Part shown: positions 1 to 41,005 of the stretch, piece after piece
How the letters are laid out: each line of letters starts with the position of its first letter
How positions within the stretch are numbered: position 1 is the stretch's first letter
DNA from: an uncultured Candidatus Peribacteria bacterium
GTDB taxonomy: Bacteria; Patescibacteriota; Gracilibacteria; Peribacterales; Peribacteraceae
Direction of reading: 5' to 3'
NCBI GenBank assembly: GCA_964478005.1
Contig: CAYZGJ010000002.1
Coordinates: 1-41,005, forward strand
DNA length: 41,005 bases
Made by a program: the position numbers and the translations under genes
The notes under the pieces: generated by a model
What the model was told of the DNA's origin: nothing
Database searches by the model: none
What the model saw: only the letters and a program-made list of their open reading frames with translations

Positions 1-233
1 TCCTTCGCAATGGCCTGCTTTTCGACCACCGGTTCTTCGCGGTGGAGCTTCATGTCGACTTCCTTTTCGCCGAAATCGGCGTCCGTGACGCGCTCGTTGA
101 TGGGCTCGCGCTCGACGCGAGCGGTTTCCCGGCGGACGTCGTTGGGGTACGGCCATAGCGTGGAGTGGAGAATAGCAAAGAAAAAGACGAAGGTCACGGC
201 TGGATGCAGGGTGTTCCGTTTTCTCTGCCTCAT
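1..233 (-). CDS. DUF2382/YsnF-like protein with N-terminal TM helix (N-terminus in window, 3' end runs off the left edge)
   Basis: Not in the ORF track because there is no stop in the window. My minus-strand translation from ATG 233-231 gives MRQRKRNTLHPAVTFVFFFAILHSTLWPYPNDVRRETARVEREPINERVTDADFGEKEVDMKLHREEPVVEKQAIAKE. The VRRExxRVEREPI and LHxEEPVVEK motifs are typical of DUF2382. ATGA overlap with the upstream stop. Confidence 0.55.
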   Translation of the reverse strand, partial: MRQRKRNTLHPAVTFVFFFAILHSTLWPYPNDVRRETARVEREPINERVTDADFGEKEVDMKLHREEPVVEKQAIAK

Positions 234-544
234 TGGACGATCAGCAGGCCGATCGACTGTCGGAGATCGGGCAGTGTTTTCCGGAGCGCCTGAATCCGCA
301 CTTCGGCACCTTGTTGCCGGCACGCAAACAAGATGATATCCGTATCCGGATAGAAAGGAGCCAGTCCCATGAAATCCCCGTCATTTGTCAGTACGATGCG
401 TTGCTCCTGCAACGCTAACTGCAGGACATCACTATCCGCCATCTCCGGATCGGTATCACGCACCAGAAGCACATCATGCCCCTCCCCCTTCAAATAGGCA
501 GCAACGGAGAGGGGGACATTGTGATCAAGCAGGAAGCGACGCAT
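230..544 (-). CDS. PIN-like DUF5615 (Mut7-C-like) putative toxin
   Basis: Internal ATG of ORF 230..745. MRRFLLDHNVPLSVAAYLKGEGHDVLLVRDTDPEMADSDVLQLALQEQRIVLTNDGDF matches the DUF5615 pattern. Overlaps the upstream DUF433 gene by 20 nt. Confidence 0.75.
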   Translation of the reverse strand: MRRFLLDHNVPLSVAAYLKGEGHDVLLVRDTDPEMADSDVLQLALQEQRIVLTNDGDFMGLAPFYPDTDIILFACRQQGAEVRIQALRKTLPDLRQSIGLLIVQ

Positions 545-770
545 GGGGAGAATCCGACGGAAGGAAGTGCGTCCGTGAGAGAGCCTGATAGGCGAAATCC
601 ACCGCAGCGCGGATATCTTCAATTTGAATACCCAATTCCTCCATGATCTTCTCTTCACTCCATCCCTCTGCCAGGCAGGCCAGGACCTGCTCCACGCTGA
701 TGCGCGTCCCCCGGATGCGCGGCTTTCCGAAGAGTACCGTGCCATTGATGGCGATTCGCCTGTTCTTCAT
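525..770 (-). CDS. DUF433 putative antitoxin
   Basis: Internal ATG (770) of ORF 525..806. NGTVLFGKPRIRGTRISVEQVLACLAEGWSEEKIMEELGIQIEDIRAAVDFA is the canonical DUF433 core. Classic pairing with DUF5615. Confidence 0.75.
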   Translation of the reverse strand: MKNRRIAINGTVLFGKPRIRGTRISVEQVLACLAEGWSEEKIMEELGIQIEDIRAAVDFAYQALSRTHFLPSDSPHASLPA

Positions 771-888
771 TAGGGCGATCGTACTCCTTCTCCAAGGGAC
801 TTGCACGCTGAATTCCCCCTATTCTCGTCCTCTCCTTCCATCGCTACCCACGGCTGCGCCTCTTTCATTCTATGCCCGAACACATCGT

Positions 889-923
889 CATTGGACATTT
901 GAAATTTGGCATTTGTCATTTCA
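889..923. repeat. Heptamer tandem array, CATTKGA/CATTTGT family, 5 units
   Basis: cattgga|catttga|aatttgg|catttgt|catttca, read directly. Overlaps the stop of CDS 921..1382. Confidence 0.8.
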
Positions 924-1382
924 TCTCCTATACCCCGCCGCCTCCGCCTCCTCCGCCGTGGCAAAATAGACGCGATTCTGCGGGACGATGTTCTGTCCGC
1001 CGGCGGAATCGACGGGATAGTACTTCGTGCCTTTGGACGAAGCGACGAAGCGCATGCCGGGCGGAGCCATGACCGTGATGCGGTTGGTCAGGATACTGCG
1101 ATCCGCGATGGCAAAGCGCCCTTCGTCGTCGACGGGGATGATCGTCCCCCCGGCGCTCAGGCGCACGACGCCCTCCACGGACCCCACCAGCGCGCCGTTT
1201 GCGATGCCGTCGATGCGCACCACGGGCAGATCCGTCCCTTCATCCGCCACGATCGTGACGGGGGCGGGGCGGTATGCGCGGTACGCCGTCACCGTGGAGC
1301 CGAGCAATCCGCCGAAGAGGACGGACAAGAGGACCGTCAGCAGAGTGGACAGTGCCGTCGGATCCATGGGGGGCAGGCGCAT
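921..1382 (-). CDS. Hypothetical membrane-anchored protein; C-terminal motif resembles sunset/Ada-like metal-binding tails
   Basis: ORF track 153 aa. N-terminal TM helix (LSTLLTVLLSVLFGGLLG). C-terminus KYYPVDSAGGQNIVPQNRVYFATAEEAEAAGYRR. Confidence 0.6.
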   Translation of the reverse strand: MRLPPMDPTALSTLLTVLLSVLFGGLLGSTVTAYRAYRPAPVTIVADEGTDLPVVRIDGIANGALVGSVEGVVRLSAGGTIIPVDDEGRFAIADRSILTNRITVMAPPGMRFVASSKGTKYYPVDSAGGQNIVPQNRVYFATAEEAEAAGYRR

Positions 1383-1384
1383 GG

Positions 1385-1801
1385 TCAGGAGCCGGTCGCG
1401 GTCGAGAGGCCGGTGTCCGCGGGAGCCGGTGCGTCATTGAGCTCCACGGGCACGACGTCGAGGATGCGGTCCTCCGAGGCGCGGTAGAGGATGGCGCGCG
1501 TGGGCGTCACGACCAGGAAGTCGCCGTTCTCGGCCTTGTTGTAGAAGGCATTCTTCTCCCGCAGCACCGCCACATCCACGATGGCGGCCACCGTCGGCTC
1601 GCTGCCATCATCGATGACCATGTGCGTCCGCACCTTCTCCACGATGGTCCGTGCCTGCTCGCGGCTCTCCTCGCCCCCCTGCTGCATCAGCTGCGTGAGA
1701 TCCCGTACCTGCACCTGCGCCTGTCGCCGCTGCACGTCGCTGATGACCACGAGTGCGACCAGGACGACGATGAGGATGGGGAAGAGGATGTGGGGACGCA
1801 T
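1385..1801 (-). CDS. Hypothetical membrane-anchored protein
   Basis: ATG at 1801 within ORF 1385..1864 (MRPHILFPILIVVLVALVVISD...). The longer ORF N-terminus is encoded by the repeat array and is unlikely to be real. Confidence 0.6.
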   Translation of the reverse strand: MRPHILFPILIVVLVALVVISDVQRRQAQVQVRDLTQLMQQGGEESREQARTIVEKVRTHMVIDDGSEPTVAAIVDVAVLREKNAFYNKAENGDFLVVTPTRAILYRASEDRILDVVPVELNDAPAPADTGLSTATGS

Positions 1802-1805
1802 AGAC

Positions 1806-1894
1806 GAATGAATAATGGATAATGAATAATTGATAATGGGAATGAACCGTATCCACTCAATCATTATCCATTATCCATTGTCCATTGTCCATTT
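1806..1894. repeat. Inverted pair of heptamer arrays (AATGRAT / ATTATCC family) forming an intercistronic hairpin
   Basis: Left arm 1806-1840 gaatgaataatggataatgaataattgataatggg. Right arm 1861-1894 tcattatccattatccattgtccattgtccattt. The arms are imperfect reverse complements with a 20-nt loop. Confidence 0.8.
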
Positions 1895-2363
1895 CCAGAA
1901 ACCATCCCTCCCCCACCGCCGCCGTCCGCGCTTCGCCGCGGTTGACTTCCAGTGCGTAGCGGGCGGCACCCAACGAGAGCGTCGTCGGACAGGGATCTGC
2001 GTCGCAGGGTTCCATCGTGGCGCGCGACACGAAGCGCCCCGCCGGGTCGAAGAAGAGGATGTCGAGCGGGATCAGCGTGTTCTTCATCCAGAAGGACCGC
2101 TCCGCGTCATCGGGGAAGACGAAGAGCATGCCGGCGCCCGCGGGCAGAGCGGACCGGAACATCAATCCCGCCTGCCGCTCCCCGGGGTCATCGGCGATCT
2201 CCACCGCAATCGTGACGCGCTCCCCCGCCGGCCCCGTCAGCACGACGACGCCCTCCCGGAGAACGGTCTCCACGGAAGAAAGGCGCAGGACGGAGAGGCC
2301 CAGGAGGACGATCAGGAAGACAAGGAGGACGATGATGGCAAGGTTCTGCGAGGAGCTCGTCAT
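1857..2363 (-). CDS. DUF192 (COG1430) domain protein with N-terminal TM helix
   Basis: ATG 2363 in ORF 1857..2456. GLMFRSALPAGAGMLFVFPDDAERSFWMKNTLIPLDILFFD is the DUF192 core. ATGA overlap with the rpe stop. The last 12 codons (EMDNGQWIMDND) are encoded by the heptamer array. Confidence 0.8.
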   Translation of the reverse strand: MTSSSQNLAIIVLLVFLIVLLGLSVLRLSSVETVLREGVVVLTGPAGERVTIAVEIADDPGERQAGLMFRSALPAGAGMLFVFPDDAERSFWMKNTLIPLDILFFDPAGRFVSRATMEPCDADPCPTTLSLGAARYALEVNRGEARTAAVGEGWFLEMDNGQWIMDND

Positions 2364-2995
2364 GCGGCGCGGAGGGAAGCGATGGCGGCTGCGCGATCCT
2401 CTGCGGCAAAGATGGAACTGCCGGCCACCAGATTGTTCGCTCCTGCTCCGATGCACTCCCGCGCCGTCTCTGCGTTGACCCCGCCGTCGACCTGGATCAT
2501 GAGATCGGGGAAACGCGCGCGCAGAGCCCTCACCGTATCCAGGGCGTCTGCGATGAACTTCTGCCCGCCGAATCCCGGCTGCACGGTCATGACCAGGACC
2601 AGATCGACCTCCGTCACGACGTCCGCAATCGCGTCGGGCGGCGTCCCGGGATTCAACGCGATGCCCGCCGTTGCGCCCCCCTCACGAATGGCTTTCAGCA
2701 GGGCTCTTCTCGAATCCGTTGCCGCAACGGTTTCCGCGTGGAACGTGATGTGCTTCGCGCCGACCGCCAGGAATTCCGCGATGCGATCGGCGGGGTTCGT
2801 GACCATCAGATGGACATCCAGCAGCAGGTCCGTCCGCAGCGTCCGGAGCACGGGAGCGCCGAAGCTGAGATTGGGGACGAAGTGCCCGTCCATGACGTCG
2901 GCCTGCAGCCAGTCGGCGGACGCGACGGAATCGACCTCCTCCTGCAGCCGTCCGAAATCCGCCGAGAGGATGGAAGGGGCGATCAGAATGCTCAT
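2360..2995 (-). CDS. rpe: Ribulose-phosphate 3-epimerase
   Basis: MSILIAPSILSADFGRLQEEV...DVMDGHFVPNLSFG...HLMV...FHAE...MTVQPGFGGQKF are hallmark Rpe motifs. Confidence 0.93.
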   Translation of the reverse strand: MSILIAPSILSADFGRLQEEVDSVASADWLQADVMDGHFVPNLSFGAPVLRTLRTDLLLDVHLMVTNPADRIAEFLAVGAKHITFHAETVAATDSRRALLKAIREGGATAGIALNPGTPPDAIADVVTEVDLVLVMTVQPGFGGQKFIADALDTVRALRARFPDLMIQVDGGVNAETARECIGAGANNLVAGSSIFAAEDRAAAIASLRAA

Positions 2996-3447
2996 GAAGG
3001 AATCGGGGTATCGAGATCGTCCACGCGCGCCTGATGGCGTCCGCCTTCAAACGGCGTTTCCAGGAAGATGTCGGCCATGCGGCAGGCAAGGACCGGGTCG
3101 GTGAAGCGCCCGCCCATCGCGCAGACGTTGGCGTCGTTATGGAAGCGGGCGAAATAGGTGATCTCCTCGCCGGTGCAGAGCGCCGCGCGGATGCCGCGGA
3201 CCTTGTTGGCGGCCATCTGCTCCCCGTTGCCGCTCCCGCCGAAGACGAATCCGGGCATCCTCTGCTCCAGCACGACCGCGCAGGCCTTGCGGACGATCGG
3301 CGGGTAGTCGACGGGCTCCACGTCGAACGTGCCGACGTCGATGACGTCGATCCCGCGCCCCTGCAGGTGCTGCTTCACCGCCTCCTTCAGCGTGAAGCCG
3401 GCATGGTCGGATCCGAGGACGACACGGGTGATCTGCATCGGCCCCAT
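2992..3447 (-). CDS. rpiB: Ribose-5-phosphate isomerase B (RpiB/LacAB family)
   Basis: VVLGSDHAGFTLKEAVKQHL...GGSGNGEQMAANKVRGIRAA...HNDANVCAMGGR. Alternative ATG at 3438. ATGA overlap with rpe. Confidence 0.9.
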   Translation of the reverse strand: MGPMQITRVVLGSDHAGFTLKEAVKQHLQGRGIDVIDVGTFDVEPVDYPPIVRKACAVVLEQRMPGFVFGGSGNGEQMAANKVRGIRAALCTGEEITYFARFHNDANVCAMGGRFTDPVLACRMADIFLETPFEGGRHQARVDDLDTPIPS

Positions 3448-3485
3448 GGTACGCGCATCGCGCTCGCATCGGAAGAGATCGCTGG

Positions 3486-3491
3486 TATGCT
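3486..3491 (+). promoter_or_regulatory. Possible -10 box (TATGCT) placing the TSS at or next to the tpiA ATG (leaderless configuration)
   Basis: tatgct-ggatgc-ATG, with 6 nt between the hexamer and ATG 3498. The -35 region is weak (ctcgca). Confidence 0.25.
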
Positions 3492-3497
3492 GGATGC

Positions 3498-4271
3498 ATG
3501 CCTGACCGCCGCCCCCTCATCGCCGCGAATTGGAAAATGTATGCCCCGCCGGACGGATGGGACGCCGACGATTCGCCGTATCATTCCACCAAAGACGTCG
3601 ACGTCATCGTCTTTCCCACGATGCTCGATCTCGTCGCCTGCATGAGAGAGGAACTGATCACCGGAGCGCAGTGCGGCCGGGCTGAGGAAGCGGGCGCCTT
3701 CACCGGCGATGTCTCCATGCGGATGCTCGCGCACATCGGCTGCAGCCACGTCCTCTGCGGCCACTCCGATCGGAGAGCGTTCCATGGCGAAACCGATGCG
3801 GACATCGCCAAGCAAGTCGTCGCCGCGCTGGAGGCGGAGATGATCCCGATCCTGTGCATCGGCGAAACAGGAGAAGAACGGAAAGCGGGACGATCCGAAG
3901 AAGTCATCAGAAGGCAACTGGAAGCAGTGCTGACGGAAATGCAACATGCACAATGCAACATGCAACATGATGGATTCGTCATTGCATATGAACCTGTCTG
4001 GGCCATCAGCCGCGGCGATCCGTCGACTCCCTCCGCGACGCCCGAAGAAGCGCAGCGCATGCATGCCTTCATCCGCGCAACGCTCACATCTCACCACTCA
4101 CATCTCACATCCGTCCGCCTTCTCTACGGCGGCTCGATGAACGCCGACAACGCCGCCGCCCTGCTCGCACAACCGGACATCGACGGCGGACTCGTCGGTG
4201 GCGCATCCCTCAATCCAAAGGAGTTCCAATCGATTGTGGACGCCGCCGCATCGGCGTACGGTGGGCATTAG
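3498..4271 (+). CDS. tpiA: Triosephosphate isomerase
   Basis: IAANWKM, CGHSDRR, IAYEPVWAI, YGGS and VGGASL motifs. Confidence 0.93.
   Translation: MPDRRPLIAANWKMYAPPDGWDADDSPYHSTKDVDVIVFPTMLDLVACMREELITGAQCGRAEEAGAFTGDVSMRMLAHIGCSHVLCGHSDRRAFHGETDADIAKQVVAALEAEMIPILCIGETGEERKAGRSEEVIRRQLEAVLTEMQHAQCNMQHDGFVIAYEPVWAISRGDPSTPSATPEEAQRMHAFIRATLTSHHSHLTSVRLLYGGSMNADNAAALLAQPDIDGGLVGGASLNPKEFQSIVDAAASAYGGH
3939..3966 (+). repeat. In-frame heptamer array (ATGCAAC x4) inside tpiA
   Basis: atgcaac|atgcaca|atgcaac|atgcaac encodes ...EMQHAQCNMQH... in the variable loop before IAYEPVWAI. Confidence 0.85.
4083..4110 (+). repeat. In-frame heptamer array (CTCACAT x4) inside tpiA
   Basis: ctcacat|ctcacca|ctcacat|ctcacat encodes ...LTSHHSHLTS... 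in the variable segment before YGGS. Confidence 0.85.
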
Positions 4272-4299
4272 TCATTATCAATTATCCATTATCCATTCC
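4272..4299 (+). repeat. Heptamer array (CATTATC/ATTATCC family, 4 units) filling the tpiA-SPFH spacer
   Basis: tcattat|caattat|ccattat|ccattcc, followed by tccc-ATG (4304). Confidence 0.8.
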
Positions 4300-4303
4300 T
4301 CCC

Positions 4304-5059
4304 ATGCCCTTCCTCCCCACCCTCTTCCTCCTCGGCCTCCCCCTCCTCATCCTCATCCTGCTCCTCATCCGCCAGGTGGACCAGTACGAGCGGGGCATCG
4401 TCCTCACCATGGGGAAATTCTCGACCATCTGGCAGCCGGGCTGGCACATCATCATTCCCGTCTTCCAGCGGCTGATCAAAGTAGACGTCCGCGTGAAGGC
4501 CGTCGACGTGCCGGATCAGGAAGCCATCACCAAGGACAACATTCCCGTCCGCATCAACGCCGTCATCTACTACCGCGTGCAGGATGCTGCGAAAGCGGTG
4601 ATCGACGTGGAAGACTTCTTCTTCGCCGTCTCGCAGCTGGCGCAGACGACCATGCGCAATGCGGTGGGCGAAGTGACGCTGGATGAACTGCTCGCGCAGA
4701 AGAAGGACGTCAGCGAGCGCATCAAGCAGGTGGTGGACAGCGTCTCCGACGCGTGGGGCATCGACGTGCACTCGGTGGAGCTCAAGGACATCATCCTGCC
4801 CGAGAGCCTCAAGCGGACGATCGCCAAGGTGGCGGAAGCCGAACGCGAGAAGCGCGCGGTCATCATCAACTCCGAGGGCGAAGTGCTGGCCGCGGAGAAC
4901 ATGGCCAAGGCCGCCCACACCCTGGCCGCCTCCCCCGGCGCGCTGCACCTGCGCACGCTCCAGAGCATCAACGACTTAAGCTCGGATCAATCCAACACGA
5001 CCGTGTGGATGATTCCCGTGGAAGTGCTGAAGGCGCTGGAGGGGCTCGCCAAGAAATAG
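4304..5059 (+). CDS. SPFH/Band-7 (stomatin/prohibitin-like) membrane protein
   Basis: N-terminal TM helix, then QYERGIVLTMGKF...ITKDNIPVRINAVIYYRV...RNAVGEVTLDELL...WGIDVHSVELKDIILPESL. Typical SPFH domain. Confidence 0.9.
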   Translation: MPFLPTLFLLGLPLLILILLLIRQVDQYERGIVLTMGKFSTIWQPGWHIIIPVFQRLIKVDVRVKAVDVPDQEAITKDNIPVRINAVIYYRVQDAAKAVIDVEDFFFAVSQLAQTTMRNAVGEVTLDELLAQKKDVSERIKQVVDSVSDAWGIDVHSVELKDIILPESLKRTIAKVAEAEREKRAVIINSEGEVLAAENMAKAAHTLAASPGALHLRTLQSINDLSSDQSNTTVWMIPVEVLKALEGLAKK

Positions 5060-5077
5060 TCCGCACATTTCCCGAGC

Positions 5078-5108
5078 AAAAAAACGACACCGCCCGGTGT
5101 CGTTTTTG
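5078..5108. terminator. Bidirectional rho-independent terminator
   Basis: aaaaaaACGACACCgcccGGTGTCGTtttt. An 8-bp GC-rich stem flanked by an A-run and a T-run, between convergent genes. Confidence 0.8.
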
Positions 5109-5125
5109 TAGAATTGTCTTCCCTT

Positions 5126-6019
5126 TTAGGCCGCCGCCGAGGCCGCCGTTCGCGGATTCTCCATGACGGTGAGCGCGAGGCGGACGCCGAAGAGAATGGC
5201 GAACGCGCTGATGAGTTGCTGCACGACGCTGATGCCCCAGAGCGCAACCACATCGGCGGTGAACGCGCCGATTACGCCCAGCAGGATGTTCAGGACGAAT
5301 GCGACCGCCGTGAGGATGATCATCAGCACGATGCCGTTGCCCATGATCTTGGCCCAGTAGCCGCGCGTGGCTCCGTAGCTCAAGCGCGCGCTCTCCAGGA
5401 TGCCCTTGCCGTCCCGCACGAGGTAGACGAGGGATGCGATGAAGCGGGGACCGAGGATGACGGCGGGGATGATGCCGATGATCGGAATCCAGATGAACGA
5501 ACGCAGCGTGATCCAGATCATAAGGCCGAGCATGGGGAGAAAGAGGCCGGGCGTCTGCCGCCCGATCATGACCGGATCGGCGGTGCCGCGCAGCGCGAGA
5601 ATGGAGAAGTACGTGAGGGAGAGCGCGCCCAAGAGAAAGCTGAGGAGTGCGCCGAGGCCCAGAGCCGGCAGCATGCCTGCGAACGATCCCAGGATATTCT
5701 CCCGGAAGAATGCCGCCTGCTGATCCTCCGTCATGCCCTCCAGGTTCTGGTTGAACCCTTCGAGTCCGGCCATCATCTCCCGCACCGCATCTTCATCGCC
5801 CGCTTCGATGCGCCTGCCCAGCTCTTCCATCCGAGCGGTATCGAGACCCAGGCCATCCATGAAGGTGTCGGCGCCGCGCTGCGCTTCATTGATCAGCCCT
5901 GCCTGGACGATCGCCAGGAGGGAACCGAAGACCAGTGCGCCGATGAGGATGGGAACGAGGCCCGCGCGGAAGCGGGACCAGCTCTGCGAGAGAAGAGAAC
6001 CGAGAGGCGTGGCAGCCAT
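5126..6019 (-). CDS. Hypothetical multi-pass integral membrane protein
   Basis: ATG 6019 in ORF 5126..6058 (MAATPLGSLLSQSWSRF...). Several hydrophobic helices. No family recognised. Confidence 0.65.
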   Translation of the reverse strand: MAATPLGSLLSQSWSRFRAGLVPILIGALVFGSLLAIVQAGLINEAQRGADTFMDGLGLDTARMEELGRRIEAGDEDAVREMMAGLEGFNQNLEGMTEDQQAAFFRENILGSFAGMLPALGLGALLSFLLGALSLTYFSILALRGTADPVMIGRQTPGLFLPMLGLMIWITLRSFIWIPIIGIIPAVILGPRFIASLVYLVRDGKGILESARLSYGATRGYWAKIMGNGIVLMIILTAVAFVLNILLGVIGAFTADVVALWGISVVQQLISAFAILFGVRLALTVMENPRTAASAAA

Positions 6020-6116
6020 GGGAAGGTGGGGGGAAGGAAATCCACGGCAGCGTACCAAATCCCGTTCACAGCAGAAAGAGCGGAAAGGTTCATTGTATGC
6101 ATGGTGATGTATGAAG

Positions 6117-6192
6117 TGGAGCCGCCGACCGGATTCGAACCGGTGACCCTGGGTTTACGATACCCATGCTCTACCAGCTGAGCTACGGCGGC
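6117..6192 (-). tRNA. tRNA-Thr (anticodon CGU), CCA encoded
   Basis: Reverse complement folds as a cloverleaf: GCCGCCG-TA-GCTC-AGCTGGTA-GAGC-A-TGGGT-ATCGTAA-ACCCA-GGGTC-ACCGG-TTCGAAT-CCGGT-CGGCGGC-T-CCA. Confidence 0.93.
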
Positions 6193-6245
6193 CCGTTGAG
6201 TTCTTGGCGATGAAGAAGGAACGAAGGATGCAACCAGCTGCCTGT

Positions 6246-6291
6246 CCGCCGTAGTCAGCCCGCGGCTGACGAAGGTGGAAGCTACGGCGGC
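6246..6291. other. Nested hairpin built from inverted and direct copies of the tRNA-Thr 5' end
   Basis: CCGCCGTAG (6246-6254) pairs with CTACGGCGG (6282-6290). Inner stem gtcagcc-cgc-ggctgac. The 12-mer agctacggcggc occurs at both 6181-6192 and 6280-6291. Confidence 0.5.
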
Positions 6292-6430
6292 ACATTGAAT
6301 GGAATGCTGGCGTTCTATGAACGAAAAGAACGGCGAAAGGGGCTCCATTGTGGGCAAAAGGAGGCACGGGGGCAAGTCTTTTCTCTCTCCCCCCCCTCGC
6401 GGCACGCCCCGGGGCCGATACGATGGCTCC

Positions 6431-7510
6431 ATGCAGCCGCACAACGCTCTCCTCTGGTGGTGGTTGGGGATCCTGGATTTTCGCCGCTACGAGCTGCTCC
6501 AGCAGTACTTCGGCGATCTGGACACCGCGATCGAAGAACTCTCGCCCGAGGTCTTGCGCGGCCTCAAGCTGCGCCCGGATACCGCAGACCGCGTGCTGGC
6601 CCGGCGGGAGGCGTTTGATCCGCACAGGTATCAGCAGGAAATGGACCGGCGCGGTGTGCGGCTGGTCTCCATCGAGGACGAGGAATACCCGCCGCTCCTG
6701 CGGGAGATCGGGGATCCGCCGGTGTTCCTCTCCGGCCGGGGCGATTGGTCGCTGCTGTGCCGCCCCCTCATCGCACTCGTCGGGACGCGGGCGATGACGT
6801 CGTACGGGAGGCGCGTGGTGGAGGCGTTCGTGCCGCCGCTGGCGCGGGCGGGGTTCGTGACGGTGAGCGGGCTGGCACTGGGCATCGATGCCGCGGTGGC
6901 GCGACAGAGTCTCGCCCATGACGGACCGACCATTGCGGTGCTGGGCAACGGGCTGGGGTCCGTCTACCCCCCGGAGAACCGCGACCTGGCGGACGACATC
7001 CTGCAGGCTGGAGGATTGCTCATCAGCGAGTTTCCGCTGGAAGCGGTGCCGGGCAAGTACACGTTCCCCTCGCGCAACCGCATCATCGCGGGCCTGTGTC
7101 CCGGAACAGTGGTCTGCGAAGCGCCTGCGCAAAGCGGCGCGGTGATCACGGCGGAACTGGCGCTCGAATACGGGCGGGAGGTCTTCGCGGTGCCGGGTGT
7201 GATCTTCGACGAGATGCGGGCGGGCTGTCATGCGCTCATTGCGAAAGGAGAAGCGCGGCTCGTCTCCTCGGCTGCCGACCTGCTGCGGGAGCTGGGCGCC
7301 GCGCCGGCCGCGGAGCAGCCCGTGCTCTACGCGCCGACGGATCCGCACGAAAAGCTCCTCTACGCCGTTCTCTCCGCCCTCCCGCAATCCCTGGATGATC
7401 TGGCCGAACAGACGGATCTGGATGCAGCGCAGATCGGGGTGGCGCTGACCATGATGGAACTCGCCGGCGGCGCGCGGAACGTGGGCGGCGGGCAGTGGGT
7501 GCGCTCCTAA
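6431..7510 (+). CDS. dprA: DNA-processing protein DprA/Smf
   Basis: ATG 6431 in ORF 6299..7510. VGTRAMTSYG...VSGLALGIDAAVARQSL...IAVLGNGLGSVYPPEN...FPSRNRIIAGL...VCEAPAQSGAVITAELALEYGREVFAVPG. Confidence 0.9.
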   Translation: MQPHNALLWWWLGILDFRRYELLQQYFGDLDTAIEELSPEVLRGLKLRPDTADRVLARREAFDPHRYQQEMDRRGVRLVSIEDEEYPPLLREIGDPPVFLSGRGDWSLLCRPLIALVGTRAMTSYGRRVVEAFVPPLARAGFVTVSGLALGIDAAVARQSLAHDGPTIAVLGNGLGSVYPPENRDLADDILQAGGLLISEFPLEAVPGKYTFPSRNRIIAGLCPGTVVCEAPAQSGAVITAELALEYGREVFAVPGVIFDEMRAGCHALIAKGEARLVSSAADLLRELGAAPAAEQPVLYAPTDPHEKLLYAVLSALPQSLDDLAEQTDLDAAQIGVALTMMELAGGARNVGGGQWVRS

Positions 7511-7516
7511 CGCCCA

Positions 7517-7548
7517 ACCGGCCCCATCGCTTTCGCGACGGGGCCGGT
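7517..7548. terminator. Terminator-like GC-rich hairpin between convergent genes
   Basis: ACCGGCCCC-(14 nt)-GGGGCCGGT, a 9-bp stem. No clear T-run. Confidence 0.45.
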
Positions 7549-7568
7549 GCTTCGACCGATGATTGTTC

Positions 7569-9782
7569 TCACTCCCCCGCGCACTCCGGCACGGTCCCCG
7601 TGAGGACCTCACAGCGCAGGGTGCTGGCAGCGTTCACGCACTGATCCTCTCCCATGCCGCCGTCCAGCGCGTTGGTACCGCCGCCGCCGTCCATGCGATC
7701 ATCCCCCATGCCCCCCAGAAGAATGTCATCGCCCGCGCCGCCGCACGCGACATCCTCTCCCATCCGTCCGTCGATCCGATCCTTCCCCGGACCGCCGAAC
7801 AGCTTGTCGTGTCCCATGCCGCCGTCCAGGTCATCGTCCCCCTCGCGGCCGTAGAGGATGTCCTCCCCCATGCCGCCCCGCAGCGTGTCGTTGCCGCTGC
7901 CGCCGTCCATCCAGTCATGCCCGAACCCGCCATCGATGGAGTCGTCCCCGCCCAGGCCGCAGATCACGTCATTGCCAGACCGCCCCTTGATATCGTCGGG
8001 GCCCTCCGTCCCTACGATGACGTCGTCGCCGAACGTGCCGCGCAGTTTCCCGTCATACACGTCGCCGTCATCGCGGCCGCCCACGATGATGCCGTCGCGG
8101 ACGTAGATCGTCGCCGTCTTCCCGTTGCACTGCGGCGCGGGTCCGCCCACGGGAGGCACGCTGCTCACGCTCGACGCGCTGCTCACGCTGCTCATCCCGG
8201 ATGACACCGAAGACCCTCCGCCGGGACACCCGTCGGCCAGCGTGCCGACTTCCGCCGCGGAAAGCGCCCGACCGTAGATGCGGACGTCATCCAGCGCGCC
8301 GCGGTAGCCGGGTTGCAGTTGATAGCCGCCCAAGAGCAGATCGTGCGGCGAGGCGATGCTGCCGACCGGTGCGGTGTGCGTTCCGATGAGGACGCCGTCG
8401 ACATAGGTGCGGATCGTCAGGTCGGATCCGTTGCGCTCGTAAACGCCCGCCACGTGGTGCCACTGGCCGTTGAGGACCGACGAGGCATGCGCCGTGTCAT
8501 GCGTGCCGCCGTCGCCGTAGCCGAAGAAATTCACGCGGCCGTCGGGATCCAGGAACAATCCCCAACCGCGGTGGCCGCCCGTCACCGGACCGAACGTGCC
8601 CAGCACACCGCGTCCTCCCTCTTCCGGCCGGAGGAAAGCGGAGACCGTGAAGGAACCGGTGCCGAAGGCGAAGTGCGTCCCCGCCACGCGCGTGCGGTCG
8701 TCGATACCGTCGTACGATGCCGCCCAGGGATTGTGCGACAGAACCGTCGCGCCGGTTACGTGCGCGGGCCCGTTCTCGTGCGTCCCATGGACGCCGCCGC
8801 TCACGGCATTCTGCGCCTGCGTGCCGGAGCCCTCGTCAAACTTCCAGTGCGCCATCAGGGTGCCGGCCGGGCACTGGCCCACGGGCGGCGCGCTGCTCAC
8901 GCTCGACACGCTGCTGACCATGCTGGAGGTGGTGCCGGGACTGCCTGGACTCGAGACGCTGCTGATGCTCGAGACGCTTCCGGGACTCCCCGGAGAGGAC
9001 ACGCTGCTGATGCTCGACAGGCTACTCATCATGCTGGATACGCTGCCCGGACTGGCCGGAGAGGACACGCTGCTGATGCTCGAGACGCTGCTGACGGAGG
9101 ACGCGGCCGTGCCGTAGTCGACCGTCACGAAGATTTGCGTGGCGCGCAGCCCGCTGTTGGAGTCATTGTTGGAAAAGAAGCCGACCTGCAGCGCATCGAC
9201 GCCCGCTTTCGTCCAGGCGGCTCCGGTGTGCGGATCCGTCGCATACGTCCGGCAGTACTGCGCGTACGGGGTATTGTTGCCGCTGCCGATCCCCGGCCAC
9301 TCCACCTTCGTGCCCCAGCTCTCGGTGGTGCCACTCTTGAGGCCGACGAATCCTCCCCGCTGGTCGGTATCCGCCCGGCGCATGACCGCGCAGAGCTGGA
9401 TGCTATTGATCACGGTCCCCGTGGCGAAGGCGGGATTCGTCAGCGTGTAGAGGTCTCCGTGATCATCGCCGGTTGTCTCCACGTAACTGGTGTCGCCGTC
9501 GTGGGACGGGCTGTCATCCAGGTTCGCCCACCGTGCGGGGCCCGCCACGGGCACGCCGGTGAAGGACTGGGCGGCATTCTCGCCGTCCTTATTATTGGGA
9601 ATCCCCTGTCCGACGGGAGTGTCGCCGGGACCGTTGGGATAGAGGATGGTCGTCGCCGCAGAGGCCGGCGTGACGGACCAGGAAGACAGGCTGCCCGCCA
9701 GCAGCGCCACCAGAAGGATGGCCGCCGCCGCGATTGCCATAACGCGCGATGATGGTGCAAAGGGTGCGAGCTCCATAGGCAT
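7569..9782 (-). CDS. Large secreted protein: signal peptide, N-terminal domain, Ser-rich linker, LamG/ConA-like lectin domain, Ser-rich linker, RTX (GGxGxD) calcium-binding repeats
   Basis: ATG 9782 (MPMELAPFAPSSRVMAIAAAAILLVALLAGSLSSWSVTPASA). The LamG-like segment HWKFDEGSG...LDDVRIYGRALSAAEV maps to about 8235-8860. RTX repeats GNDVICGLGGDDSIDGGFGHDWMDGGSGNDTLRGGMGEDILYG... map to about 7640-8040. Confidence 0.8.
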   Translation of the reverse strand: MPMELAPFAPSSRVMAIAAAAILLVALLAGSLSSWSVTPASAATTILYPNGPGDTPVGQGIPNNKDGENAAQSFTGVPVAGPARWANLDDSPSHDGDTSYVETTGDDHGDLYTLTNPAFATGTVINSIQLCAVMRRADTDQRGGFVGLKSGTTESWGTKVEWPGIGSGNNTPYAQYCRTYATDPHTGAAWTKAGVDALQVGFFSNNDSNSGLRATQIFVTVDYGTAASSVSSVSSISSVSSPASPGSVSSMMSSLSSISSVSSPGSPGSVSSISSVSSPGSPGTTSSMVSSVSSVSSAPPVGQCPAGTLMAHWKFDEGSGTQAQNAVSGGVHGTHENGPAHVTGATVLSHNPWAASYDGIDDRTRVAGTHFAFGTGSFTVSAFLRPEEGGRGVLGTFGPVTGGHRGWGLFLDPDGRVNFFGYGDGGTHDTAHASSVLNGQWHHVAGVYERNGSDLTIRTYVDGVLIGTHTAPVGSIASPHDLLLGGYQLQPGYRGALDDVRIYGRALSAAEVGTLADGCPGGGSSVSSGMSSVSSASSVSSVPPVGGPAPQCNGKTATIYVRDGIIVGGRDDGDVYDGKLRGTFGDDVIVGTEGPDDIKGRSGNDVICGLGGDDSIDGGFGHDWMDGGSGNDTLRGGMGEDILYGREGDDDLDGGMGHDKLFGGPGKDRIDGRMGEDVACGGAGDDILLGGMGDDRMDGGGGTNALDGGMGEDQCVNAASTLRCEVLTGTVPECAGE

Positions 9783-9958
9783 GGGTGGAAAGATATAAGG
9801 AGGGAACACATTCCAGACGGGGCGGGGCAGGGGCTCTGGCAGAGAAGGAAGAGGAAAATGGTCTGCAAGGACAATCCCGGCCGCATCCGCAGATTCGCAG
9901 GCACCGACCGCATTTGATCGACAGAACAACATGTTTGACGACGACGCAATACAGGAGA

Positions 9959-10714
9959 ATGCTCCATGCCATGGATTTCGCGTCGCATGTCATCAGTGGG
10001 GCGCTCTGTCAGTGGGAAAACACTGAACCTGACCTGGTGGCGAGCTGCGCCACGCTTGTGCCGTGCTTCCTACCAAGGAAACCCAAAATTGATGCCTCTT
10101 TACTATCAAAGGATCCTCGGATGCAATGGGGCTTCGCCCACTATCGCGCCATCAATGACCTCGTGCATGCCTCTCCTCAATTTCATACATGGGAAGAGGT
10201 CGTACGGCATCATGTCCGGGACCTGCCTCTCGGCAAGCACCCCAGTAATTGGGCGTATCACGTTCTCACGGAACAGATTATCGGCGGGCGTGCTCTTGAG
10301 CATCCAGCCTGGAAGAAACTCTTTCATGCCGCTTTGCAGCATCGCGAAGCAGTAATTGCTCTTCTGCACATTCCTGACGCGTTGCGCATGGAAAAAATGG
10401 ATATCGCCCATATTCTCAATCGAGTGTTTGATGTATTGGATCGTAATTATCTGCACTATCACCAAATGCCCCGCTTTGCACAGCGCTCCTTTAGCCGGCT
10501 CGCACGGACACACTCTCGTCAAATGGGAGAAGATGCCCAACGAATCGACCATCGTGATTGGCAATTGCAGCTGCATGACGCTATCGCCCGCGTACTGGAA
10601 CACATTCCCGCATGTGAGGTGCAACAATGGATCGCAAGACTGACCGCGGAGGTGCGCAAAGCCATGCGGCAGACATGTGCGCCCGACTCTGCTACACTGG
10701 GCATCCATCCATGA
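9959..10714 (+). CDS. Hypothetical His-rich protein in a lower-GC segment
   Basis: ATG 9959 (alternative 9971, MDFASHVISG) in ORF 9785..10714. No family recognised. Composition visibly more AT-rich than the flanks. Confidence 0.5.
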   Translation: MLHAMDFASHVISGALCQWENTEPDLVASCATLVPCFLPRKPKIDASLLSKDPRMQWGFAHYRAINDLVHASPQFHTWEEVVRHHVRDLPLGKHPSNWAYHVLTEQIIGGRALEHPAWKKLFHAALQHREAVIALLHIPDALRMEKMDIAHILNRVFDVLDRNYLHYHQMPRFAQRSFSRLARTHSRQMGEDAQRIDHRDWQLQLHDAIARVLEHIPACEVQQWIARLTAEVRKAMRQTCAPDSATLGIHP

Positions 10715-10747
10715 CCCCCGACCCCCCTCCCCTTCCCTCCCTCCACC

Positions 10748-11716
10748 ATGGCTGAGCTACTGCTCCTCGCCGTGGTCTTCGTGGTGCTCTCCGGGCTGAT
10801 GGCGCTCATCGAAGCGGCAATCCTCAGCATCTCGCGCGCGGAAGTGGAGGAGATGGTTGCGCAGGGAAAATCCGGTGCGCGGGCGCTCTACGCGCTCTCC
10901 ACCCGCCTCTCGCGGCCGCTGGTCGTGCTCGTCGTCCTCACGAACATCATCAACATCCTGGGGCCGATCCTGGTGGGACAGAAGGCTGTGGCACTGTACG
11001 GCTCCGTGGCCATCGGGGTGGTGACCGCGCTGCTGACGCTCGCCACCATCCTCTTCTCGGAGATCATCCCGAAGTCGCTGGGCACGCACTACGCGCCGCA
11101 GGTCAGCCGCCGCATCGCGCCGCTGCTGCGGTTGCTCACGTGGGTCCTCTTTCCGGTCGTGGTCCCGCTGGGGTGGCTAACCGACCGGCTCAAGCGGGGC
11201 GAGCGCACCATCGGGACCGAGGAACAGATCCGGTCGCTGACCCGCATCGGCCGCCGCGCGGGCCACATCGAGAGTGACGAGGGACAGATGATCCACCGCG
11301 CGTTCCTGCTGAATGACACCACCGCCGCGGACATCATGACGCCGATCACAGACGTCGTCAGCGTCTCGGAGAACGCGAGCATCCGCCGGGCGGCCGAACA
11401 GGTGTTCCGGCACACCTACTCGCGCTACCCCGTCCTCAGCGCCTCGCGCCACACCGTCCACGGCATCGTGCTGAGCCACGACATTCTGGAAGCGCTCTCC
11501 CTGGGCAAGGACGACGAACCCGTCTCCGCGATCATGCGGCCGCCGCTCCTGGTGCCCGCGTCCACCCGCTGCGACCGGCTGCTGGCCATCTTCCGGGACA
11601 AGCACATCCACCTGGCCGTGGTGCGCAGCGGACAGAAGACCGTCGGTCTCGTCACCCTGGAAGACGTGCTGGAAGAGCTGGTCGGCGAAATCGAAGACGA
11701 GCAGGATGAAGCGTGA
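10748..11716 (+). CDS. CNNM/HlyC-CorC family transporter (DUF21 membrane domain + CBS pair)
   Basis: LSISRAEVEEM...FSEIIPKSLG...TEEQIRSL...ESDEGQMIHRAFLLNDTTAADIMTP...LVTLEDVLEELVGEIEDE. Confidence 0.85.
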   Translation: MAELLLLAVVFVVLSGLMALIEAAILSISRAEVEEMVAQGKSGARALYALSTRLSRPLVVLVVLTNIINILGPILVGQKAVALYGSVAIGVVTALLTLATILFSEIIPKSLGTHYAPQVSRRIAPLLRLLTWVLFPVVVPLGWLTDRLKRGERTIGTEEQIRSLTRIGRRAGHIESDEGQMIHRAFLLNDTTAADIMTPITDVVSVSENASIRRAAEQVFRHTYSRYPVLSASRHTVHGIVLSHDILEALSLGKDDEPVSAIMRPPLLVPASTRCDRLLAIFRDKHIHLAVVRSGQKTVGLVTLEDVLEELVGEIEDEQDEA

Positions 11717-12311
11717 TATACTCGTCGCCATGCACCGCCTGCCCCCCCTCTCCGTCCTCTTCTCTCTGCTGCTCCTCTCCGCCTGCGCGGCTGCGCCCGG
11801 ACCGCGGGACGGGACGGGAACACAGATCCCGCCGGACGGCGACGGGGACATCGCGATCACGGAGCAATTGCCTGCGGGCACCTTTGGACGGGGAGAGAAC
11901 GGCTTCTCCGGCAGCTTCTTCGTGCGGGGTTTCGCCGTGACGGAGGAGCGACGGGAGCCCTTCTGCGAGCGCAATTGTGAGACATTCGAGTACGTCCTCT
12001 TCCGCGTCCTGGAGACGGGAAACGCCGACCTGCCCGACTACCTGCGGCAGCTCGCCGGCAACGCGTACGTGGCGGGGGACGCGCTCGGCCTGGGCTGCCG
12101 GACGGAGGACGGAGCGCTCCGGTACTTCAATGCGTCCGACGCGCGCGGGATGCGCGAGGAAACCCTCGGCGCCGGGAACGCCCGCCGCATCCTGGAGGCG
12201 ACCGCGGATGCCCCTGTCACCCTCTTCCTGGAGAAGCTGCCCTTCAGCGGCGGATCGGAAGCCCCGGCGTGCTACAGCCACTTCACGACGATCCGCGTGC
12301 GCAGTTCATGA
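11706..12311 (+). CDS. Hypothetical lipoprotein
   Basis: Signal peptide with lipobox LLLSAC. Overlaps the upstream stop by 11 nt (alternative start 11730). Confidence 0.6.
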   Translation: MKRDILVAMHRLPPLSVLFSLLLLSACAAAPGPRDGTGTQIPPDGDGDIAITEQLPAGTFGRGENGFSGSFFVRGFAVTEERREPFCERNCETFEYVLFRVLETGNADLPDYLRQLAGNAYVAGDALGLGCRTEDGALRYFNASDARGMREETLGAGNARRILEATADAPVTLFLEKLPFSGGSEAPACYSHFTTIRVRSS

Positions 12312-12429
12312 AGCACGCCCTGTCCGGGGAATGCCAGACCACAGAACGCAATTTCGAAAAGGGCCAACGATTGCCCGCCGGAGGGACAATCGCAAGAATA
12401 AACGATGAATCTGCGATTCCCCCCCACTC

Positions 12430-13530
12430 ATGACCATCGCTGCATCCCCCCGCCGTTCCGCGCGCCTCCTGACGCTCCTGATCGTCGGGGTCCTGGCGGC
12501 GTGCGCCCGGAGTGGACGGGAGGAGCTGCCGGACGGCCCCCTCCTGCTCCCGTCGCTGGATCTCATCCCGCTCGAGGAAACGGATGCCCGCTTCCCGGCG
12601 ACCGTCATCGGACAGCAAAACGGCAGGGACATCCACTCCTTCACCGCCGACGAGGTGGCGGCGGGGTGGGCGGCGCCCGCCAATGCGCACGTGCTCTACC
12701 TGGCCCCCTCCTCCCTCCCTGCCGGGCTGGACGTGCGGACGATGCACGGGGGCCCGGCGCTCTGGTCCGAAGTGCGCTACTGGGGCTACGAGTACTCGGG
12801 CAATGAAATCGCAAATCGCGATGCGGGCAAGACGGGACGCGCGCTCTTTGACGGGCGCTTCTGGCTCAGCCAGGGGGAACGCAACGTGACGCAGGATCTC
12901 TACGGCTACCTCCACACGCTGGAAACGGACGGATCGGAGATGCGGATGGCGCCCGATAAGCTCTATTACCTGATGGTGGACGGCGGCGCGGGCACCAACG
13001 GTAATCCGGGATTGCAGGGACGTCCCTTCCATGTGTGCGCCGGGGACAGCGCGGTGTGTGCGGCCGCCTTCCCATCGTCGGCTTCGTCTGCGTCCACCTC
13101 TGCGATATCGTCCGTTGCGGATTCCTCATCGGTTGCGCCCTCGTCGGCTTCTTCCATGGTCTCTTCGGTTGCGAGTGAAACGGCAAGCGTATCATCTTCC
13201 GCATCCTCGGAGTTGCTGTGCGGCAACGGTACCTTGGACCCGGGCGAAGTCTGCGACGACGGCAACACGGCGGGCGACGACGAGTGCTCGGCGGACTGTC
13301 TGTGCGATCACGGGGCAGTCGTGGACGCGTTCATGGCTGCGCACTGCGCGGAAGCGGTGACCAATGAGGAGACGCTGGAATGCTACAACGACATACTCGT
13401 GCTGTGGAACGGGCTGGGGAGCGAGACGCCGCCGCCCATTCCGGACGTCAACTGCAGCGGGACAGGCGACACAGCGGACGTTCTGCTGCTCACGCCGCTC
13501 ATGCTCTCCCGCTACCCCGTAGACGCATGA
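12430..13530 (+). CDS. Lipoprotein with Ser-rich linker, Cys-rich repeat (CGNGxxDxGExCDDGN type) and a dockerin/EF-hand-like loop
   Basis: Lipobox VLAAC. Ser-rich linker SSASSASTSAISSV.... LLCGNGTLDPGEVCDDGNTAGDDECSADC. DVNCSGTGDTADVLLL near the C-terminus. Confidence 0.7.
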   Translation: MTIAASPRRSARLLTLLIVGVLAACARSGREELPDGPLLLPSLDLIPLEETDARFPATVIGQQNGRDIHSFTADEVAAGWAAPANAHVLYLAPSSLPAGLDVRTMHGGPALWSEVRYWGYEYSGNEIANRDAGKTGRALFDGRFWLSQGERNVTQDLYGYLHTLETDGSEMRMAPDKLYYLMVDGGAGTNGNPGLQGRPFHVCAGDSAVCAAAFPSSASSASTSAISSVADSSSVAPSSASSMVSSVASETASVSSSASSELLCGNGTLDPGEVCDDGNTAGDDECSADCLCDHGAVVDAFMAAHCAEAVTNEETLECYNDILVLWNGLGSETPPPIPDVNCSGTGDTADVLLLTPLMLSRYPVDA

Positions 13531-15146
13531 CCTCCCTACGCCGACTCCTCAGCGCTCTCGCCGCCACCGCGGTGCTCCTGGCAGTACTCGCCGTGTCCGC
13601 GCGGCTGCTGCTCACCGCCAGCGTGACGGGGAACCGCCCGGCTTTCATCCGGGAACGGATGCAGCTGGGGGAAACCGGCTGCCCCACGCTGCCCGGAAAG
13701 ATCACGTTCTGGACGGACCTGCTGGCTGCGCGTCAGAGCAATGATGCGACGTTCGATGCCGACGGCAACGGGACGGTGAGCGTGGCGGACGCGATCCTCC
13801 TCCTCACGGCCCTGCTGCAGGTGCAGCGCGAATGCGGCGGACACTTCCTCTTCGCCACATCGCAGAGCTTCAGCCTGTCTCCGAATTTCTCACCTTCCAC
13901 CCAATGCCAGATAGCCGCTGCCCAGGCGGGTTTCGGCGGCTTGTGGATTCCGCTGCTCTCCACCAGCGCCCTCGATGCGCGCGATCGCATCACGGTCAAC
14001 GGCCCCGTCTACTCCACCCGCCCCATCGGGGGGCAACCGGGGCGCTACATGCTGCTGGCGGAAAACGCGGAGGAATTGTGGAGCGGCACGCTGCGCCATC
14101 CCGTCTGCAATGAATTCGGCGACTGCTCCACCATCCGGGCGGTCCGGACGGGGTCGCGGAGCGACGGGACGAAGCTGGGCGAGAGCGCGGCGGATTTCTG
14201 CGGCAACTGGACATCCACGACGGGGACGCCGACTGCCGTCGGGTACACGCACGATCTGTCCGACCTGGACGACGGCGTGCCCGGCGCGCCCAATGGCGAC
14301 TGGCTGCGCCGGGTAGGGGCGGTGCCGTCATCCTGCGCCAGCGCGAGCGCCCTCTACTGCTTCCAGCAGACCCAGACCTCCGTGTGCGGCAACGGCCACG
14401 ATGAGATCGGGGAGGAATGCGACTGGGGCGCTGGCAACCGCCTCACGTGCGCCGCTCCCTACGGCGGATCGTGTCAGATTTGTCATCCCGCCGATTGCAC
14501 GCTGCGCACCGTTGCCGGCGGCTTCTGCGGGGACGGCATCACGCAACATGTGGCGGATGGCGGACCGGAACTCTGCGACGGCGGCGAGGGTTGCGATGCG
14601 CAGTGCCACACGCCCGGGCAGATGGTGTTCACATCATTCGGCACTCCGCTCATTCTCGAGATCGGCGGCATTGCGGGAGCGGATGCGTTCTGCCAACAGG
14701 CCGCCGATAGCAGACAATTCCCCGGCACCTGGCGGGCCATCCTCTCCGACAGCCAGACCAACGCCCGGGACCGGATTCCGGTGAGCGGTCCCGTCTACAA
14801 TGCGCGCATGCGCCTGACGGACGCAGGCTACGTCTGGGACAAGCAGGTCGTCGCGCTCGACGCCCAGGAATTCTGGAGCGGCACCCTCCGTCATCCGCTG
14901 CACTACGACCAGAACGGTCTTCCCCTCTCTCCCCAGTCCCCCACCCCCGTTCTCACGGGTTCCGATGCGACGGGCAACAAGCTCGCCGCCGATCCCTCCG
15001 CCTTCTGCGGGGACTGGACGCAGGCCGTCGGCCAGGTGCCCTCCGGACAGGCGAGCGGCACCGGCAGTCTGTGGCTCTACGATCCGGCCGCTCCCGTCGC
15101 CTGCGACGGAGGCCGCGTCCGCCTCTACTGCATGAGCCTGCCGTAG
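13527..15146 (+). CDS. Membrane-anchored surface protein: EF-hand/dockerin-like loop, two endostatin/DUF1554-like (C-type-lectin-fold) domains separated by two Cys-rich repeats
   Basis: ATG 13527 with ATGA overlap to the upstream stop. FDADGNGTVSVADAILLL. Domains at about 13842-14369 and 14619-15137 (GADAFCQQAA..GTWRAILSD..VLTGSDATGNKL..FCGDWTQAVGQVPSGQASG..RLYCM). CGNGHDEIGEECD and CGDGITQ..ELCDGGEGCDAQC between them. Confidence 0.7.
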   Translation: MTSLRRLLSALAATAVLLAVLAVSARLLLTASVTGNRPAFIRERMQLGETGCPTLPGKITFWTDLLAARQSNDATFDADGNGTVSVADAILLLTALLQVQRECGGHFLFATSQSFSLSPNFSPSTQCQIAAAQAGFGGLWIPLLSTSALDARDRITVNGPVYSTRPIGGQPGRYMLLAENAEELWSGTLRHPVCNEFGDCSTIRAVRTGSRSDGTKLGESAADFCGNWTSTTGTPTAVGYTHDLSDLDDGVPGAPNGDWLRRVGAVPSSCASASALYCFQQTQTSVCGNGHDEIGEECDWGAGNRLTCAAPYGGSCQICHPADCTLRTVAGGFCGDGITQHVADGGPELCDGGEGCDAQCHTPGQMVFTSFGTPLILEIGGIAGADAFCQQAADSRQFPGTWRAILSDSQTNARDRIPVSGPVYNARMRLTDAGYVWDKQVVALDAQEFWSGTLRHPLHYDQNGLPLSPQSPTPVLTGSDATGNKLAADPSAFCGDWTQAVGQVPSGQASGTGSLWLYDPAAPVACDGGRVRLYCMSLP

Positions 15147-15166
15147 GTAGATTACCATCGGTATTT

Positions 15167-15175
15167 GTGGTATCA
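15167..15175 (+). promoter_or_regulatory. Extended -10 promoter element (TGgTATCAT) 8 nt upstream of ATG 15184
   Basis: ttgTGgTATCATacaaggaATG. No convincing -35. Confidence 0.35.
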
Positions 15176-15183
15176 TACAAGGA

Positions 15184-15990
15184 ATGCTCTCCGCGTACCG
15201 ATGGTCCATCCTGACCGGCCTCTGCACCGCTTTGCTCGTGGGCGGCTCGCTGACCGCGTACATCACGCCGGGAGACTTTCTGGAATCCCAGGCTCCGCCC
15301 CTCGTTCCATCCTCGGCGCCGTCGCTCACGCCGCTGCCGCCGCTCCCCGCGCTCTTCGCCCAGGCTGCTTCCTCTACCTCCTCCACGCTCCCGCTCCCCA
15401 CTCTCTTCCCCCAGCCATCTTCCGCTGCCTCGAGCGTCCTGCTCCCCGTGCTCCCCGGCGCATCGTCCGCGCACGCAGGGGGTGGCGGCGGGGGGAATAC
15501 CGGCGGAGGAGGAGGGGGAGGCCGCGGCATGACGATTGTCCGGAGCAGCGAGCGGAGCACGAGCACGTGGTTCCCCAATCCGGCTCCGTCGCCGGGCGCG
15601 TGGTCCGACACCTTCCCGCCCGCCGGCACCGCCGTCGCCCCGGCCTACGATGCGTACTACGAGAGGATCGCGGGCTCCGCCCTGCATGAAGCGGTCACCA
15701 CCCCGGGCCCGGTCACGGCCGCCGCTCCGCTGCAGCCCCTCCCCCCGCCCTCCTCCGCGCCGCTCCTCTCCTCTGCGCCATCTGCTTCCTCCGCTCCGCC
15801 GGTCGCTGTCGCCGCCCTTCCCGCCGCGCCCGCTCCCCCGTCCGCCGTCACCGCAGCCGTCGCCCCCGGCGTCCACGCGGGCGCCGTGCCGCTGCCTGCT
15901 TCCGGCGCTCCGTACCTCCTCACGCTGCTGCTGATCCTCCCGGCGGCATGGCTCGTGCTGCGGTCCGTCCGCCGCGCAGAGCGGTGGTGA
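15184..15990 (+). CDS. Pro/Ser/Ala-rich surface protein with N-terminal signal/anchor and C-terminal LPxSG-like sorting signal
   Basis: C-terminus is LPASG + hydrophobic stretch (APYLLTLLLILPAAWLVL) + RSVRRAERW. Internal poly-Gly tract. Low-complexity body. Confidence 0.6.
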   Translation: MLSAYRWSILTGLCTALLVGGSLTAYITPGDFLESQAPPLVPSSAPSLTPLPPLPALFAQAASSTSSTLPLPTLFPQPSSAASSVLLPVLPGASSAHAGGGGGGNTGGGGGGGRGMTIVRSSERSTSTWFPNPAPSPGAWSDTFPPAGTAVAPAYDAYYERIAGSALHEAVTTPGPVTAAAPLQPLPPPSSAPLLSSAPSASSAPPVAVAALPAAPAPPSAVTAAVAPGVHAGAVPLPASGAPYLLTLLLILPAAWLVLRSVRRAERW

Positions 15991-16005
15991 TCCGCACCGC
16001 CCCCC

Positions 16006-16034
16006 TTGAAGCAAGCGCCTGTTTTTGCTATACT
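16006..16034 (+). promoter_or_regulatory. Sigma70-type promoter TTGAAG-17-TATACT
   Basis: TTGAAG (16006-16011), 17-nt spacer, TATACT (16029-16034). Lies 39 nt upstream of ATG 16074. Confidence 0.55.
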
Positions 16035-16073
16035 GTCTGGATTTCCCACACACACATCTCTCCACACACCTCT

Positions 16074-16430
16074 ATGTCCATCGAAACCTGCATCGCCCAT
16101 GCCATCCACAAGGACCTCGACATCCTCGAGGCCGTTCCCGAGGTGCAGGAACTGCCGGTGGAGCAACTGGAGCACTACGTGGAGCAGTACATCACCACCG
16201 TGCAGGATATCCTCTGCACCATCGTGGAGACCAAGGGCGAGGCCTATCTGCGGTCCAAGGACGCCGCGGGCCTCTGCGCCGCCTGCCTGGACGCAGGGAT
16301 CAGCCTGCCGCCCCGGATGCTCCTGCGCATGTGCCAGACCATCGTACAACTGACCACCCTGGACGCGCAGTTCATCCTGGACACCGACGACGGCGCCAGC
16401 CTGTACTACGTGCGGATGGCGCTGAGTTAA
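16074..16430 (+). CDS. Hypothetical small acidic protein
   Basis: ATG 16074 in ORF 15948..16430 (MSIETCIAHAIHKDLDILEAVPEVQELPVEQLEHYVEQY...). Has its own promoter and a downstream hairpin. No family recognised. Confidence 0.5.
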   Translation: MSIETCIAHAIHKDLDILEAVPEVQELPVEQLEHYVEQYITTVQDILCTIVETKGEAYLRSKDAAGLCAACLDAGISLPPRMLLRMCQTIVQLTTLDAQFILDTDDGASLYYVRMALS

Positions 16431-16431
16431 G

Positions 16432-16464
16432 CATGGAAGGAAACCTTGACGGTTTCCTCCCATG
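16432..16464 (+). terminator. Strong hairpin immediately after the stop of 16074..16430
   Basis: catggaaggaaacc-ttgac-ggtttcctcccatg. 14 bp with one mismatch. No T-run. Confidence 0.45.
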
Positions 16465-16653
16465 AAGCCCACCTTCCCTTCAAGGAGTCTCGCATTCCCG
16501 GGGCCCGCGAGACCCGTGGATTGCTCGACGATTGTTTGATTGCACTGATGCGATTGGGATGATGGGAAAGCTGGGAGATAATGAGTAACACTCGCCAACT
16601 TTCAAATGACCAATACGCATCACAGAATGAGTGCCGGCGGCGCGCTTTCTTTG

Positions 16654-16684
16654 GTCCTTTCTTTGCGCGCTCCAAAGAAAGGAC
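16654..16684. other. 12-bp hairpin with a competing upstream half-site in a non-coding region
   Basis: gtcctttctttg-cgcgctc-caaagaaaggac. A second copy gcgcgctttctttgg (16640-16654) could pair alternatively. GCGCGC palindromes flank it. Confidence 0.4.
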
Positions 16685-16781
16685 AAACCATCCAACAGAA
16701 GGAATCCTCTTAACGCTTGCTGAACTGCGCCCTTCGACCCCCCTCGCTTCGCCCAGGTCGCGCAGGGTCTGCGAGGGAATA

Positions 16782-17180
16782 TTAGCGCTTCGAGAATTGA
16801 GGAGCTCGGCGGGCGCGGTGGAGACCCGGCTTCTTGCGCTCCTTGATGCGGCTGTCGCGGCGGAGGAAGCCGGCCTGCTTGAGCTGGTGGCGGTGGTCGG
16901 GATTGAGCAGCAGCAGCGCGCGGCTGATGCCGTGGCGCATGGCGTCGCTCTGGGCGGACTTGCCGCCGCCCATCACCTGCACCTCCACGTCATACTCCTT
17001 GGGCGATCCCACCAGCGCGAGGGGCGCGACGGCGTTCTCGATCTGCGTGCCGGCGAAGTACTTCTTCATGGGCATGCCGTTGACGGTCGCCTCGCCGGAC
17101 CCGCTCTCGAAGAGGCGGACGCGCGCGATGGCGCTCTTGCGTTTGCCGACACCGTAGAAGTAGGAACGCTTGGAATCCAT
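16782..17180 (-). CDS. rpsI: 30S ribosomal protein S9
   Basis: YGVGKRKSAIARVRL...GGGKSAQSDAMRHGISRAL...RRDSRIKERKKPGLHRARRAPQFSKR. Confidence 0.95.
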   Translation of the reverse strand: MDSKRSYFYGVGKRKSAIARVRLFESGSGEATVNGMPMKKYFAGTQIENAVAPLALVGSPKEYDVEVQVMGGGKSAQSDAMRHGISRALLLLNPDHRHQLKQAGFLRRDSRIKERKKPGLHRARRAPQFSKR

Positions 17181-17183
17181 GGC

Positions 17184-17615
17184 TTAGGAGCGGGAGAGGG
17201 GCAGAGGGGAAGGCTTCTGGGCGGCGTAGGGGTGCTCGCCATCGGCGAAGACGTGCAGGCGCTTGAGCATCTCGCGGCGCAGGCGGTTATCGTCCAGCAT
17301 GCCCTTGACGGCGTTTTCGATGGCGAAGGTCGGCTTCTTCTCCATCATCTGCTCCAGGGTGGCGTGCTTCATGTTGCCGGGGAAGCCGGTGTGACGGTGA
17401 TAGACCTTGCGCATCCCCTTCTTGGGAGGCAGGGCGATCCGGGCGGCGTTGATGACGATGACGTGATCACCGCAGAGTTGGTGGGGAGAGAACGTCGCCT
17501 TGTGCTTGCCGCGCAGGACGGTCGCCGCCTTCACGGCCACCTTGCCCAGCGACTGGCCGGCTGCGTCGATGACGTGCCAGGCGGGAGCCGACGGGGGGAG
17601 GGTGGAGGTCTTCAC
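17184..17615 (-). CDS. rplM: 50S ribosomal protein L13 (GTG start)
   Basis: WHVIDAAGQSLGKVAVKAATVLRGKHKATFSPH..GDHVIVINA...YHRHTGFPG. Confidence 0.95.
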   Translation of the reverse strand: MKTSTLPPSAPAWHVIDAAGQSLGKVAVKAATVLRGKHKATFSPHQLCGDHVIVINAARIALPPKKGMRKVYHRHTGFPGNMKHATLEQMMEKKPTFAIENAVKGMLDDNRLRREMLKRLHVFADGEHPYAAQKPSPLPLSRS

Positions 17616-17659
17616 GGAAGCTGAGGAGGGAAAAGAAGCGAAGGAAGCGAAGGAGTACT

Positions 17660-18136
17660 TCAGGAAGAAGCTTTTTCAGGGGAGGCATTGTCCTTGGCAG
17701 TCGCGGTCTTCTTGGGAGCGGCCTTCGGTGCGGATGCTTTCTTCTCCTTCTTCTCCGGAGCGGCCGGCGTCGCGATCACGGCGTCCACGAGGGAGAAATC
17801 AACCACCTGCGCGCCGTCGCCCTTGCGACTGCCCACCGCCGTGAGCGTGGTGAAGCCGGAGGGGCGGGAGGCGTACCGCTCGCGAAGCACTTCCATCAGC
17901 TTGCGGCTGGCGTTGCGGTCCGTCACGACGCGGTTGATGGAGCGGATCGCGATGTGCGGTTCCTTCGTCTTCGCCGTCGTGATGAGCCGGTCGATTATCG
18001 GCCGGACCACCAGCGCGCGCTTCTTCGTGGTGCGGATGGATTCGTACAGCAGCAGCGACGTCACGATGTTGCGCTCCACGGCCTTGGCATGGTCGGGTTT
18101 GTGGTTGAGCCGGAGGCGGTTGCGCTGGTGACGCAT
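17660..18136 (-). CDS. rplQ: 50S ribosomal protein L17 with Lys/Ala-rich C-terminal tail
   Basis: MRHQRNRLRLNHKPDHAKAVERNIVTSLLLYESIRTTKKRA... Confidence 0.95.
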   Translation of the reverse strand: MRHQRNRLRLNHKPDHAKAVERNIVTSLLLYESIRTTKKRALVVRPIIDRLITTAKTKEPHIAIRSINRVVTDRNASRKLMEVLRERYASRPSGFTTLTAVGSRKGDGAQVVDFSLVDAVIATPAAPEKKEKKASAPKAAPKKTATAKDNASPEKASS

Positions 18137-18175
18137 TGAGGAGAAGAGGAGAGAGACGAGAGGAGGAGAGGAGGA

Positions 18176-18210
18176 TCCACCGTCGTCCGCTGCGGCGGAT
18201 CTACGGTGGA
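18176..18210 (-). promoter_or_regulatory. Nested GC-rich hairpin between rpoA and rplQ (attenuator or processing-site candidate)
   Basis: tccaccgt..tccgc-tgcg-gcgga..acggtgga. 8-bp outer stem plus 5-bp inner stem. Followed on the mRNA by a CU-rich leader. Confidence 0.4.
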
Positions 18211-18246
18211 CAAGGAGGACCGGACGAAAAAGGGGCCGCGAGGATA

Positions 18247-19254
18247 CTATTCTTCGCCCTCTTCCGCAAGCGTGAGGCCACGGGTCGCCAGGGTATCCTT
18301 CACTTCATCAAGGGCCTTGGCGCCGAATCCGCGGAAATTGCTGAGCATCGACTCCGTGCACTTGGTGAGCTGCTCGATGGAGCCGACGCCGGCGTTGATG
18401 AGCGAGTTCAACGTGCGGGGCGAGAGGTTCAGGATTTCGATGGGGGTGTAGCTCTCCTTGGCGGGCTGCGCGCCGCTCGCGCCACCCGTATCGTCGCCCG
18501 TGGGCGCCGGGACCGCGCGGGAGAAATCCGCCATGAACTCCGGCTCCACCGTCTTCTGGTCGGATCCGAAGTACTGGAAGTAGCTCTGCAGGAGCTGGGA
18601 GGCAAACTGCACCGCTTCCTCGGCGGTGAGCGATCCGTTGGTCAGCACCTCCAGCACCAGCTTGTCGAGATCGGTGCGCTGGCCGATACGGGCGGACTCC
18701 ACCTCGTAGCGGACGCGCTCGACGGGACTGAAGACCGCATCGACGTAGATGAGGCCCGGCTCGTGGTGCTTCTTGTTGCGCTCGGACGCGGGCGCGTAGC
18801 CCACGCCCTTCTCCACCGTGATCTGCAGGGAGACCGATCCGCCCTTCTCCACGGTGAACAGCGGCAGATCGGGATTGAGGACCTCGATGTCGGAACTGAC
18901 TTTCAGGTCCGCGGCGGTCACCTGCTTGGGACCCTTCACTTCCAGGGAAACGGTCTCCGTGTCGGAGCTGTGCTTGCGAAGCTTGAGCTGCTTGAGGTTG
19001 AGCATGATGTCGACCACCGACTCCGTGACGCCCTTCACCGTGGTGTACTCGTGCTGGACGCCATCGATGCGCAGCGACGTCACGGCGGCGCCGGGGAGGC
19101 TGGAGAGGAGCACGCGACGGAGCGCGTTGCCCAGGGTCATGCCGAATCCGGGGGGCAGCGGAGCGATGGTGAAGACGACGTGGGCATCGTCACCCTTGGT
19201 GCCCTTGGCGGAGCTGAAGACGGGCAGACCGATTTCTTCCTGAATGATGTGCAT
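18247..19254 (-). CDS. rpoA: DNA-directed RNA polymerase subunit alpha
   Basis: ATG 19254 in ORF 18247..19431. PLPPGFGMTLGNALRRVLLSSLPGAAVTSLRIDGVQHEY. C-terminal domain LNLSPRTLNSLINAGVGSIEQL. Confidence 0.95.
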   Translation of the reverse strand: MHIIQEEIGLPVFSSAKGTKGDDAHVVFTIAPLPPGFGMTLGNALRRVLLSSLPGAAVTSLRIDGVQHEYTTVKGVTESVVDIMLNLKQLKLRKHSSDTETVSLEVKGPKQVTAADLKVSSDIEVLNPDLPLFTVEKGGSVSLQITVEKGVGYAPASERNKKHHEPGLIYVDAVFSPVERVRYEVESARIGQRTDLDKLVLEVLTNGSLTAEEAVQFASQLLQSYFQYFGSDQKTVEPEFMADFSRAVPAPTGDDTGGASGAQPAKESYTPIEILNLSPRTLNSLINAGVGSIEQLTKCTESMLSNFRGFGAKALDEVKDTLATRGLTLAEEGEE

Positions 19255-19313
19255 AGGGGAAGGGTGGGAGGGGACGGAAAACGGGCGCCGGTGCGCCCGG
19301 AGGAAAAGAACGA

Positions 19314-19931
19314 TTAGTTGCGGGAGTAGAACTCGACGATCTGGCGCATATCCACGGCCTGCTCGGCATCGGCGGCATCCGGCAGAGCCGTGATCTCGAC
19401 CTTCAGGGCGCCGGCATCGACGCTGAGCCACTTGGGCGCGCGGTACTTGGCATTGCGCTCGCGGATGGCGGCGAACACGGGAGAATCCTTGGCGCGGGGG
19501 CGCACGGAGAGCACCTGACCGGGCTTGAGCCGGTAGGAAGGGGACGTCACCCTGCGGCCGTCGACGAGGAAGAGGCCGTGTCCGGCGAACTGCCGCGACT
19601 GCAGGCGCGTGACGGCGAAGCCTGCGCGGTAGATGGCGTTATCCAGCCGCTGCTCCAGCAGGCGCTTCATGGTGTCGCCCGTCTGGCCCTTGGCTTTGAT
19701 AGCCTCGTCGTAGAGGCGGCGGAATTGCTTCTCGGACAGACCGTACATGTCGCGTGCCTTCTGCTTCTCCTTGAGCTGCTTGGCATACTCGGAGTCGCGG
19801 CCCGCGCGCGTCTTGGGCCCCTTGCCGGGACCGTACGGCTTGCGCTGCAAAATCTTGTCGTACTTGTCCGCGCCGTAGAGGTTGACGCCGTGACGGCGGA
19901 CGCGCCGTGCTTTGGGACCGGTGTACTTCAT
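19314..19931 (-). CDS. rpsD: 30S ribosomal protein S4
   Basis: MKYTGPKARRVRRHGVNL...LEQRLDNAIYRAGFAVTRLQSRQFAGHGLFLVDGRRV. Confidence 0.95.
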   Translation of the reverse strand: MKYTGPKARRVRRHGVNLYGADKYDKILQRKPYGPGKGPKTRAGRDSEYAKQLKEKQKARDMYGLSEKQFRRLYDEAIKAKGQTGDTMKRLLEQRLDNAIYRAGFAVTRLQSRQFAGHGLFLVDGRRVTSPSYRLKPGQVLSVRPRAKDSPVFAAIRERNAKYRAPKWLSVDAGALKVEITALPDAADAEQAVDMRQIVEFYSRN

Positions 19932-19934
19932 CGA

Positions 19935-19962
19935 GGGAGTAGGGAGGAGGGAGTAGGTGGTG
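19935..19962. repeat. Heptamer array GGGAGTA/GGGAGGA (4 units) immediately upstream of the rpsD start
   Basis: gggagta|gggagga|gggagta|ggtggtg. On the mRNA strand this is a C/U-rich tract. Confidence 0.7.
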
Positions 19963-20026
19963 GGACGAGGGAAGGGGTCTGGTTCCTCGTTACTGGGTAT
20001 CTCGTTCTTTCGTTGCTTCGTACGTC

Positions 20027-20054
20027 GTGCTTGGTCATTGGTGCTTGGTCATTA
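20027..20054. repeat. 14-nt (2x7) direct repeat GTGCTTGGTCATTG x2, containing TTGGTCA
   Basis: gtgcttggtcattg|gtgcttggtcatta. The second copy overlaps the rpsK stop. Confidence 0.75.
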
Positions 20055-20447
20055 CACTCTGCGTCGCCTCGGCGGGCGGCAGCCGCCGTGGGGGATGGGC
20101 GTCACGTCGATGATCGCGTCGAGGTTGAGGCCGGCTCCCTGCAGTCCGCGGATGGCCTGCTCGCGGCCGGGGCCGATGCCCTTCACCTCCACATGCACGG
20201 ACTCTATGCCGAAGGACGCCGCCTTCTGCACCGCGTTCTCCGCGGCCACTTTGGCCGAGTAGGGCGTGGACTTGCGGGAGCCCGCGAAGCCCGAGGAGCC
20301 GGAGCTGGCCCACGCGAGCACGTTGCCCTCCGGATCCGTGAGCGTCACGATCGTGTTGTTCTCGCCGGCGTGGATGCAGGCGCGGGCCTGCTTCACGGTG
20401 CGCTTGATCTTCTTCTTGCGGACTTTGGTGGCGGCTTTGGTGGCCAT
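20052..20447 (-). CDS. rpsK: 30S ribosomal protein S11
   Basis: [41 protein letters not shown]...[22 protein letters not shown]. Confidence 0.95.
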
Positions 20448-20478
20448 GGAGAGGAGGAGAGGAGGAGAGGAGGAGAGG
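20448..20478. repeat. 8-nt tandem array GGAGAGGA x~4 abutting the rpsK ATG
   Basis: ggagagga|ggagagga|ggagagga|ggagagg. Reads CCUCUCCU on the mRNA strand. Confidence 0.8.
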
Positions 20479-20504
20479 TACGAGAAGAGGAGAAGAGGGA
20501 ACGA

Positions 20505-20885
20505 TCAGGTCTTGGTCAGGGTCGTGCGGCCGGAGAGTCCGGTCTTCTTCTTGCCGCGCTTCGTGCGGGCATTGCGGCGGGAGGTCTGGCCGCGGACCGG
20601 CAACTTGCGCCGGTGACGCATGCCGCGCCACGTGCCGATGTCCTGCAGGCGCTTCACGTCCAGCATCGTCTTGCGGCCGAGTTCGCCCTCCGTCAGCTCC
20701 TGCTCCACGCGGGCACGCAGACGGGCCTCCTGCTCCTCGGTCAGCTTGTCGGCGGGCAGGGCGGGATCGATCTTGAGCTCCTCCACGATGCGGGCGGCCA
20801 GCGGGCGGCCGATCCCCTTGATCGCGGTCAGCGCGATGACGGTGTGCTTGGAGCCGGGAAGGTTGATACCGGAGATACGGACCAT
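20505..20885 (-). CDS. rpsM: 30S ribosomal protein S13
   Basis: MVRISGINLPGSKHTVIALTAIKGIGRPLA...LQDIGTWRGMRHRRKLPVRGQ. Confidence 0.95.
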   Translation of the reverse strand: MVRISGINLPGSKHTVIALTAIKGIGRPLAARIVEELKIDPALPADKLTEEQEARLRARVEQELTEGELGRKTMLDVKRLQDIGTWRGMRHRRKLPVRGQTSRRNARTKRGKKKTGLSGRTTLTKT

Positions 20886-20903
20886 AGACGAGGTTGGAGG
20901 GAG

Positions 20904-20924
20904 TAGGTTGTAGGTTGTAGGTTG
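20904..20924. repeat. Heptamer array TAGGTTG x3 (5' arm of a long stem)
   Basis: taggttg|taggttg|taggttg. Positions 20904-20920 are the perfect reverse complement of 21003-21019. Confidence 0.85.
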
Positions 20925-20926
20925 GA

Positions 20927-20970
20927 GGGAGTGGGGAGTGGGGAGTGGGGAGTGGGGAGTGGGGAGTGGG
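20927..20970 (+). repeat. Heptamer array GTGGGGA x~6 (G-quadruplex-capable on the + strand, UCCCCAC on the mRNA)
   Basis: ggga gtgggga gtgggga gtgggga gtgggga gtgggga gtggg. Six or more G4 runs with 3-nt loops. Confidence 0.9.
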
Positions 20971-21002
20971 CTGTAGGGAGGAGCGCGAGGGCGGAAGCAG
21001 TT

Positions 21003-21020
21003 CTACAACCTACAACCTAT
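21003..21020. repeat. Heptamer array CTACAAC x2.5 (3' arm of the long stem)
   Basis: ctacaac|ctacaac|ctat. Pairs with 20904-20920. Confidence 0.85.
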
Positions 21021-21035
21021 CCCCTACCCCCTCTC

Positions 21036-21164
21036 CTATCCTTGTCGCTGCTTGTGCTTGGGATTCTGGCACACGACGCGCACGCGGCGCACGCCGCGCC
21101 CGTCCCGCCGCAGGATGATGCGGCAGTTCTTGCAGATGGGCTTGACGGAGGCGCGGACTTTCAT
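21036..21164 (-). CDS. rpmJ: 50S ribosomal protein L36
   Basis: Too short for the ORF track. My translation gives [46 protein letters not shown] overlap with the infA stop. Confidence 0.92.
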
Positions 21165-21460
21165 GAGCGGGAGGAGGAATCGGAAGGGGCGGACGGGTAG
21201 ACGGGGTTCCCCTCATCGTCGAATTTCTGATCGGAGCGGAACCGGTAGGTGATGCGTCCTTTCTGCAAATCGTACGGCGTCATTTCGATACGGACCCTGT
21301 CCCCGGGCAGGATGCGTACGCGGTGCACGCGCATCCGGCCGGCAAGGTGGCAGAGCAGTACATGATCCTTGGCTTGCGGACTGATGATCTTGACCTGGAA
21401 CGTCGCATTCGGGAAGGTCTCTTCCACGATGCCGATGAGCTCGATGACGTCCTTCGGCAC
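21161..21460 (-). CDS. infA: Translation initiation factor IF-1 (GTG start) with ~25-aa C-terminal extension
   Basis: [20 protein letters not shown]...[37 protein letters not shown]. Confidence 0.93.
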
Positions 21461-21529
21461 AGTCGCAAAAAAAGGGAAATGGACCGCAAAAGCCGCCGCA
21501 TCCTACCGAGCGATCGTATCGACAGCAAG

Positions 21530-21559
21530 CCCATTCTTCGGAAATCCCGCAAGAATGGG
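21530..21559. other. 9-bp hairpin in the AT-rich map-infA spacer
   Basis: cccattctt-(12 nt)-aagaatggg. A possible weak minus-strand promoter TTGCTG-17-TAGGAT lies at 21528-21500. Confidence 0.35.
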
Positions 21560-21599
21560 AAAAATCCATTGCATAATTATAAAAATGTTGTGAAAGTCC

Positions 21600-22346
21600 C
21601 TAGGCGATCACCGCGCACCCCCCTTCCGTCACCAGGAGCGTGTGCTCCGCGTGGGCGCAGAGCGATCCATTCTTCGTGACCAGGGTCCAGCCGTCCGCCA
21701 GCATGCGCACATCGTCGTCGGCGATCGACACGATGGGCTCCACCGCGATGACCGTTCCCGCCGGGAGCACCGGTCCCGTCCCCCGCTTGCCGACGTTGGG
21801 AATGTCCGGCGGGTGGTGGACGCTGGCGCCCAGGCCGTGGCCGGTGAGCGGCTTGACGACCGTGCACGCGCCCCGGCGCACCACCTCTCCGATGGCGTGG
21901 GAGAGATCGCCCACGCGGATGCCCGCCCGCAGCACCTCCACCGCCCGGTCGAGCGCCTGCTGCGTGACCTCCAGCAGGTGCGCCGCCTCCGGGCTGATCC
22001 GGCCCACCGGCACCGTGATGCAGGCGTCGGTCACGAGTCCTTCGAAGCGGACCCCGCAGTCCAGGGAGACGATATCGCCCTCCGCCAATTTCCGCGCTCC
22101 CGGCAATCCGTGTACGCACTCCTCATTGACCGACGTGCAGAGAGTCGCCGGAAAGCCGCCGTACCCCTGGAACGCCGGCTCGCCGCCCCGCTCGCGGATG
22201 AACGACTCGGCCAACGCATCGAGCGCCCCCGTGGTCACGCCGACCGCCACCGCGCTCCGCAGCATCTCCAGGCATGCGCGCAAGATCTTCCCGCCCTTCC
22301 GGAAGGATTCGATCTGAGCCGGGGAGAAGGTTTGGATGGAAGACAC
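21600..22346 (-). CDS. map: Methionine aminopeptidase type I
   Basis: FQGYGGFPATLCTSVNEECVHG...GDIVSLDCG...DACITVPVG...TGHGLG..HHPPDIPN...IAVEPI...AHAEHT. I prefer the GTG start at 22346. The track start at 22382 is a TTG inside the repeat array. Confidence 0.9.
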   Translation of the reverse strand: MSSIQTFSPAQIESFRKGGKILRACLEMLRSAVAVGVTTGALDALAESFIRERGGEPAFQGYGGFPATLCTSVNEECVHGLPGARKLAEGDIVSLDCGVRFEGLVTDACITVPVGRISPEAAHLLEVTQQALDRAVEVLRAGIRVGDLSHAIGEVVRRGACTVVKPLTGHGLGASVHHPPDIPNVGKRGTGPVLPAGTVIAVEPIVSIADDDVRMLADGWTLVTKNGSLCAHAEHTLLVTEGGCAVIA

Positions 22347-22352
22347 GAAAGC

Positions 22353-22442
22353 AATGGATAATGGACAATTGATAATGGACAATGATCTTCTTCATTCTCT
22401 TTCTACAAGTCATTATCCATTATTCATTATCAATTATCCATT
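22353..22442. repeat. Inverted pair of heptamer arrays (AATGGAT / ATTATCC family) forming the adk-map intercistronic hairpin
   Basis: Left arm 22353-22385 aatggataatggacaattgataatggacaatga. Right arm 22410-22442 tcattatccattattcattatcaattatccatt. About 28 of 33 positions are complementary. Confidence 0.85.
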
Positions 22443-22444
22443 CG

Positions 22445-23008
22445 TTAACCAATCGCCAGCAAAATCCTCTCAAACACCTCCTCCATGCTCCCCTCGCCGT
22501 CGACCTCCACCACCCTGTCCTCGGCTTCGAACGCGCGGATGACCGGCTCCGTCTTCTCGTGGAAGAGCGCCATGCGGCGGCGGATGGTCTCCTCGCTGGC
22601 GTCATCGGCCCTCCCCTGCTCCTTGGCCCGCCCCAGGATGCGCTGCACCGCCTCCTCTTCGTTGACCGTGATGTGCACGCACAGGTAGTCGCGCTTCAGC
22701 GCGTCCATCATGGCGACGAACGCCTCGCGCTGGTCCATGTCGCGGGGGATGCCGTCGAAGAGAATCTGCTTGCCGTCTCCGTTGAGTTCCTCCACGAAGC
22801 TCCGGACGACCTCCATGATGATCTCGAAGGGAACGAGATTGCCCTGATCGATGAAGCCCTTCACCTGCTCGCCCAGCGGCGTCCCGGACGCGGCGATCCG
22901 CCGCAGCTCCCCGCCCGCCTCGAAGATGACGTACCCCTTCTCCTCAGCAAGCCGCCGGGCCTGCGTGCCCTTCCCCGATCCTTGAATGCCAAATAAGACA
23001 AGATCCAT
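22445..23008 (-). CDS. adk: Adenylate kinase (short form, no zinc lid)
   Basis: MDLVLFGIQGSGKGTQARRLAEEKGYVIFEAGGELR...LFDGIPRDMDQ.... Confidence 0.92.
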   Translation of the reverse strand: MDLVLFGIQGSGKGTQARRLAEEKGYVIFEAGGELRRIAASGTPLGEQVKGFIDQGNLVPFEIIMEVVRSFVEELNGDGKQILFDGIPRDMDQREAFVAMMDALKRDYLCVHITVNEEEAVQRILGRAKEQGRADDASEETIRRRMALFHEKTEPVIRAFEAEDRVVEVDGEGSMEEVFERILLAIG

Positions 23009-23109
23009 AGCCCGCAGAGCATAGCGGAGGCCGTGGGAAGTGCAAACGGCGATCGAACGCCCTCACGGTACTCCATCTATGCACCGGCAATTTCAATCAC
23101 GGCGGCTCC

Positions 23110-23391
23110 CTAACCCGCTTGTTTTTGTTGCCATGGAGGCCTATCCATCAGTGTATGCTCCCCATCTGCACTTACGATAAAAATGGTGCAACACATCCCG
23201 ATACCATCCGCATCGTGCGTAGAAACATCCGCCTTCTGATTTTTCCCCCTCAATATTCCACGTATTCGTTCCGCCAAATTCCGAAGCATTGCTGACATCT
23301 TCGCAGCAACCATCTGCTCTCCTTCCGATAGCAAATCAAATTCCAAAGTAATTGCGGATAGATCCGGCCCTTTTTTCAGCCAGCTTGTCAT
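23110..23391 (-). CDS. Hypothetical small protein (second gene of a low-GC cassette)
   Basis: ORF track 93 aa. ATGA overlap with the upstream orphan. No family recognised. Local GC about 45-50% by hand count, against about 63% in the flanks. Confidence 0.5.
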   Translation of the reverse strand: MTSWLKKGPDLSAITLEFDLLSEGEQMVAAKMSAMLRNLAERIRGILRGKNQKADVSTHDADGIGMCCTIFIVSADGEHTLMDRPPWQQKQAG

Positions 23392-23750
23392 GTTCCAGAA
23401 CCAGAATCTGCCGATTCAACCATCTCACCCGGCGTCACTTCCCCCTTGCCATTTTCAGGAATGCGCCCGCCTAACAGATCCATTCGCACAGGGCAGCCGC
23501 CATGTTGCTGATGATGCACTTTCCCCTGAAACCCACTCGGCCTCGCCACGGTAGCAGGCTGACCGTTACGCCCGACCAGATCGACAATCCCTTTCCAAAA
23601 ACGAACTGCCCAATAGCGTGTTCCGTTCGTACCGTTTGCTTGTTGCTCCGGATCATGTGTGAACAGCTCCACGAGACACCCCCCCTCGCTGCGCAAACCG
23701 CAGGGGCCGCAATAGTCGTCTCCACCCTTGGTAATCTGCAATTCACTCAT
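23388..23750 (-). CDS. Hypothetical small Cys-containing protein (first gene of a low-GC cassette)
   Basis: ATG 23750 in ORF 23388..23789 (MSELQITKGGDDYCGPCGLRSEGGCLVELFTHD...). No family recognised. Confidence 0.5.
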   Translation of the reverse strand: MSELQITKGGDDYCGPCGLRSEGGCLVELFTHDPEQQANGTNGTRYWAVRFWKGIVDLVGRNGQPATVARPSGFQGKVHHQQHGGCPVRMDLLGGRIPENGKGEVTPGEMVESADSGSGT

Positions 23751-23788
23751 AGTGCTCAAAAGAAAATCCGTGCAATGCACCCTCTGCA

Positions 23789-25066
23789 TTACACAAGCTT
23801 GTCATAGTCATGCGCGAGCATCTGCGCGTTCACCTGGCGAATCAACTCCATGACGACGCCGACGACGATGATGAGGCCGGAGCCGGAGATGAGCAGGTCG
23901 TTGGCGTTGAGGGTGGAGTACTTCGTGAAGATCAGCGGGATGATGGCCACGAGGCCGAGGAAGGAGCCGCCCCACAGGTTGAGCCGGCTGCTGGTGCGCT
24001 CCAGCATGGAGGCCGTCTGTTGGCCGGGACGCAGCCCGGGCACGAAGCCGCCGCGCTTCTGGATGGTCTCCGCGATCTCCTTGGGCTTGAAGGTGACCGA
24101 CACGTAGAAGTACGTGAAGGCCAGGACCAGCAGGAAGTAGACGATGATGTAGGCCCAGCCGGGATTCTGCGCGTTGAAGTAGGTATTGATGACGGAGACG
24201 AGCCCCTGGAAGCGGGGAGCGGTCTGGAGGAACTGCGCGACGATGGCCGGCATGGTGATGAGGGAGACGGCGAAGATGATCGGGATCATGCCCGCCTGGT
24301 TGAGGCGGATGGGAATGCCGCCCTGCACCCCGCGTCCGGCCCCCTGATTGGCGTAGGTGATGGGGATGAGGCGGTGCGCGTCGGTGAAGAGGACGACGGC
24401 GACCAGCGTGGCGAGCGCGACGAGCGCGAAGAGGACGAAGGCGCCCTGCTGGCTCTGGCCCGTGAGGATCATGGCGCTGACCTGCGCGGGGATGTTGGCG
24501 ACGATGCCGGTGAAGATGAGCAGCGAGATGCCGTTGCCGATCCCCTTCTCCGTGATCAGCTCGCCCAGCCACATCAGGAAGACGGAGCCTGCCGTCACGA
24601 AGAGCATGGGCAGGAGCACGCCGGGGAAGGACGTGTCCACCAGGCTGACGCCGCCGCGCGAGAGCAGGATGAGGAATCCGTAGCTCTGCACGAAGGCCAG
24701 CGGCAGCGAGAGCCAGCGCGTGTAGCGGTTGATCTGCTGCTGCCCCTGCTGCCCCTCCTTGCTGAGCGCCTCCAGTTTGGGGAAGATGACGGTGCACAGC
24801 TGCATGATGATCGACGCGTTGATGTAGGGCGAGAGGCCCAGCATCACGATGGAGAAGTTATCGACGGCGCCGCCGGTGAGCGCGGCGAAGACCCCCAGCA
24901 GCCCGCCCGATGCGCGGCTGTCGAGGAACTGGGAGAGGGCGAACGGATCGGTGCCCGGCACGGGCAGGTGCGCGACGACGCGGTAGAGAAGGAGCAATCC
25001 GATCGTCAGGACGATGCGGCGACGCAGGTCCCGGGTGCGCCAGATCTGTCGGAAGTAGGAGAACAT
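23789..25066 (-). CDS. secY: Preprotein translocase subunit SecY
   Basis: 425 aa, 10 TM pattern. LLLYRVVAHLPVPG, LGLSPYINASIIMQL, GISLLIFTGIV, RGGFVPGLRPGQQT. Confidence 0.95.
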   Translation of the reverse strand: MFSYFRQIWRTRDLRRRIVLTIGLLLLYRVVAHLPVPGTDPFALSQFLDSRASGGLLGVFAALTGGAVDNFSIVMLGLSPYINASIIMQLCTVIFPKLEALSKEGQQGQQQINRYTRWLSLPLAFVQSYGFLILLSRGGVSLVDTSFPGVLLPMLFVTAGSVFLMWLGELITEKGIGNGISLLIFTGIVANIPAQVSAMILTGQSQQGAFVLFALVALATLVAVVLFTDAHRLIPITYANQGAGRGVQGGIPIRLNQAGMIPIIFAVSLITMPAIVAQFLQTAPRFQGLVSVINTYFNAQNPGWAYIIVYFLLVLAFTYFYVSVTFKPKEIAETIQKRGGFVPGLRPGQQTASMLERTSSRLNLWGGSFLGLVAIIPLIFTKYSTLNANDLLISGSGLIIVVGVVMELIRQVNAQMLAHDYDKLV

Positions 25067-25070
25067 GGGA

Positions 25071-25105
25071 ATGGCTAGTGGCTAGTAGCGAGTGGCTGTT
25101 GGCAA
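25071..25105. repeat. Heptamer array GTGGCTA family (5 units) upstream of the secY start
   Basis: atggcta|gtggcta|gtagcga|gtggctg|ttggcaa. Confidence 0.75.
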
Positions 25106-25118
25106 CGTACAACAAGGC

Positions 25119-25562
25119 TCAACTGCGGACAATCGTGAGCGTGCCGCCGGCATCGGCAATGGCCTTCTTCGCGGTTTTCGACGCGGCGTGCGCCTCGATG
25201 TTGATCTTCTTGGTGAGGGAACCGACCCCCAGAATCTTCACCTTGCGGTTCCGGCGGACGATGCGGCGGTCGACGAGATCGGCCAACACATAGGAACCGG
25301 CTTCCAGCGAACGCTCCAGCGTGGCGAGGTTCAGCGCGTCATACTCCACCTTGCGCGGATTGCGGAATCCGCCCAGCTTGGGCTGGCGGCGGATGAGGGG
25401 GGTCTGTCCGCCCTCGAACCCGAACTTGCGCCCCTTGCCGGTGCGCGACTGCTGGCCTTTGGTGCCGCGGCCGGCGGTGGTGCCGCCCTTGCCGCTGTTG
25501 CCGCGCGCGACGCGCTTGGCCTTGCGACGGGAACCGGTGGCGGGTCGGAGAGTGTGCAGCAT
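25119..25562 (-). CDS. rplO: 50S ribosomal protein L15
   Basis: ATG 25562 in ORF 25119..25640. MLHTLRPATGSRRKAKRVARGNSGKGGTTAGRGTKGQQSRTG...FEGGQTPL. Confidence 0.95.
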   Translation of the reverse strand: MLHTLRPATGSRRKAKRVARGNSGKGGTTAGRGTKGQQSRTGKGRKFGFEGGQTPLIRRQPKLGGFRNPRKVEYDALNLATLERSLEAGSYVLADLVDRRIVRRNRKVKILGVGSLTKKINIEAHAASKTAKKAIADAGGTLTIVRS

Positions 25563-25636
25563 GGGGTACGAAGGAAAAGACGCCAAACGACCATGCGTGA
25601 TGGCCGGGCCGCTATGGTAGGGATTGCGCGGCGAAT

Positions 25637-26167
25637 TCACAAGGGATTTTCTCCCCCCATCGCGGCTACTCTCTTCCCGAACTCCGCCGCAGCATCCGGT
25701 CCGTTGCCCGTCACGAGCAGCCCGTCCGTCACGACCGATTGTTCCACGAATTCCGCACCGGATCGCTCGATTTGCCGGATCTGCGTTCCCTGCCCGTCGT
25801 CCCAGACGGTCGCCCGCTTCCCTTGCAGCACCCCGGCGGCTGCCAAAATCGTGGGCGCAATGCAGATGGCGCCGAAGGGCCGCCCCGAGGCCGCCGCCGC
25901 GCGGGCGATCCGCAGGGCATCCGCATCGTCCACCAACGCGTGCGCTCCCGGCCCGCCGATGAACGCGATCCGGTCGTAATCATCGACGCGGACATCCCGC
26001 AGCGCCACCGTCGCTTCTTCCGAACCGCCATACTTCCCCGTGCACGTTCCCGCCTGGGTACTCGCCAATGCGATGGCGAAGCCGGCATCCATCAAACCCT
26101 TCCGTGTTCCATCCAATTCTCTGTCCTGATACCCTTCCTGCGCGATGATGAGAAGTGCGGTACGCAT
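25637..26167 (-). CDS. DJ-1/PfpI family protein
   Basis: MRTALLIIAQEGYQDRELDG...YDRIAFIGGPG...GRPFGAICIAPTILAAAGVLQGKRAT. Nucleophile-elbow Cys within AICIAP. Confidence 0.85.
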   Translation of the reverse strand: MRTALLIIAQEGYQDRELDGTRKGLMDAGFAIALASTQAGTCTGKYGGSEEATVALRDVRVDDYDRIAFIGGPGAHALVDDADALRIARAAAASGRPFGAICIAPTILAAAGVLQGKRATVWDDGQGTQIRQIERSGAEFVEQSVVTDGLLVTGNGPDAAAEFGKRVAAMGGENPL

Positions 26168-26178
26168 GGGAATATGCT

Positions 26179-26213
26179 AAATGCAAAATGAGAAATGAGA
26201 AATGAGAAATGAC
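26179..26213. repeat. Heptamer array AAATGAG x5 (UCAUUUC on the mRNA) just upstream of the DJ-1 start
   Basis: aaatgca|aaatgag|aaatgag|aaatgag|aaatgac. Confidence 0.85.
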
Positions 26214-26230
26214 GGACGACTGTCAAAGGG

Positions 26231-26287
26231 CAAATGTCAAATGTCAAAGAGCCAACAACATCAGCAAGGTTTGACATTTGTCATTGG
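26231..26287. repeat. Inverted heptamer arrays CAAATGT / ACATTTG forming a hairpin after the rpsE stop
   Basis: caaatgtcaaatgtcaaag ...(20-nt loop)... tttgacatttgtcattgg. 16 of 18 positions pair. Confidence 0.8.
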
Positions 26288-26304
26288 AAATTTGTCATTC
26301 GTCC

Positions 26305-26937
26305 TCAGTCCTTCTTCTTCAGCGTCCCCTCCTCCGACACGTCCTCCTTGCTGACTTCCACCACCTGCGGCGCGGACACGTCGGCCTCGATGTCCTCCTC
26401 GTCTTCCGTCGCTTCCTGCGTCCCGGTCGCGGCCGGAGCTCCCTGAACGGGCTTGAGCTTCTCGAGCGCGCGGAAAGTGGCTTGGGCGTTGACCAGCTTG
26501 TTCCCCGTGCCGAAGCGCTTGCTGAGCACATTGCGCACGCCGGCATGGTCGAAGATGACACGCAGCGCGCCGCCGGCGATGATGCCGGTTCCTTCGGACG
26601 CGGGCAGGAGGCGCAGCTTGGCCGCCTTGAACTTCACGTCGACCTCGTGGGGGATGGTGCCGTCCTTGAGCGGCACGGTGATCATGGCGCGGCGAGCCGC
26701 CTTCACGGCCTTCTGCACGGCGGCCTGGACCTCGTTGGCCTTGCCGGTCCCCAGCCCCACCTTCCCCTTGCGGTTGCCCACCACCACCACGGCGCGGAAG
26801 CGCATGCGGCGCCCGCCCTTCACCACGCGCGTGACGCGGTCGACCGACAGCGTCGTCTCCGTGAACTCGGACGGCTCGCGCTTGCCGCGGCCGCCACGGC
26901 GGTCGGAGGAACGGCGATCGGAACGGGGAGCAGGCAT
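26305..26937 (-). CDS. rpsE: 30S ribosomal protein S5 with acidic C-terminal extension
   Basis: VDRVTRVVKGGRRMRFRAVVVVGNRKGKVGLGTGKANEV...GTGIIAGGALRVIFDHAGV. Confidence 0.95.
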   Translation of the reverse strand: MPAPRSDRRSSDRRGGRGKREPSEFTETTLSVDRVTRVVKGGRRMRFRAVVVVGNRKGKVGLGTGKANEVQAAVQKAVKAARRAMITVPLKDGTIPHEVDVKFKAAKLRLLPASEGTGIIAGGALRVIFDHAGVRNVLSKRFGTGNKLVNAQATFRALEKLKPVQGAPAATGTQEATEDEEDIEADVSAPQVVEVSKEDVSEEGTLKKKD

Positions 26938-26942
26938 GGGAG

Positions 26943-26977
26943 GGAAATGAGAAATGCGAAATGGAAAATGAAAAATG
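26943..26977. repeat. Heptamer array RAAATGN x5 (same family as 26179-26213) just upstream of the rpsE start
   Basis: gaaatga|gaaatgc|gaaatgg|aaaatga|aaaatga. Confidence 0.85.
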
Positions 26978-26981
26978 AAAG

Positions 26982-27326
26982 TCAGAACTGGAGGCCGCCT
27001 GCGCGGGCGGCGTCGGCGAGGGAACGGATGCGACCGTGGTACTTGTATCCGGCGCGGTCGAAGACGATGGTCGTGATGCCGGCATCCTTGGCCTTCTTCG
27101 CGATCAGCTCCCCCACTTTCTTCGCGCCGTCCACGGTGGGCTTCGCCTTGGCCTCCTTGCTGGAAGCGCTGCAGAGCGTGCGGCCGGCGTCATCATCGAT
27201 GAGCTGGGCGGACAGCTGCAGCAGCGAGCGGTGCACCGCGAGGCGGGGACGCTCGGCCGTGCCGCGAACGGTGGCGCGGATGCGGCGCTTGCGCGCGAGC
27301 CGGAGAGCAGTCTTGGAGGGAGTCAT
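26982..27326 (-). CDS. rplR: 50S ribosomal protein L18
   Basis: [32 protein letters not shown]...[27 protein letters not shown]. Confidence 0.95.
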
Positions 27327-27350
27327 GCGGGAGAGAAGCGAGAGGAAGAA

Positions 27351-27905
27351 TCAGGAAGTCTTGCCGGCGGCCTTGCCGACCTTGCGGCGGATCTGCTCGC
27401 CGACGTAGCGGATCCCCTTGCCCTTGTACGGCTCTGGCGGGCGGAGTTCGCGGATCTGCGCGGCGACGAGGCCGACCAGGTGCTTGTCGATGCCGCGGAT
27501 CATCAGGATGTTCTTGTTGCGATCATCCTGCGCGATCTCGATCCCCTCGGGGATGGCGAAGTCGATGGGGTGGCTGAAGCCGAGATTCAGCTGCAGCAGG
27601 CGCGGTCCTTTGATGGCGGCCTTGTAGCCCACGCCGATGATCTCGATCTGCTTCTCGTACCCCTGCGAGACGCCGGTCACCATGTTGGCGACGATGGCGC
27701 GGGTGAGGCCGTGGCGGGCGCGCGCATCCTTGGAGTCATTCTTGCGCGCCACTTTCACGGAACCATCCGCCACCTCCAGCTGCACCTCGGGCAGGAGCGC
27801 GTAGGTCAGCTCGCCCTTGGGACCGGTCACCGTCACGACGGAGCCGGAGACCGCGACGGTCACGCCGGAGGGAAGAGCCACGAGCTTGGTACCAATGCGA
27901 GACAT
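27351..27905 (-). CDS. rplF: 50S ribosomal protein L6
   Basis: MSRIGTKLVALPSGVTV...VTVTGPKGEL...GVGYKA...PEPYKGKGIRYVGE. Confidence 0.95.
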   Translation of the reverse strand: MSRIGTKLVALPSGVTVAVSGSVVTVTGPKGELTYALLPEVQLEVADGSVKVARKNDSKDARARHGLTRAIVANMVTGVSQGYEKQIEIIGVGYKAAIKGPRLLQLNLGFSHPIDFAIPEGIEIAQDDRNKNILMIRGIDKHLVGLVAAQIRELRPPEPYKGKGIRYVGEQIRRKVGKAAGKTS

Positions 27906-27911
27906 GAGTGA

Positions 27912-28298
27912 TTAAGAAACAGTACAGAGAACTTCACCGCCGATGGTGCGCTGTCGCGCGACGGCGTCGGTCACGAGACCCTGGCTGGTGGTGAGGATGG
28001 CGATGCCATAGCCGCGCTGCACGGGCCGGAGATCGGCTGCCGCGGCATAGACGCGCCGGCCGGGGCGGCTGACCCGCCGGAGACTGAGCTTCTTGTCCGG
28101 ATGGAACGTCACGCGGATGCTCTGCTTGGGCGCTTCCCCCAGCACTTCCGCCTTCGCCAGCCAGCCCTCGGCCACCAGCAGCTCGCAGAGATCCTGCTTG
28201 ATCTTCGACCAGGGGGCGGTGCAGCTCCCCTTCCGCACGGCCTGCGCATTGCGCATCCGGGTGAGGAGATCGCCGATGGGGTCGTTGACGAAGGTCAT
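27912..28298 (-). CDS. rpsH: 30S ribosomal protein S8
   Basis: DPIGDLLTRMRNAQAVRK...GYGIAILTTSQGLVTDAVARQRTIGGEVLCTV. Confidence 0.95.
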   Translation of the reverse strand: MTFVNDPIGDLLTRMRNAQAVRKGSCTAPWSKIKQDLCELLVAEGWLAKAEVLGEAPKQSIRVTFHPDKKLSLRRVSRPGRRVYAAAADLRPVQRGYGIAILTTSQGLVTDAVARQRTIGGEVLCTVS

Positions 28299-28360
28299 GA
28301 CGGGAAGAGGAGAGGAGGAGAAGAGCGAGAGGAGGAGAGGAAAAACGGATGGGGGGGGTA

Positions 28361-28382
28361 GAGACGCAACCTGTTGCGTCTC
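28361..28382 (-). promoter_or_regulatory. 9-bp hairpin between rpsN and rpsH (attenuator or processing-site candidate)
   Basis: gagacgcaa-cctg-ttgcgtctc. On the mRNA it is followed by a C-run, ccgttttt, and a CU-rich leader. Confidence 0.4.
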
Positions 28383-28388
28383 CGGCGA

Positions 28389-28613
28389 TCACCACGAAGA
28401 TTTCGTCACCCCGGGGATTTCCCCGTTGGATGCCAGTTCCCGGAAGCAGATGCGGCAGATGCCGAAGAAGCGGATGAACCCGTGGCGGCGTCCGCACAGT
28501 CCGCAGCGGTTGTACACGCGCGTGGGGAACTTCGGATCCGTGCCCGCGGCCTTTGCCTTCAGGAAGTCCTGGAGGTTCTTCTGCTGCCGGTTGAGGAGCG
28601 CTTTGCGAGCCAT
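28389..28613 (-). CDS. rpsN: 30S ribosomal protein S14 type Z (zinc-binding)
   Basis: ATG 28613 ([12 protein letters not shown]...). [38 protein letters not shown]. The longer track ORF starts at a TTG. Confidence 0.92.
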
Positions 28614-28648
28614 GGGCGGGGGGATTGTCGGGAAGGAAAGGGGGAAGG

Positions 28649-29221
28649 TCAAGCAGTTGCCGCCGCCTCTTTGCGGTCGGGACGGAAGGGAAGGCCGATC
28701 TTCTTCAGGAGGAGGCGGGCGGCGTCATCGGTCTGCGCGGTCGTCGAGATCTGGATCTGGAGACCGAAGATCTTCTGGATATCGCCGGCGGGCACCTCCG
28801 GGAAGACGGTCTGATCCCGCAGGCCCAGGGCGTAGTTGCCGTGGCCGTCGAGTTTGGTGGGCAGTCCCCGGAAATCGCGGATGCGGGGAAGGACGTAGCT
28901 CACCAGCCGGTCGAGGAACTCCTCCATGCGGCGACCCCGGAGCGTCACCATGGCGCCCACCACCTGCCCCTCGCGGATCTTGAAGTTGGAGATGGCCTTG
29001 CGGCTCTTGCGCAGGACGGGCTTCTGCCCGGTGATGGTTTCGAGCGTCCTGGTTACGAATTCGATCATCTCCTTCCCCTCCATGTGCGTGCGGTTGATGC
29101 CGACGTTCACGACGACTTTCTCGACGCGGGGAAGTGCGTGGACGTTCTTCATCTGCAGCTCCTCCTGGAGTTCCCGGAGGATGGGGCCGCGCAGCCGGTC
29201 ATGGAGAGTGACGTAGGACAT
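28649..29221 (-). CDS. rplE: 50S ribosomal protein L5
   Basis: [13 protein letters not shown]...[43 protein letters not shown].... Confidence 0.95.
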
Positions 29222-29223
29222 GA

Positions 29224-29760
29224 TTATCCACCTTGGGAACGATGTGCGGAAGGCATGGCTTTGGCGTCGGAAGGCTTGTCGGCGGCGGCCCCCTCTCCTC
29301 CCCCCTCCGTCTTGGAGCCGCGCTTCCAGAAGGGCTGTTTGGTCGGGACGACTGCGTTCTTCTTGCCCTCGCTCTTGGCGGGTGTTTCACCGGCTGCGGT
29401 CGCAGTCGTCGTTGTCTTCTTTGGCGTCTTGGCCTTCTTCGTCACCGCCGCGCCCTTGATCTCCTCGCCGCTCTTCTTCGCAATGCGGATCTTGCGGCCC
29501 TTGGCATCGGTCCGGAACCCGATGCGCGTGGGCTTCTTCGTCTTCGGGTCGATCACCATGACGTTGGAGGCATGCAGGCTGGCTTCGTAGCTGATGCGCT
29601 GTCCTGCCTGCTGGGGCGTCTTCTTGATGTGGCGGATACGCATGTTGGCCCCCTCCACGATGACGCGGTTCTTGGCGGGGAAGACTCGCAGGACGGTGCC
29701 CTGCTTCCCCTTGTCCTTGCCGCTGATGATGACGACGGTGTCGCCGGTGCGGATCTTCAT
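29224..29760 (-). CDS. rplX: 50S ribosomal protein L24 with ~75-aa Lys/Thr/Ala-rich C-terminal extension
   Basis: ATG 29760 in ORF 29224..30144. [44 protein letters not shown] overlap with rplN. Confidence 0.93.
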
Positions 29761-30125
29761 AGGACGTCGGGGGCTTGGGAGATAATTTTCTGGTAGCCGC
29801 GGGCGCGCAGTTCGCGGGCGACGGGGCCGAAGACGCGCGTGCCCTTGGGCATGCCGTCCTTCTGGATGATGACGCAGGCGTTGTCGTCGAAGCGGATCCC
29901 CGATCCGTCCTTGCGGCGGGTCATCGCGCGGCTGCGCACGATCACGGCGCGCTCCACCGACTTCTTCTTCACGGTGCCGCGGGGCGCGGCTTCCTTCACC
30001 GAGACGATGACGACGTCCCCAATGCGGGCGTAGCGGCGACGGGTGCCCCCCAGAACGCGGATGCACATCGCCTGCTTGGCGCCGGTGTTGTCGGCTACGG
30101 TGAGGTAGGTCTGCTGCTGGATCAT
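29757..30125 (-). CDS. rplN: 50S ribosomal protein L14
   Basis: [27 protein letters not shown]...[11 protein letters not shown]. Confidence 0.95.
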
Positions 30126-30403
30126 GCGGATGCGGGGGTATCATCTATCATCTCACTCACGCGGGGGACGCGCTTGACCACCTCCGTGACGCGGAAGTGC
30201 TTGCGCTTGCTGAGCGGACGACACTCTTCGATGCGCACTTCATCCCCTACCATCAGGTCCTCCACCCCCTTGCAGTCTGCGAGGAACTTCTTGCTCTTGC
30301 GGAAGCTCTTCTTGTAGAGCTTGTGCATGACCGCGCGGTGCACCGTGACGGTGACGGTGTCCTGCGAGGCTGCCGACGTGATGGTGCCGAGCTTCGTGAG
30401 CAT
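30122..30403 (-). CDS. rpsQ: 30S ribosomal protein S17
   Basis: [29 protein letters not shown]...[20 protein letters not shown]. Confidence 0.93.
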
Positions 30404-30427
30404 GAGGCGGAAGAAAAGGGAATGCCG

Positions 30428-30697
30428 CTAGGCCGTACGGCGTGCGGGGGCGGGTACTGTAGTGGGAGATGCGGATGTTTTCAACCCGGACTGCGATCCG
30501 GCCTCCAGCTGCGTCAGCACCGTGCACATGCGCGCCAGGTCACGCTTCGCGCGCCGGTAGCGGGCGGTATCTTTCAGGCTGCGCATGGAGATGCCCAAGC
30601 GATCTTTCGCCAGTTCCAGGCGCCGGCGCTCGATCTCCTTGCGGAGTTCGGGAATCTGCATCTTGCGGAGCTCGGTGGCGGAAGCGTGGAGAGCCAT
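30428..30697 (-). CDS. rpmC: 50S ribosomal protein L29 with C-terminal extension
   Basis: ATG 30697 inside the long shadow-extended ORF 30428..31450. MALHASATELRKMQIPELRKEIERRRLELAKDRLGISMRSLKDTARYRRAKRDLARMCTVL. Confidence 0.88.
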   Translation of the reverse strand: MALHASATELRKMQIPELRKEIERRRLELAKDRLGISMRSLKDTARYRRAKRDLARMCTVLTQLEAGSQSGLKTSASPTTVPAPARRTA

Positions 30698-30699
30698 GA

Positions 30700-31125
30700 T
30701 CAGGAAGCGAGGGAGAGGGAAGTAATGACTTTCGTCTTCAACGGCAGCTTGTGTCCTGCCAGGCGCAACGCCTCGCGGGCGGCGGCTTCCGGCAGCCCGT
30801 CCATCTCGAAGAGAACGGTGCCGGCGTTGATGGTCTGGCCGTAGTACTCCAGCGACCCCTTGCCGGCGCCCATCGGCACCTCCGCGGCTTTCTTCGAGAC
30901 GGGCGTGTGGGGGAAGACGCGAATCCAGATCTTGCCGCCGCGCTGGACGGAGTGGGTCATGGCGCGGCGGGCCGCCTCGATCTGGCGGGCGGTCACCTCG
31001 CCGCTCTCCGTGACCTTCAGCCCGATGGAGCCGAACGCCAGCTGCGTGCCGCGCGTCGCCTTGCCACGCAACGCGCCGCGGTTGCGATGGACTTTCCGGT
31101 GCTTGAGCTTGGCAGGTTCTAACAT
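30700..31125 (-). CDS. rplP: 50S ribosomal protein L16
   Basis: MLEPAKLKHRKVHRNRGALRGKATRGTQLAFGSIGLK...RQIEAARRAMT...KIWIRVFPH. Confidence 0.95.
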   Translation of the reverse strand: MLEPAKLKHRKVHRNRGALRGKATRGTQLAFGSIGLKVTESGEVTARQIEAARRAMTHSVQRGGKIWIRVFPHTPVSKKAAEVPMGAGKGSLEYYGQTINAGTVLFEMDGLPEAAAREALRLAGHKLPLKTKVITSLSLAS

Positions 31126-31173
31126 GGGAGAGAGGAATCAGAGCAGGTCTTCGACCCGCGGGAATGGAAGCAA

Positions 31174-31845
31174 TCAGGAAGCAGTCGGGGTGAGAGCGGA
31201 GGACTGCATCTGCTGGACGTTCTTGAACACCATGCCCTTGTAGACCCACACCTGGATGCCGATGGTGCCGAACTTCGTGACGGCGTGGCGGCGGGCGAAC
31301 TGGATGTTCGCTCGGAGGGTCTGCAGGGGGATGTTGCCTTCCTTGAAGAGGTCCGTGCGGGCAATCTCTGCGCCGTTGAGGCGGCCGCCGATCGTGATCT
31401 TTACGCCCTGGGCGCCGGCTTGGACGGCTTTCTCCATCGCCATCTTGCACGCGCGCCGGTAGGGCATGCGCCGCTCGATCTGCCCCTGGATGGTCTCGGC
31501 GATGACGTGCGCGTCCGCGTCGGGATTGCGCAGCTCCTGGATATCCACTTCAAAGGACCCGCCGAACGCGCGCTCCAATCCGGCACGCAGGTCATCGATG
31601 GCTGCGCCCTGCTTGCCGATGATGACGCCGGGCTTGGACGAGACGATGGTGACGTGCGTCTTCTTCCCCCGCTCGATGAGGATTTCGCTGATGCCGGCAT
31701 CCTTGAGCTTCTGCAGGAGGTAGCGGCGGATGCGCTGATCCTGCACGAACAGGTCGCGGTACTTGCGCCCGCGCGCGAACCACGTGGAGTTCCAGGAATG
31801 CGTGATTCCGATGCGCAGGCCGTTGGCGTTCACTTTCTGACCCAT
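31174..31845 (-). CDS. rpsC: 30S ribosomal protein S3
   Basis: ATG 31845 in ORF 31174..32019. MGQKVNANGLRIGITHSWNSTWFA...KPGVIIGKQGAAIDDL...GRLNGAEIAR. Confidence 0.95.
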   Translation of the reverse strand: MGQKVNANGLRIGITHSWNSTWFARGRKYRDLFVQDQRIRRYLLQKLKDAGISEILIERGKKTHVTIVSSKPGVIIGKQGAAIDDLRAGLERAFGGSFEVDIQELRNPDADAHVIAETIQGQIERRMPYRRACKMAMEKAVQAGAQGVKITIGGRLNGAEIARTDLFKEGNIPLQTLRANIQFARRHAVTKFGTIGIQVWVYKGMVFKNVQQMQSSALTPTAS

Positions 31846-31849
31846 GAGC

Positions 31850-32353
31850 TTAGGAGGGAGTGGAAGCAGACGAAGAAGAGGAAGACGGCTTCGCCTTCGG
31901 TGCGGTCTTTTGTACAGCATTCTTCTTCGCTTGGGAAGGCGACGCGGTCTTCTTTTTCGCGGCGCCCGGGGCGGACGGAGTGCGGGCGGCAGCCTTCCGT
32001 GGCGGAGCGGGCGGCGCATCCCCGTTGTCGGCGATCCCCAGCGTCAGGGAGATGTGGCTGAGGAACTTGGTCATGGGACGCATGCGGCCGCGCGCCATCG
32101 GAACGCCGCGGCGCAGTCCCGCCCCCTGGTTGACGACGATGGACTTCACGACCAGGCGCGACGGATCCTGGCGGTCGTTGTGTTCGGCGTTGGCCACCGC
32201 AGACCGCAGCAGCTGCTCCACCATGCGCGCGCCCTTCTTGTGGGTGGAGCGCAGCGCCTCCAGCGCGCCGGGCACGGGCATGCCCCGGACCATCGTGGCG
32301 ATGACGTTGGCCTTCTTGGGAGCGATGCGGGCGGAACGGAGATGCGCTTTCAT
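31850..32353 (-). CDS. rplV: 50S ribosomal protein L22 with Ala/Pro/Lys-rich C-terminal extension
   Basis: MKAHLRSARIAPKKANVIATMVRGMPVPGALEAL...AVANAEHN...VNQGAGLRRGVPMARGRM. Confidence 0.93.
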   Translation of the reverse strand: MKAHLRSARIAPKKANVIATMVRGMPVPGALEALRSTHKKGARMVEQLLRSAVANAEHNDRQDPSRLVVKSIVVNQGAGLRRGVPMARGRMRPMTKFLSHISLTLGIADNGDAPPAPPRKAAARTPSAPGAAKKKTASPSQAKKNAVQKTAPKAKPSSSSSSASTPS

Positions 32354-32371
32354 GGGGGAGGTGGAGAGGGA

Positions 32372-32674
32372 TTACTTGGAAGCTTGTGCGGCGCCTTTGG
32401 CCTGGGACTCGGCCATCTTGCCGCCGTGCCCCTTGAACTTGGTGGTCCAGGAGAACTCGCCCAGCTTGTGGCCGACCATCTGCTCGGTGACGTAGACGGG
32501 AAGGAACTCCTTGCCATTGTGGACGGCGAAGGTGAAGCCGACGAACTCCGGCGGGATGTCGGAGTCGCGCGCCCAGGTCTTGATGATCTTCTTCTCGCCG
32601 CCGTCGACCATGCGCATCACCTTCCGAAGGAGCTTCGGATCGACGTAGGGGCCTTTCTTGAGGGAGCGTGGCAT
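32372..32674 (-). CDS. rpsS: 30S ribosomal protein S19
   Basis: [19 protein letters not shown]...[44 protein letters not shown]. Confidence 0.95.
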
Positions 32675-32752
32675 GGGAGGGGTGGGTGGAAAGCGGGAGG
32701 CGGGTGAGAGGTCGGTAGAGACGTTCCGACGGAATGTCTTTACTACGGTGGA

Positions 32753-33595
32753 CTATCTCTTCTTCTTGATACGGCGGCGGATGATGAGGTCGGAGCTGCG
32801 CTTCTTGCGCTTGCGGGTCTTCACGCCGAAGGCCTTCTTGCCCCAGGGCGTCTTGGGAGCCTTCAATCCGATGGACGAGTGGCCTTCCCCTCCTCCGTGC
32901 GGGTGGTCCACGGCGTTCATGGCGATGCCCAGCACCTGCGGGCGCCGGCCCATCCATCGCACGCGCCCCGCCTTGCCGATCGTGATCAGGTTGTGCTCGG
33001 GATTGCTGACCGTGCCGATGGTGGCTGCGCACTCCTTGCGGATCTTGCGCATCTCGCTGGAGGGCAACTGGATGATGGCGAAGGCGCCGTCGATGCCCAC
33101 CAGCGTGGCGGCGGTACCCGCGCTGCGGACGATCTTGCCGCCCTGGCCGGGATTCATCTCGATGTTGAATACCTTGTATCCCACGGGGATGTACTGGAGC
33201 TGCATGCGGTTGCCCGTCTTCACCTTGGTGCGCTCGCCGGCCACCACCGTATCACCGATGTGCAGATTCTGCGGAGCCAGAACATAGCGCTTTTCGCCGT
33301 CACTGTAGTGCAGCAGCGCGATGCGCGCGGAGCGGTTGGGGTCGTACTCGAGGGCGGCCACCGTGGCGGGGATGTTCTTCTTGTCGATCTGCTTAAAGTC
33401 GACATCGCGCTGCAGACGCTTGTGGCCGCCGCCGCGATGGCGCACGGAGATGCGACCGTTGCTCGCGCGGCCGGAGATGCGCTGCTTCCCCTTCACCAGC
33501 CGCTTTTCGGGCTTCTTCTTGCTGAGGTCCGAGAAGTCCGCGACCGACATCTGGCGGCGGGCGGAGGTCGTTGGTTTCATCTTCTTGATCGGCAT
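32753..33595 (-). CDS. rplB: 50S ribosomal protein L2
   Basis: ATG 33595 in ORF 32753..34099. MPIKKMKPTTSARRQMS...GGGHKRLQR.VDFK...NAVDHPHGGGEG. Confidence 0.95.
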   Translation of the reverse strand: MPIKKMKPTTSARRQMSVADFSDLSKKKPEKRLVKGKQRISGRASNGRISVRHRGGGHKRLQRDVDFKQIDKKNIPATVAALEYDPNRSARIALLHYSDGEKRYVLAPQNLHIGDTVVAGERTKVKTGNRMQLQYIPVGYKVFNIEMNPGQGGKIVRSAGTAATLVGIDGAFAIIQLPSSEMRKIRKECAATIGTVSNPEHNLITIGKAGRVRWMGRRPQVLGIAMNAVDHPHGGGEGHSSIGLKAPKTPWGKKAFGVKTRKRKKRSSDLIIRRRIKKKR

Positions 33596-33597
33596 GG

Positions 33598-33900
33598 TCA
33601 GGCGGCGGTACGGAACTGGGCGAGGTCGATCCCCTTGCTCTTGGGGCGCAGCGTCACGAGCATCTTCTTGGAACGGTGACGCTTGGTGAAGACACGGTTG
33701 GCGCCCACGGAACGGGTCTTGGGGCGCACGCGCATCACGCGGACGCTCTCCACCTCGACATCGAAGAAGCGCTTGAGGGCCTGGCGGACGTCGATCTTCG
33801 TGGCGGCGGCATCCACCGTGAGCGTGTAGACGCGCCGCTCTTTGAGCTGTTCGCTCTTCTCGGTGACCGGGGAGCCTTTGATGACGCGGGAGAGATCCAT
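33598..33900 (-). CDS. rplW: 50S ribosomal protein L23
   Basis: VIKGSPVTEKSEQLKERRVYTLTVDAAATKIDVRQALKRFFDVEVESVRVM. Confidence 0.93.
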   Translation of the reverse strand: MDLSRVIKGSPVTEKSEQLKERRVYTLTVDAAATKIDVRQALKRFFDVEVESVRVMRVRPKTRSVGANRVFTKRHRSKKMLVTLRPKSKGIDLAQFRTAA

Positions 33901-33907
33901 GGGATGA

Positions 33908-33935
33908 GGACGAGGGACTAAGGACTAAGGACGAA
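33908..33935. repeat. Heptamer array GGACTAA family x4 (UUAGUCC on the mRNA) upstream of the rplW start
   Basis: ggacgag|ggactaa|ggactaa|ggacgaa. Confidence 0.85.
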
Positions 33936-33938
33936 AGG

Positions 33939-34700
33939 TTAGGAAGCAGAGGGGGAAGTCTTCTTGGCTGCGGGTTTCTTCGTTGTCTTCTTCGCAGTCG
34001 TTGTTTTCTTTGTCTTCGTTGTCTTCTTCGTCTCCTTTTCCTCCTTTCCGTCCTTTTCCTCCTTCTTCTGCGCTCCGCCAAACAGCTTCTCAGCGACACC
34101 GATGGCGTCCTGCAGGAAGATCAGGTGGCGGGAGCCCAGGACGTCTGCGGGATTGAGGTAGGCGGCCGTGACCGTCTTCACGCCGGCGATGTTGCGGGCG
34201 GAGAGGCGCAGCCCCTCATGCGAGGCGGCGGTCACGAAGAGGATGCGGCGGCCCTGCTCCACGGGCAGCTTGCCCAGCAGCTCGGCAACGGCTTTCGTCT
34301 TGATGGTCGCGGGGTAGCTCTCCAGGACCAGCACCGCCTTCTTCCCGGCCTGGAGACTGAGGCACGACCGCAGGGCGGCATGGCGCATCTTCTGCGGCAT
34401 GTCCTTCTCGTAATTGCGGTCCTTCTTGGAGCCGAATGCCTTGCCGCCTCCCCGGAGACTGGCGGCGCGGACGGGGCCGCGGCGGGCGCGACCGGTGTGC
34501 TTCTGGGCGAAGAGCTTCTTGGTGGAACCCGCGATCTCGCCGCGCGACTTGGTGTGGGCGGTGGAGCGGCGGGCGTTGCTCTGCTGGCGGACGAGCGCCT
34601 GGTGCATCAATCCCTCGTTGATCGTGGCTTCGAAGAGTGATGCAGGCAGCGTGACAGCCTGGAGCTTGGCGCCGGTGGCGGAGAAGAGATCCGTCTGCAT
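33939..34700 (-). CDS. rplD: 50S ribosomal protein L4 with Lys/Thr-rich C-terminal extension
   Basis: HQALVRQQSNARRSTAHTKSRGEIAGSTKKLFAQKHTGRARRG..RAASLRGGGKAFG. Confidence 0.95.
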   Translation of the reverse strand: MQTDLFSATGAKLQAVTLPASLFEATINEGLMHQALVRQQSNARRSTAHTKSRGEIAGSTKKLFAQKHTGRARRGPVRAASLRGGGKAFGSKKDRNYEKDMPQKMRHAALRSCLSLQAGKKAVLVLESYPATIKTKAVAELLGKLPVEQGRRILFVTAASHEGLRLSARNIAGVKTVTAAYLNPADVLGSRHLIFLQDAIGVAEKLFGGAQKKEEKDGKEEKETKKTTKTKKTTTAKKTTKKPAAKKTSPSAS

Positions 34701-34703
34701 GGG

Positions 34704-35312
34704 TTACGCGTTGGGAGCGGATTCGAGGGTGAGAACGACGTGCGCGCCGTTGGGACCCGGAACGGGGCCCTTCACGGCGATGATGCTCTCCGCAGCGTCA
34801 TGCACGATGACGGAGCGATGCTTGAGAGTCAGATGATCGAGGCCCATGTGGCCTGCCATGCGGTGCCCGCGGAAGATGCGGCCGGGGGACGTGCGCATAC
34901 CGATGGAACCCGGCTCGCGCTTGAAGTGCGATCCATGGGTCCGGGGGCCGCCCCGGAAGACATGACGCTTCACCACGCCCTGGAAGCCCTTTCCCTTGGA
35001 AATACCCTGGACGGTGACCAGGCTCTCGGCGGGCAGGACGTCCACGGACACGGTGGAGCCGGCATCGAATCCCTCCAGGGAATCCACTTTGAACTCCTTC
35101 TGCATGCGGTAACGCGTGTGTTCGGCGCCCTTGCGCGTCTTCCACTGCTTCGCCCCCACGCCCAGCACGACGGCATCGTAGCCGTCCTTCTCCCTGGTCT
35201 TGGTCCGGACGACGGTGTTGGGTTCCACTTTCAGGTAGGTCACGGCCACAGCTTCCCCGTTTGCGAGGAATGCGCGCGACATGCCGACCTTGCGGGCGAT
35301 GAGTCCGATCAT
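34704..35312 (-). CDS. rplC: 50S ribosomal protein L3
   Basis: ATG 35312 in ORF 34704..35447. MIGLIARKVGMSRAF...GKGFQGVVKRHVFRGGPRTHGS.FKREPGSIG. Confidence 0.95.
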   Translation of the reverse strand: MIGLIARKVGMSRAFLANGEAVAVTYLKVEPNTVVRTKTREKDGYDAVVLGVGAKQWKTRKGAEHTRYRMQKEFKVDSLEGFDAGSTVSVDVLPAESLVTVQGISKGKGFQGVVKRHVFRGGPRTHGSHFKREPGSIGMRTSPGRIFRGHRMAGHMGLDHLTLKHRSVIVHDAAESIIAVKGPVPGPNGAHVVLTLESAPNA

Positions 35313-35418
35313 ACGGGGATAAGTAACAAGCGCCTGGCGGTTCATCTGGTCCGCTTGGTCGGCTCCGCCACGGGCGGACGAACGGCAGACTGGAACACAG
35401 GCAACGGAAAGTGCGGGC

Positions 35419-35447
35419 AGCTTAGAAACATTGCCGAAGAGAGTCAA
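35419..35447 (-). promoter_or_regulatory. Sigma70-type promoter TTGACT-17-TAAGCT with upstream A-tract, driving the rplC-led ribosomal operon
   Basis: The minus strand reads ccaaaaaatcaTTTGACTctcttcggcaatgtttcTAAGCTgcc. Lies about 100 nt upstream of the rplC ATG. Confidence 0.55.
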
Positions 35448-35542
35448 ATGATTTTTTGGCTTGCCGGGAAATTCATCCGGTTCCGTCAGAGCCTCCGCCC
35501 CCGCCCGTCAGGAATATCCCTCCCCTTTCCCCCTCCTTATCT

Positions 35543-35869
35543 ATGCAACGCTCCACCACCACGACCCTCCTGACCGTCGCGGCCCTCTCCGCCGGCATTG
35601 GCATCGCCGCCTACGAGCTCTACACCCGGCCACGTCTGCGCCGCAGGATGCAGGCCCGGACGTACGAAACCATGGCGATGGCCCTCGCTCCCCTCTCCCG
35701 CATGACCAACCGCTCCCGCCGGAACCTCGGACGCCGCTTCGGGATGGACGACGTCGCCCGCGACGCGGAGAAGAAACTCGCCCGCGCCGAGCGGAAGCTC
35801 TCCCGCACCGAGCGCCGCCTGCGCGATGAGGCCGAAGCCGAGCGCCTGGCGGGAATGGTGGGGATGTAG
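35543..35869 (+). CDS. Hypothetical small membrane-anchored coiled-coil protein (YtxH-like appearance)
   Basis: ATG 35543 in ORF 35456..35869. TM helix LLTVAALSAGIGIAAY, then an Arg/Glu-rich helix. Confidence 0.55.
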   Translation: MQRSTTTTLLTVAALSAGIGIAAYELYTRPRLRRRMQARTYETMAMALAPLSRMTNRSRRNLGRRFGMDDVARDAEKKLARAERKLSRTERRLRDEAEAERLAGMVGM

Positions 35870-35887
35870 GGATGGCTCCACGCAACG

Positions 35888-37174
35888 TTATCGCACTGCG
35901 CTGATCTGCTTCATGCGCGTGAATGCGCGTGTCCCATGCTTTCCCAGGGCCATGCCGAATCCGCTGTCTTTCCAGCCACACCACACTCCTTCCAGAAATG
36001 GAAGATTCGCATCGTTCTGCCAGACCATTCCGACATGTAATTGTGAGGCAATCCTCTGAAACGCCTCTGCGTCCGCTGTCCAGACCGATGCGCCGAGGCC
36101 ATAGGGTGTCTGATTGGCAAGGGAGATCGCTTCTGCCTCGGAAGTGAAACGATGCACGGGGAGGATCGGCCCGAATGTTTCTTCTTTCCACAGAAGACCT
36201 TCCGCGCTGTCGCATTCCAGCACTGTCGGCTCGATGCGCTCTGCCTTCTCATCGATCGTGCCACCCGTCACCACCCGGCACCCGCGGGAGCGCGCATCCT
36301 CCAGATGGTGCCGCACGATGTCAAACTGCTCCCGGGATGCAAAGCGCGTCCTGGGTTGCGCGCGCACCGCATCTTTCAATGCGTCCAGGAATGCATCGGC
36401 GATATCCGCGTGCACGAAGACGCGCTCCACGGAGGTGCAGCACTGTCCGTTGTTCATCATTCCATGGAGCGCAATCAACGCAGCGGTTTGCTGCAAATCA
36501 CAATCCGGCAAGATGATGGCCGCATCCTTCCCACCCATTTCCAAAAGACAGGGAATCATATTTTCACCGCAACGTCGCGCAATCTCTTTCCCCACCTTCG
36601 TCGATCCCGTAAACGAAATCATATCGACATCCGCTTCCACCAATGCGCGGCCCGTCGCGTCATCGGAGGGAAGAACCTGCAACACACCTTCCGGCAGTCC
36701 TGCTTCCGTGAAGATGCGCTCGATCCACTGGGCCGTTTCCGGTGTGAGGGGAGACGGCTTGAACAAGACGGCATTCCCCGCCATCAGCGCGGGGGCGATG
36801 GTCCAGAGCGGCGTATCCAGCGGGAAGTTCCACGGCTTGATCGCACCAATGACGCCGAGCGGCTCAAAGTGCAGCATGGTGGAACGCGCGTTCGCCGTCT
36901 CTCCTTCGTGCTCCACAGGTTCCGGTGCGAGGTAGGCGGGTGCCTTGGCGGCGAAGAATTCGAGGATCTGCTGAGAGTACGCACAATCCGAGAGTGCCTC
37001 CTCCATGAGTTTGCCCATTTCCCTGTTGATCGTCTCCGCTGCTGCCTGACAATGCTCCCCCAGCACCTGACTCGCTTTGCGGAGCACGGCGGATCGCTCT
37101 TTCATGGACTCTGCCGCCCACTGCTTCTGCGCTGCGCGCGCTTGTCGGATATGCGAGGAAAGATCAGGAGTCAT
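35888..37174 (-). CDS. Aldehyde dehydrogenase family protein
   Basis: ATG 37174 in ORF 35888..37327. KPWNFPL, FTGSTKVGKEI, LEMGGKD, NNGQCCTSVERVFV, EETFGPILPV. Confidence 0.88.
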   Translation of the reverse strand: MTPDLSSHIRQARAAQKQWAAESMKERSAVLRKASQVLGEHCQAAAETINREMGKLMEEALSDCAYSQQILEFFAAKAPAYLAPEPVEHEGETANARSTMLHFEPLGVIGAIKPWNFPLDTPLWTIAPALMAGNAVLFKPSPLTPETAQWIERIFTEAGLPEGVLQVLPSDDATGRALVEADVDMISFTGSTKVGKEIARRCGENMIPCLLEMGGKDAAIILPDCDLQQTAALIALHGMMNNGQCCTSVERVFVHADIADAFLDALKDAVRAQPRTRFASREQFDIVRHHLEDARSRGCRVVTGGTIDEKAERIEPTVLECDSAEGLLWKEETFGPILPVHRFTSEAEAISLANQTPYGLGASVWTADAEAFQRIASQLHVGMVWQNDANLPFLEGVWCGWKDSGFGMALGKHGTRAFTRMKQISAVR

Positions 37175-37238
37175 GGTGAAGAGTGTAATGCTCCCATGAT
37201 GTATTACCAATTGAATAATCACCTCCACCATCCCCAAC

Positions 37239-37267
37239 CTGACAAAGTACAAAATTCCCGCTATCCT
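37239..37267 (+). promoter_or_regulatory. Promoter cTGACA-17-TATCCT placed 7 nt before ATG 37275 (leaderless configuration)
   Basis: ctgaca (37239-44), 17-nt spacer, tatcct (37262-67), ctctgcc, ATG. The -10 box lies inside the 33-bp direct repeat. Confidence 0.4.
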
Positions 37268-37290
37268 CTCTGCCATGGACCCCATCCGTC
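37258..37290 (+). repeat. 33-bp perfect direct repeat, copy 1 (contains the -10-like box, the ATG and the first 5 codons, MDPIR)
   Basis: ccgctatcctctctgccatggaccccatccgtc is identical to 37962-37994. Confidence 0.95.
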
Positions 37291-37832
37291 CAGCAGAACG
37301 GATCGCCATCCTGGTGGACGGCAGCAACCTCTACCACTATCTGCGCGAACTACAATTGCGCGGACTTGCTGAGTTGGACTACCGGGCGTTTGCACAGCAG
37401 CTCGCGCACGGTCGCACTGTTGTTTCTGCCACATATTACATCGGCAAGGTACGATCGCATGGTGATGCCAAGGGGGAAGAGCTGCGCAAGTGGCAGCAAC
37501 GACTCGTCGCTCGGCTGCAGCAGATGGATTGGAGGGTGGAATTCGGACACATGATGGAAAATCGCGGCGTTTTTCAGGAGAAAGGCGTCGATGTCCACAT
37601 GGCCGTCGATCTGCTTACGGGTGCGTACGATGACCGGTATGACACAGCCGTGCTCGTGAGTTCCGATACGGATCTCATCCCTGCGATTCGCTGCGTCCGA
37701 CAGAAGGGGAAATCTGTCGAGTACGTCGGCTTTGCTCATCGTCCCTCATTCGGACTGATCAAGAACGCGGATGTCACGACGACGCTGCGTTTGCCGGATC
37801 TCCTTCCATTGCTCCGCAATACTCAACCATAA
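37275..37832 (+). CDS. NYN (LabA/DUF88-like) domain protein, predicted RNase
   Basis: IAILVDGSNLYHYL...KGVDVHMAVDLL...AVLVSSDTDLIPAI.... Confidence 0.85.
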   Translation: MDPIRPAERIAILVDGSNLYHYLRELQLRGLAELDYRAFAQQLAHGRTVVSATYYIGKVRSHGDAKGEELRKWQQRLVARLQQMDWRVEFGHMMENRGVFQEKGVDVHMAVDLLTGAYDDRYDTAVLVSSDTDLIPAIRCVRQKGKSVEYVGFAHRPSFGLIKNADVTTTLRLPDLLPLLRNTQP

Positions 37833-37833
37833 A

Positions 37834-37870
37834 ACCCGCCGTCCGCCGAAGCGGAGGGACGGGTGGGTTT
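37834..37870 (+). terminator. Terminator-like hairpin after the NYN gene
   Basis: acccgccgtccgc-cgaa-gcggagggacgggt, then gggttt. About 12 bp with a small bulge and a short T-run. Confidence 0.5.
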
Positions 37871-37961
37871 AGTACATCTATTGTATCTCTATTCAGACAT
37901 ATTGCAAGTGCGGAGGCGGCCATTTTGTCTGACATCTCCTGCTTCTCCTCCCCGGTAAACA

Positions 37962-37994
37962 CCGCTATCCTCTCTGCCATGGACCCCATCCGTC
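37962..37994 (+). repeat. 33-bp perfect direct repeat, copy 2 (lysS start region)
   Basis: Identical to 37258-37290. Confidence 0.95.
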
Positions 37995-40087
37995 ATCAGA
38001 AAGCAGAGAAGATCCGGGCCGCGGGCGGACAGCCCTACGCCGCGACGTTTGATCGCAGTCACGCCTTGCAGGAAGCGAAGGAGCAGCCCGACGGCACGCA
38101 GGTGTCGATCGCCGGGCGCGTGATGCTGCTGCGCGACATGGGCAAGATGCTGTTTGCAACCCTGCAGGACCACACGGGCAGGTTGCAGATCGCGCTGAAG
38201 GTCGATCAGATCGGACAGGAGGAGTACGACCGCTTCGTCGCTCTCGTGGACCTGGGCGACATCATCGGCGTCACGGGCGAGCGATTCGCAACCCAGCGGG
38301 GCGAGCCGACGGTGGGCGTCACCAAGTGGACGATGCTCAGCAAGGCGCTGCGCCAGCCGCCGGAGAAGTGGCACGGCGTCAGCGACCAGGAAACGCTGTG
38401 GCGCCAGCGCTACCTCGACCTCACGTCCAACCGCGCCACCTTCGATCGCTTCCTCTTCCGCAGCCGGTTCCTGAAATTCCTGCGTGAGTTCTACTGGGAA
38501 CAGGGATTCACGGAAGTGGAGACGCCCGTGCTGGTGAATGCCGCGAGCGGCGCGCTGGCCACGCCCTTCCGGACCCATCACAACGCGTACGATACCGATG
38601 TCTTCCTGCGCATCGCGCCGGAAACCTACCTGAAGGAGTGCATCGTGGGCGGCTTCGACCGCGTGTTCGAGATCGGCCGCGTCTTCCGCAACGAGGGCCT
38701 GGACCCCTCCCACCTGCAGGACTTCACGATGGTGGAGCACTACGCGGCATACTGGGACTACACAGACAACATGGCCTTCACCGAGGCGATGCTCTCCACC
38801 GTGCTGGAGAAACTGGTCGGAACCCTGAAGGTGCAGATTCCCGACCGCGACGGCAGCCTGGTGGAGGTCGCCTTCACCCCGCCCTGGCCGCGGCTGTCCC
38901 TGCGCGAAGTCATTCAACGCGATTGCGGGATTGACATCGAGGTGTGTGATTCCGCTTCAGCCCTGCGGGAAGCCGTAAAAGCAAAGAACATCCGCCTGGA
39001 AGTGGACATGGAAACGCTGGGACGCGGCAACCTGATCGACCAGCTGTACAAGAAGGTCAGCCGGCCCTCCATCGTCCAGCCGACCTTCATCACGCAACAC
39101 CCCATCGACCTCTCGCCGCTGGCGCGCACGAATAATGCCAACCCCCAGATCACCGATCGGTTCCAGCTGGTGGTGGGCGGCTGGGAGATCGTCAACGCCT
39201 ACAGCGAGCTCATTGATCCAGTGGATCAGGCGCAGCGGTTTGAGCAGCAGTCCGCCGCGGCGGACGGCGGCGACAGCGACGCTCACCGCAAGGATGACGA
39301 GTTCGTGACGGCGCTGGAGTACGGCTGCCCCCCCTGCAGCGGCTTTGGCATGGGGATCGACCGCATCGTCGCGCTGCTGACCCAACAGATGAACCTGCGC
39401 GATGTGGTGCTGTTCCCGCTGCTGAAACCAAGCAAGAACCAGAGTCACTCCTTAGCTTCTTTTGATTCCTTAGCTTCCTCTTCATCCATGTCCTCCCCCC
39501 TCCCCCTTCAGCACGCCTCCTACGGCCACCTCCTCCCCGCCGCCCATGCCCTTCTCGAAGCGCACACTGATCAGACCCGCGCGCACCTGATCGCGACCGG
39601 AGCCGCCATGGAGGCATTCGCCAAGCGCTTTGGCGGCGACGAGCAAACGTGGAAGGTGGCGGGCATGCTCCATGATCTGGACTGGGACCAGCTCGACAAG
39701 GACTACGAGGCTCACTGTGGTGACACATTGGAACACCTCCTCTCCACCATCGAGGCGCCCGCGGAACTGCTCGCAGATATCCGCGCACACTACGCCTCCA
39801 AGTACGGAGAGGAATATCCGCTGGATACGATGCTGCGGAAGACCTTGTACTGCGTGGATGAGCTGACCGGCTTCATCATCGCGGTCGCCCTGGTGCGGCC
39901 GAGCAAGAGCCTGAGCGATGTGGAAGTGAAGAGCGTCACCAAGAAGCTGAAGGACAAGGCCTTCGCCGCCCAGGTGGACCGCGCGCAGATCCGCGCGTGC
40001 GAGGAACTGCTCGCGATGCCCCTCGACGAGTTCGTCGGCGTGACGCTGGAGGCAATGAAGACAGTGGCCAAGGACATCGGTCTGTGA
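37979..40087 (+). CDS. lysS: Lysine--tRNA ligase (class II) fused in frame to a C-terminal HD-superfamily hydrolase domain (COG2316-like)
   Basis: ATG 37979 in ORF 37925..40087. The LysRS core runs to ...RDVVLFPLLKP (about 39430). A low-complexity linker follows. From ATG 39488, the HD-type domain contains ...AGMLHDLDWD...CVDELTGFIIAVALVRPSKSLSDVEVKSVTKKLKDKAFAAQVDR.... Confidence 0.88.
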   Translation: MDPIRHQKAEKIRAAGGQPYAATFDRSHALQEAKEQPDGTQVSIAGRVMLLRDMGKMLFATLQDHTGRLQIALKVDQIGQEEYDRFVALVDLGDIIGVTGERFATQRGEPTVGVTKWTMLSKALRQPPEKWHGVSDQETLWRQRYLDLTSNRATFDRFLFRSRFLKFLREFYWEQGFTEVETPVLVNAASGALATPFRTHHNAYDTDVFLRIAPETYLKECIVGGFDRVFEIGRVFRNEGLDPSHLQDFTMVEHYAAYWDYTDNMAFTEAMLSTVLEKLVGTLKVQIPDRDGSLVEVAFTPPWPRLSLREVIQRDCGIDIEVCDSASALREAVKAKNIRLEVDMETLGRGNLIDQLYKKVSRPSIVQPTFITQHPIDLSPLARTNNANPQITDRFQLVVGGWEIVNAYSELIDPVDQAQRFEQQSAAADGGDSDAHRKDDEFVTALEYGCPPCSGFGMGIDRIVALLTQQMNLRDVVLFPLLKPSKNQSHSLASFDSLASSSSMSSPLPLQHASYGHLLPAAHALLEAHTDQTRAHLIATGAAMEAFAKRFGGDEQTWKVAGMLHDLDWDQLDKDYEAHCGDTLEHLLSTIEAPAELLADIRAHYASKYGEEYPLDTMLRKTLYCVDELTGFIIAVALVRPSKSLSDVEVKSVTKKLKDKAFAAQVDRAQIRACEELLAMPLDEFVGVTLEAMKTVAKDIGL
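39449..39477 (+). repeat. 11-nt direct repeat TCCTTAGCTTC x2 (18-nt period) in the LysRS-HD linker
   Basis: tccttagcttc at 39449-59 and 39467-77. Related to the CCTTAGT word of the 33908-33935 spacer array. Confidence 0.75.
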
Positions 40088-40100
40088 GACTCTTGGGACG

Positions 40101-41005
40101 ATGGCCTACCGTCTCTTCGCCCTCCTCAAACGTTGCTGGGTCGCCCTGGGGCAGCCGGCGCCGGGATTCGTGCGCGGCGTGCGGCGGTTGTTGAGCCGCC
40201 GGTATCCCGTACGGGTGCCGGGATCGTTTCCCGTTTCGTACCGTCGCGGCAGACCCCATTCCCTGAAACCCGACATCGCGGTCATCATTCCCTGCCACAA
40301 CTACGGGCGTTTCCTGGGAGACGCCATCGAGAGCGTGCTTGCCCAGACGCTTCTTCCCGCGGAGATTCTCGTGGTCGATGATGCATCGGAAGATGACACC
40401 GGTACAATTGTCCAATCCTACGCAAAACGCGGGGTGCGGCTGCACCGCGTCACACATCGGAATCTTTCCGCCACACGCAATGACGGAATGAGGCAGACCA
40501 GTGCCCCCTTCCTCGTCTTCCTCGATGCCGACGACCGGTTGCCCCCGCACTATCTGGAACGCTGCCGGGCTGCCTTCACGGATCCGGCAGTCGCCCTGGC
40601 CTACGGAGACATGCATGAATTCGGGGAGCGCCGGCACATCGTGCGCATGCCGCCGTACGAAGCATCGATGCTCCTGCGGAGCAACTTCATCTCCTCTCAT
40701 GCCATGATCCGGCGTCAGGCGCTGGATATGGTTGGAGGATACCGGTCCTTACCCCATATCCTGGAGGATTGGGATCTCTACCGCCGCATCCTGCGCTTCC
40801 GCTGGATCGCAAAAAAGGTAGATACATTTGTGCACTACCGCATCCACCCGCAGAGCATGCTCCACCGCCATCAGCGCGCGGGGCATTCCTACGCTACCGG
40901 AGCCGCGCTTCTCCACATGCCCCTCACCATCTTCTCCCCCTTTTGCGGCCGGACCGCGATCCTCCCCCGCTTCACCGAAGCGTTGCAACGATTGGAATGG
41001 GACGA
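40101..41005 (+). CDS. Family 2 glycosyltransferase (3' end runs off the window)
   Basis: Not in the ORF track because there is no stop. My translation from ATG 40101 gives MAYRLFALLKRCW...DIAVIIPCHNYGRFLGDAIESVLAQTLLPAEILVVDDASEDDTG...FLVFLDADDRL... Confidence 0.8.
   Translation, partial: MAYRLFALLKRCWVALGQPAPGFVRGVRRLLSRRYPVRVPGSFPVSYRRGRPHSLKPDIAVIIPCHNYGRFLGDAIESVLAQTLLPAEILVVDDASEDDTGTIVQSYAKRGVRLHRVTHRNLSATRNDGMRQTSAPFLVFLDADDRLPPHYLERCRAAFTDPAVALAYGDMHEFGERRHIVRMPPYEASMLLRSNFISSHAMIRRQALDMVGGYRSLPHILEDWDLYRRILRFRWIAKKVDTFVHYRIHPQSMLHRHQRAGHSYATGAALLHMPLTIFSPFCGRTAILPRFTEALQRLEWD

Follow-up and report, generated by a model that had tools for sequence, protein, structure and literature searches.

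STRR repeats are, strictly, defined for heterocystous cyanobacteria, and their word identities reportedly go back to Mazel and colleagues in 1990. Between hupS and hupL, STRR hairpins have been proposed to act in transcript stability or translational coupling (PMC2670836), and GGGGA(C/T)T repeats of Nostoc form quadruplexes (PMC4692102). Beyond the cyanobacteria, heptamer arrays are known with the words GGGAATC (PMC4692102) and TAACTGA; the latter lie just 5′ of start codons in r-protein operons, without a Shine-Dalgarno (SD) site, and S1, Csp and CsrA have been suggested as their binders (PMC4679880). Heptamers are the commonest long simple repeats in most genomes, with polymerase slippage as the proposed cause, in what PMC4679880 and PMC4692102 relate of Mrazek (2007).

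The window analysed here is a stretch of 41,005 nt from a small-genome, groundwater-type member of the Peribacteria (CPR), with Candidatus Peribacteria as nearest relatives; an earlier, sequence-only reading had rightly guessed at a reduced, high-GC genome. That reading compared its heptanucleotide arrays with STRRs and regarded them as isolated. The comparison holds, but similar arrays exist outside the cyanobacteria (PMC4679880, PMC4692102): with TAACTGA, GGGAATC and a general heptamer excess already known, the phenomenon is less isolated than supposed.

Period-7 arrays and their placement

Arrays were called with TRF at period 7 and at least three copies. The window contains 18, where 100 order-3 Markov simulations gave 0.18 on average and never more than 2; multiples of 3 aside, every other period stayed far below this count in the TRF scan of the window. 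Every locus listed by the sequence-only reading, which had claimed at least 15, was recovered within a few bases, and its description of differing words with a common 7-nt period was borne out. Intergenic DNA makes up 12% of the annotated span, yet holds 15 of the 18 arrays (binomial p = 1e-11). The arrays are thus mostly intergenic as described, but filling of whole spacers is unusual: among 33 spacers with a length of 20 nt or more, ten hold arrays, which take up 41-85% of each. With arrays masked, the period-7 signal was gone from the remaining spacer sequence of the window. The period-7 arrays are confirmed, but calling them a 'system' overreaches, since the word implies coordinated function.

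The independent Logan assemblies L081 and L082 are 99.97-99.98% identical to the window and gap-free over 10 kb and 3.4 kb, spanning eight and three arrays, respectively. The arrays are therefore not an assembly artefact. Both assemblies break at 20941, inside the compound array of the S13 leader. No copy-number variation was seen among the three assemblies of the same strain, a constancy that is a counterpoint to the slippage that we infer below.

Table 1. Arrays of the window, with strand, repeat words and context.
Position	Strand	Array	Words	Context
887..921	-	stop-proximal	sense AAATGAC AAATGCC AAATTTC AAATGTC; + strand CATTKGN	TRF; 14-nt super-period; begins inside TGA stop codon of - strand ORF 921-1382
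1807..1839	-	start-proximal	CATTATC AATTATT CATTATC CATTATT	TRF; sense strand G-free; ends 5 nt before ATG at 1801; 3′ arm of hairpin (-37.7 kcal/mol, z -4.9)
1862..1897	-	5′ arm of hairpin with 1807..1839	AATGGAC/AATGGAT	codes for final 12 residues (EMDNGQWIMDND) of DUF192-like ORF 1857-2456; AATGGAT-type array at equivalent position in sister species
3937..3969	+	coding, variable TpiA loop	AATGCAA CATGCAC AATGCAA CATGCAA	sister species has perfect (AATGCAA)x4.4 at these codons, vs AATGCAACATGCAC in window
4083..4111	+	coding, second TpiA loop	CTCACAT x4.1	sister species has perfect (CCAAATC)x4.3; 5/7 positions match CTCACAT
4273..4297	+	start-proximal	CATTATC x3.6	unstructured (z -1.2); from directly past tpiA stop to 6 nt before ATG of band-7/HflK-like gene at 4304
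18138..18175	-	period-8/5 polypyrimidine	sense TTCTCCTC-type	immediately 5′ of L17 start
19934..19957	-	S4 leader	CCCTACT CCCTCCT CCCTACT	ends 2 nt before ATG; sense strand G-free
20027..20053	-	stop-proximal	AATGACCAAGCACC x2 (+ strand TTGGTCA)	overlaps S11 stop codon
20448..20498	-	period-8	(TCCTCTCC)x6	bulk of 57-nt S13-S11 spacer; reaches S11 ATG
20891..21019	-	compound S13 leader	TAGGTTG x2.4 (21003-21019); perfect (CCCCACT)x6 (20927-20970); CAACCTA x3 (20891-20928)	TAGGTTG lies ~30 nt past L36 stop; CAACCTA ends 5 nt before ATG; these outer arrays base-pair, with CCCCACT in loop (template strand GGGGAGT would be G4-capable); fold -42.7 kcal/mol, z -5.4
22352..22384	-	map leader	CATTGTC CATTATC AATTGTC CATTATC	ends 5 nt before GTG start; 3′ arm of hairpin (-37.1 kcal/mol, z -5.9)
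22411..22442	-	5′ arm of hairpin with 22352..22384	AATGGAT-type	starts 2 nt past adk stop
25072..25097	-	SecY leader	AGCCACT CGCTACT AGCCACT AGCCA	ends 5 nt before ATG; related AGCTCAT AGCTTTT array at this position in L086
26186..26212	-	PfpI leader	perfect (CATTTCT)x3.9	unstructured
26221..26303	-	inverted pair	GACGAATGACAAAT... (26270-26303); TTTGACA x4 (26221-26248)	arms pair; first starts 1 nt past S5 stop; fold -35.7 kcal/mol, z -2.7
26945..26980	-	S5 leader	CATTTTT CATTTTC CATTTCG CATTTCT CATTT	covers 36/44 nt of spacer; fold just -0.8 kcal/mol
28304..28341	-	period-8 polypyrimidine, S8 leader		
33907..33932	-	L23 leader	GTCCTTA GTCCTTA GTCCCTC GTCCT	ends 6 nt before ATG

Word families, orientation and leaders

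Eleven arrays (51 units) belong to one family with a phased (C/A)ATT-N3 core, in which TT is invariant and positions 5-7 are nearly random. The AATG/CATT core is present in 12 of the 18 window arrays (p < 0.002). Decay acting evenly and neutrally would have eroded these 4 nt as well, so a recognised motif is hinted at. Next to stops, every member of the family has the AATG orientation, something that avoidance of G near starts does not account for. The spared core and the AATG orientation at stops are both counterpoints to a slippage origin.

Word orientation is fixed relative to the downstream gene, as the sequence-only reading had claimed: CATTATC lies on the sense strand 5′ of the + strand gene at 4304 and of the - strand genes at 1801 and 22346. 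As the genes at 1801 and 4304 are opposite-strand neighbours only 2.5 kb apart, orientation tracks the gene and not the replichore. The nine start-proximal period-7 arrays of the window end 2-18 nt before the start codon (2-7 nt in eight), and in all nine the sense strand has less G than C (p = 0.004); the complementary AATG-type words occur in the stop-proximal arrays. The array at 18138..18175 is of the same G-free leader class and differs in period. G content at -30 to -1 is 16.7%, against 31.9% in the whole window. SD-type GGAG, GAGG or AGGA motifs occur at -20 to -3 of one of 50 starts in the window, and CTCC, CCTC or TCCT in 26 of 50. In a lineage essentially without SD sites, the arrays would be de facto initiation regions.

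Hairpins formed by inverted array pairs, also predicted from the sequence alone, are represented by four pairs of -35.7 to -42.7 kcal/mol (z -2.7 to -5.9), while single arrays in the window are unstructured (z >= -1.2).

Arrays in related genomes

A comparison set of 81 loci, almost all from the CPR and excluding the window, holds 130 period-7 arrays against 9.4 expected, so that the excess recurs outside the window; occurrence is patchy, and there is a lesser peak at period 8 (43 versus 6.2 expected). No period-7 array occurs in the orthologous 50 kb of E. coli or in the more distant relatives L001, L004, L007, L008, L010 and L011. Arrays per kb number 1.05 in co-directional spacers, 0.47 in divergent spacers, 0.26 in convergent spacers and 0.027 in coding DNA. 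Relative to coding DNA, the rate is 31-fold in non-coding spacers pooled (p = 5e-86) and ~39-fold in co-directional spacers; the latter also exceed other spacers 2.8-fold (p = 1e-5), a preference that neutrality alone would not lead one to expect. Of the arrays, 51% stand 12 nt or less from a start and 40% stand 6 nt or less from a stop, versus 34% and 23% under random within-spacer placement; this closeness to codons is a further counterpoint to the slippage reading. Across loci, 36 of 53 start-proximal arrays have G below C, with G averaging 0.10, versus 0.155 for control leaders (p = 1e-4).

In a sister species, whose TpiA and adk are 78% and 88% identical to those of the window, arrays recur at the same junctions and, within tpiA, at the same codons, which fall in variable TpiA loops. 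The words are related yet different and often perfect repeats (CCAAATC versus CTCACAT, ATACTCC versus CATTATC), as predicted by concerted evolution through slippage. CCTACAA in the S13 leader has 2.4 copies in the sister and is expanded in the window. All four start-proximal arrays read in the sister are G-free. Hairpin status flips in three of three orthologous spacers compared: the DUF192/next-gene and adk-map spacers form a hairpin in the window and none in the sister, and the tpiA-band7 spacer the reverse.

Origin and possible roles

The arrays are somewhat more probably than otherwise STRR-type heptamer microsatellites, made by slippage, filtered in orientation by leaders, serving passively as initiation regions and with hairpins tolerated. 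They outlast the species split, and only at weakly constrained sites, namely transcribed intercistronic spacers, gene 3′ tails and protein surface loops such as those of TpiA. Out-of-register re-pairing in replication, with a strong 7-nt preference, would create arrays and homogenise their units; slippage is already a proposed origin of heptamer repeats in many bacteria (PMC4679880, PMC4692102). The orientation pattern is consistent with an SD-free lineage that would need G-poor, C/U-rich, unstructured leaders, so that only G-poor words would survive beside start codons. For nine or more genes, among them S4, S5, S13, L23, SecY and map, the start-proximal arrays may passively act as translation-initiation regions. 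Both orientations in one spacer would yield a long hairpin; such hairpins are probably tolerated and not required, as they lack conservation in the sister species.

It is possible, if unlikely, that selection acts on the start-proximal arrays as cis-acting RNA elements that replace the SD site and set the translation of operon-internal genes. A periodic CAUU-N3 (or CCCCAYU-type) platform would then be read by the 30S subunit directly or by an RNA-binding factor that is oligomeric or binds cooperatively; ribosomal protein S1, a cold-shock protein (footprint ~7 nt) and a HutP/TRAP-like ring would be examples. Coverage of the ribosome-binding zone, six leaders with their last CATT core at -7 to -12, the constancy of the phased core beside variable spacer positions, the enrichment of co-directional spacers and the retention of G-free arrays at equivalent sister-species junctions despite word change all agree with such a role, which has been proposed for TAACTGA repeats (PMC4679880). 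However, at least eight unrelated words in one genome, and other words at the same genes in the sister, are hard to reconcile with a sequence-specific factor; 23 of the 33 spacers are array-free though they serve equally essential genes, and coding loops and stop-adjacent sites carry arrays of families found at starts. Array density showed no correlation with SD use across loci, and no candidate binding factor was identified. It is improbable that the inverted pairs are functional intercistronic hairpins, whose ~30-bp stems would juxtapose upstream stop and downstream start codons at their base for translational coupling or re-initiation, or act as RNase III sites or mRNA stabilisers. The window hairpins are stable (-36 to -43 kcal/mol, z down to -5.9), 23 inverted pairs occur across loci (20 outside the window), in most co-directional pairs the 5′ arm is ~11 nt or less from the stop and the 3′ arm ~9 nt or less from the start (4/4 in L044), and there is literature precedent (PMC2670836). 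Against this, hairpin presence is not kept between window and sister species, the majority of arrays are unpaired, and sense RNA is stabler than antisense in just 14 of 20 cases (p = 0.2), giving no sign of RNA-level selection. Zero arrays match a terminator-like pattern.

Action at the DNA level, through sites for nucleoid or regulatory proteins, internal promoter or melting elements in the AT-rich GATAAT-containing units, or a G-quadruplex of the GGGGAGT array, appears quite improbable. This explanation likens the arrays to the TTTTGAT heptads of the ctxAB promoter, which are protein-binding sites. The AT-rich CATTATC/GATAATG words are conspicuous in a 64% GC genome, hairpins are equally stable on either strand, two promoter-like matches lie inside the adk-map array, and (GGGGAGT)x6 resembles the quadruplex-forming repeats of Nostoc (PMC4692102). 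Yet promoter-like sites are not enriched in arrays overall (5 versus 2.3 +/- 1.4), divergent spacers, where promoters concentrate, were counted as least array-rich, G4 capability is limited to a single array of the 18, and the strict dependence of orientation on gene direction indicates the transcript. Derivation from a small MITE/REP-like mobile element, inserted intergenically and then amplified locally, is very improbable, even though words recur at several loci within one genome (CATTATC at three in the window, AACCTGT at three in L044), a 40-nt CGAATCTA-containing unit stands at six loci in L061, and AATGCAA occurs at differing loci (in the window tpiA, in the sister tpiA plus the adk-map spacer). 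The two CATTATC hairpins are alike in their repeated words only, with unrelated loops and flanks; orthologous arrays switch word in situ; and no terminal inverted repeats, target-site duplications, transposase or RAYT gene were seen in the window.

Like cyanobacterial STRRs, the arrays are tandem 7-nt units of several word families scattered over many intergenic sites, and their inverted pairs form intercistronic hairpins of the kind described between hupS and hupL (PMC2670836). The resemblance drawn from sequence alone extends to common words: TTGGTCA and TTTGTCA are present in the window, and rotations of CCCCAAT and CCCCAGT in the sister species and L003. For the STRR word list assumed here, exact matches in the window number 2 against ~0.08 expected (p ~0.003), which is another counterpoint to the slippage reading. 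The arrays differ from STRRs in their host, since strict membership is restricted to heterocystous cyanobacteria and the host here belongs to the Peribacteria. STRR-like repeats here lie in many gaps between the genes of this CPR genome, ribosomal-protein genes included, and occupy the zone where ribosome-binding sites normally sit.

Excess and turnover of the heptamer arrays

Tandem Repeats Finder (TRF) recovered each of the arrays listed by the sequence-only reading, with offsets of a few bases. At period 7, the window contains 18 arrays of at least three copies, compared with 0.18 on average and never more than 2 in 100 order-3 Markov simulations of the window, an enrichment over controls of the kind that reading had implied. 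Eight arrays at period 9 are attributed to coding periodicity, and those at periods 5 and 8 derive from three polypyrimidine leader arrays. On a gene map built from GC3-supported ORFs and family matches, 15 of the 18 arrays are intergenic, in an annotated span of which intergenic DNA makes up 12% (p = 1e-11). Of the other three, two are in tpiA and one makes up the 3′ end of a DUF192-like ORF. Of the 33 spacers measuring 20 nt or more, 10 hold arrays, which take up 41–85% of each; that arrays often supply a spacer in full, as had been suggested, is an overstatement. Over-representation of a single unit length relative to composition-matched controls, combined with intergenic enrichment, is the profile of a slippage repeat. 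When the arrays were masked, no period-7 signal was seen in the spacers (lag-7 match 0.299, equal to background), a result that does not support the idea that all spacers are decayed heptamer arrays.

Two independent Logan assemblies of the window strain, L081 and L082, which derive from other sequencing runs, match the window at 99.97–99.98% identity without gaps. Because L081 spans eight arrays, the arrays are not assembly artefacts, a possibility that had been raised at the outset. Copy number is identical, with 0 gaps, across the three assemblies of this one strain, a comparison made at the level of assemblies. Both contigs stop at window position 20941, within a perfect (GGGGAGT)x6 array, as expected of a k=31 assembler; in practice, perfect arrays break short-read contigs.

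The closest SecY relatives of the window organism are Candidatus Peribacteria/Peregrinibacteria metagenome-assembled genomes of the Candidate Phyla Radiation (CPR), at 71–76% identity. Genes in the window include rpe, rpiB, tpiA, dprA and tRNA-Thr, those for a band-7/HflK-like protein, an RTX-like protein, a lysyl/aspartyl-type tRNA synthetase and a glycosyltransferase, and, on the minus strand, the ribosomal-protein genes L3 through L17, L13 and S9, including secY, adk, map, infA, L36 and rpoA. Searched with Rfam covariance models, the window yielded only tRNA-Thr at gathering score, and no S10 gene was seen beside L3. A query for the exact S13 protein retrieved no record. Between S5 and L15 in the spc operon lies a DJ-1/PfpI-family gene, which occupies the slot of L30 in E. 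coli; L30 is absent, and the arrangement is kept in the sister species. The secY–adk junction is a variable insertion site: the gap is 4 nt in the relative L086, and holds an unrelated opposite-strand ORF in the sister loci L083 and L084.

Coordinates of the features discussed (window positions unless a locus is named)
Feature	Position	Strand	Observation
tpiA	3498–4271		two surface loops hypervariable in length across Peribacteria (alignment)
Example leaders	4298–4303; 26938–26944; 32675–32700		C/U-rich and G-poor
Downstream of S9	16560–16781	−	apparent degenerate CATT-type periodicity (CATTCTG TGATGCG TATTGGT CATTTGA ...), sub-threshold for TRF; may be a decayed array
L17 leader	18138–18175	−	(TCCTCTCC)n-type array
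S4–rpoA	19282–19299	−	7-bp all-G/C hairpin CGGGCGC ACCG GCGCCCG, then TTTTCC; sole convincing terminator-/attenuator-like site of the operon
S11 leader	20448–20498	−	(TCCTCTCC)n-type array
(GGGGAGT)x6 array	20927–20970		perfect array
map–infA spacer	21461–21599; L083 11418–11575; L086 about 3860–3945	− (window)	array-free; sequence conserved in three species
secY–adk	23110–23789	−	hypothetical ORFs of 93 aa and 133 aa that overlap
DJ-1/PfpI-family gene	25637–26167; L081 4819–5349; L084 6600–7130	− (window)	
S8 leader	28304–28341	−	(TCCTCTCC)n-type array
Upstream of L3	35450–37900		GC lower (0.575); long ORFs without Pfam match (e.g. 36152–37372)
L061 (Patescibacteria)	2247–8131		unit of ~40 nt made of CGAATCTA octamers (CGAATCTACGAATGACATTCGAATCTACGAATCTACGAAT) at six spacers

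A sister species permits comparison at the same loci. L083, L084 and L085 represent one genome whose adk is 88% identical to that of the window, and L089 belongs to the same lineage, with a TpiA 78% identical to that of the window (one metagenome scan yielded one locus). At five junctions and two tpiA sites compared, the arrays of the sister and the window are orthologs, and both copy number and word have turned over at the same locus, as is characteristic of slippage repeats. At tpiA site 1, the same codons carry a perfect (AATGCAA)x4.4 in the sister and AATGCAACATGCAC x2 in the window; at site 2, a perfect (CCAAATC)x4.3 faces CTCACAT x4.1, and the two words agree at 5/7 positions. In both species, the arrays encode TpiA loops, the period-7 DNA being translated as MQHAQCNMQHD and SHHSHLTS; both loops are shorter in other Peribacteria TpiA and in triosephosphate isomerases of the PDB.

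The spacer between tpiA and the band-7 gene measures 82 nt in the sister, with (GTATTGG)x4.6 and (ATACTCC)x6.3 abutting the ATG, and 32 nt in the window, with (CATTATC)x3.6. AATGGAT-type units mark the 3′ end of the DUF192-like ORF in both, and their start-proximal partner is of CATTATC type in the window, where the sister has (TAATCCC)x6. CCTACAA x2.4 stands in the S13 leader of the sister; the window has more copies there, and L086 has a TAACTAC-type 14-mer. Related AGC-heptamers precede SecY in the window and L086. All start-proximal arrays read in the sister are G-free. The arrays are not ephemeral: L083 gave 2–3 in 19.6 kb, but L089 has 7 in 12.8 kb at orthologous sites. Since the sister arrays are orthologous, arrays persist at fixed junctions beyond speciation, while their words drift, are re-homogenised and can regain perfection. 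Persistence with in-place word turnover is the behaviour of microsatellites under concerted evolution.

Word structure and placement at start and stop codons

A phased (C/A)ATT core runs through eleven arrays comprising 51 units; TT is invariant in 51/51 units, and positions 5–7 carry 0.2–0.5 bits. Within-array deviations per column number 10, 5, 0, 0, 12, 10 and 16 (chi-square p = 5e-5; internal units only, p = 0.004), values to be read bearing in mind that 14-nt duplications are evident and make the units non-independent. An AATG/CATT core occurs in 12/18 arrays, compared with a null maximum of about 4.8 (p < 0.002), and CATT-N3 x3 with at most one mismatch has 29 matches where 0.04 are expected. 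Several word families are dispersed, with CATT-N3 at 10 loci and the C-rich families CCCCACT, CCTACAA, CCCTACT, GCCACTA and GTCCTTA at others. Elsewhere, exact CATT-N3 x3 arrays were limited to the strain from which the window comes, L005 (Peribacteria) and a single case in locus L062. L044 (Yanofskybacteria) has a core of its own, ACCT/AGGT, in 7/18 arrays (p = 0.02). A purely neutral model leaves chiefly this combination of core and spacer unexplained. The unit of L061 looks more like a dispersed composite element than independent arrays, and its CGAA core is common to arrays in loci L059 and L074.

Nine start-proximal arrays end 2–18 nt ahead of a start codon (8/9 within 2–7 nt), namely those of ORF 1385–1801, the HflK-like gene, S4, S13, map, SecY, PfpI, S5 and L23. 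On the sense strand, G is less frequent than C in 9/9 (p = 0.004), and five are G-free. Stop-proximal arrays follow the stops of ORF 921–1382, adk, S5, S11 and L36 or lie at the 3′ end of the DUF192-like ORF, and their words are complementary and purine-containing, mainly of AATG type. The claim that word orientation is fixed relative to the gene is borne out: sense CATTATC precedes both the plus-strand gene at 4304 and the minus-strand gene at 1801, and because these opposite-strand genes lie 2.5 kb apart, orientation tracks the gene and not the chromosome arm. Avoidance of ATG was not supported as the cause of this orientation, since start-proximal arrays across loci contain ATG only in 6 cases and CAT only in 10 (p = 0.45).

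These arrays occupy the exact ribosome-binding-site zone in a lineage with G-poor leaders that lack a Shine–Dalgarno (SD) sequence. SD-like tetramers (GGAG, GAGG or AGGA at −20 to −3) precede 1/50 window starts, and CTCC, CCTC or TCCT precede 26/50, CCUCC-like strings having the same sense as the canonical anti-SD. Leader G (−30 to −1) is 16.7%, compared with 31.9% in the whole window, and C reaches 68% at −1 and 56% at −2 across the 50 window starts, giving a YCCC-AUG motif. The same SD-less, C/U-rich leader pattern is found in Peribacteria relatives (including L083, L086, L007, L009 and L011). Gene callers that depend on SD sites will put start codons in the wrong place in such genomes. The leaders of S11, S8 and L17 are period-8/5 polypyrimidine arrays, read in minus-strand sense, and constitute a second tandem-array class under the same G-free rule. 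As the arrays sit in the initiation zone of essential genes, they must be compatible with efficient initiation, and may promote it. In the map–infA spacer, a GC-rich segment that is conserved and a T-run come after a promoter-like pair, TTGCTG-N17-TAGGAT; this spacer is probably the infA promoter and leader.

A scan of 81 loci around secY (1.34 Mb, window left out, almost all from CPR genomes) found 130 period-7 arrays where 9.4 were expected, with a secondary peak at period 8 (43 arrays, 6.2 expected). The orthologous 50 kb of E. coli K-12 contains no period-7 array. Distribution over the loci is patchy and the words are specific to each genome: L044 holds 19 arrays in 21 kb, L042 (Falkowbacteria) 10 in 9.8 kb and L012 (Peregrinibacteria) 9 in 10 kb, and the Peribacteria loci L001, L004, L007, L008, L010 and L011 are array-free. 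Per kilobase, arrays number 1.05 in co-directional spacers, 0.47 in divergent spacers, 0.26 in convergent spacers and 0.027 in coding DNA; the co-directional rate is 2.8 times that of other spacers (p = 1e-5), and non-coding spacers combined have 31 times the coding rate. The positional rules of the window are weaker across loci, with 51% of arrays at most 12 nt from a start and 40% at most 6 nt from a stop, compared with 34% and 23% under random in-spacer placement. Start-proximal arrays across loci are C-biased (mean G 0.10, C 0.17; 36 arrays vs 17, p = 0.011) and poorer in G than array-free leaders (p = 1e-4). Array density does not correlate with SD loss between genomes (Spearman rho 0.11, p = 0.35), and most CPR loci in the set are SD-poor regardless.

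Hairpins and candidate explanations

The prediction that inverted array pairs form hairpins was confirmed by folding: where start- and stop-type arrays share one spacer they pair into four hairpins of −35.7 to −42.7 kcal/mol (z −2.7 to −5.9). Single arrays are unstructured (z at least −1.2), and the S5 leader folds at only −0.8 kcal/mol. Across loci there are 23 inverted pairs, four of which, in L044, span precisely from stop to start. Translational coupling or transcript processing would be candidate roles for such hairpins. However, the folds are not conserved in the sister species: z changes from −4.9 in the window to 0.2 in the sister for the spacer between the DUF192-like ORF and the next gene, from −5.9 to −0.3 for adk–map, and from −1.2 to −4.2 for tpiA–band-7. 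Nor does the sense strand show a stability advantage when G-U pairs are used to detect hairpin selection at the RNA level (14/20 pairs, p = 0.2). A functional role for the hairpins is accordingly improbable, and their non-conservation supports the view that they are incidental. Terminator-like sites, with a G+C-rich stem and T-run, number 15 in the window where 14 are expected, none of them at arrays, and promoter-like −35/−10 hexamer pairs number 5 where 2.3 are expected, with two weak ones inside one array; neither site type is enriched, and a role of the arrays as promoters or terminators is not supported. Roles of the arrays at the level of DNA are altogether more than a little improbable.

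The account towards which we lean is that the arrays are STRR-type heptamer microsatellites, named for the short tandemly repeated repetitive sequences of cyanobacteria, whose orientation is filtered by leader constraints, which serve passively as initiation regions and whose hairpins are incidental. Slippage would generate and homogenise the arrays, which are kept in spacers that are transcribed, in the tails of genes and in loops of proteins; the need for G-poor, unstructured, SD-less leaders would filter their orientation, as the observed pattern suggests, and the arrays would then act passively at initiation. The conserved core, the end-anchoring of the arrays and their preference for transcribed spacers would also be expected of a platform with periodic sites to which S1, the 30S subunit, or a cold-shock or ring-shaped protein binds, but the diversity of words makes such a platform unlikely. 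A broader proposal, which is decidedly doubtful, is that phased (C/A)AUU-N3 and CCCCAYU arrays are a general SD alternative read by a conserved component in lineages that no longer rely on SD-led initiation, namely CPR, cyanobacteria, Beggiatoaceae and Bacteroidetes. Candidates for that component are S1 or the 30S subunit, an oligomeric ring and a cold-shock-type protein whose footprint is 7 nt, and the proposal, if true, would account for both the 7-nt period and the recurrence of CCCCART and TTKGTCA in Peribacteria and Nostocales. The present data do not yet demand a new mechanism.

Relation to known repeat systems

STRR heptamers were reportedly described in heterocystous cyanobacteria by Mazel et al. 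in 1990. The canonical words are CCCCA(A/G)T (STRR1), TT(G/T)GTCA (STRR2) and CAACAGT (STRR3). Both TTGGTCA and TTTGTCA, which we take to be STRR2, occur in the window (two exact matches, 0.08 expected), and CCCCACT is one base from CCCCAGT. Exact rotations of CCCCAAT/CCCCAGT occur in the sister loci L083 and L089 and in locus L003; CAACAGT was not seen. STRRs, whose units are 7 bp long, fold into hairpins in the hupS–hupL spacer; their function is not known, though a part in transcript stability or in translational coupling has been suggested (PMC2670836). The likeness proposed by the sequence-only reading is upheld by the 7-nt unit, the multiple families, the intergenic siting and the hairpins. 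As in STRRs, few-copy tandem 7-nt units (18 arrays, 0.18 expected) fall into several families per genome at many intergenic sites, 15/18 arrays being non-coding, and inverted copies form intercistronic hairpins, four in the window. The host, in contrast, is not a heterocystous cyanobacterium with a large genome; its SecY relatives are CPR, its GC content is 64%, and a genome size of ~1.2 Mb is the figure for Peribacteria relatives (PMC4736985). The dominant family here is (C/A)ATT-N3, arrays lie within ribosomal-protein operons and tpiA, and rules of start/stop position and orientation are demonstrated.

TAACTGA repeats (MacGregor 2015) occur in marine Beggiatoaceae, some Cyanobacteria and Bacteroidetes as 2–6 forward copies a few nt upstream of starts, where SD sequences are rare, with few copies inside ORFs; they are also internal to ribosomal-protein operons, one position being upstream of S4, and their proposed binders are S1, Csp or CsrA (PMC4679880). 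Nine window arrays are similarly forward heptamers a few nt from starts in SD-less spacers, and the ribosomal-protein operons, S4 among them, the rarity of SD and the paucity of copies in ORFs are shared. Unlike the TAACTGA system, in which one word dominates and related heptamers are rare, many words coexist here, and a search of the window for TAACTGA itself gave 0 matches. The TAACTGA study reports one indirect repeat only (PMC4679880), in contrast to the many inverted pairs of the present loci.

The intergenic heptamer repeats GGGAATC of Xanthomonas and GGGGA(C/T)T of Nostoc (Rehm et al. 2015, PMC4692102) include some inverted pairs, and close relatives differ in the length and sequence of the repeats at a given junction, as here. 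The (GGGGAGT)x6 array and the (GGGATTA)x6 of the sister are of this type; the former, however, is the one G-quadruplex (G4)-capable array among the 18 of the window, on the template strand and not in mRNA. As represented in two later papers, the survey of Mrazek et al. 2007 found prokaryotic long simple repeats with 5–11 nt units, of which heptamers were most abundant and mostly intergenic, and proposed slippage matched to the polymerase footprint as their cause (PMC4679880, PMC4692102). That survey predates CPR genomes, and the account of it in those papers gives no rules of start/stop orientation or position.

REP/BIME elements are intercistronic palindromes of enterobacteria and pseudomonads, single and imperfect, that are spread by RAYT transposases. 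They too are genome-specific intergenic hairpins in operon transcripts right after stop codons, but they are not tandem 7-nt arrays. The window hairpins are built of tandem units with unrelated loops and flanks, and the window contains neither a RAYT gene nor any other transposase; identity with REP/BIME is rejected, and a mobile element origin of the arrays seems extremely improbable. HutP sites (UAG-N4 x3, period 7) and TRAP sites ((G/U)AG-N2-3 x11) each regulate a single operon leader. With (C/A)AUU-N3 they share a short core at a fixed period and variable spacers, a resemblance of pattern only.

Literature searches on CPR/Patescibacteria found no report of heptamer arrays, and the only repeats mentioned in the Peribacteria genome paper are short ones at the origin of replication (PMC4736985). 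Because thousands of CPR genomes are public and array distribution is patchy, comparative genomics can now address the old questions of why the unit is 7 nt, whether the arrays are neutral or functional, and why distant phyla have words in common. Knowledge of STRRs and related arrays goes back to 1990, with origin and function still unexplained, and the window arrays are a further instance of this kind of repeat. The context is new: reduced CPR genomes in which spare DNA is scarce, and the most highly expressed operons, directly on the initiation regions of essential genes in a lineage without SD. The positional rules are clear, with G-poor words ahead of starts and complementary words behind stops, and the sister species shows their turnover in place.

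Follow-up and report, generated by a model that had tools for sequence, protein, structure and literature searches.

The window analysed here is a stretch of 41,005 nucleotides from the genome of an uncultured member of the Peribacteraceae (CPR; 1.13 Mb, 61% GC, 91.5% complete, a short-read draft in 95 contigs). Near its left-hand end lies tpiA, the gene for triosephosphate isomerase (TIM), and within the gene are two tracts in which units of seven nucleotides are repeated head to tail. Arrays of the same period also lie outside the gene. The features are as follows:

3498..4271, forward strand: tpiA (triosephosphate isomerase), 257 aa, intact frame (open reading frame list, Pfam PF00121)
3937..3969, forward strand: array 1, (A)ATGCAAC ATGCACA ATGCAAC ATGCAAC ATG (sequence, TRF)
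4083..4111, forward strand: array 2, CTCACAT CTCACCA CTCACAT CTCACAT C (sequence; TRF, 4.1 copies)
4273..4297, forward strand: intergenic array of CATTATC (AATGGAT on the other strand), the commonest family (TRF, family listing)
1807..1897, no strand: inverted array pair of hairpin form, AATGGAT-type at 1807-1839 and CATTATC-type at 1862-1897 (TRF)
22352..22442, no strand: second inverted pair of the same family, 22352-22384 and 22411-22442 (TRF, family listing)

Two heptamer tracts inside an intact tpiA gene

Profile, catalytic residues (together with the YGGS motif) and fold all identify the tpiA product as a triosephosphate isomerase. The PF00121 profile is matched over positions 1-244 of 245 (E 3.4e-71; 240.1 bits against a cut-off of 20.1). 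Catalytic N11, K13, H89 and E165 are kept, as is the phosphate-binding motif Y210-G211-G212-S213; in an alignment with 15 relatives each of these residues occupies an invariant column, apart from G212, whose column is nearly so. The AlphaFold2 model (pLDDT 89.3, pTM 0.90) shows the expected (beta/alpha)8 barrel, and Foldseek matches it to more than 50 solved TIMs at TM 0.83-0.86.

Array 1 is reported by TRF at 3937-3969 with period 7 and 4.7 copies; an exact 14-nt period runs across 3938-3964, and the repeat proper comprises the 31 nt of 3939-3969. It is read as E147-MQHAQCNMQH-D158 (codons 148-158), and array 2 as L196-TSHHSHLT-S205 (codons 196-205). The original prediction had described both tracts (at 3939-3966 and 4083-4110) as lying in frame within the tpiA open reading frame, as encoding EMQHAQCNMQH and LTSHHSHLTS, and as sharing a pattern in which the second unit is the variant, differing at its last two bases: sequence and translation agree with it on each of these counts. 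Both tracts are free of stops, and when the codons of tpiA were shuffled 5000 times a period-7 run of at least 24 nt never appeared. Given the density of arrays in this genome (~25 per 100 kb), the presence of two within one gene is unremarkable. From the open frame and the avoidance of stops we infer that both tracts are translated, giving 10-11 low-complexity residues. Tracts of this kind can lead annotation astray, by way of false low-complexity domains and spurious start codons, and can disturb alignment-based phylogenies of the CPR.

The structure model places array 1 in the last turn of helix alpha5 and the loop ahead of strand beta6 (VIAYEPVW), between a helix at 133-150 and a strand at 161-164, with a pLDDT of 75 for residues 151-160. 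Array 2 forms the end of helix alpha6 and the loop ahead of strand beta7 (RLLYGGS), between a helix at 182-199 and a strand at 207-210. Both tracts are predicted to sit on the barrel face opposite the active site and the catalytic loops, where they would be harmless to an enzyme that appears to stay intact. The region around array 1 is 49 residues long, compared with 44-47 in ordinary relatives, and that around array 2 is 25, compared with 23; array 1 adds only 4 residues when aligned to 4g1k. Region lengths and a confident TIM model, with both tracts at helix ends and in the loops before beta6 and beta7, thus bear out the earlier proposal that the tracts occupy segments that vary between TIMs (the alpha-to-beta loops) and substitute for sequence more than they add to it.

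A genome-wide family of heptamer modules

Period-7 repeats abound in this genome: TRF returned 463 rows, against 44 in a third-order Markov control (a roughly tenfold excess). The arrays number 352-366 and derive from 82 canonical units. Their lengths show a sharp mode at 31-33 nt (119 of 366 arrays), with side peaks at 7k+4 nt, and the mode is identical within and outside genes. The dominant module is (AATGNNN)x4+AATG, that is, five near-invariant cores separated by variable 3-nt spacers; arrays both begin and finish on a core. Along the core AATG, mismatch to an array's own consensus is 0.5, 0.5, 3.4 and 8.8%; in the spacers it is 14-26%. The module pattern is matched 138 times in the genome and never in the control. 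Among these modules 124 of 138 are distinct sequences, and there are 23 identical pairs against 1.4 expected under a null model that ignores family structure.

Arrays are about five times denser outside called genes than within them; the gene calls are crude (71% coverage, longest-ORF starts), which makes counts inside, at the edge of and outside genes approximate. Arrays are AT-rich despite the 61% GC of the genome. The array at 4273-4297 is a typical intergenic case and fills the spacer from the tpiA stop codon (4269-4271) to the start of an SPFH/Band-7 gene (4304). Inverted pairs have a strongly preferred order: an AATG-array followed by a CATT-array occurs 26 times genome-wide, the opposite order twice. 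Strand bias relative to transcription, sought as a sign of an RNA-level element, is weak (42 versus 26 between co-directional genes, 15 versus 25 inside genes). Genes that contain modules in frame include those for DnaE, SecA, transketolase, Der, a Mur ligase, a SufC-like ATPase, a GT4, MurB and an epimerase.

Array 1 is a degenerate member of the (AATGNNN)x4+AATG type and one of the 30 arrays that make up the AAATGCA family in this genome; the first A of the core, otherwise invariant, is missing from three of its five cores. Array 2 is of the GATGTGA type on its reverse complement and is not of the AATG type. The suggestion that intragenic tracts and intergenic arrays are objects of one kind is upheld by the family membership of array 1 and by its 31 nt, which fall on the 31-33 nt mode. 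As a class, the arrays share with the heptanucleotide repeats known as LSSRs or STRRs head-to-tail 7-nt units in excess of chance and many dispersed, mainly intergenic families. The homogeneous units and free copy number of slippage-type repeats are not seen among them: the length mode is sharp, the cores are conserved and the spacers vary. A five-core length mode and a 50-fold difference in conservation between core and spacer are not predicted by plain replication slippage.

A period of seven is not a multiple of three, and a one-unit slip would shift the tpiA frame. It could be supposed that tpiA is a contingency locus, toggled on and off in this manner, the more so as neither mutS nor mutL was found in the genome (91.5% complete). 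The tracts are nonetheless short (4-5 units) and imperfect; array lengths peak sharply at 32 nt genome-wide, with no spread; the tpiA frame is unbroken in all three array-bearing relatives; and in the sister species the tracts are identical on four contigs. Modules also reside in genes such as DnaE, SecA and Der, the switching of which would be lethal, and tpiA encodes a central glycolytic enzyme rather than a surface protein. The frameshift risk raised in the original prediction is therefore without support, and a switch is highly improbable. Contingency loci of Haemophilus and Neisseria do resemble the tpiA tracts in having a unit that is not a multiple of three within or beside a gene (PMC2651432, PMC8262952). 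However, they are long, perfect and polymorphic and occur in surface or restriction genes. The tpiA tracts are short, with imperfect units and a fixed length, and the modules at large lie in genes of core metabolism and replication. Neither a long perfect tract nor a surface, restriction-modification or dispensable gene was found at tpiA. As for the absence of MutS, it extends to array-free members of the family: among 25 genomes of family f1 that were searched, MutS_V was found in one (G001, a weak partial match). In the wider class, arrays are present in MutS-positive genomes. Loss of mismatch repair, which does not discriminate array-bearing from array-free genomes, was thus rejected as the cause of the arrays.

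The two sites in the tpiA genes of relatives

The tpiA genes of 22 Peribacteraceae were compared, with array-bearing genes placed on a TIM tree; the genomes of the relatives were sampled in small amounts (14-207 kb). In at least 11 of the 22 genes an array, whether fresh or decayed, occupies site 1 (the position of array 1), and the unit is different in each; TIMs with short loops in this comparison carry none. At site 2 arrays were found only in the three-member clade formed by the window and two relatives (L022 and L021), where the phase is conserved: at the same codons, and in phase, the unit is CCCAAAT in L022 and CTCTCCA in L021. The original prediction had raised the question whether the arrays are replacements of loop sequence specific to this lineage. 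Replacement stands, but with other units in the site 1 slot of so many relatives, and site 2 occupied across the clade, the arrays are not private to the lineage.

Between the window and L022, nucleotide identity is 0.78 over array 1, 0.58 over array 2 and 0.79 over the remaining gene, and in array 2 all four units have changed at the same two unit positions. Array 1 of L021 is just 0.39-0.50 identical to those of its sisters. The 3′ spacer of tpiA likewise holds arrays of other units in these relatives (GTATTGG in L022, ATACTCC in L021). Elsewhere in the family, G004 and G007 have one array in common, fresh in one and decayed in the other, and the array common to G002 and G022 is broken in both by an identical insert. 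Sampled genomes have cores of their own (AGCT in G004, AATAC in G001), with which the units in their tpiA genes agree. The sister species is represented by a cluster of three proteins that differ solely in the called start; the TIM of the window is the sole member of its 90% cluster.

Together these data make it likely that the tpiA tracts are resident copies of a Peribacteraceae-wide family of ~32-nt modules, tolerated in loops, whose slots are old and whose content has been turned over at the level of DNA. Modules would accumulate between genes, and those arising within genes would persist only if they contain no stop, leave the frame intact and lie in a permissive loop or linker. The slots would be old, site 1 being common to the genus and beyond and site 2 to the three closest relatives. 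Substitutions in a unit would then spread to every unit with phase kept, by concerted evolution or by rewriting, a process not cleanly separable from re-insertion; the arrays would diverge faster than the codons that flank them, and units would tend to agree with the repeat families of the genome in which the slot lies. The homogenising step may be slippage or conversion within the array, or replacement by another module.

The alternative is that a mobile 32-nt module has landed independently, lineage by lineage, in the few sites that tolerate it, with neither an ancestral array nor concerted evolution. Inserted elements are expected to be of standard length, as the modules are, and the units, wholly different from lineage to lineage, agree with the families of the genome they are in; the low identity of array 1 in L021 is also as this alternative expects. 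It accounts poorly, however, for an array 1 whose similarity between the window and L022 is on a par with that of the remaining gene, for the kept phase and two periodic substitutions of array 2, and for the arrays held in common by G004 and G007 and by G002 and G022. Moreover, array densities in relatives are as low as 3.5 per 100 kb, at which repeated landings on one 40-nt site are unlikely without targeting. We consider recurrent insertion very improbable. Less credible still, to the point of being negligible, is an artefact of assembly or binning in which repeats caused a mis-join within tpiA. Repeats can mislead assemblers and the genome is a 95-contig short-read draft, but the tracts (~30 nt) are below read length, the open reading frame is full-length and folds as a TIM, and the independent assemblies of the relatives show arrays at the same codons.

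If the tracts are indeed resident modules with content that turns over, then loop sequence in one of the most strongly conserved enzymes known is composed and recomposed by a DNA-level repeat process rather than by selection on the peptide, repeatedly and at the same two positions. The tracts would provide a clean natural case in which junk-like repeats create and turn over protein loops, and a map of those loops of the TIM barrel that tolerate arbitrary replacements of 10-11 residues.

A candidate protein partner and comparison with known repeat systems

Five near-invariant cores that recur every 7 nt, separated by free spacers in a module of fixed length, could also define recognition arrays for a trans-acting protein, on whose account the tpiA copies would be kept or rewritten and not just tolerated. 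A candidate is the Avd-like four-helix-bundle family PF05635/TIGR02436, possibly pentameric. Six PF05635 genes are present in the genome; an array lies within 100 nt of five of them, and three of the six are bracketed by inverted arrays, of a different unit family in each case. By way of background, only 6.7% of the genome is within 150 nt of an array. The closest solved homologue is 2gsc/XCC0516 (five chains, E 4e-22), which from its locus tag we take to be from Xanthomonas campestris; a host of the GGGNATC heptamers discussed below would thus also possess a PF05635 protein. X. campestris has been reported to be rich in heptamers (PMC4692102, PMC4679880). PF05635 resembles Avd (PMC10053308), and Avd is a pentamer that holds flipped-out RNA bases in crevices between protomers (bioRxiv 10.1101/2023.10.23.563531). 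Across small samples of 30 genomes, arrays occur in 14 of 19 that are PF05635-positive and 3 of 11 that are PF05635-negative (Mann-Whitney p 0.012, uncorrected for phylogeny).

Other observations fit this poorly. Many copies of PF05635 without an array were found in the samples of G017 and G033, and arrays without PF05635 in G023 and G032. The loss of the first A from three of the five cores of array 1 looks like decay and not maintenance, array 2 falls outside the AATG type, and there is no clear transcription-strand bias. As an account of the tpiA copies, maintenance for such a protein is unlikely. Tentative too, and doubtful at present, is the broader proposal that arrays in general are five-site targets of PF05635/TIGR02436 pentamers, one core per protomer or crevice and specific to paralogue or lineage, and that this partnership, perhaps with orphan reverse transcriptases, writes or homogenises the modules. 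If true, it would explain the fixed five-core length and the turnover of units at conserved slots, even in tpiA, as well as the four-unit preference of the heptamer repeats of Xanthomonas and Nostoc; it would provide a function for an orphan protein family and a mechanism for an orphan class of repeats. The Avd-like PF05635 is a concrete candidate for the process that makes arrays. DGR-type mutagenesis was rejected: the core adenines are the least variable positions (0.5% mismatch), the arrays do not have the character of a DGR variable region, which would form a template/variable repeat pair with adenine-specific differences beside a reverse transcriptase and Avd, and the two reverse transcriptase genes in the genome (C3, C19) adjoin neither tpiA nor the PF05635 genes.

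Among known systems, the palindromic elements of Rickettsia (RPEs) are in-frame gene insertions of ~100-150 bp with one consensus. Like the tpiA tracts, they are selfish or neutral repeats that persist in essential genes as extra surface peptide. They are palindromic, however, and the objects described here are 32-nt tandem heptamer modules of many unit families. An RPE-like element with two pairing arms was considered and rejected: the RNA fold of 3925-4125 (z-score -1.66) shows no pairing between arrays 1 and 2, and the two arrays of L021 are direct, not inverted.

Heptanucleotide repeats have been described as LSSRs of prokaryotes (Mrazek, Guo and Shah 2007, as summarised in PMC4679880 and PMC4692102) and as STRRs of heterocystous cyanobacteria, including Calothrix PCC 7601 (reference 39 of PMC4692102). 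So far as these summaries describe them, they resemble the present arrays in comprising hundreds of dispersed short 7-nt arrays, in several families per genome, with intergenic enrichment. In the same accounts LSSRs and STRRs are homogeneous tracts of variable length, whereas the arrays here are modules of ~32 nt in which five cores are conserved and the spacers vary, and reside, AT-rich within 61% GC, in a 1.1-Mb CPR genome. Dozens are in frame in housekeeping genes, and orthologous slots show lineage-specific turnover of units, which again sets them apart from LSSRs and STRRs as summarised there. We found no description in the literature of heptamer repeats in Peregrinibacteria or CPR. Five cores, free spacers and ~32 nt are not the marks of ordinary slippage microsatellites and reopen a 35-year-old question, that of the origin of STRR-type repeats.

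The GGGNATC repeats of Xanthomonas and Nostoc (Rehm et al. 2015, PMC4692102) are likewise genome-wide, mostly intergenic heptamers, and are reported to be under-represented in coding regions. Their bias towards four units has been ascribed to G-quadruplex formation (PMC4692102), an explanation that cannot apply to AATGNNN units because these contain no G-tracts. The TAACTGA direct repeats of marine Beggiatoaceae (MacGregor 2015, PMC4679880) are also heptamers, in two to six copies and mostly upstream of genes, and in reverse orientation their in-frame translation into a 7-residue periodic peptide (LSVISYQ) has been considered. In contrast to the arrays described here, that system has a single dominant unit, and neither turnover at conserved slots nor a five-core module is reported for it (PMC4679880).

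The REP/REPIN sequences and their RAYTs (Bertels and Rainey 2011, PMC3116915) differ in lacking a 7-nt period and in the nature of the protein: RAYT is a transposase, and for PF05635 no catalytic activity is known. The likeness lies in the organization of the two systems: in both, short dispersed repeats often occur as inverted, hairpin-forming pairs, and the gene for the associated protein – RAYT in one, PF05635 in the other – is itself flanked by repeats.

Two heptamer tracts in triosephosphate isomerase

The tpiA ORF (3498-4271, + strand, from the ORF listing) encodes a 257-aa protein that matches the whole Pfam TIM profile (E 3.4e-71). Its named relatives are from Candidatus Peribacteraceae and Peregrinibacteria; rpiB and rpe, both on the minus strand, are its neighbours, with an SPFH/Band-7 gene downstream. 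The original prediction that two heptamer arrays lie in frame within this gene was borne out in every detail by the sequence, TRF, ORF and Pfam:

3939-3966 (period running on to 3969), + strand: array 1, ATGCAAC ATGCACA ATGCAAC ATGCAAC, read as (E)MQHAQCNMQH(D), codons 148-158
4083-4110 (period running on to 4111), + strand: array 2, CTCACAT CTCACCA CTCACAT CTCACAT, read as LTSHHSHLTS, codons 196-205

None of 5000 codon shuffles of tpiA produced a period-7 run of at least 24 nt.

The expected loop location was confirmed by an AlphaFold2 model (pLDDT 89.3, pTM 0.90) whose superposition on solved TIMs gives TM 0.83-0.86. Array 1 supplies the final turn of helix 133-150 together with the loop (pLDDT 75 over residues 151-160) leading to strand 161-164, which is beta6 and bears E165; array 2 supplies the end of helix 182-199 together with the loop that leads to strand 207-210 (beta7). 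Both tracts are thereby predicted to be alpha-to-beta loops leading into strand N-termini, on a face that in TIM-barrel topology lies opposite the catalytic beta-to-alpha loops. Since arrays 1 and 2 add just four and two residues relative to the Burkholderia TIM 4g1k, it is fair to say, as had been proposed, that surface loops were 'overwritten'.

The catalytic lid region (4005-4040, residues 170-181) has the sequence WAISRGDPSTPSATP; in most TIMs the corresponding stretch is WAIGTGKxATP. Here pLDDT is 74 over residues 171-180. Many Peribacteraceae TIMs in the alignment share a four-residue insertion following loop 6.

A five-core module across the genome and within genes

The tpiA tracts are real and, by the standards of this genome, ordinary; it is the repeat class itself that is out of the ordinary. 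In the assembly (1.13 Mb, 95 contigs, 61% GC, 91.5% completeness) TRF returned 463 period-7 rows; a third-order Markov control of this genome gave 44. Periods other than 7 that are not divisible by three showed no comparable excess over the control. Our own period-7 run finder located 366 arrays (mean unit GC 38%), the lengths of which are non-geometric: 119 measure 31-33 nt, 57 of them exactly 32, and lesser peaks fall at 18, 25, 39, 46 and 54 nt (7k+4). Intragenic, gene-edge and intergenic arrays have the same mode.

When the arrays of the two largest families are aligned, a fixed plan emerges, (AATGNNN)x4+AATG. The core positions A-A-T-G mismatch the array's own consensus in 0.5, 0.5, 3.4 and 8.8% of cases, the three spacer positions in 26, 14 and 14%. 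Arrays start at the A of a core in 92 of 153 instances (one base earlier in another 30) and end at the G of a core in 90. The pattern AAT[GT]N3 x4 AAT[GT] has 138 separate matches, 124 of them distinct, and none in the control. This anatomy is unlike that of a slippage microsatellite. Among inverted pairs of AATG-core arrays, an AATG-array precedes a CATT-array 26 times and follows it twice; in 23 of these 26 pairs the loop measures 19-61 nt, and loop sizes cluster at ~20-28 and 48-50 nt. The AATG/CATT pair is a directional hairpin element. Inverted pairs in the window are:

1807-1897: inverted array pair, AATG-core family
22352-22442: inverted array pair, AATG-core family

Judged by a crude gene caller that relies on codon usage, the arrays divide into 185 outside called genes, 93 at a gene edge and 88 set 30 nt or more within a gene; for 44 arrays of 24 nt or longer, the distance to both gene ends is 40 codons or more. 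Hosts confirmed by Pfam include DnaE (array within HHH_6), SecA (Wing/Scaffold), transketolase (inter-domain linker), Der/EngA (linker), a Mur ligase (middle domain), a GT4 glycosyltransferase (linker), a SufC-like ABC ATPase, MurB and an NAD-epimerase; IleRS and DnaX, identified by eye, carry arrays too.

Of the two tpiA tracts, array 2 (reverse complement GATGTGA) falls in a rare family, and array 1 falls in the AAATGCA family (30 arrays in the genome), of which it is a degenerate copy: three of its five cores are CATG. Eight other genes encode xMQNAKCKMQNx or a peptide close to it; the tpiA version is MQHAQCNMQH. In all nine genes the first ATG of the module is a codon. Examples from the assembly are:

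Contig C9, 18059-18089: AAATGCA module
Contig C95, 775-807: AAATGCA module
Contig C66, 4221-4252: AAATGCA module
Window, 3939-3969: AAATGCA module in tpiA

One of the two alternative phases of this module leads to TGA, given the usual 'a' at the right flank. The third phase is open, yet was not seen among the nine genes; one conceivable reason is that a second Cys is avoided.

Where AATGGAT arrays inside genes are read in the AATG sense, they carry the sole spacer variant that abolishes TAA. That in-gene arrays avoid stops argues, at the level of sequence, that the tracts are translated.

The tpiA slots in related genomes

Site 1, the slot of array 1, holds an array, fresh or decayed, in at least 11 of 22 Peribacteraceae tpiA loci. 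Whether the arrays are lineage-specific replacements had been raised as a question: this holds for the units, which differ by lineage, and not for site 1 itself, given that occupancy.

Array units at the tpiA slots of relatives
Protein P0002 (genome G006, loci L002/L022; 78% protein identity): site 1 AAAATGC x4, perfect; site 2 CCCAAAT
Protein P0003 (locus L021; 66% protein identity): site 1 CTCTCAA x7; site 2 CTCTCCA x5
Genome G004: site 1 ACCAGCT
Genome G007: site 1 decayed copy of the ACCAGCT array of G004
Genome G010: site 1 AAATCGC
Genome G001: site 1 AATACYC
Genome G003: site 1 decayed GAGGCTA
Genomes G002 (locus L011) and G022 (locus L013): site 1 TCAATTC, broken by a common insert
Genome G019: site 1 decayed AGCTCAN

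The site-1 array is absent from the short-loop TIMs of G012, G023, G020 and G018. The insert of G002 and G022 is ~30 nt long and opens with cctgcc(c)ggc in both; something appears to have been inserted into their TCAATTC array.

In the TIM tree the window's gene, L021 and G006 form a clade (support 100/99), and five of the six members of the genus's other clade have site-1 arrays. Codon-aligned nucleotide identity between the window and L022 is 0.79 for the rest of the gene, 0.78 for array 1 and 0.58 for array 2; for L021 the values are 0.72, 0.39 and 0.64. Relative to L022, array 2 has kept its phase; each of its four units differs at positions 2 and 5. Because eight identical independent substitutions are implausible, a unit-level change probably spread to all units, by concerted evolution or rewriting.

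Genome samples of the relatives show the ~32-nt mode again, with genome-specific cores (AGCT in G004, AATAC in G001), and in each sampled relative the tpiA unit agrees with the families of its own genome. In all three close relatives the short tpiA-SPFH spacer is occupied by arrays, of differing units; slot conservation extends to intergenic sites:

Window, 4269-4304: spacer with arrays
Locus L022, 3823-3897: spacer with arrays
Locus L021, 1147-1225: spacer with arrays

A slip of one 7-nt unit would cause a frameshift, and one-unit slippage might in principle toggle tpiA on and off as a phase switch. We consider this very improbable: array length is fixed and the units are imperfect, the frame is unbroken in all relatives, the tracts are identical on four contigs in the sister species, and the same modules lie within replication and secretion genes. 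No RNA pairing was found between arrays 1 and 2 of tpiA.

A candidate partner and known systems

Loss of mismatch repair was considered as the cause of the arrays and rejected, because MutS is missing in Peribacteraceae without arrays in the 80 kb sampled and arrays occur in MutS-positive genomes of the class. Neither mutS nor mutL was found in the window's genome (91.5% complete), and only one of 25 Peribacteraceae genomes searched had MutS_V, a weak partial match in G001. Elsewhere in the class, several families possess MutS_V.

PF05635 is present in six copies in the window's genome; one of 14 control genomes has the family.

Copies of PF05635/TIGR02436 in the assembly
Contig C48, 2986-3300
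Contig C60, 4565-4879
Contig C31, 12722-13036
Contig C52, 7143-7457
Contig C21, 731-1036
Contig C14, 15325-15612

A heptamer array lies within 100 nt of five of these six genes, and three are flanked on both sides by inverted arrays, each of a different unit family; positions no more than 150 nt from an array make up only 6.7% of the genome. Across the class, 30 of 41 genomes have several copies of PF05635/TIGR02436, the maximum being 24. In a survey of 29 relatives and the window's genome, with samples picked regardless of PF05635, arrays occurred in 14 of 19 PF05635-positive and 3 of 11 PF05635-negative genomes (Mann-Whitney p 0.012, Spearman 0.48; these statistics ignore kinship). PF05635 is accordingly named here as a candidate partner of the arrays: a lead, not a result.

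For the C48 copy, the TIGR02436 model (four helix bundle protein) gives 113.6 bits and the Avd model a weak score; this copy also matches PDB 2gsc (XCC0516, five chains; E 4e-22). PF05635 is similar to the DGR accessory protein Avd (PMC10053308), a pentameric barrel with flipped-out RNA bases in crevices between protomers (bioRxiv 10.1101/2023.10.23.563531). The match between five cores per module and the Avd pentamer is suggestive. Two reverse-transcriptase genes (PF00078; C3:8207-8806 and C19:17430-18116) fall below every specific NCBIfam cut-off, and no PF05635 gene adjoins either.

These arrays are of interest mainly for the five-core anatomy of the module, for what appears to be concerted turnover of in-frame copies at conserved slots and for an Avd-like protein as candidate partner. 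A literature search on heptamer repeats in Peregrinibacteria or CPR found no paper on such arrays. Heptanucleotides are the commonest long simple-sequence repeats in many prokaryotes (PMC4679880; PMC4692102), and the tandemly repeated heptanucleotides of the cyanobacterium Calothrix PCC 7601 go by the name STRR (PMC4692102, its ref. 39). In-frame translation of TAACTGA repeats was considered by MacGregor (PMC4679880). GGGNATC repeats share with our arrays a preference for four units, which Rehm et al. attributed to G-quadruplexes (PMC4692102), whereas the units described here are without G-tracts. With the REPIN/RAYT system (PMC3116915) the likeness is one of logic: a protein gene flanked by its own repeats.

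Follow-up and report, generated by a model that had tools for sequence, protein, structure and literature searches.

The secY and adk genes of this high-GC CPR bacterium (63.8% GC) are separated by about 740 bp of lower-GC DNA that is specific to its lineage. We give roughly even chances to the reading in which this segment is an unconserved, lineage-specific insert and its two small ORFs, ORF1 and ORF2, are a very young and dispensable pair, either recently acquired or born de novo. On the present evidence this is an ordinary lineage-specific orphan segment, and its annotation as a toxin-antitoxin or defence locus is unwarranted. If the ORFs are real, they would show cleanly how orphan small proteins can come to be expressed by settling within a core operon of a reduced CPR genome, and would bear on the origin of new genes in streamlined symbionts. 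The variable secY-adk junction would be a useful strain marker and a spot in which to seek accessory cargo in Peribacteria.

Layout and composition of the secY-adk gap

We examined the gap in the context of the whole 41,005-nt stretch of DNA that was analysed (the window). On the minus strand, the gene order is rpsE, a DJ-1/PfpI gene, rplO (25119-25640), secY, a gap of 780 bp, adk, map, infA and rpmJ. The gap and its flanks contain the following features:

23789-25066, minus strand: secY, the upstream flank (Pfam SecY, E = 6.7e-96; GC3 0.95)
23758-23796, minus strand: terminator-like hairpin (stem 23796-23768, 12 pairs, 5-nt loop), followed by ATTTTCTTTT
23388-23750, minus strand: ORF1, 120 aa from MSELQ, Gly-rich, with a CxxC-x7-C-x6-H cluster; an orphan of uncertain coding status
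23110-23391, minus strand: ORF2, 93 aa; an orphan, more protein-like than ORF1
23049-23788, no strand: the lower-GC lineage-specific segment of about 740 bp, alignable to no relative (GC 0.53)
23009-23048, minus strand: conserved leader, CGTTTGCACTTCC-N5-CCTCCGCTAT..., directly upstream of adk and common to the sister lineage
22445-23008, minus strand: adk, the downstream flank (Pfam ADK, E = 6.6e-31; GC3 0.88)

The initial annotation, made from the sequence alone, had described a block of lower GC splitting secY from adk, and the windowed GC content bears this out. The whole gap has 53.3% GC, compared to 64.9% for secY and 63.8% for adk; 200-nt windows over 23100-23800 lie between 47 and 57.5%, against 60.5-68% in the flanks, and 23001-24000 (54.8%) is the minimum among the 1-kb windows of the 41 kb. 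The segment is no assembly artefact, since two independent Logan assemblies (SRR31189352 and SRR31189356) agree with it on every base, the copies being 100% identical. The accompanying statement, that nearly all bacterial spc operons have secY next to adk, applies less well to CPR, where, among 61 sampled loci with both genes, the gap is at least 200 bp in 17 and at least 500 bp in 10.

The two small ORFs were also found as described, co-oriented on the minus strand, 120 and 93 aa long and joined by an ATGA in which the stop of ORF1 overlaps the start of ORF2 (TCAT on the plus strand at 23388-23391), with the motif CGPCG...C...HD in the first protein and MCCTIFIV in the second. ORF1 starts 39 nt past the secY stop codon, an upstream ATG inside the hairpin providing an alternative start for a product of 133 aa, and ORF2 ends 101 nt short of adk.

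The hairpin at the secY stop codon, which it overlaps, is a putative terminator and has the longest stem of the terminator-like sites scanned between 16000 and 35000 (local fold -15.5 kcal/mol, z = -1.3). The ATG of ORF1 lies 11 nt past its T-run. No sigma-70-like promoter was found in 23009-23800, by a type of scan that CPR promoters may escape. As there is a hairpin at the secY stop and no such promoter in the segment, expression of the ORFs would need read-through. It is thus doubtful that the pair rides in the most highly expressed operon, as the earlier picture had it, given 12 pairs and a T-run right at the secY stop. If the pair is expressed, ORF1 would be translated from transcripts reading through the hairpin and ORF2 would be translated after it, by coupling across the ATGA overlap, while the final 40 nt or so of the gap would act as the conserved leader of adk.

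This leader is 85% identical to that of the sister lineage (L083) over 33 nt, compared to 77-79% in the coding flanks, and the conserved 40 nt are probably the adk 5′ leader or translation initiation region, serving adk expression. A scan of metagenome contigs for the leader pattern recovered the L083 lineage again and no other. In place of a purine Shine-Dalgarno sequence, most genes of the window, and ribosomal-protein genes above all, have pyrimidine-rich CT tracts ahead of them (ctcctcc, tccctcc; for example, in the 30-nt stretches 20448-20477, 28299-28328, 32675-32704 and 17616-17645 upstream of start codons), which suggests an unusual translation-initiation signal of this lineage.

The secY-adk junction in related genomes

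The SecY of the window shares 71-76% identity with that of MAGs labelled Candidatus Peribacteria, Peregrinibacteria or Peribacter, which places the window in a CPR bacterium. Relatives were found via SecY (80 genomes) and via close Adk homologues. The segment was absent from all 80 SecY-anchored genomes and from the closer relatives found with Adk, and neither in the sister lineage (SecY 93%, Adk 88%) nor in any other locus did tblastn detect a match to ORF1 or ORF2. At the same junction, the relatives carry the following:

L083/L084/L091, the sister lineage (Adk 88%, SecY 93%): a 1072-bp gap of 48.7% GC with unrelated sequence, in which an opposite-strand 206-aa singleton orphan is called
L087 (Adk 87%): a third unrelated sequence, with an opposite-strand orphan
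L085/L086 (Adk 80%, SecY 87%): a 4-bp gap
L088 (Adk 70%, SecY 83%): a 26-bp gap
L092 (Adk 70%, SecY 82%): an 83-aa orphan and a Trp-repressor-like gene
L089 (Adk 69%, SecY 82%): a PMT_2 glycosyltransferase
L004-L013 (Adk 55-58%, SecY 71-76%): gaps of 3-467 bp
L008 and L013 (Adk 55-58%): uncalled low-GC3 ORFs of 79 and 68 aa, respectively, from the secY stop
L009 (Adk 55-58%): a codon-adapted 106-aa predicted membrane protein (GC3 0.93), in a 5-member cluster

More distant CPR junctions hold genes for an SPP/presenilin-like protease, DUF389, guanylate kinase or TerC/DUF475, and every other secY-adk gap of at least 600 bp holds ORFs, most of which are called as genes. There is nothing special about the position in this clade, different and unrelated cargo being present in almost every Peribacteria lineage sampled. 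Judged from these loci, the secY-adk junction is permissive and hypervariable in the Peribacteria clade. The junction varies across the relatives, and therefore not even the sister lineage conserves ORF1 and ORF2. Other junctions around adk, map and infA of related Peribacteria (L092 1816-2743; L083 5447-5548; L084 5728-5922) also hold small called genes that are lineage-specific and have no Pfam match, so the variability is not confined to the secY-adk spacer.

The layout rpsE-DJ-1-rplO-secY of the sister lineage is as in the window. A blastn alignment of the window with L083 ends at the end of secY and restarts about 40 nt upstream of adk, and over the rest of the 7-kb neighbourhood the two align without a break. 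Residual homology between the insert of the window and those of L083 and L087 was looked for and rejected, the Smith-Waterman scores being no higher than those of shuffles. Four-fold sites are only 49-63% identical between the window and L083, which is near saturation, and independent insertions at this site are consequently indistinguishable from one old insert that has drifted neutrally. Under either insertion history, a protein kept by purifying selection would still be expected to be detectable; none was detected. On the favoured reading, foreign or fast-evolving DNA of about 740 bp occupies a junction that is tolerant of invasion in Peribacteria.

The closest known phenomenon is the invasion of ribosomal-operon junctions, together with lineage-specific ORFans. 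Unrelated genes, few in number, invade junctions of the str-S10-spc-alpha ribosomal-protein cluster (Brandis 2021, PMC8046335), and, like the segment in the window, they have a composition unlike that of the host, no homologues and a presence/absence pattern among close relatives. Unlike those cases, the invaded junction in the window lies within a usual single transcription unit (secY-adk-map-infA), the host is a CPR bacterium and not a member of the Gammaproteobacteria or Bacilli, and the ORFs are candidate proteins only.

Coding status of ORF1 and ORF2 and rival readings of the segment

A young gene pair has one serious competitor, to which we give somewhat less than an even chance, namely that the segment is a non-coding spacer in which the ORFs are chance frames of a TA-poor, G-rich sequence, perhaps as what neutral drift has left of an older insertion. 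The only roles of such a spacer would be those of a terminator or attenuator after secY and of a promoter or leader for adk-map-infA, which the hairpin with its T-run at the secY stop would fit, as would the restriction of conservation with L083 to the 40 nt beside adk, where identity is above that of the coding flanks. A neutral insert inherited from a shared ancestor would, with four-fold sites near saturation, be unalignable, as is seen. The gap is left empty by the gene callers, both on the window contig and in Logan assembly L001, and neither ORF was found among 15 billion predicted proteins, where the window contig's own Adk (P0002) is present. GC3 is not raised in the ORFs (0.54 in ORF1 and 0.46 in ORF2), and the host-like codon usage of the genes around them (GC3 0.75-0.95) is absent from both.

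The length of the ORFs was assessed against the composition of the region. The TA dinucleotide is depleted (observed/expected 0.54), owing to which each of the six frames has open runs in the range of 91-132 codons; a run of at least 133 codons occurs in 39% of dinucleotide shuffles, so that a single long ORF is unremarkable. What the shuffles seldom reproduce is a pair of ATG ORFs on one strand with lengths of ≥120 and ≥93 codons, which occurs in only 0.5% of them (p ~0.005); the real pair also tiles the gap with its 4-nt overlap, and this argues against chance frames. Three-base periodicity points weakly in the same direction (p ~0.08 for ORF1 and p ~0.012 for ORF2, against shuffled ORFs). 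A codon model derived from mid-GC CPR loci places the frame of ORF1 at the top of the six and that of ORF2 level with the best, with log-odds that are nevertheless negative for both; low-GC3 bona fide genes of the window (those for the aldehyde dehydrogenase, the NYN-domain protein and the DUF5615 protein) score positive under the same model. The CT-rich leader present before most genes here is missing before the starts of ORF1 and ORF2.

The structure models divide the pair. The AF2 model of ORF1 has a pLDDT of 34.7, too poor for a fold search and in line with a chance frame, and that of ORF2, made without an alignment, reaches a pLDDT of 60.5 and a pTM of 0.47, with a beta-beta-alpha-beta-beta topology of moderate confidence only.

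The gap itself was also compared with true spacers. Those without coding sequence in the host and its relatives generally have a lower GC content, as the segment does, but those inside the window are shorter and more AT-rich (39-45% GC), and a non-coding gap of 780 bp would be unusual in a compact CPR genome. A promoter role for such a spacer is not favoured by the promoter scan described above. A structured non-coding RNA was rejected: the Rfam scan of the gap gave no match at E ≤1, the tRNA and tmRNA scans were empty, and the folding energy of the whole gap is that of shuffles (z = -0.16).

In summary, the coding signals of ORF1 and ORF2 are weak. The two are most likely either very young orphan genes, which we put at about evens, or chance frames in a spacer, which we rate somewhat lower, and the chance that at least ORF2 is translated is even or marginally better.

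Neither protein had been assigned to a recognised family in the initial annotation, and this was upheld by every search made here. Scans of Pfam, NCBIfam, PADLOC and PHROGs returned no family for either ORF apart from the faint NikR match described below, a word-indexed search of 5.8 billion proteins returned nothing, and sequence searches of the PDB gave no match. With ORF1, a full HMMER search of 1.84 billion representatives gave one match at E = 1.7e-4, which was rejected as an artefact, 12 weak matches to a tandem-repeat protein having been added up. Metagenome and viral contigs, scanned with the concatenated ORF1 and ORF2 and with tblastn confirmation, held no match, and neither did plasmid DNA by tblastn; in phage DNA, the only tblastn matches were to integrases at a non-significant E = 0.5. 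When the ORF2 model was compared by Foldseek with PDB and BFVD, the top matches had E = 0.16 and E = 0.07, respectively; nothing reached 0.001, and the matches did not agree on a fold.

It is improbable, in our estimation, that the region downstream of secY is a nursery or landing pad in which read-through from a highly expressed essential operon exposes small, unrelated and lineage-specific ORFs to translation and in which the window pair is a functional new module, very young and possibly serving addiction or immunity. ORF1-ORF2 and the ORFs of L008 (79 aa), L013 (68 aa) and L092 (83 aa) may be examples of such a nursery. Like the window pair, the small ORFs of L008, L013, L009 and L092 are oriented with the operon and start at the secY stop or no further than about 80 nt from it, that of L008 having an ATGA overlap with the secY stop itself, and those of L008 and L013 also have a low GC3 and were never called as genes. 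None of the four has detectable similarity to ORF1 or ORF2, and the ORF of L009 is codon-adapted and conserved in its 5-member cluster, whereas the window ORFs are neither.

We hold it very unlikely that the pair is a functional selfish or defence module (toxin-antitoxin, addiction or immunity) hitch-hiking on the transcription of the spc operon, as the initial annotation had proposed. The pair does share with type II toxin-antitoxin operons its small co-directional ORFs, the 4-nt overlap, an atypical (foreign) composition and a variable site, the junction acting as a place for changing cargo, and ORF1 has its Cys/His cluster. Nevertheless, no evidence of any kind was found for an addiction, toxin-antitoxin, immunity or defence module, the family, sequence and fold searches all being empty. 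Neither ORF matched a type II toxin superfamily (RelE/ParE, MazF/CcdB, PIN/VapC, HipA, Doc/Fic, GNAT, zeta or HicA) or a defence family of PADLOC-DB 2.0 at E ≤1, and there is no toxin- or antitoxin-family relative by sequence or by fold. A DNA-binding antitoxin fold (RHH, HTH, AbrB or Phd/YefM) was likewise not found, the ORF2 model being one of moderate confidence. The one faint lead, a match of ORF2 to the ribbon-helix-helix N-terminus of NikR (E = 0.08), was discarded, as its score of 13 bits is below the cut-off of 175 and the predicted topology of ORF2 is not ribbon-helix-helix. Upstream of ORF1, an autoregulated promoter with an operator palindrome was not found, in a scan that may miss CPR promoters, the sole palindrome there being the terminator-like hairpin. 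Toxin-antitoxin and defence modules are typically patchy yet widespread, whereas the window pair is limited to one population, and the cargo of the relatives at the same site is ordinary or orphan and not defence-related. The initial annotation had itself listed a lack of conservation of the pair elsewhere, along with a lack of coding signal, as counting against its proposal, and the pair was indeed found nowhere else, sister lineage included.

Least probable of all is that a mobile element (an IS, MITE, intron or prophage end) inserted downstream of secY and left this segment as its remnant, which would account for the foreign composition, the sharp left edge at the secY stop and the different inserts of related genomes at the same site. 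Against it, the terminal inverted and flanking direct repeats do not exceed chance, similarity to a transposase, integrase or endonuclease was not found, the segment has no further copy in the window, in the fetched loci or in public collections, and Rfam gave no intron match. A 10-nt repeat, AGCTTGTCAT, shared by the end of secY and the start of ORF2, was considered as an insertion scar and rejected, as it fits chance (about 0.7 expected in 1.2 kb by our estimate).

Other features of the window

Intergenic palindromes built of tandem 7-nt units (ATGGATA/ATGGACA) were observed at 1808-1892, 4278-4296 and 22352-22442, with a heptad array on one strand and, 20-30 nt on, the same array on the other. 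The sequence ATGGATAATGGA, with up to 2 mismatches, has 18 matches versus 1.5 expected. Analogous heptad palindromes occur in the secY-adk spacers of relatives such as L007 and L011. Such palindromes may serve as terminators or form a family of REP-like elements in Peribacteria.

The gene rpmD (L30) is usually found between rpsE and rplO. In the window, this place is taken by the DJ-1/PfpI family gene (25637-26167, minus strand), as it is in L083 and L084; more distant Peribacteria have DJ-1 another 1.5-2.5 kb upstream.

A DUF5615/PIN-like (Mut7-C) protein is encoded at 230-745 on the minus strand (E = 4.8e-16, GC3 0.63). Members of the DUF5615 family are usually the toxins of DUF433-DUF5615 pairs, and this protein may be a more credible toxin-antitoxin candidate than the ORF1/ORF2 pair.

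Two further regions of lower GC were observed. The block 35888-37832 (about 57% GC) encodes an aldehyde dehydrogenase on the minus strand and an NYN-domain protein on the plus strand, whose listed ORF starts overlap divergently; given their GC3 of 0.63-0.68, the block may have been acquired horizontally. The 815-bp segment 9933-10747 (54.7% GC) contains an ORF of 200 aa (10106-10708, minus strand) that has no Pfam match and a strong three-base periodicity (chi-square 41.6, p = 2e-7), and that looks like a genuine orphan gene.

Follow-up and report, generated by a model that had tools for sequence, protein, structure and literature searches.

INTRODUCTION

Microhomology-mediated duplications and deletions allow transferred genes to capture resident promoters, as has been shown experimentally (PMC6614815). 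A further case, cited there, comes from the long-term evolution experiment with E. coli, in which citT captured a promoter through duplication. Here we describe a natural locus, in an uncultured Candidatus Peribacteria bacterium, at which a gene for a predicted NYN-domain RNase probably obtained its core promoter and start from lysS, the lysyl-tRNA synthetase (LysRS) gene, through promoter and start capture by a microhomology-mediated rearrangement. The analysis covers 41,005 nt (GCA_964478005.1, contig CAYZGJ010000002.1, positions 1–41,005 of the forward strand), hereafter the window, to which all positions refer. As in the experimental captures, a foreign gene would have gained a resident promoter by rearrangement with the donor promoter left intact, any microhomology at the break points is very short, and the fusion junction lies near the 5′ end of the gene. 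Unlike in those captures, only 33 bp stay duplicated, and the duplicated unit runs from the −10 box of a predicted leaderless gene through its transcription start and start codon to four further codons, which makes the change an in-frame N-terminal swap and not a purely transcriptional one. The event is moreover a natural one in an uncultured member of the CPR, and its intermediate is proposed.

The layout also recalls a mobile-element insertion. Transposase-type target-site duplications are short, about 2–14 bp; like those of transposons and insertion sequences (IS), the repeats described below are perfect, direct and bracket DNA of lower GC. A third point of comparison is offered by type I toxin–antitoxin systems such as txpA/RatA and bsrG/SR4, which consist of 3′-overlapping convergent transcripts, one of them an antisense RNA, and in which the toxins are small membrane peptides, not PIN-like RNases. 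The NYN gene similarly has a short, promoter-driven RNA that is predicted to be convergent and to overlap the 3′ end of its mRNA, and the two form a compact module that moves between genomic contexts. Unlike the type I toxins, the NYN protein is a PIN-like RNase, and the transcript overlap may reflect just a shared bidirectional terminator. Among candidate defence proteins, HEC-09 has a further domain at its N-terminus and did not protect against the phages tested (bioRxiv 10.1101/2024.01.29.577857). With HEC-09 and the LabA-like NYN nucleases the window protein shares an NYN (PIN-like) domain whose acidic residues are conserved, and such proteins are often encoded in variable or defence-type neighbourhoods; the window protein differs from HEC-09 in that the latter has the extra domain and is described without a small RNA partner.

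RESULTS

A perfect 33-bp repeat joins the starts of two unrelated genes

The 33-mer CCGCTATCCTCTCTGCCATGGACCCCATCCGTC occurs at 37258–37290 and at 37962–37994, both times on the + strand and 704 bp apart. The two copies are identical at 33/33 positions, and identity breaks off exactly at either end. No third copy was found in the window even with 3 mismatches allowed, and shuffled sequence gave 0 matches in 100 shuffles, placing two copies far beyond chance. An earlier note on this DNA had reported the repeat and its spacing, and had proposed checking both its uniqueness and whether it is a generic promoter element. The repeat is confirmed, with exactly two occurrences; none of the 164 related loci that were fetched contains the 33-mer, and in the window neither it nor its 20-nt promoter part precedes another gene.

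Copy 1 lies at the start of the NYN gene (37275–37832, + strand) and copy 2 at the start of lysS (37979–40087, + strand), which encodes a class II LysRS of 702 aa with a conserved C-terminal extension (Pfam tRNA-synt_2, E = 2.1e-78). Both open reading frames begin MDPIR, and at both copies TATCCT ends 7 nt (ctctgcc) 5′ of the ATG. At a 17-nt spacer, the −35 position reads CTGACA for copy 1 and TTCTCC for copy 2. The intervening DNA has a lower GC content than lysS (0.56 vs 0.63), and the third-position GC content (GC3) of the NYN gene is 0.63 against 0.84 for lysS. On the shared MDPIR start and −10 spacing (from the reading frames and the promoter sequence), the −35 box of copy 1 and the AT-richness of the segment, the earlier note is borne out. 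The longest start-region duplications elsewhere measured 14 nt in 74 lysS loci and 13 nt in 83 NYN loci; since none of these loci has a repeat of this sort, the lysS/NYN start duplication is a one-off event.

Copy 2 is the original lysS start and the source of the copy

A search with LysRS returned 80 loci, nearly all from Candidatus Peribacteria or Peregrinibacteria (CPR), with full-length proteins of 63–78% identity; the next best LysRS in the collections searched is 76% identical. With relatives of only 63–78% identity, protein, genome and first metagenome searches yielded no near-identical strain that could offer a same-species empty site, and no record of the exact NYN protein was found.

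The LysRS of these relatives opens with MDPIR or a close variant of it (MD.[IF]R). Of the 70 usable lysS loci, 61 have a TAnnnT box 6–8 nt before the ATG, with the consensus CGCTATnCT, and in three loci (L013, L021 and L065) the first 18 nt of lysS match the coding part of the repeat at 18/18 positions. Because MDPIR and the −10 box are conserved among lysS relatives whereas NYN homologues start MP[TA]ER, the lysS start is the source of the copy. Evidently, lysS sequence was copied onto the NYN gene, where it replaced the native Met and the DNA upstream of it in frame. Copy 1 (37258–37290, + strand), the derived ectopic copy, is fused in frame to NYN codon 2 (CCA).

The DNA to the left of copy 2 points the same way. 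With the −10 boxes as anchor, an in-register comparison finds 15/19 positions identical between the 19 nt preceding copy 2 (TTCTCCTCCCCGGTAAACA) and the corresponding lysS upstream sequence of one relative, L018 (TTCAACTCCCCGCTGAACA), the single match of 13 or more among ~22,600 registers of lysS-upstream DNA. Local alignment likewise pairs window positions 37942–37994 with L018 lysS −37 to +16; a blastn-short search of all lysS-upstream and NYN-flanking regions with the two flanks gave no information on provenance. TTC at the −35 position is a lysS signature, shared by 16/61 relatives (background 2%); 75% have T as the first −35 base. We accordingly annotate 37942–37978 (+ strand), which aligns with L018 −37 to −1, as the predicted native lysS promoter: −35 TTCTCC (37943–37948), 17 nt, −10 TATCCT (37966–37971), 7 nt and the ATG at 37979. 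Since the DNA just upstream (37942–37961) shows in-register homology with the L018 lysS promoter, copy 2 (37962–37994, + strand) is by this comparison the original lysS promoter and start, still in place; it comprises the extended −10 (CCGC TATCCT), the 7-nt spacer, the ATG, codons 2–5 and the first base of codon 6.

Copy 1 lies inside a lineage-specific insert

On the other side, window positions 35402–35460 align with the L018 rplC promoter region (−176 to −117) and are read as the native promoter region of the rplC operon (− strand; TTGACT, 17 nt, TAAGCT), with L3, L4 and L2 downstream. The − strand genes at 31.2–35.5 kb are syntenic with the lysS-upstream side of relatives, and rplC, rplD, rplW and rplB head a large ribosomal cluster that runs on to SecY and RpoA. 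In many relatives rplC is divergent from lysS and ~100–300 bp away from it; in the window, ~2.5 kb separate the conserved promoters. Because the L018 alignments mark native DNA on both sides, a lineage-specific insert in the rplC/lysS divergent intergenic region can be placed at ~35461–37941, with its left edge at the rplC promoter region. Copy 1 is thus evidently inside ~2.5 kb of inserted DNA, together with a small ORF, an aldehyde dehydrogenase (ALDH) gene, the NYN gene and a predicted small RNA. Other lineages carry unrelated inserts between rplC and lysS (a thioredoxin/DsbA-like protein, an unknown family and a cytidylyltransferase-like protein), so the rplC/lysS intergenic region is, across the loci compared, a variable spot.

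The GC3 of the NYN (0.63) and ALDH (0.68) genes is set off from that of native genes (0.82–0.90; lysS 0.84). The ALDH gene (35888–37174, − strand; PF00171, E = 1e-121), the second apparently foreign gene of the insert, is a rare accessory gene with only two homologues above 60% identity. Its predicted leaderless promoter (37210–37182, − strand) consists of TTGGTA (37210–37205), 17 nt, TACACT (37187–37182), 7 nt and the ATG, and the arrangement TTGGTR-17-TACACT-7/8-ATG is kept in the closest homologue (L164). Adjacency of ALDH and NYN genes, sought as a sign of one imported block, was seen in none of the 83 NYN loci. The repeat contains a palindromic CCATGG, which misled the source annotation's start call for the adjoining ALDH gene. 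Site-specific integration with attL/attR ends was considered for the island and rejected: the repeats do not bound it, and the insert (small ORF, ALDH, NYN) holds no integrase.

The NYN gene is foreign and has a chimeric N-terminus

The predicted NYN (LabA/DUF88-type, PIN-like) RNase of 185 aa belongs to the NYN family by its PF01936 match (E = 1.1e-26; 94.5 bits against a cut-off of 24.2), and its PADLOC matches are HEC-09 and NYN. All 58 invariant columns of a 21-sequence alignment are present, including D15, D106, D131 and D133. Homologues are 179–180 aa long and begin MP[TA]ERIAIL; the window protein reads MDPIR+PAERIAIL, and no in-frame start other than the ATG at 37275 precedes the near-invariant E8 and R9.

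Close NYN homologues occur at 24 loci, which represent 16 unrelated flank contexts. At two of the three examined gene by gene (L082 and L083), integrases, IS66, a restriction–modification enzyme, and Fic or Prim-Pol genes lie nearby; no viral or plasmid-like carriers of the family were found. By composition and distribution, the NYN gene is evidently foreign and horizontally acquired. It is never next to lysS in the 83 NYN loci or the 80 lysS loci, and none of the 80 lysS relatives has an NYN or ALDH gene within 4 kb of lysS. Because NYN is never adjacent to lysS elsewhere and the start duplication does not recur, the pairing of an RNase with a synthetase looks incidental, and the functional link that the earlier note had considered is not supported.

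The 33-mer is predicted to carry a leaderless expression signal

In the promoter scan, the NYN gene has a predicted hybrid promoter (37239–37267, + strand) made up of −35 CTGACA (37239–37244), 17 nt and the lysS-derived −10 TATCCT (37262–37267), with the ATG 7 nt further on. At both copies the −10 box thus ends within the ~6–8 nt of the start codon that, along with the lack of a Shine–Dalgarno sequence, characterize leaderless genes, and from this −10/ATG spacing the NYN mRNA is predicted to be leaderless. Of the window ATGs with a TAnnnT box at 6–8 nt, 12/19 open ORFs of at least 100 codons, the ALDH ATG among them, against 25% otherwise (P = 6e-4). Because boxed ATGs open long ORFs more often in the window, the 33-mer is probably a complete leaderless expression signal. 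Its left end falls where the shared extended −10 consensus CGCTATnCT begins. A literature search on leaderless genes in CPR found nothing specific.

The sequence before copy 1 may preserve a trace of the earlier NYN promoter. Between the 19 nt preceding copy 1 (CTGACAaagtacaaaattc) and the native promoter of NYN at another locus, L090 (CTGCCAgagttcgatcagc), 11/19 positions agree in register (single-test P ~0.004, the best of 35 comparisons and not significant alone); the L090 promoter continues CCGCTATTCT-6-ATG CCC GCA GAA. This resemblance is suggestive, and it would fit a precursor with its own promoter of the same general type.

A conserved small RNA is predicted to converge on the NYN gene

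The earlier note assigned to the NYN gene, as the sole content of the intervening segment, a terminator hairpin of its own at 37834–37870. The gene and the hairpin are both there, and the terminator scan made no + strand call. The segment also holds a predicted, conserved small RNA gene with its own promoter, to which the hairpin belongs; the sole-content claim falls and the terminator reading is incomplete. The predicted small RNA (37825–37873, − strand) consists of a 5′ tail (CUAAACCC), an 11-bp interrupted hairpin closed by the tetraloop UUCG, and a U-tract overlapping the stop codon of the NYN gene. Its promoter (37880–37907, − strand), also predicted by promoter scan, comprises TTGCAA (37907–37902), 16 nt and TACAAT (37885–37880).

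The hairpin sequence is conserved across loci whose NYN proteins are only 54–85% identical, with compensatory changes at 4/11 pairs. At 14 distinct loci, TTGAnn-17-TAnnnT lies at a fixed distance from the hairpin with a variable spacer sequence. A covariance model gave 21 matches (47.7–72.5 bits; 60 bits for the window), all convergent at NYN 3′ ends, and no match in 44 lysS control loci; Rfam returned no credible family for 37100–38100. Folding energy is about equal on both strands and does not separate them, hence the strand call rests on the promoter, on the U-tract 3′ of the hairpin on the − strand, and on the tetraloops, which are UUCG, GAAA or GCAA only if read on that strand. Taken together, the hairpin looks like a conserved, promoter-driven small RNA that travels with NYN through at least 16 genomic contexts. 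A literature search for NYN proteins paired with a small RNA found nothing specific.

We also considered the hairpin as an integron attC site. This was rejected: in an integron cassette a promoterless ORF is followed by attC, with R″/R′ core sites (GTTRRRY), next to attI and intI, whereas this hairpin has a conserved promoter of its own on the opposite strand and lacks core sites, with no GTTRRRY core found at the hairpin by eye and no intI among the window genes sampled.

A capture of the lysS promoter and start is the favoured origin of the repeat

The earlier note had offered two readings. The one it placed second, in which recombination put the incoming RNase under the native expression signals of lysS, is favoured here, with copy 2 native and in place and the NYN start swapped in frame. 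As expected of promoter capture by duplication, the source promoter is intact and a copy of it stands before a foreign gene. At the right junction a single nucleotide (C) is shared; the left junction falls on the shared extended −10 consensus, and the NYN sequence replaced there has been lost. We propose that the foreign NYN gene and its convergent small RNA gene landed between lysS and the ribosomal rplC operon, just 5′ of the lysS promoter, yielding a precursor in which NYN would have had its own ATGCCAGCA start. A later rearrangement would have set a copy of lysS −17 to +16, covering the extended −10 box and transcription start together with the ATG and the four codons after it, before NYN codon 2, replacing the gene's own −10 box and ATG. 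In one possible route, the stretch between NYN codon 2 and lysS +16 would have been duplicated in tandem, with a junction at one shared C, and the duplication would then have collapsed between the CCGCTATyCT motif shared by both promoters; in another, an equivalent template-switch patch would have been made. Either route would yield the observed structure exactly and keep the 17-nt spacing to the −35 box. As a result, NYN would be expressed from a leaderless mRNA under the CTGACA −35 upstream and the lysS −10, its protein would begin MDPIR instead of the native Met, and lysS itself would be unaltered.

The reading that the earlier note preferred places a single-gene NYN cassette (37291–37961) exactly at the lysS start, inserted at staggered cuts 33 bp apart with duplication of the target. 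One event would suffice, it would leave perfect repeats around lower-GC DNA in a repeat–insert–repeat layout, and the good −35 before copy 1 could be the original −35 of lysS. Such a model needs native DNA left of copy 1 and cassette DNA left of copy 2, and the opposite is seen: the last 20 nt of the supposed cassette (37942–37961) are native, matching the L018 lysS promoter in register (15/19) with a lysS-type TTC −35, and the real insert, ~35461–37941, includes the ALDH gene and is not bounded by the repeats. Target duplication is therefore strongly disfavoured, and we judge it highly improbable. Unlike transposon or IS duplications, moreover, the repeat at 33 bp exceeds what is known for transposases, as the earlier note had correctly remarked; terminal inverted repeats are absent at the segment ends, no transposase or integrase is among the window genes sampled, and none of the 83 other NYN loci has a flanking repeat. 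An extremely unlikely alternative is a Campbell-type integration, in which a small circle with NYN, the small RNA and a lysS-start segment recombined at the lysS start through the 33-bp homology. Such an event should produce a repeat–insert–repeat structure, the NYN module moves between contexts, and integrases are found near some NYN loci; however, the circle would have to carry native lysS promoter DNA (37942–37961) and hence itself derive from a lysS locus, which takes extra steps, and neither an integrase nearby in the window nor a viral or plasmid-like carrier was found.

That the repeat is an artefact of assembly or of the population, with the contig mis-threaded through the 33-bp repeat or a tandem array or strain mixture collapsed, so that ALDH, repeat, NYN, repeat and lysS would not follow one another on a single molecule, we regard as improbable. 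The window is a whole metagenomic contig, a second assembly of the species was not found, and assemblers commonly use k-mers of near 33 nt. The junction between repeat and NYN nevertheless shares only 1 nt, which cannot come from k-mer overlap, so the fusion of the lysS start to NYN should be real; the fusion is also in frame, the NYN protein is full length with every conserved residue kept, and the promoter context is coherent at both copies. Selection or ongoing gene conversion might instead hold identical a shared regulatory element, an operator or translation-initiation signal, that couples NYN to lysS. Perfect identity over 33 nt and a −10 box, transcription start and first five codons common to both genes would suit such coupling, but a recent event explains the identity equally well. 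Coupling is quite improbable given that NYN and lysS are never neighbours in the 80 lysS and 83 NYN loci, that no other lysS or NYN start is duplicated (longest repeats 14 and 13 nt), and that no third copy occurs in the window or the fetched loci.

DISCUSSION

The capture of the lysS promoter and start by the NYN gene is most likely a known kind of event, here in a compact and predicted-leaderless form. It offers a clean natural example of how a horizontally acquired gene may be plugged into host signals by a very small rearrangement. The genome apparently uses leaderless mRNAs, with the −10 box, the transcription start and the start codon within ~20 nt, and therefore one 33-bp copy would move transcription and translation signals together; the same copy leaves a short protein tag on NYN. 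For annotators the locus carries three warnings: perfect repeats around a foreign gene need not be target-site duplications, the CCATGG palindrome of the repeat led to a wrong start call for the ALDH gene, and the apparent link between an RNase and a synthetase looks incidental.

The conserved pairing of NYN with a small RNA is the more novel lead and a candidate for a toxin–antitoxin or defence-type system. Tentatively, and with considerable doubt, NYN and the convergent hairpin RNA (~45–50 nt) might be an undescribed mobile two-gene module of Peribacteria and related CPR, in which a PIN-like RNase would be curbed by, or act on, a dedicated RNA as an RNA-antitoxin or defence-type system; the lysS capture would then have rewired the toxin side to a housekeeping promoter.

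Lineage-specific genes between rplC and lysS

Comparison of the window (35461-37941) with the DNA upstream of lysS in the loci of relatives (L001-L080) showed that the intergenic region between lysS and rplC, the gene heading the ribosomal protein cluster, is a variable spot in Peribacteria. The inserts vary by lineage, encoding a thioredoxin/DsbA-like protein, a cytidylyltransferase-like protein or an unknown family, and in the window they comprise the aldehyde dehydrogenase (ALDH) and NYN genes. The DNA separating the rplC promoter from the 3′ end of ALDH, about 68-70% GC, contains a small ORF (35456-35869, plus strand) whose GC3 of 0.83 is native-like. The product of this ORF, which has no significant match in Pfam, may be a highly charged, membrane-anchored protein. 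Elsewhere, the window carries genes for DprA (DNA-processing protein A, natural transformation; 6299-7510, plus strand) and for a protein of 787 aa that contains laminin-G and RTX repeat domains (7569-9932, minus strand).

A predicted small RNA at the 3′ ends of NYN genes

A predicted small RNA of about 45-50 nt, preceded by its own predicted sigma-70-type promoter (together 37825-37907, minus strand), is convergent with the NYN gene and overlaps its stop codon. The element is conserved at the NYN 3′ ends of homologous loci (L081-L103), and its hairpin covaries, with GNRA or UUCG loops. A covariance model returned 21 matches, every one adjoining an NYN gene, and none in the controls; no Rfam family matches the small RNA. 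In some NYN homologues (loci L091, L092, L094, L102 and L103; proteins P0020, P0027 and P0035) the ORF continues across the hairpin of the small RNA (peptide ...EGRVGLV...), which makes the called protein 40-50 aa longer. In these cases the stop codon has probably been lost or the gene call over-extended.

Start codons and leaderless genes

The ATG of the 33-bp repeat lies within a palindromic CCATGG (37272-37277 in copy 1, at the NYN start; 37976-37981 in copy 2, at the lysS start), so that the minus strand likewise reads ATG. The source gene call begins a 462-aa ALDH at this minus-strand ATG in copy 1. Homologues of 429 and 432 aa, together with a conserved promoter, indicate that ALDH instead starts at 37174. 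The exact 185-aa NYN product has no record in the gene-call collection, and the gene was thus called differently or left uncalled. Throughout the window, many likely gene starts (for example 3498, 9782, 11730, 15184, 26167 and 37174) have a TAnnnT box 6-8 nt 5′ of the ATG, a spacing from which these genes are predicted to be leaderless. Relatives of lysS show the extended -10 consensus CGCTATnCT, with just a weak -35.

A conserved C-terminal extension of LysRS

At its C-terminus, Peribacteria LysRS is extended by about 215 aa (residues about 488-702; 39440-40087, plus strand), and this extension is conserved between the window and L001-L080. Sequence comparison with solved structures found no relative of the extension, and its sole domain match is a weak one of HDIG/HD type (E = 4.5e-4, below cut-off). 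If this putative assignment is true, the fusion of LysRS with an HD phosphohydrolase would be of interest.

Follow-up and report, generated by a model that had tools for sequence, protein, structure and literature searches.

A class II lysyl-tRNA synthetase joined in frame to a putative HD-type hydrolase in a Peribacteria bacterium

The window analysed here, a stretch of 41,005 nucleotides from an uncultured Candidatus Peribacteria bacterium (contig CAYZGJ010000002.1), carries on its forward strand an open reading frame that begins with a TTG at position 37925 or an ATG at 37979 (MDPIRHQ...) and runs without any internal stop to the TGA at 40085-40087. This single frame encodes three parts: a complete class II lysyl-tRNA synthetase (LysRS), a serine-rich linker and an HD domain of about 199 residues. 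A copy of a 33-bp repeat at 37962-37994 (+), identical to the sequence at 37258-37290, holds the ATG at 37979, and we therefore place the lysS start at this codon, which agrees with the database entry for the window's own protein (702 amino acids). An Rfam scan of positions 36500-41005 revealed neither a T-box nor any other RNA family. The source organism is a CPR bacterium with a tiny genome.

The LysRS core (37979-39430, +) was delimited by profile matches and consists of an OB-fold anticodon-binding domain (Pfam tRNA_anti-codon, 57.9 bits) and a class II catalytic domain (tRNA-synt_2, 263.9 bits). It exceeds the cut-offs of both LysS models, scoring 570.5 bits with NF001756 (cut-off 468) and 504.1 bits with TIGR00499 (cut-off 427.6), and covers model positions 5-487 of 488. 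It is thus a full-length class II LysRS with both domains, and the match stops at ...RDVVLFPLLKP, which corresponds to nucleotide 39430.

The synthetase is followed by a low-complexity, serine-rich linker of 19 codons (39431-39487, +; SKNQSHSLASFDSLASSSS) and then by an in-frame ATG at 39488, both of which can be read directly from the DNA, as the original prediction had done. The linker is predicted to be disordered, in that residues 474-512 have pLDDT values below 50 in the full-length AF2 model; this model, a monomer built from a shallow alignment (pTM 0.46) in which long segments of the LysRS part are of low confidence, carries no docking information. A repeat search showed that the linker contains a tandem direct repeat of two 18-nt units of six codons each (39449-39484, +), which are 72% alike and are each headed by the 11-mer TCCTTAGCTTC. 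This 11-mer has two exact copies in the window, at 39449 and 39467 (0.29 expected at one mismatch or fewer), and it contains TAG only out of frame (39453-39455 and 39471-39473), as had been noted before. The proposed kinship of this repeat to a CCTTAGT word at 33908-33935 did not hold up, since only the 7-mer TCCTTAG is common to the two sites, at a frequency expected by chance. The 7-mer is duplicated in tandem at each site and hence represents two independent occurrences, and base composition predicts about 16 copies of its 6-mer core CCTTAG across the window. With sharing at chance level, a derivation of the linker repeat and of the array at 33918-33931 from one ancestor was rejected.

Judged by composition and alignment, an origin of the linker from an intergenic spacer is plausible. 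It is poor in G and rich in pyrimidines, resembling the spacers 5′ of stand-alone HD genes, and its ATG aligns with the start codon of such genes. The underlying event may have been the loss of a stop codon or, in the opposite direction, the gain of one. Among fused relatives, the linkers are roughly 20-60 amino acids long and vary in length and sequence. Nonetheless, the hexapeptide-repeat motif ASFDS[LF]ASS of the linker is common to L024 and fused orthologs from other genera, which argues that the fusion did not arise recently in the window genome.

The third part of the protein is an all-helical domain of the HD superfamily (HDIG type; 39488-40084, +), a putative phosphohydrolase, which was identified using AF2, Foldseek and a family profile and includes AGMLHDLDWD, DELTGFIIAVALVRPSK and KKLKDKAFAAQVDR. 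Taken alone, the domain scores weakly against HD models, with 16.6 bits for PF01966 (cut-off 22) and 20.2 bits for TIGR00277 (cut-off 27.6; E = 4e-4), whereas family members that are 33-49% identical to it exceed the Pfam HD cut-off. Motif, fold and family thus place it in the superfamily, with its own score below the cut-off, and in this sense the earlier claim of an HD domain of about 200 residues behind the linker is borne out. Its metal ligands, as located in alignments, lie between 39584 and 39859 (+): H33 (39584-39586), H62-D63 (39671-39676), H76 (39713-39715), H101 (39788-39790) and D124 (39857-39859). Such a set (H...HD...H...H...D) is typical for binuclear HD hydrolases. In an alignment of 71 family sequences (A2), all six ligands are invariant; in another with 75 sequences (A1), H33, H62, D63 and H101 are invariant and H76 is nearly so, while D124 does not appear among the positions at the 90% level. 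The domain therefore looks like a catalytically competent, metal-dependent hydrolase, and we infer its activity from the sequence. Alignments A1 and A2 also delineate a family-specific basic motif, KSVTKKLKDKAFAAQVDR (K148-R165; 39929-39982, +), in which A1 shows F159 and R165 to be invariant and K152 almost so, and A2 shows near-invariance of K155 and K157. This motif is a candidate element for binding a (polyanionic) substrate.

The AF2 model of the HD domain is of high confidence (mean pLDDT 95.2, pTM 0.91) and all-helical. In a Foldseek search of the PDB, the top matches were HD proteins with a probability of 1.0, but with TM scores of at most 0.5; the best E value was 0.018 and none was below 1e-3, such that no function can be transferred from structure. 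A search of the PDB with the single sequence of the HD domain gave no match even at an E value of 10.

Alignments place the HD domain in an extensive HDIG family, as yet uncharacterised by experiment, which comprises 2081 clusters in our representative library (about 2000, at 50% identity) and whose stand-alone members have about 185 residues. Stand-alone orthologs of about 197 residues are 75-86% identical to the window's domain and carry the JGI name "predicted hydrolase (HD superfamily)", which is presumably the old name of COG2316; the resemblance of the HD part to stand-alone HD hydrolases noted in the original prediction is therefore borne out. Stand-alone HDIG proteins such as those from Dictyoglomus and Desulfolucanica belong to the same family (33-49% identical to the window's domain over 84-91% of its length) and have the same invariant residues and C-terminal motif. 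They are free-standing, and outside CPR they do not adjoin lysS. As they too are uncharacterised, nothing about function follows from the name of the family.

Among proteins of solved structure, the YqeK Ap4A hydrolases are closest in sequence. YqeK (COG1713, TIGR00488; PDB 2O08, 2OGI, 3CCG, 8WMY, 8JJA), the symmetrical Ap4A/Np4N hydrolase of Firmicutes, which splits Ap4A into 2 ADP, likewise has an HD fold of about 190 residues with matching metal ligands (H, HD, H, D). It is an HD-type enzyme whose substrate, Ap4A, is a product of LysRS (PMC10148737), and in NadD-YqeK fusions (PRK07152) it is joined to an enzyme whose nucleotide chemistry it polices. A profile of the window's HD family finds YqeK chains in the PDB with an E value of 4.7e-7 across its N-terminal 55 or so residues, and hhalign relates the two families with 95% probability over columns 18-121 only (the N-terminal ~100 columns), with H33, H62-D63, H101 and D124 aligned to H21, H50-D51, H110 and D128 of YqeK. 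The original prediction had nevertheless kept this HD family apart from YqeK, and rightly so: members reach 16-21 bits on TIGR00488 (cut-off 70.15), and the window's domain gives no match to this model. Only the N-terminal half can be aligned, not the nucleotide-binding C-terminal half of YqeK, whereas the C-terminal third of the window family has its own KSVxKKxKDKxFAAxVxR motif, the basic stretch K148-R165, which is absent from YqeK and falls outside the alignable part. Also, the Foldseek TM score is only 0.40, and the partner of the HD domain is LysRS rather than NadD. The complementary distribution of the two families is uninformative, because YqeK is rare throughout the class, where 3 of 201 genomes carry it and family f1 contributes none of these.

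The arrangement seen in the window is widespread among its relatives. More than 100 protein clusters of 690-760 amino acids have the same C-terminal HD domain, at 70-83% identity, behind a LysRS, and the fusion is therefore not an artefact; with an uninterrupted frame and both domains in place, the in-frame fusion stands as proposed. In family f1, 21 of 24 other sampled genomes harbor the HD domain, 17 of them as an in-frame fusion to class II LysRS, and in the window's genus the fusion was assembled in five of the six other genomes with the domain. The suggested survey of orthologs for fused and separate genes turned up both arrangements, as LysRS and HD are separate genes in L009, a member of the same genus. 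Of 69 HD loci, 30 are fused; in 20 more, a LysRS gene lies no farther than about 1.3 kb away on the same strand, mostly at 0.6 kb or less, and the remaining 19 HD genes stand alone. The HD gene is thus fused to or near LysRS in 50 of the 69, and this with either class of the synthetase. A class I LysRS lies immediately 5′ of the HD gene in L002-L005, L010 and L042-L044, and L073 encodes a class I LysRS-HD fusion in one frame of 738 residues (PF01921, 315 bits, plus HD). The tree of HD domains implies at least six changes of LysRS class. The linkage is not obligatory, since about two thirds of the class are devoid of any member of the HD family.

Some relatives carry additional hydrolase domains between the two partners: LysRS-DUF2000-HD, LysRS-NUDIX-HD, LysRS-HAD-HD and LysRS-tRNA_bind-B3_4-HD. 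DUF2000 (PF09391) occurs in the same-genus relatives L019 and L009; the window protein has none and is thus no such triple fusion, and none was found in the window genome (91.5% complete). We take the fold of DUF2000 to be a candidate peptidyl-tRNA-hydrolase-like one; a comparison of the DUF2000 segment with PDB sequences returned nothing significant, and searches for literature on DUF2000 or COG2316 were equally negative.

Because relatives retain the HD domain in a fusion with LysRS or next to it, whichever of the two unrelated LysRS types is present, the HD hydrolase and LysRS probably work together, and we infer a functional coupling of the two. That the fusion is real and functionally linked to LysRS is, in our estimation, highly probable. 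As far as gene arrangement can tell, the HD protein is a dedicated LysRS partner in Peribacteraceae and in other lineages of the same class. Fusion to both LysRS classes independently, and persistence beside lysS through repeated class swaps, amount to a strong "Rosetta-stone" signal, and they make the functional link to LysRS far stronger than the original prediction could tell.

We propose that the 702-residue protein is a tethered LysRS-hydrolase that cleans up a by-product at the synthetase, perhaps one of the Ap4A type, and give this reading a probability of roughly 0.6. The disordered, serine-rich tether of about 20 residues would keep the HD phosphohydrolase at the synthetase, where, as a phosphoester or phosphoanhydride hydrolase, it would destroy or recycle some phosphorylated compound that LysRS produces or binds. 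Of the individual candidates, a dinucleoside polyphosphate (such as Ap4A/Ap4N) or a related adenylylated by-product would be the likeliest. LysRS is a classic producer of the alarmone Ap4A (PMC10148737), the nearest solved relatives of the HD domain are YqeK enzymes, and a LysRS-NUDIX-HD relative exists, all of which counts for an Ap4A coupling. Clean-up of an Ap4A-type compound is thus our leading guess among the substrates, and for a free nucleotide by-product of this type as such we would put the odds somewhat short of even. A rationale based purely on Ap4A is weakened by the class I enzymes: class I LysRS, like ArgRS, does not activate its amino acid unless tRNA is bound (PMC11961388, citing Ibba 1999), and the HD domain is fused or linked to this tRNA-requiring LysRS. 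For the same reason, Ap4A clean-up fits poorly with the linkage of HD to argS in Dictyoglomus (argS-MBL-HD-queT-tyrS).

One alternative is that two genes were wrongly joined, with an assembly or sequencing indel hiding a stop in the linker; separately, a genuine fusion might also give rise to a free HD protein from the ATG at 39488 (39488-39490, +), a possible internal start. The tandem repeat of the linker is prone to slippage, and the same genus includes L009 with its separate genes. The ATG is aligned with the start of the stand-alone orthologs (window MSSPLPLQHASYGH, L009 MSAPLLEHASYGH), which span 100% of the query from the Met of 39488 onward. Furthermore, the 40 nt upstream of it, with 7.5% G and 82% pyrimidines, are as G-poor and pyrimidine-rich as the leaders of start codons in this genome, a composition matched by only 3 of its 3524 internal ATGs. 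Yet the 17 in-frame fusions among the 21 other genomes of family f1 with the domain, five of six in the genus, were assembled independently and with differing linkers, the repeat unit of 18 nt is a whole number of codons, and the linker peptide motif is common to fused orthologs. Most fused relatives also have no Met at the position of the ATG, and a scan of the linker and its surroundings revealed nothing that resembles a promoter or a terminator. Taken together, we regard misjoining or an additional internal start as very improbable. Scarcely less improbable is a non-catalytic HD appendage that helps LysRS bind or position its tRNA, for which the HD fold in the beta chain of bacterial heterotetrameric GlyRS (PDB 7EIV, 7YSE) is a precedent: it lies within an aminoacyl-tRNA synthetase, affects the tRNA transfer step (PMC8464048), and is among the top Foldseek matches (TM 0.46-0.50). 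However, in the GlyRS module, which serves in tRNA handling, the catalytic His-Asp doublet is gone, with Ser393-Lys394 in its place in E. coli (PMC8464048), whereas H62-D63 and the other ligands are retained in the window and conserved throughout the family. Also, the GlyRS HD is internal to the beta subunit, while the window's domain sits on a C-terminal tether, and the same HD protein is widely found as a free-standing, enzyme-like protein of 185 residues remote from any aminoacyl-tRNA synthetase.

A more serious contender, still unlikely in our view, is that the substrate of the HD domain is tRNA(Lys), Lys-tRNA(Lys) or some other RNA end instead of a free nucleotide, and that the tether reflects the binding of one and the same tRNA by LysRS and HD. 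The domain could possibly be a 2′,3′-cyclic phosphodiesterase or 3′-phosphatase for the healing of tRNA ends, remove Np4 caps, or belong with DUF2000 and B3/4 to a set for proofreading or recycling. HD accompanies both LysRS classes, including the class I fusion, and what the classes have in common is tRNA(Lys), lysine and ATP, not tRNA-independent adenylate formation (PMC11961388). The inserts point in two directions: DUF2000 and the tRNA-binding plus PheRS-type B3/4 domains to aminoacyl-tRNA rather than nucleotides, NUDIX and HAD to nucleotides. Stand-alone members show a weak match to the HD half of NF009343, a model of an archaeal Trm56 tRNA methyltransferase (best E 4e-7, 29 bits), the Lys/Arg-rich motif of the domain is conserved, and the HD domain of E. 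coli GlyRS beta, one of the best fold matches, is positioned close to the tRNA acceptor arm (PMC8464048). Outside CPR, where neighbour counts are phylogenetically non-independent, the commonest neighbours of HD are RNase R (13 of 78), SmpB, SecG and UvrA; these contexts, like the Dictyoglomus one, point elsewhere than Ap4A. On the other hand, the genome's own CCA-adding enzyme already has an HD domain and so supplies the known type of end repair, which weakens the idea that tRNA 3′-end repair is the missing function, and we know of no aminoacyl-tRNA deacylase in the HD family. Bolder still, and doubtful, is the notion that HD represents a novel type of enzyme, directed at tRNA(Lys), that forms, with DUF2000, B3/4, NUDIX and HAD, a lysine-specific quality-control or repair station following tRNA(Lys) whichever LysRS class charges it, with a hydrolase that is maybe both tethered and free. 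In the window genome, the leader-like linker and the ATG at 39488 might allow both forms to be made from one gene.

The tethered by-product hydrolase that we favor has counterparts in AlaX and the AlaRS editing domain, B3/4 of PheRS and LysX (MprF-LysRS), where a synthetase is joined to, or stands beside, an enzyme acting on its product or by-product, and B3/4 of the PheRS editing type even occurs in some LysRS-HD relatives. Aminoacyl-tRNA is the substrate of these ester hydrolases or transferases, whereas the window's HD domain would be a phosphohydrolase. To our knowledge, an HD phosphohydrolase has not been described as an accessory hydrolase of an aminoacyl-tRNA synthetase, and textbooks known to us depict LysRS without an appended hydrolase and regard both classes as lacking an editing or clean-up domain. 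A search of the literature on LysRS with HD, fusion and CPR retrieved no description of a LysRS-HD fusion. The window itself adds one more member to a recurrent fusion, and the new value lies in the comparative results, which tie an HD family of about 2000 clusters to a functional setting, be it the chemistry of LysRS or tRNA(Lys). Either control of an Ap4A-type by-product or a service to tRNA(Lys) would, if true, constitute a new accessory activity of aminoacyl-tRNA synthetases, with implications for the ways in which CPR bacteria with minimal genomes save nucleotides or safeguard translation. If the tRNA(Lys)-directed alternative were true, LysRS would not be the "bare" synthetase of the textbooks.

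The fusion gene is followed on the same strand by an open reading frame for a GT2 glycosyltransferase (40101-41005, +), which extends past the window edge and is probably not part of the LysRS-HD module. A GT2 gene is also found downstream of the HD gene in L002-L007 and is thus a conserved neighbour.

The HD protein whose domain closes the lysyl-tRNA synthetase (LysRS) gene at 37979-40087 is a partner of both LysRS classes, and this double linkage is the most informative result of our analysis. Among 69 HD-domain loci from the window's family and class (sorted by tblastn, and not a random sample), the domain is fused to a class II LysRS in 27, two of which (L066, L068) lie in TGA-recoded genomes, to a class II LysRS-DUF2000 protein in two triple fusions (L019, L071), and to a class I LysRS in one (L073), whose 738-aa frame matches PF01921 (315 bits), Anticodon_2 and HD in Pfam. 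At 20 loci a LysRS gene of either class is found on the same strand within about 1.3 kb, mostly within 0.6 kb and once downstream (L059), and at 19 the HD gene is alone. Fused and separate genes, which the original prediction had proposed to survey, thus both exist. The stand-alone orthologues in Peregrinibacteria are about 197 aa long and 75-86% identical to the window's HD domain; at L002-L005 the HD gene is located directly downstream of a class I LysRS gene (PF01921), with a 4-nt overlap at L004, and at L006 and L007 directly downstream of the gene for a class II LysRS-DUF2000 protein.

A quick maximum-likelihood tree of the HD domains places the Peribacteraceae copies in a single supported clade with 29 rows (SH-aLRT 98), in which class-II-fused, class-I-adjacent and DUF2000-bearing loci are mixed. 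A second clade has its class I-linked copies, the class I fusion among them, in one group (SH-aLRT 94) that sits among class II fusions inside a larger clade with a support of 99. The minimum number of changes on this tree is 6 for LysRS class and 16 for the fused or separate state, both rough figures because many inner branches are weak. The HD domain has been fused independently to two unrelated LysRS folds, and it has been kept beside lysS, the LysRS gene, across class swaps. The window's genus displays three architectures: class II LysRS-HD, class II LysRS-DUF2000-HD, and class II LysRS-DUF2000 with a separate HD gene. A representative library added the fusions LysRS-NUDIX-HD, LysRS-HAD-HD and LysRS-tRNA_bind-B3/4-HD, as well as partners other than LysRS (trigger factor-HD, PAS-GGDEF-HD, HD-RdgB, AMMECR1-HD). 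Adjacency to LysRS was seen in 3 of 80 bacterial and archaeal loci, one each from Saccharibacteria, another member of Patescibacteria and an unclassified bacterium. Since 62 of the 201 sampled genomes of the class have the family, the link to LysRS is strong, though not obligatory.

Several of these loci have peculiarities of their own. At L017/L037 (genome G010, contig C47), an insert of about 960 nt separates a class I lysS, whose matches fall in two different frames, from the HD gene; this insert contains an ORF (MVNVNIHEAKAKLSHYLKMVQDG...), which we take to resemble a Phd/YefM-type antitoxin, and a 29-aa remnant of the HD N-terminus. One bin, G020, contains two distinct class II LysRS-HD genes on contigs C11 and C12 (L020, L036), whose HD parts share 78% and 75% identity with that of the window, a pair that could reflect paralogy, strain mixture or contamination. 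At L053, L055, L069, L070, L045 and L078, LysRS and the HD gene are about 0.5-1.3 kb apart; a DUF2000 query found no match in these gaps, which may hold other inserted domains or genes.

In the window, the plus-strand frame is free of internal stops; it opens at 37925 (TTG) or, more probably, at 37979 (ATG) and closes with the TGA at 40085-40087, and the product in the public protein collection, at 702 aa, agrees with the ATG. This start falls within one copy of an exact 33-bp direct repeat (37258-37290 and 37962-37994) that spans the start and first five codons of an NYN-domain gene and of lysS, and both proteins start with MDPIR. The class II LysRS core (37979-39430, ending ...RDVVLFPLLKP) corresponds to residues 21-502 of the 720-aa reading and scores above the curated cut-offs of NF001756 (570 bits) and TIGR00499 (504 bits); the OB-fold and class II catalytic Pfam domains were found as well. 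It is followed by a linker of 19 codons (SKNQSHSLASFDSLASSSS, 39431-39487) and by an HD module of 199 aa, from the in-frame ATG at 39488 to 40084. The 11-mer TCCTTAGCTTC occurs in exactly two copies, 18 nt or six codons apart, and the TAG inside it is out of frame. On re-checking, the frame, core end, linker, ATG and repeat proved to have been described correctly throughout.

The in-frame fusion itself is also borne out by relatives. A search with residues 505-720, admitting only proteins of similar total length, returned 303 proteins. Lengths among the best 120 span 408-859 aa, nearly all falling at 690-760; these proteins have tRNA-synt_2 and OB domains, are 70-83% identical in the C-terminal domain and, if they bear a name, are listed as lysine--tRNA ligase from Candidatus Peribacteria, Peribacteraceae or Peregrinibacteria. 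The window makes up contig C2 in a genome of 1.13 Mb (91.5% complete). Of 24 further genomes sampled within the same family, 21 have the domain, and in 17 of these 21 it stands in frame and C-terminal to a class II LysRS. The linkers of relatives are each their own, roughly 20-60 aa, with many S, A, P, K and Q residues. Since independent assemblies agree on the fusion and differ in the linker, we regard an artefact as extremely improbable.

As to the linker, the original prediction saw in it a former intergenic spacer that had lost its stop. In its favor, the 40 nt upstream of the ATG at 39488 are 7.5% G and 82% pyrimidine; G is as low upstream of 9 of the genome's 3524 internal in-frame ATGs (0.26%) versus 6% of crude first-ATG starts, and the composition log-odds of this leader is reached by only 3 of the 3524. 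Spacers 5′ of stand-alone HD genes are likewise G-poor with short pyrimidine words (in L027, two copies of TTTCCACT). In alignment, the Met at 39488 coincides with the start codon of these genes (MSSPLPLQHASYGH versus MSAPLLEHASYGH); this ATG is possibly an internal start. However, the G-poverty of Ser/Pro-rich linkers is explicable by codon choice alone. Moreover, the hexapeptide periodicity and ASFDS[LF]ASS are common to L024, a fused orthologue of another genus (9/11 residues), and DSL.SS...LPLQH is shared with L022. Together with the occurrence of class II fusions in several families of the class, these shared motifs argue against a recent origin here, and the change may have been a stop loss or a stop gain. 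The proposed kinship with the CCTTAGT spacer array at 33918-33931 comes down to one shared 7-mer and is not significant. In a full-length AF2 model of poor overall quality (pTM 0.46), residues 474-512 have a pLDDT below 50, consistent with a disordered tether. Two repeat arrays may be mentioned here. At L010 (G016), the stretch from the class I lysS stop to the HD ATG reads (CCCTAG)x4, CCCTAA CCCAAA CCCT, then ATG, a G-poor leader with stop codons within the repeat unit. In the window, 17617-17654 on the minus strand carries three near-copies of the linker word (TCCTCAGCTTC once, TCCTTCGCTTC twice) as a short pyrimidine-rich array.

The HD family is large: at E <= 1e-3 it takes in 2081 representative clusters (50% identity), and at <= 1e-10 still 845. 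Most members are stand-alone, about 185 aa long and above the Pfam HD cut-off; their annotation in Dictyoglomus, Desulfolucanica, Fervidobacterium, Dehalococcoidia, Bathyarchaeia and further groups is "HD domain-containing protein" or "HDIG domain-containing metalloprotein". The window's domain alone scores weakly, at 16.6 bits with PF01966 (cut-off 22) and E 4e-4 with TIGR00277. Stand-alone orthologues bear the JGI label "predicted hydrolase (HD superfamily)", presumably the former name of COG2316, in line with the resemblance to COG2316-type hydrolases first suggested. Counting from the Met at 39488, H33, H62-D63, H76, H101 and D124 are all invariant in a 71-sequence alignment, and D124 lies outside the columns conserved at >= 90% in a more diverse one of 75 sequences; G128, F159 and R165 are invariant in both, the latter two surrounded by a basic motif, KSVxKKxKDKxFAAxVxR. 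The predicted ligand set, complete in the window's copy, is H...HD...H...H...D, the pattern of binuclear HD hydrolases.

An AF2 model of the domain from the 71-sequence alignment is of high confidence (mean pLDDT 95.2, pTM 0.91) and all-helical. Its top Foldseek matches in the PDB are HD proteins only, none of them close (best E 0.018, TM <= 0.50): PgpH, 3M1T, the HD domain of the E. coli GlyRS beta-subunit, YqeK and 2PQ7. Among solved structures, the family profile matches YqeK, an HD-type Ap4A hydrolase, best (8JJA, E 4.7e-7; also 2OGI, 8WMY, 2O08, 3CCG) over the N-terminal ~55 residues, and a profile-profile comparison with three YqeK proteins of the same class gave 95% probability over 100 columns. 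H21, H50-D51, H110 and D128 of YqeK align with H33, H62-D63, H101 and D124, whereas the C-terminal ~75 residues have no counterpart. With the YqeK model TIGR00488, whose cut-off is 70 bits, family members reach 16-21 bits, so that, as originally proposed, the family differs from YqeK. Judged by its intact ligands and these scores, the domain is a predicted HD phosphohydrolase, a relative but not a member of YqeK. PDB profile and Foldseek searches and the literature yielded no close relative that is solved or characterised, and no description of the LysRS-HD fusion or of the family's function was found in the literature. LysRS-HD is a further form of a known kind of arrangement, a synthetase with an appended accessory hydrolase; it is more interesting as a route to function for a large unannotated family than by itself.

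We infer that LysRS and the tethered hydrolase act on something held in common. Our main reading, at a probability of roughly 40%, is that the HD domain would remove a free nucleotide by-product of LysRS, of the Ap4A type. LysRS is the classic source of Ap4A, which YqeK hydrolyses as an enzyme of the HD type (PMC10148737). YqeK is also the nearest solved relative by sequence, yet YqeK itself was found in only 3 of the 201 genomes sampled for the class and in 0 of 23 in the window's family. In some relatives, NUDIX or HAD nucleotide hydrolases are inserted between LysRS and HD. That the domain is instead an RNA- or tRNA-directed phosphoesterase seems to us possible, if rather doubtful. Class I LysRS resembles ArgRS in that amino acid activation requires the presence of tRNA, as stated in PMC11961388 with reference to Ibba et al. 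1999; hence the class I LysRS-HD fusion and a Dictyoglomus operon, argS-MBL-HD-queT-tyrS (L079/L081), would fit Ap4A poorly, and both speak for an RNA or tRNA substrate. This operon, in which MBL denotes a metallo-beta-lactamase-fold gene, is a synthetase and tRNA-modification setting without lysS. In the same direction point the tRNA-binding domain with PheRS-type B3/4, or DUF2000, inserted in other relatives, a weak match of stand-alone members to the HD half of the archaeal Trm56 model, and the family-specific Lys/Arg-rich motif, which would suit a polyanionic ligand. RNase R is the commonest downstream neighbour (13, with SmpB 3) at 78 loci of other phyla (from the 80 loci L082-L161, not phylogenetically independent), again in keeping with RNA; upstream, UvrA (11), class II LysRS (3) and SecG (3) are commonest. 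The secG-rnr-smpB cluster of Firmicutes is partly like these surroundings of the HD gene outside the CPR. The simple version, in which the domain supplies a missing tRNA end-repair activity, is weighed down by the genome's own CCA-adding enzyme, which keeps its HD domain.

A purely structural, non-catalytic role as in the GlyRS beta-subunit is improbable, because the HD domain of that subunit has lost the HD doublet (PMC8464048), whereas every ligand is kept in the LysRS-linked family. The remaining odds fall to something other than these readings. Finally, on contig C89 of the window's own genome (1-875, plus strand), two domain matches lie near the contig edge: NUDIX at 1-300, in an open frame of 128 aa, and HD at 573-875, in one of 930 aa.
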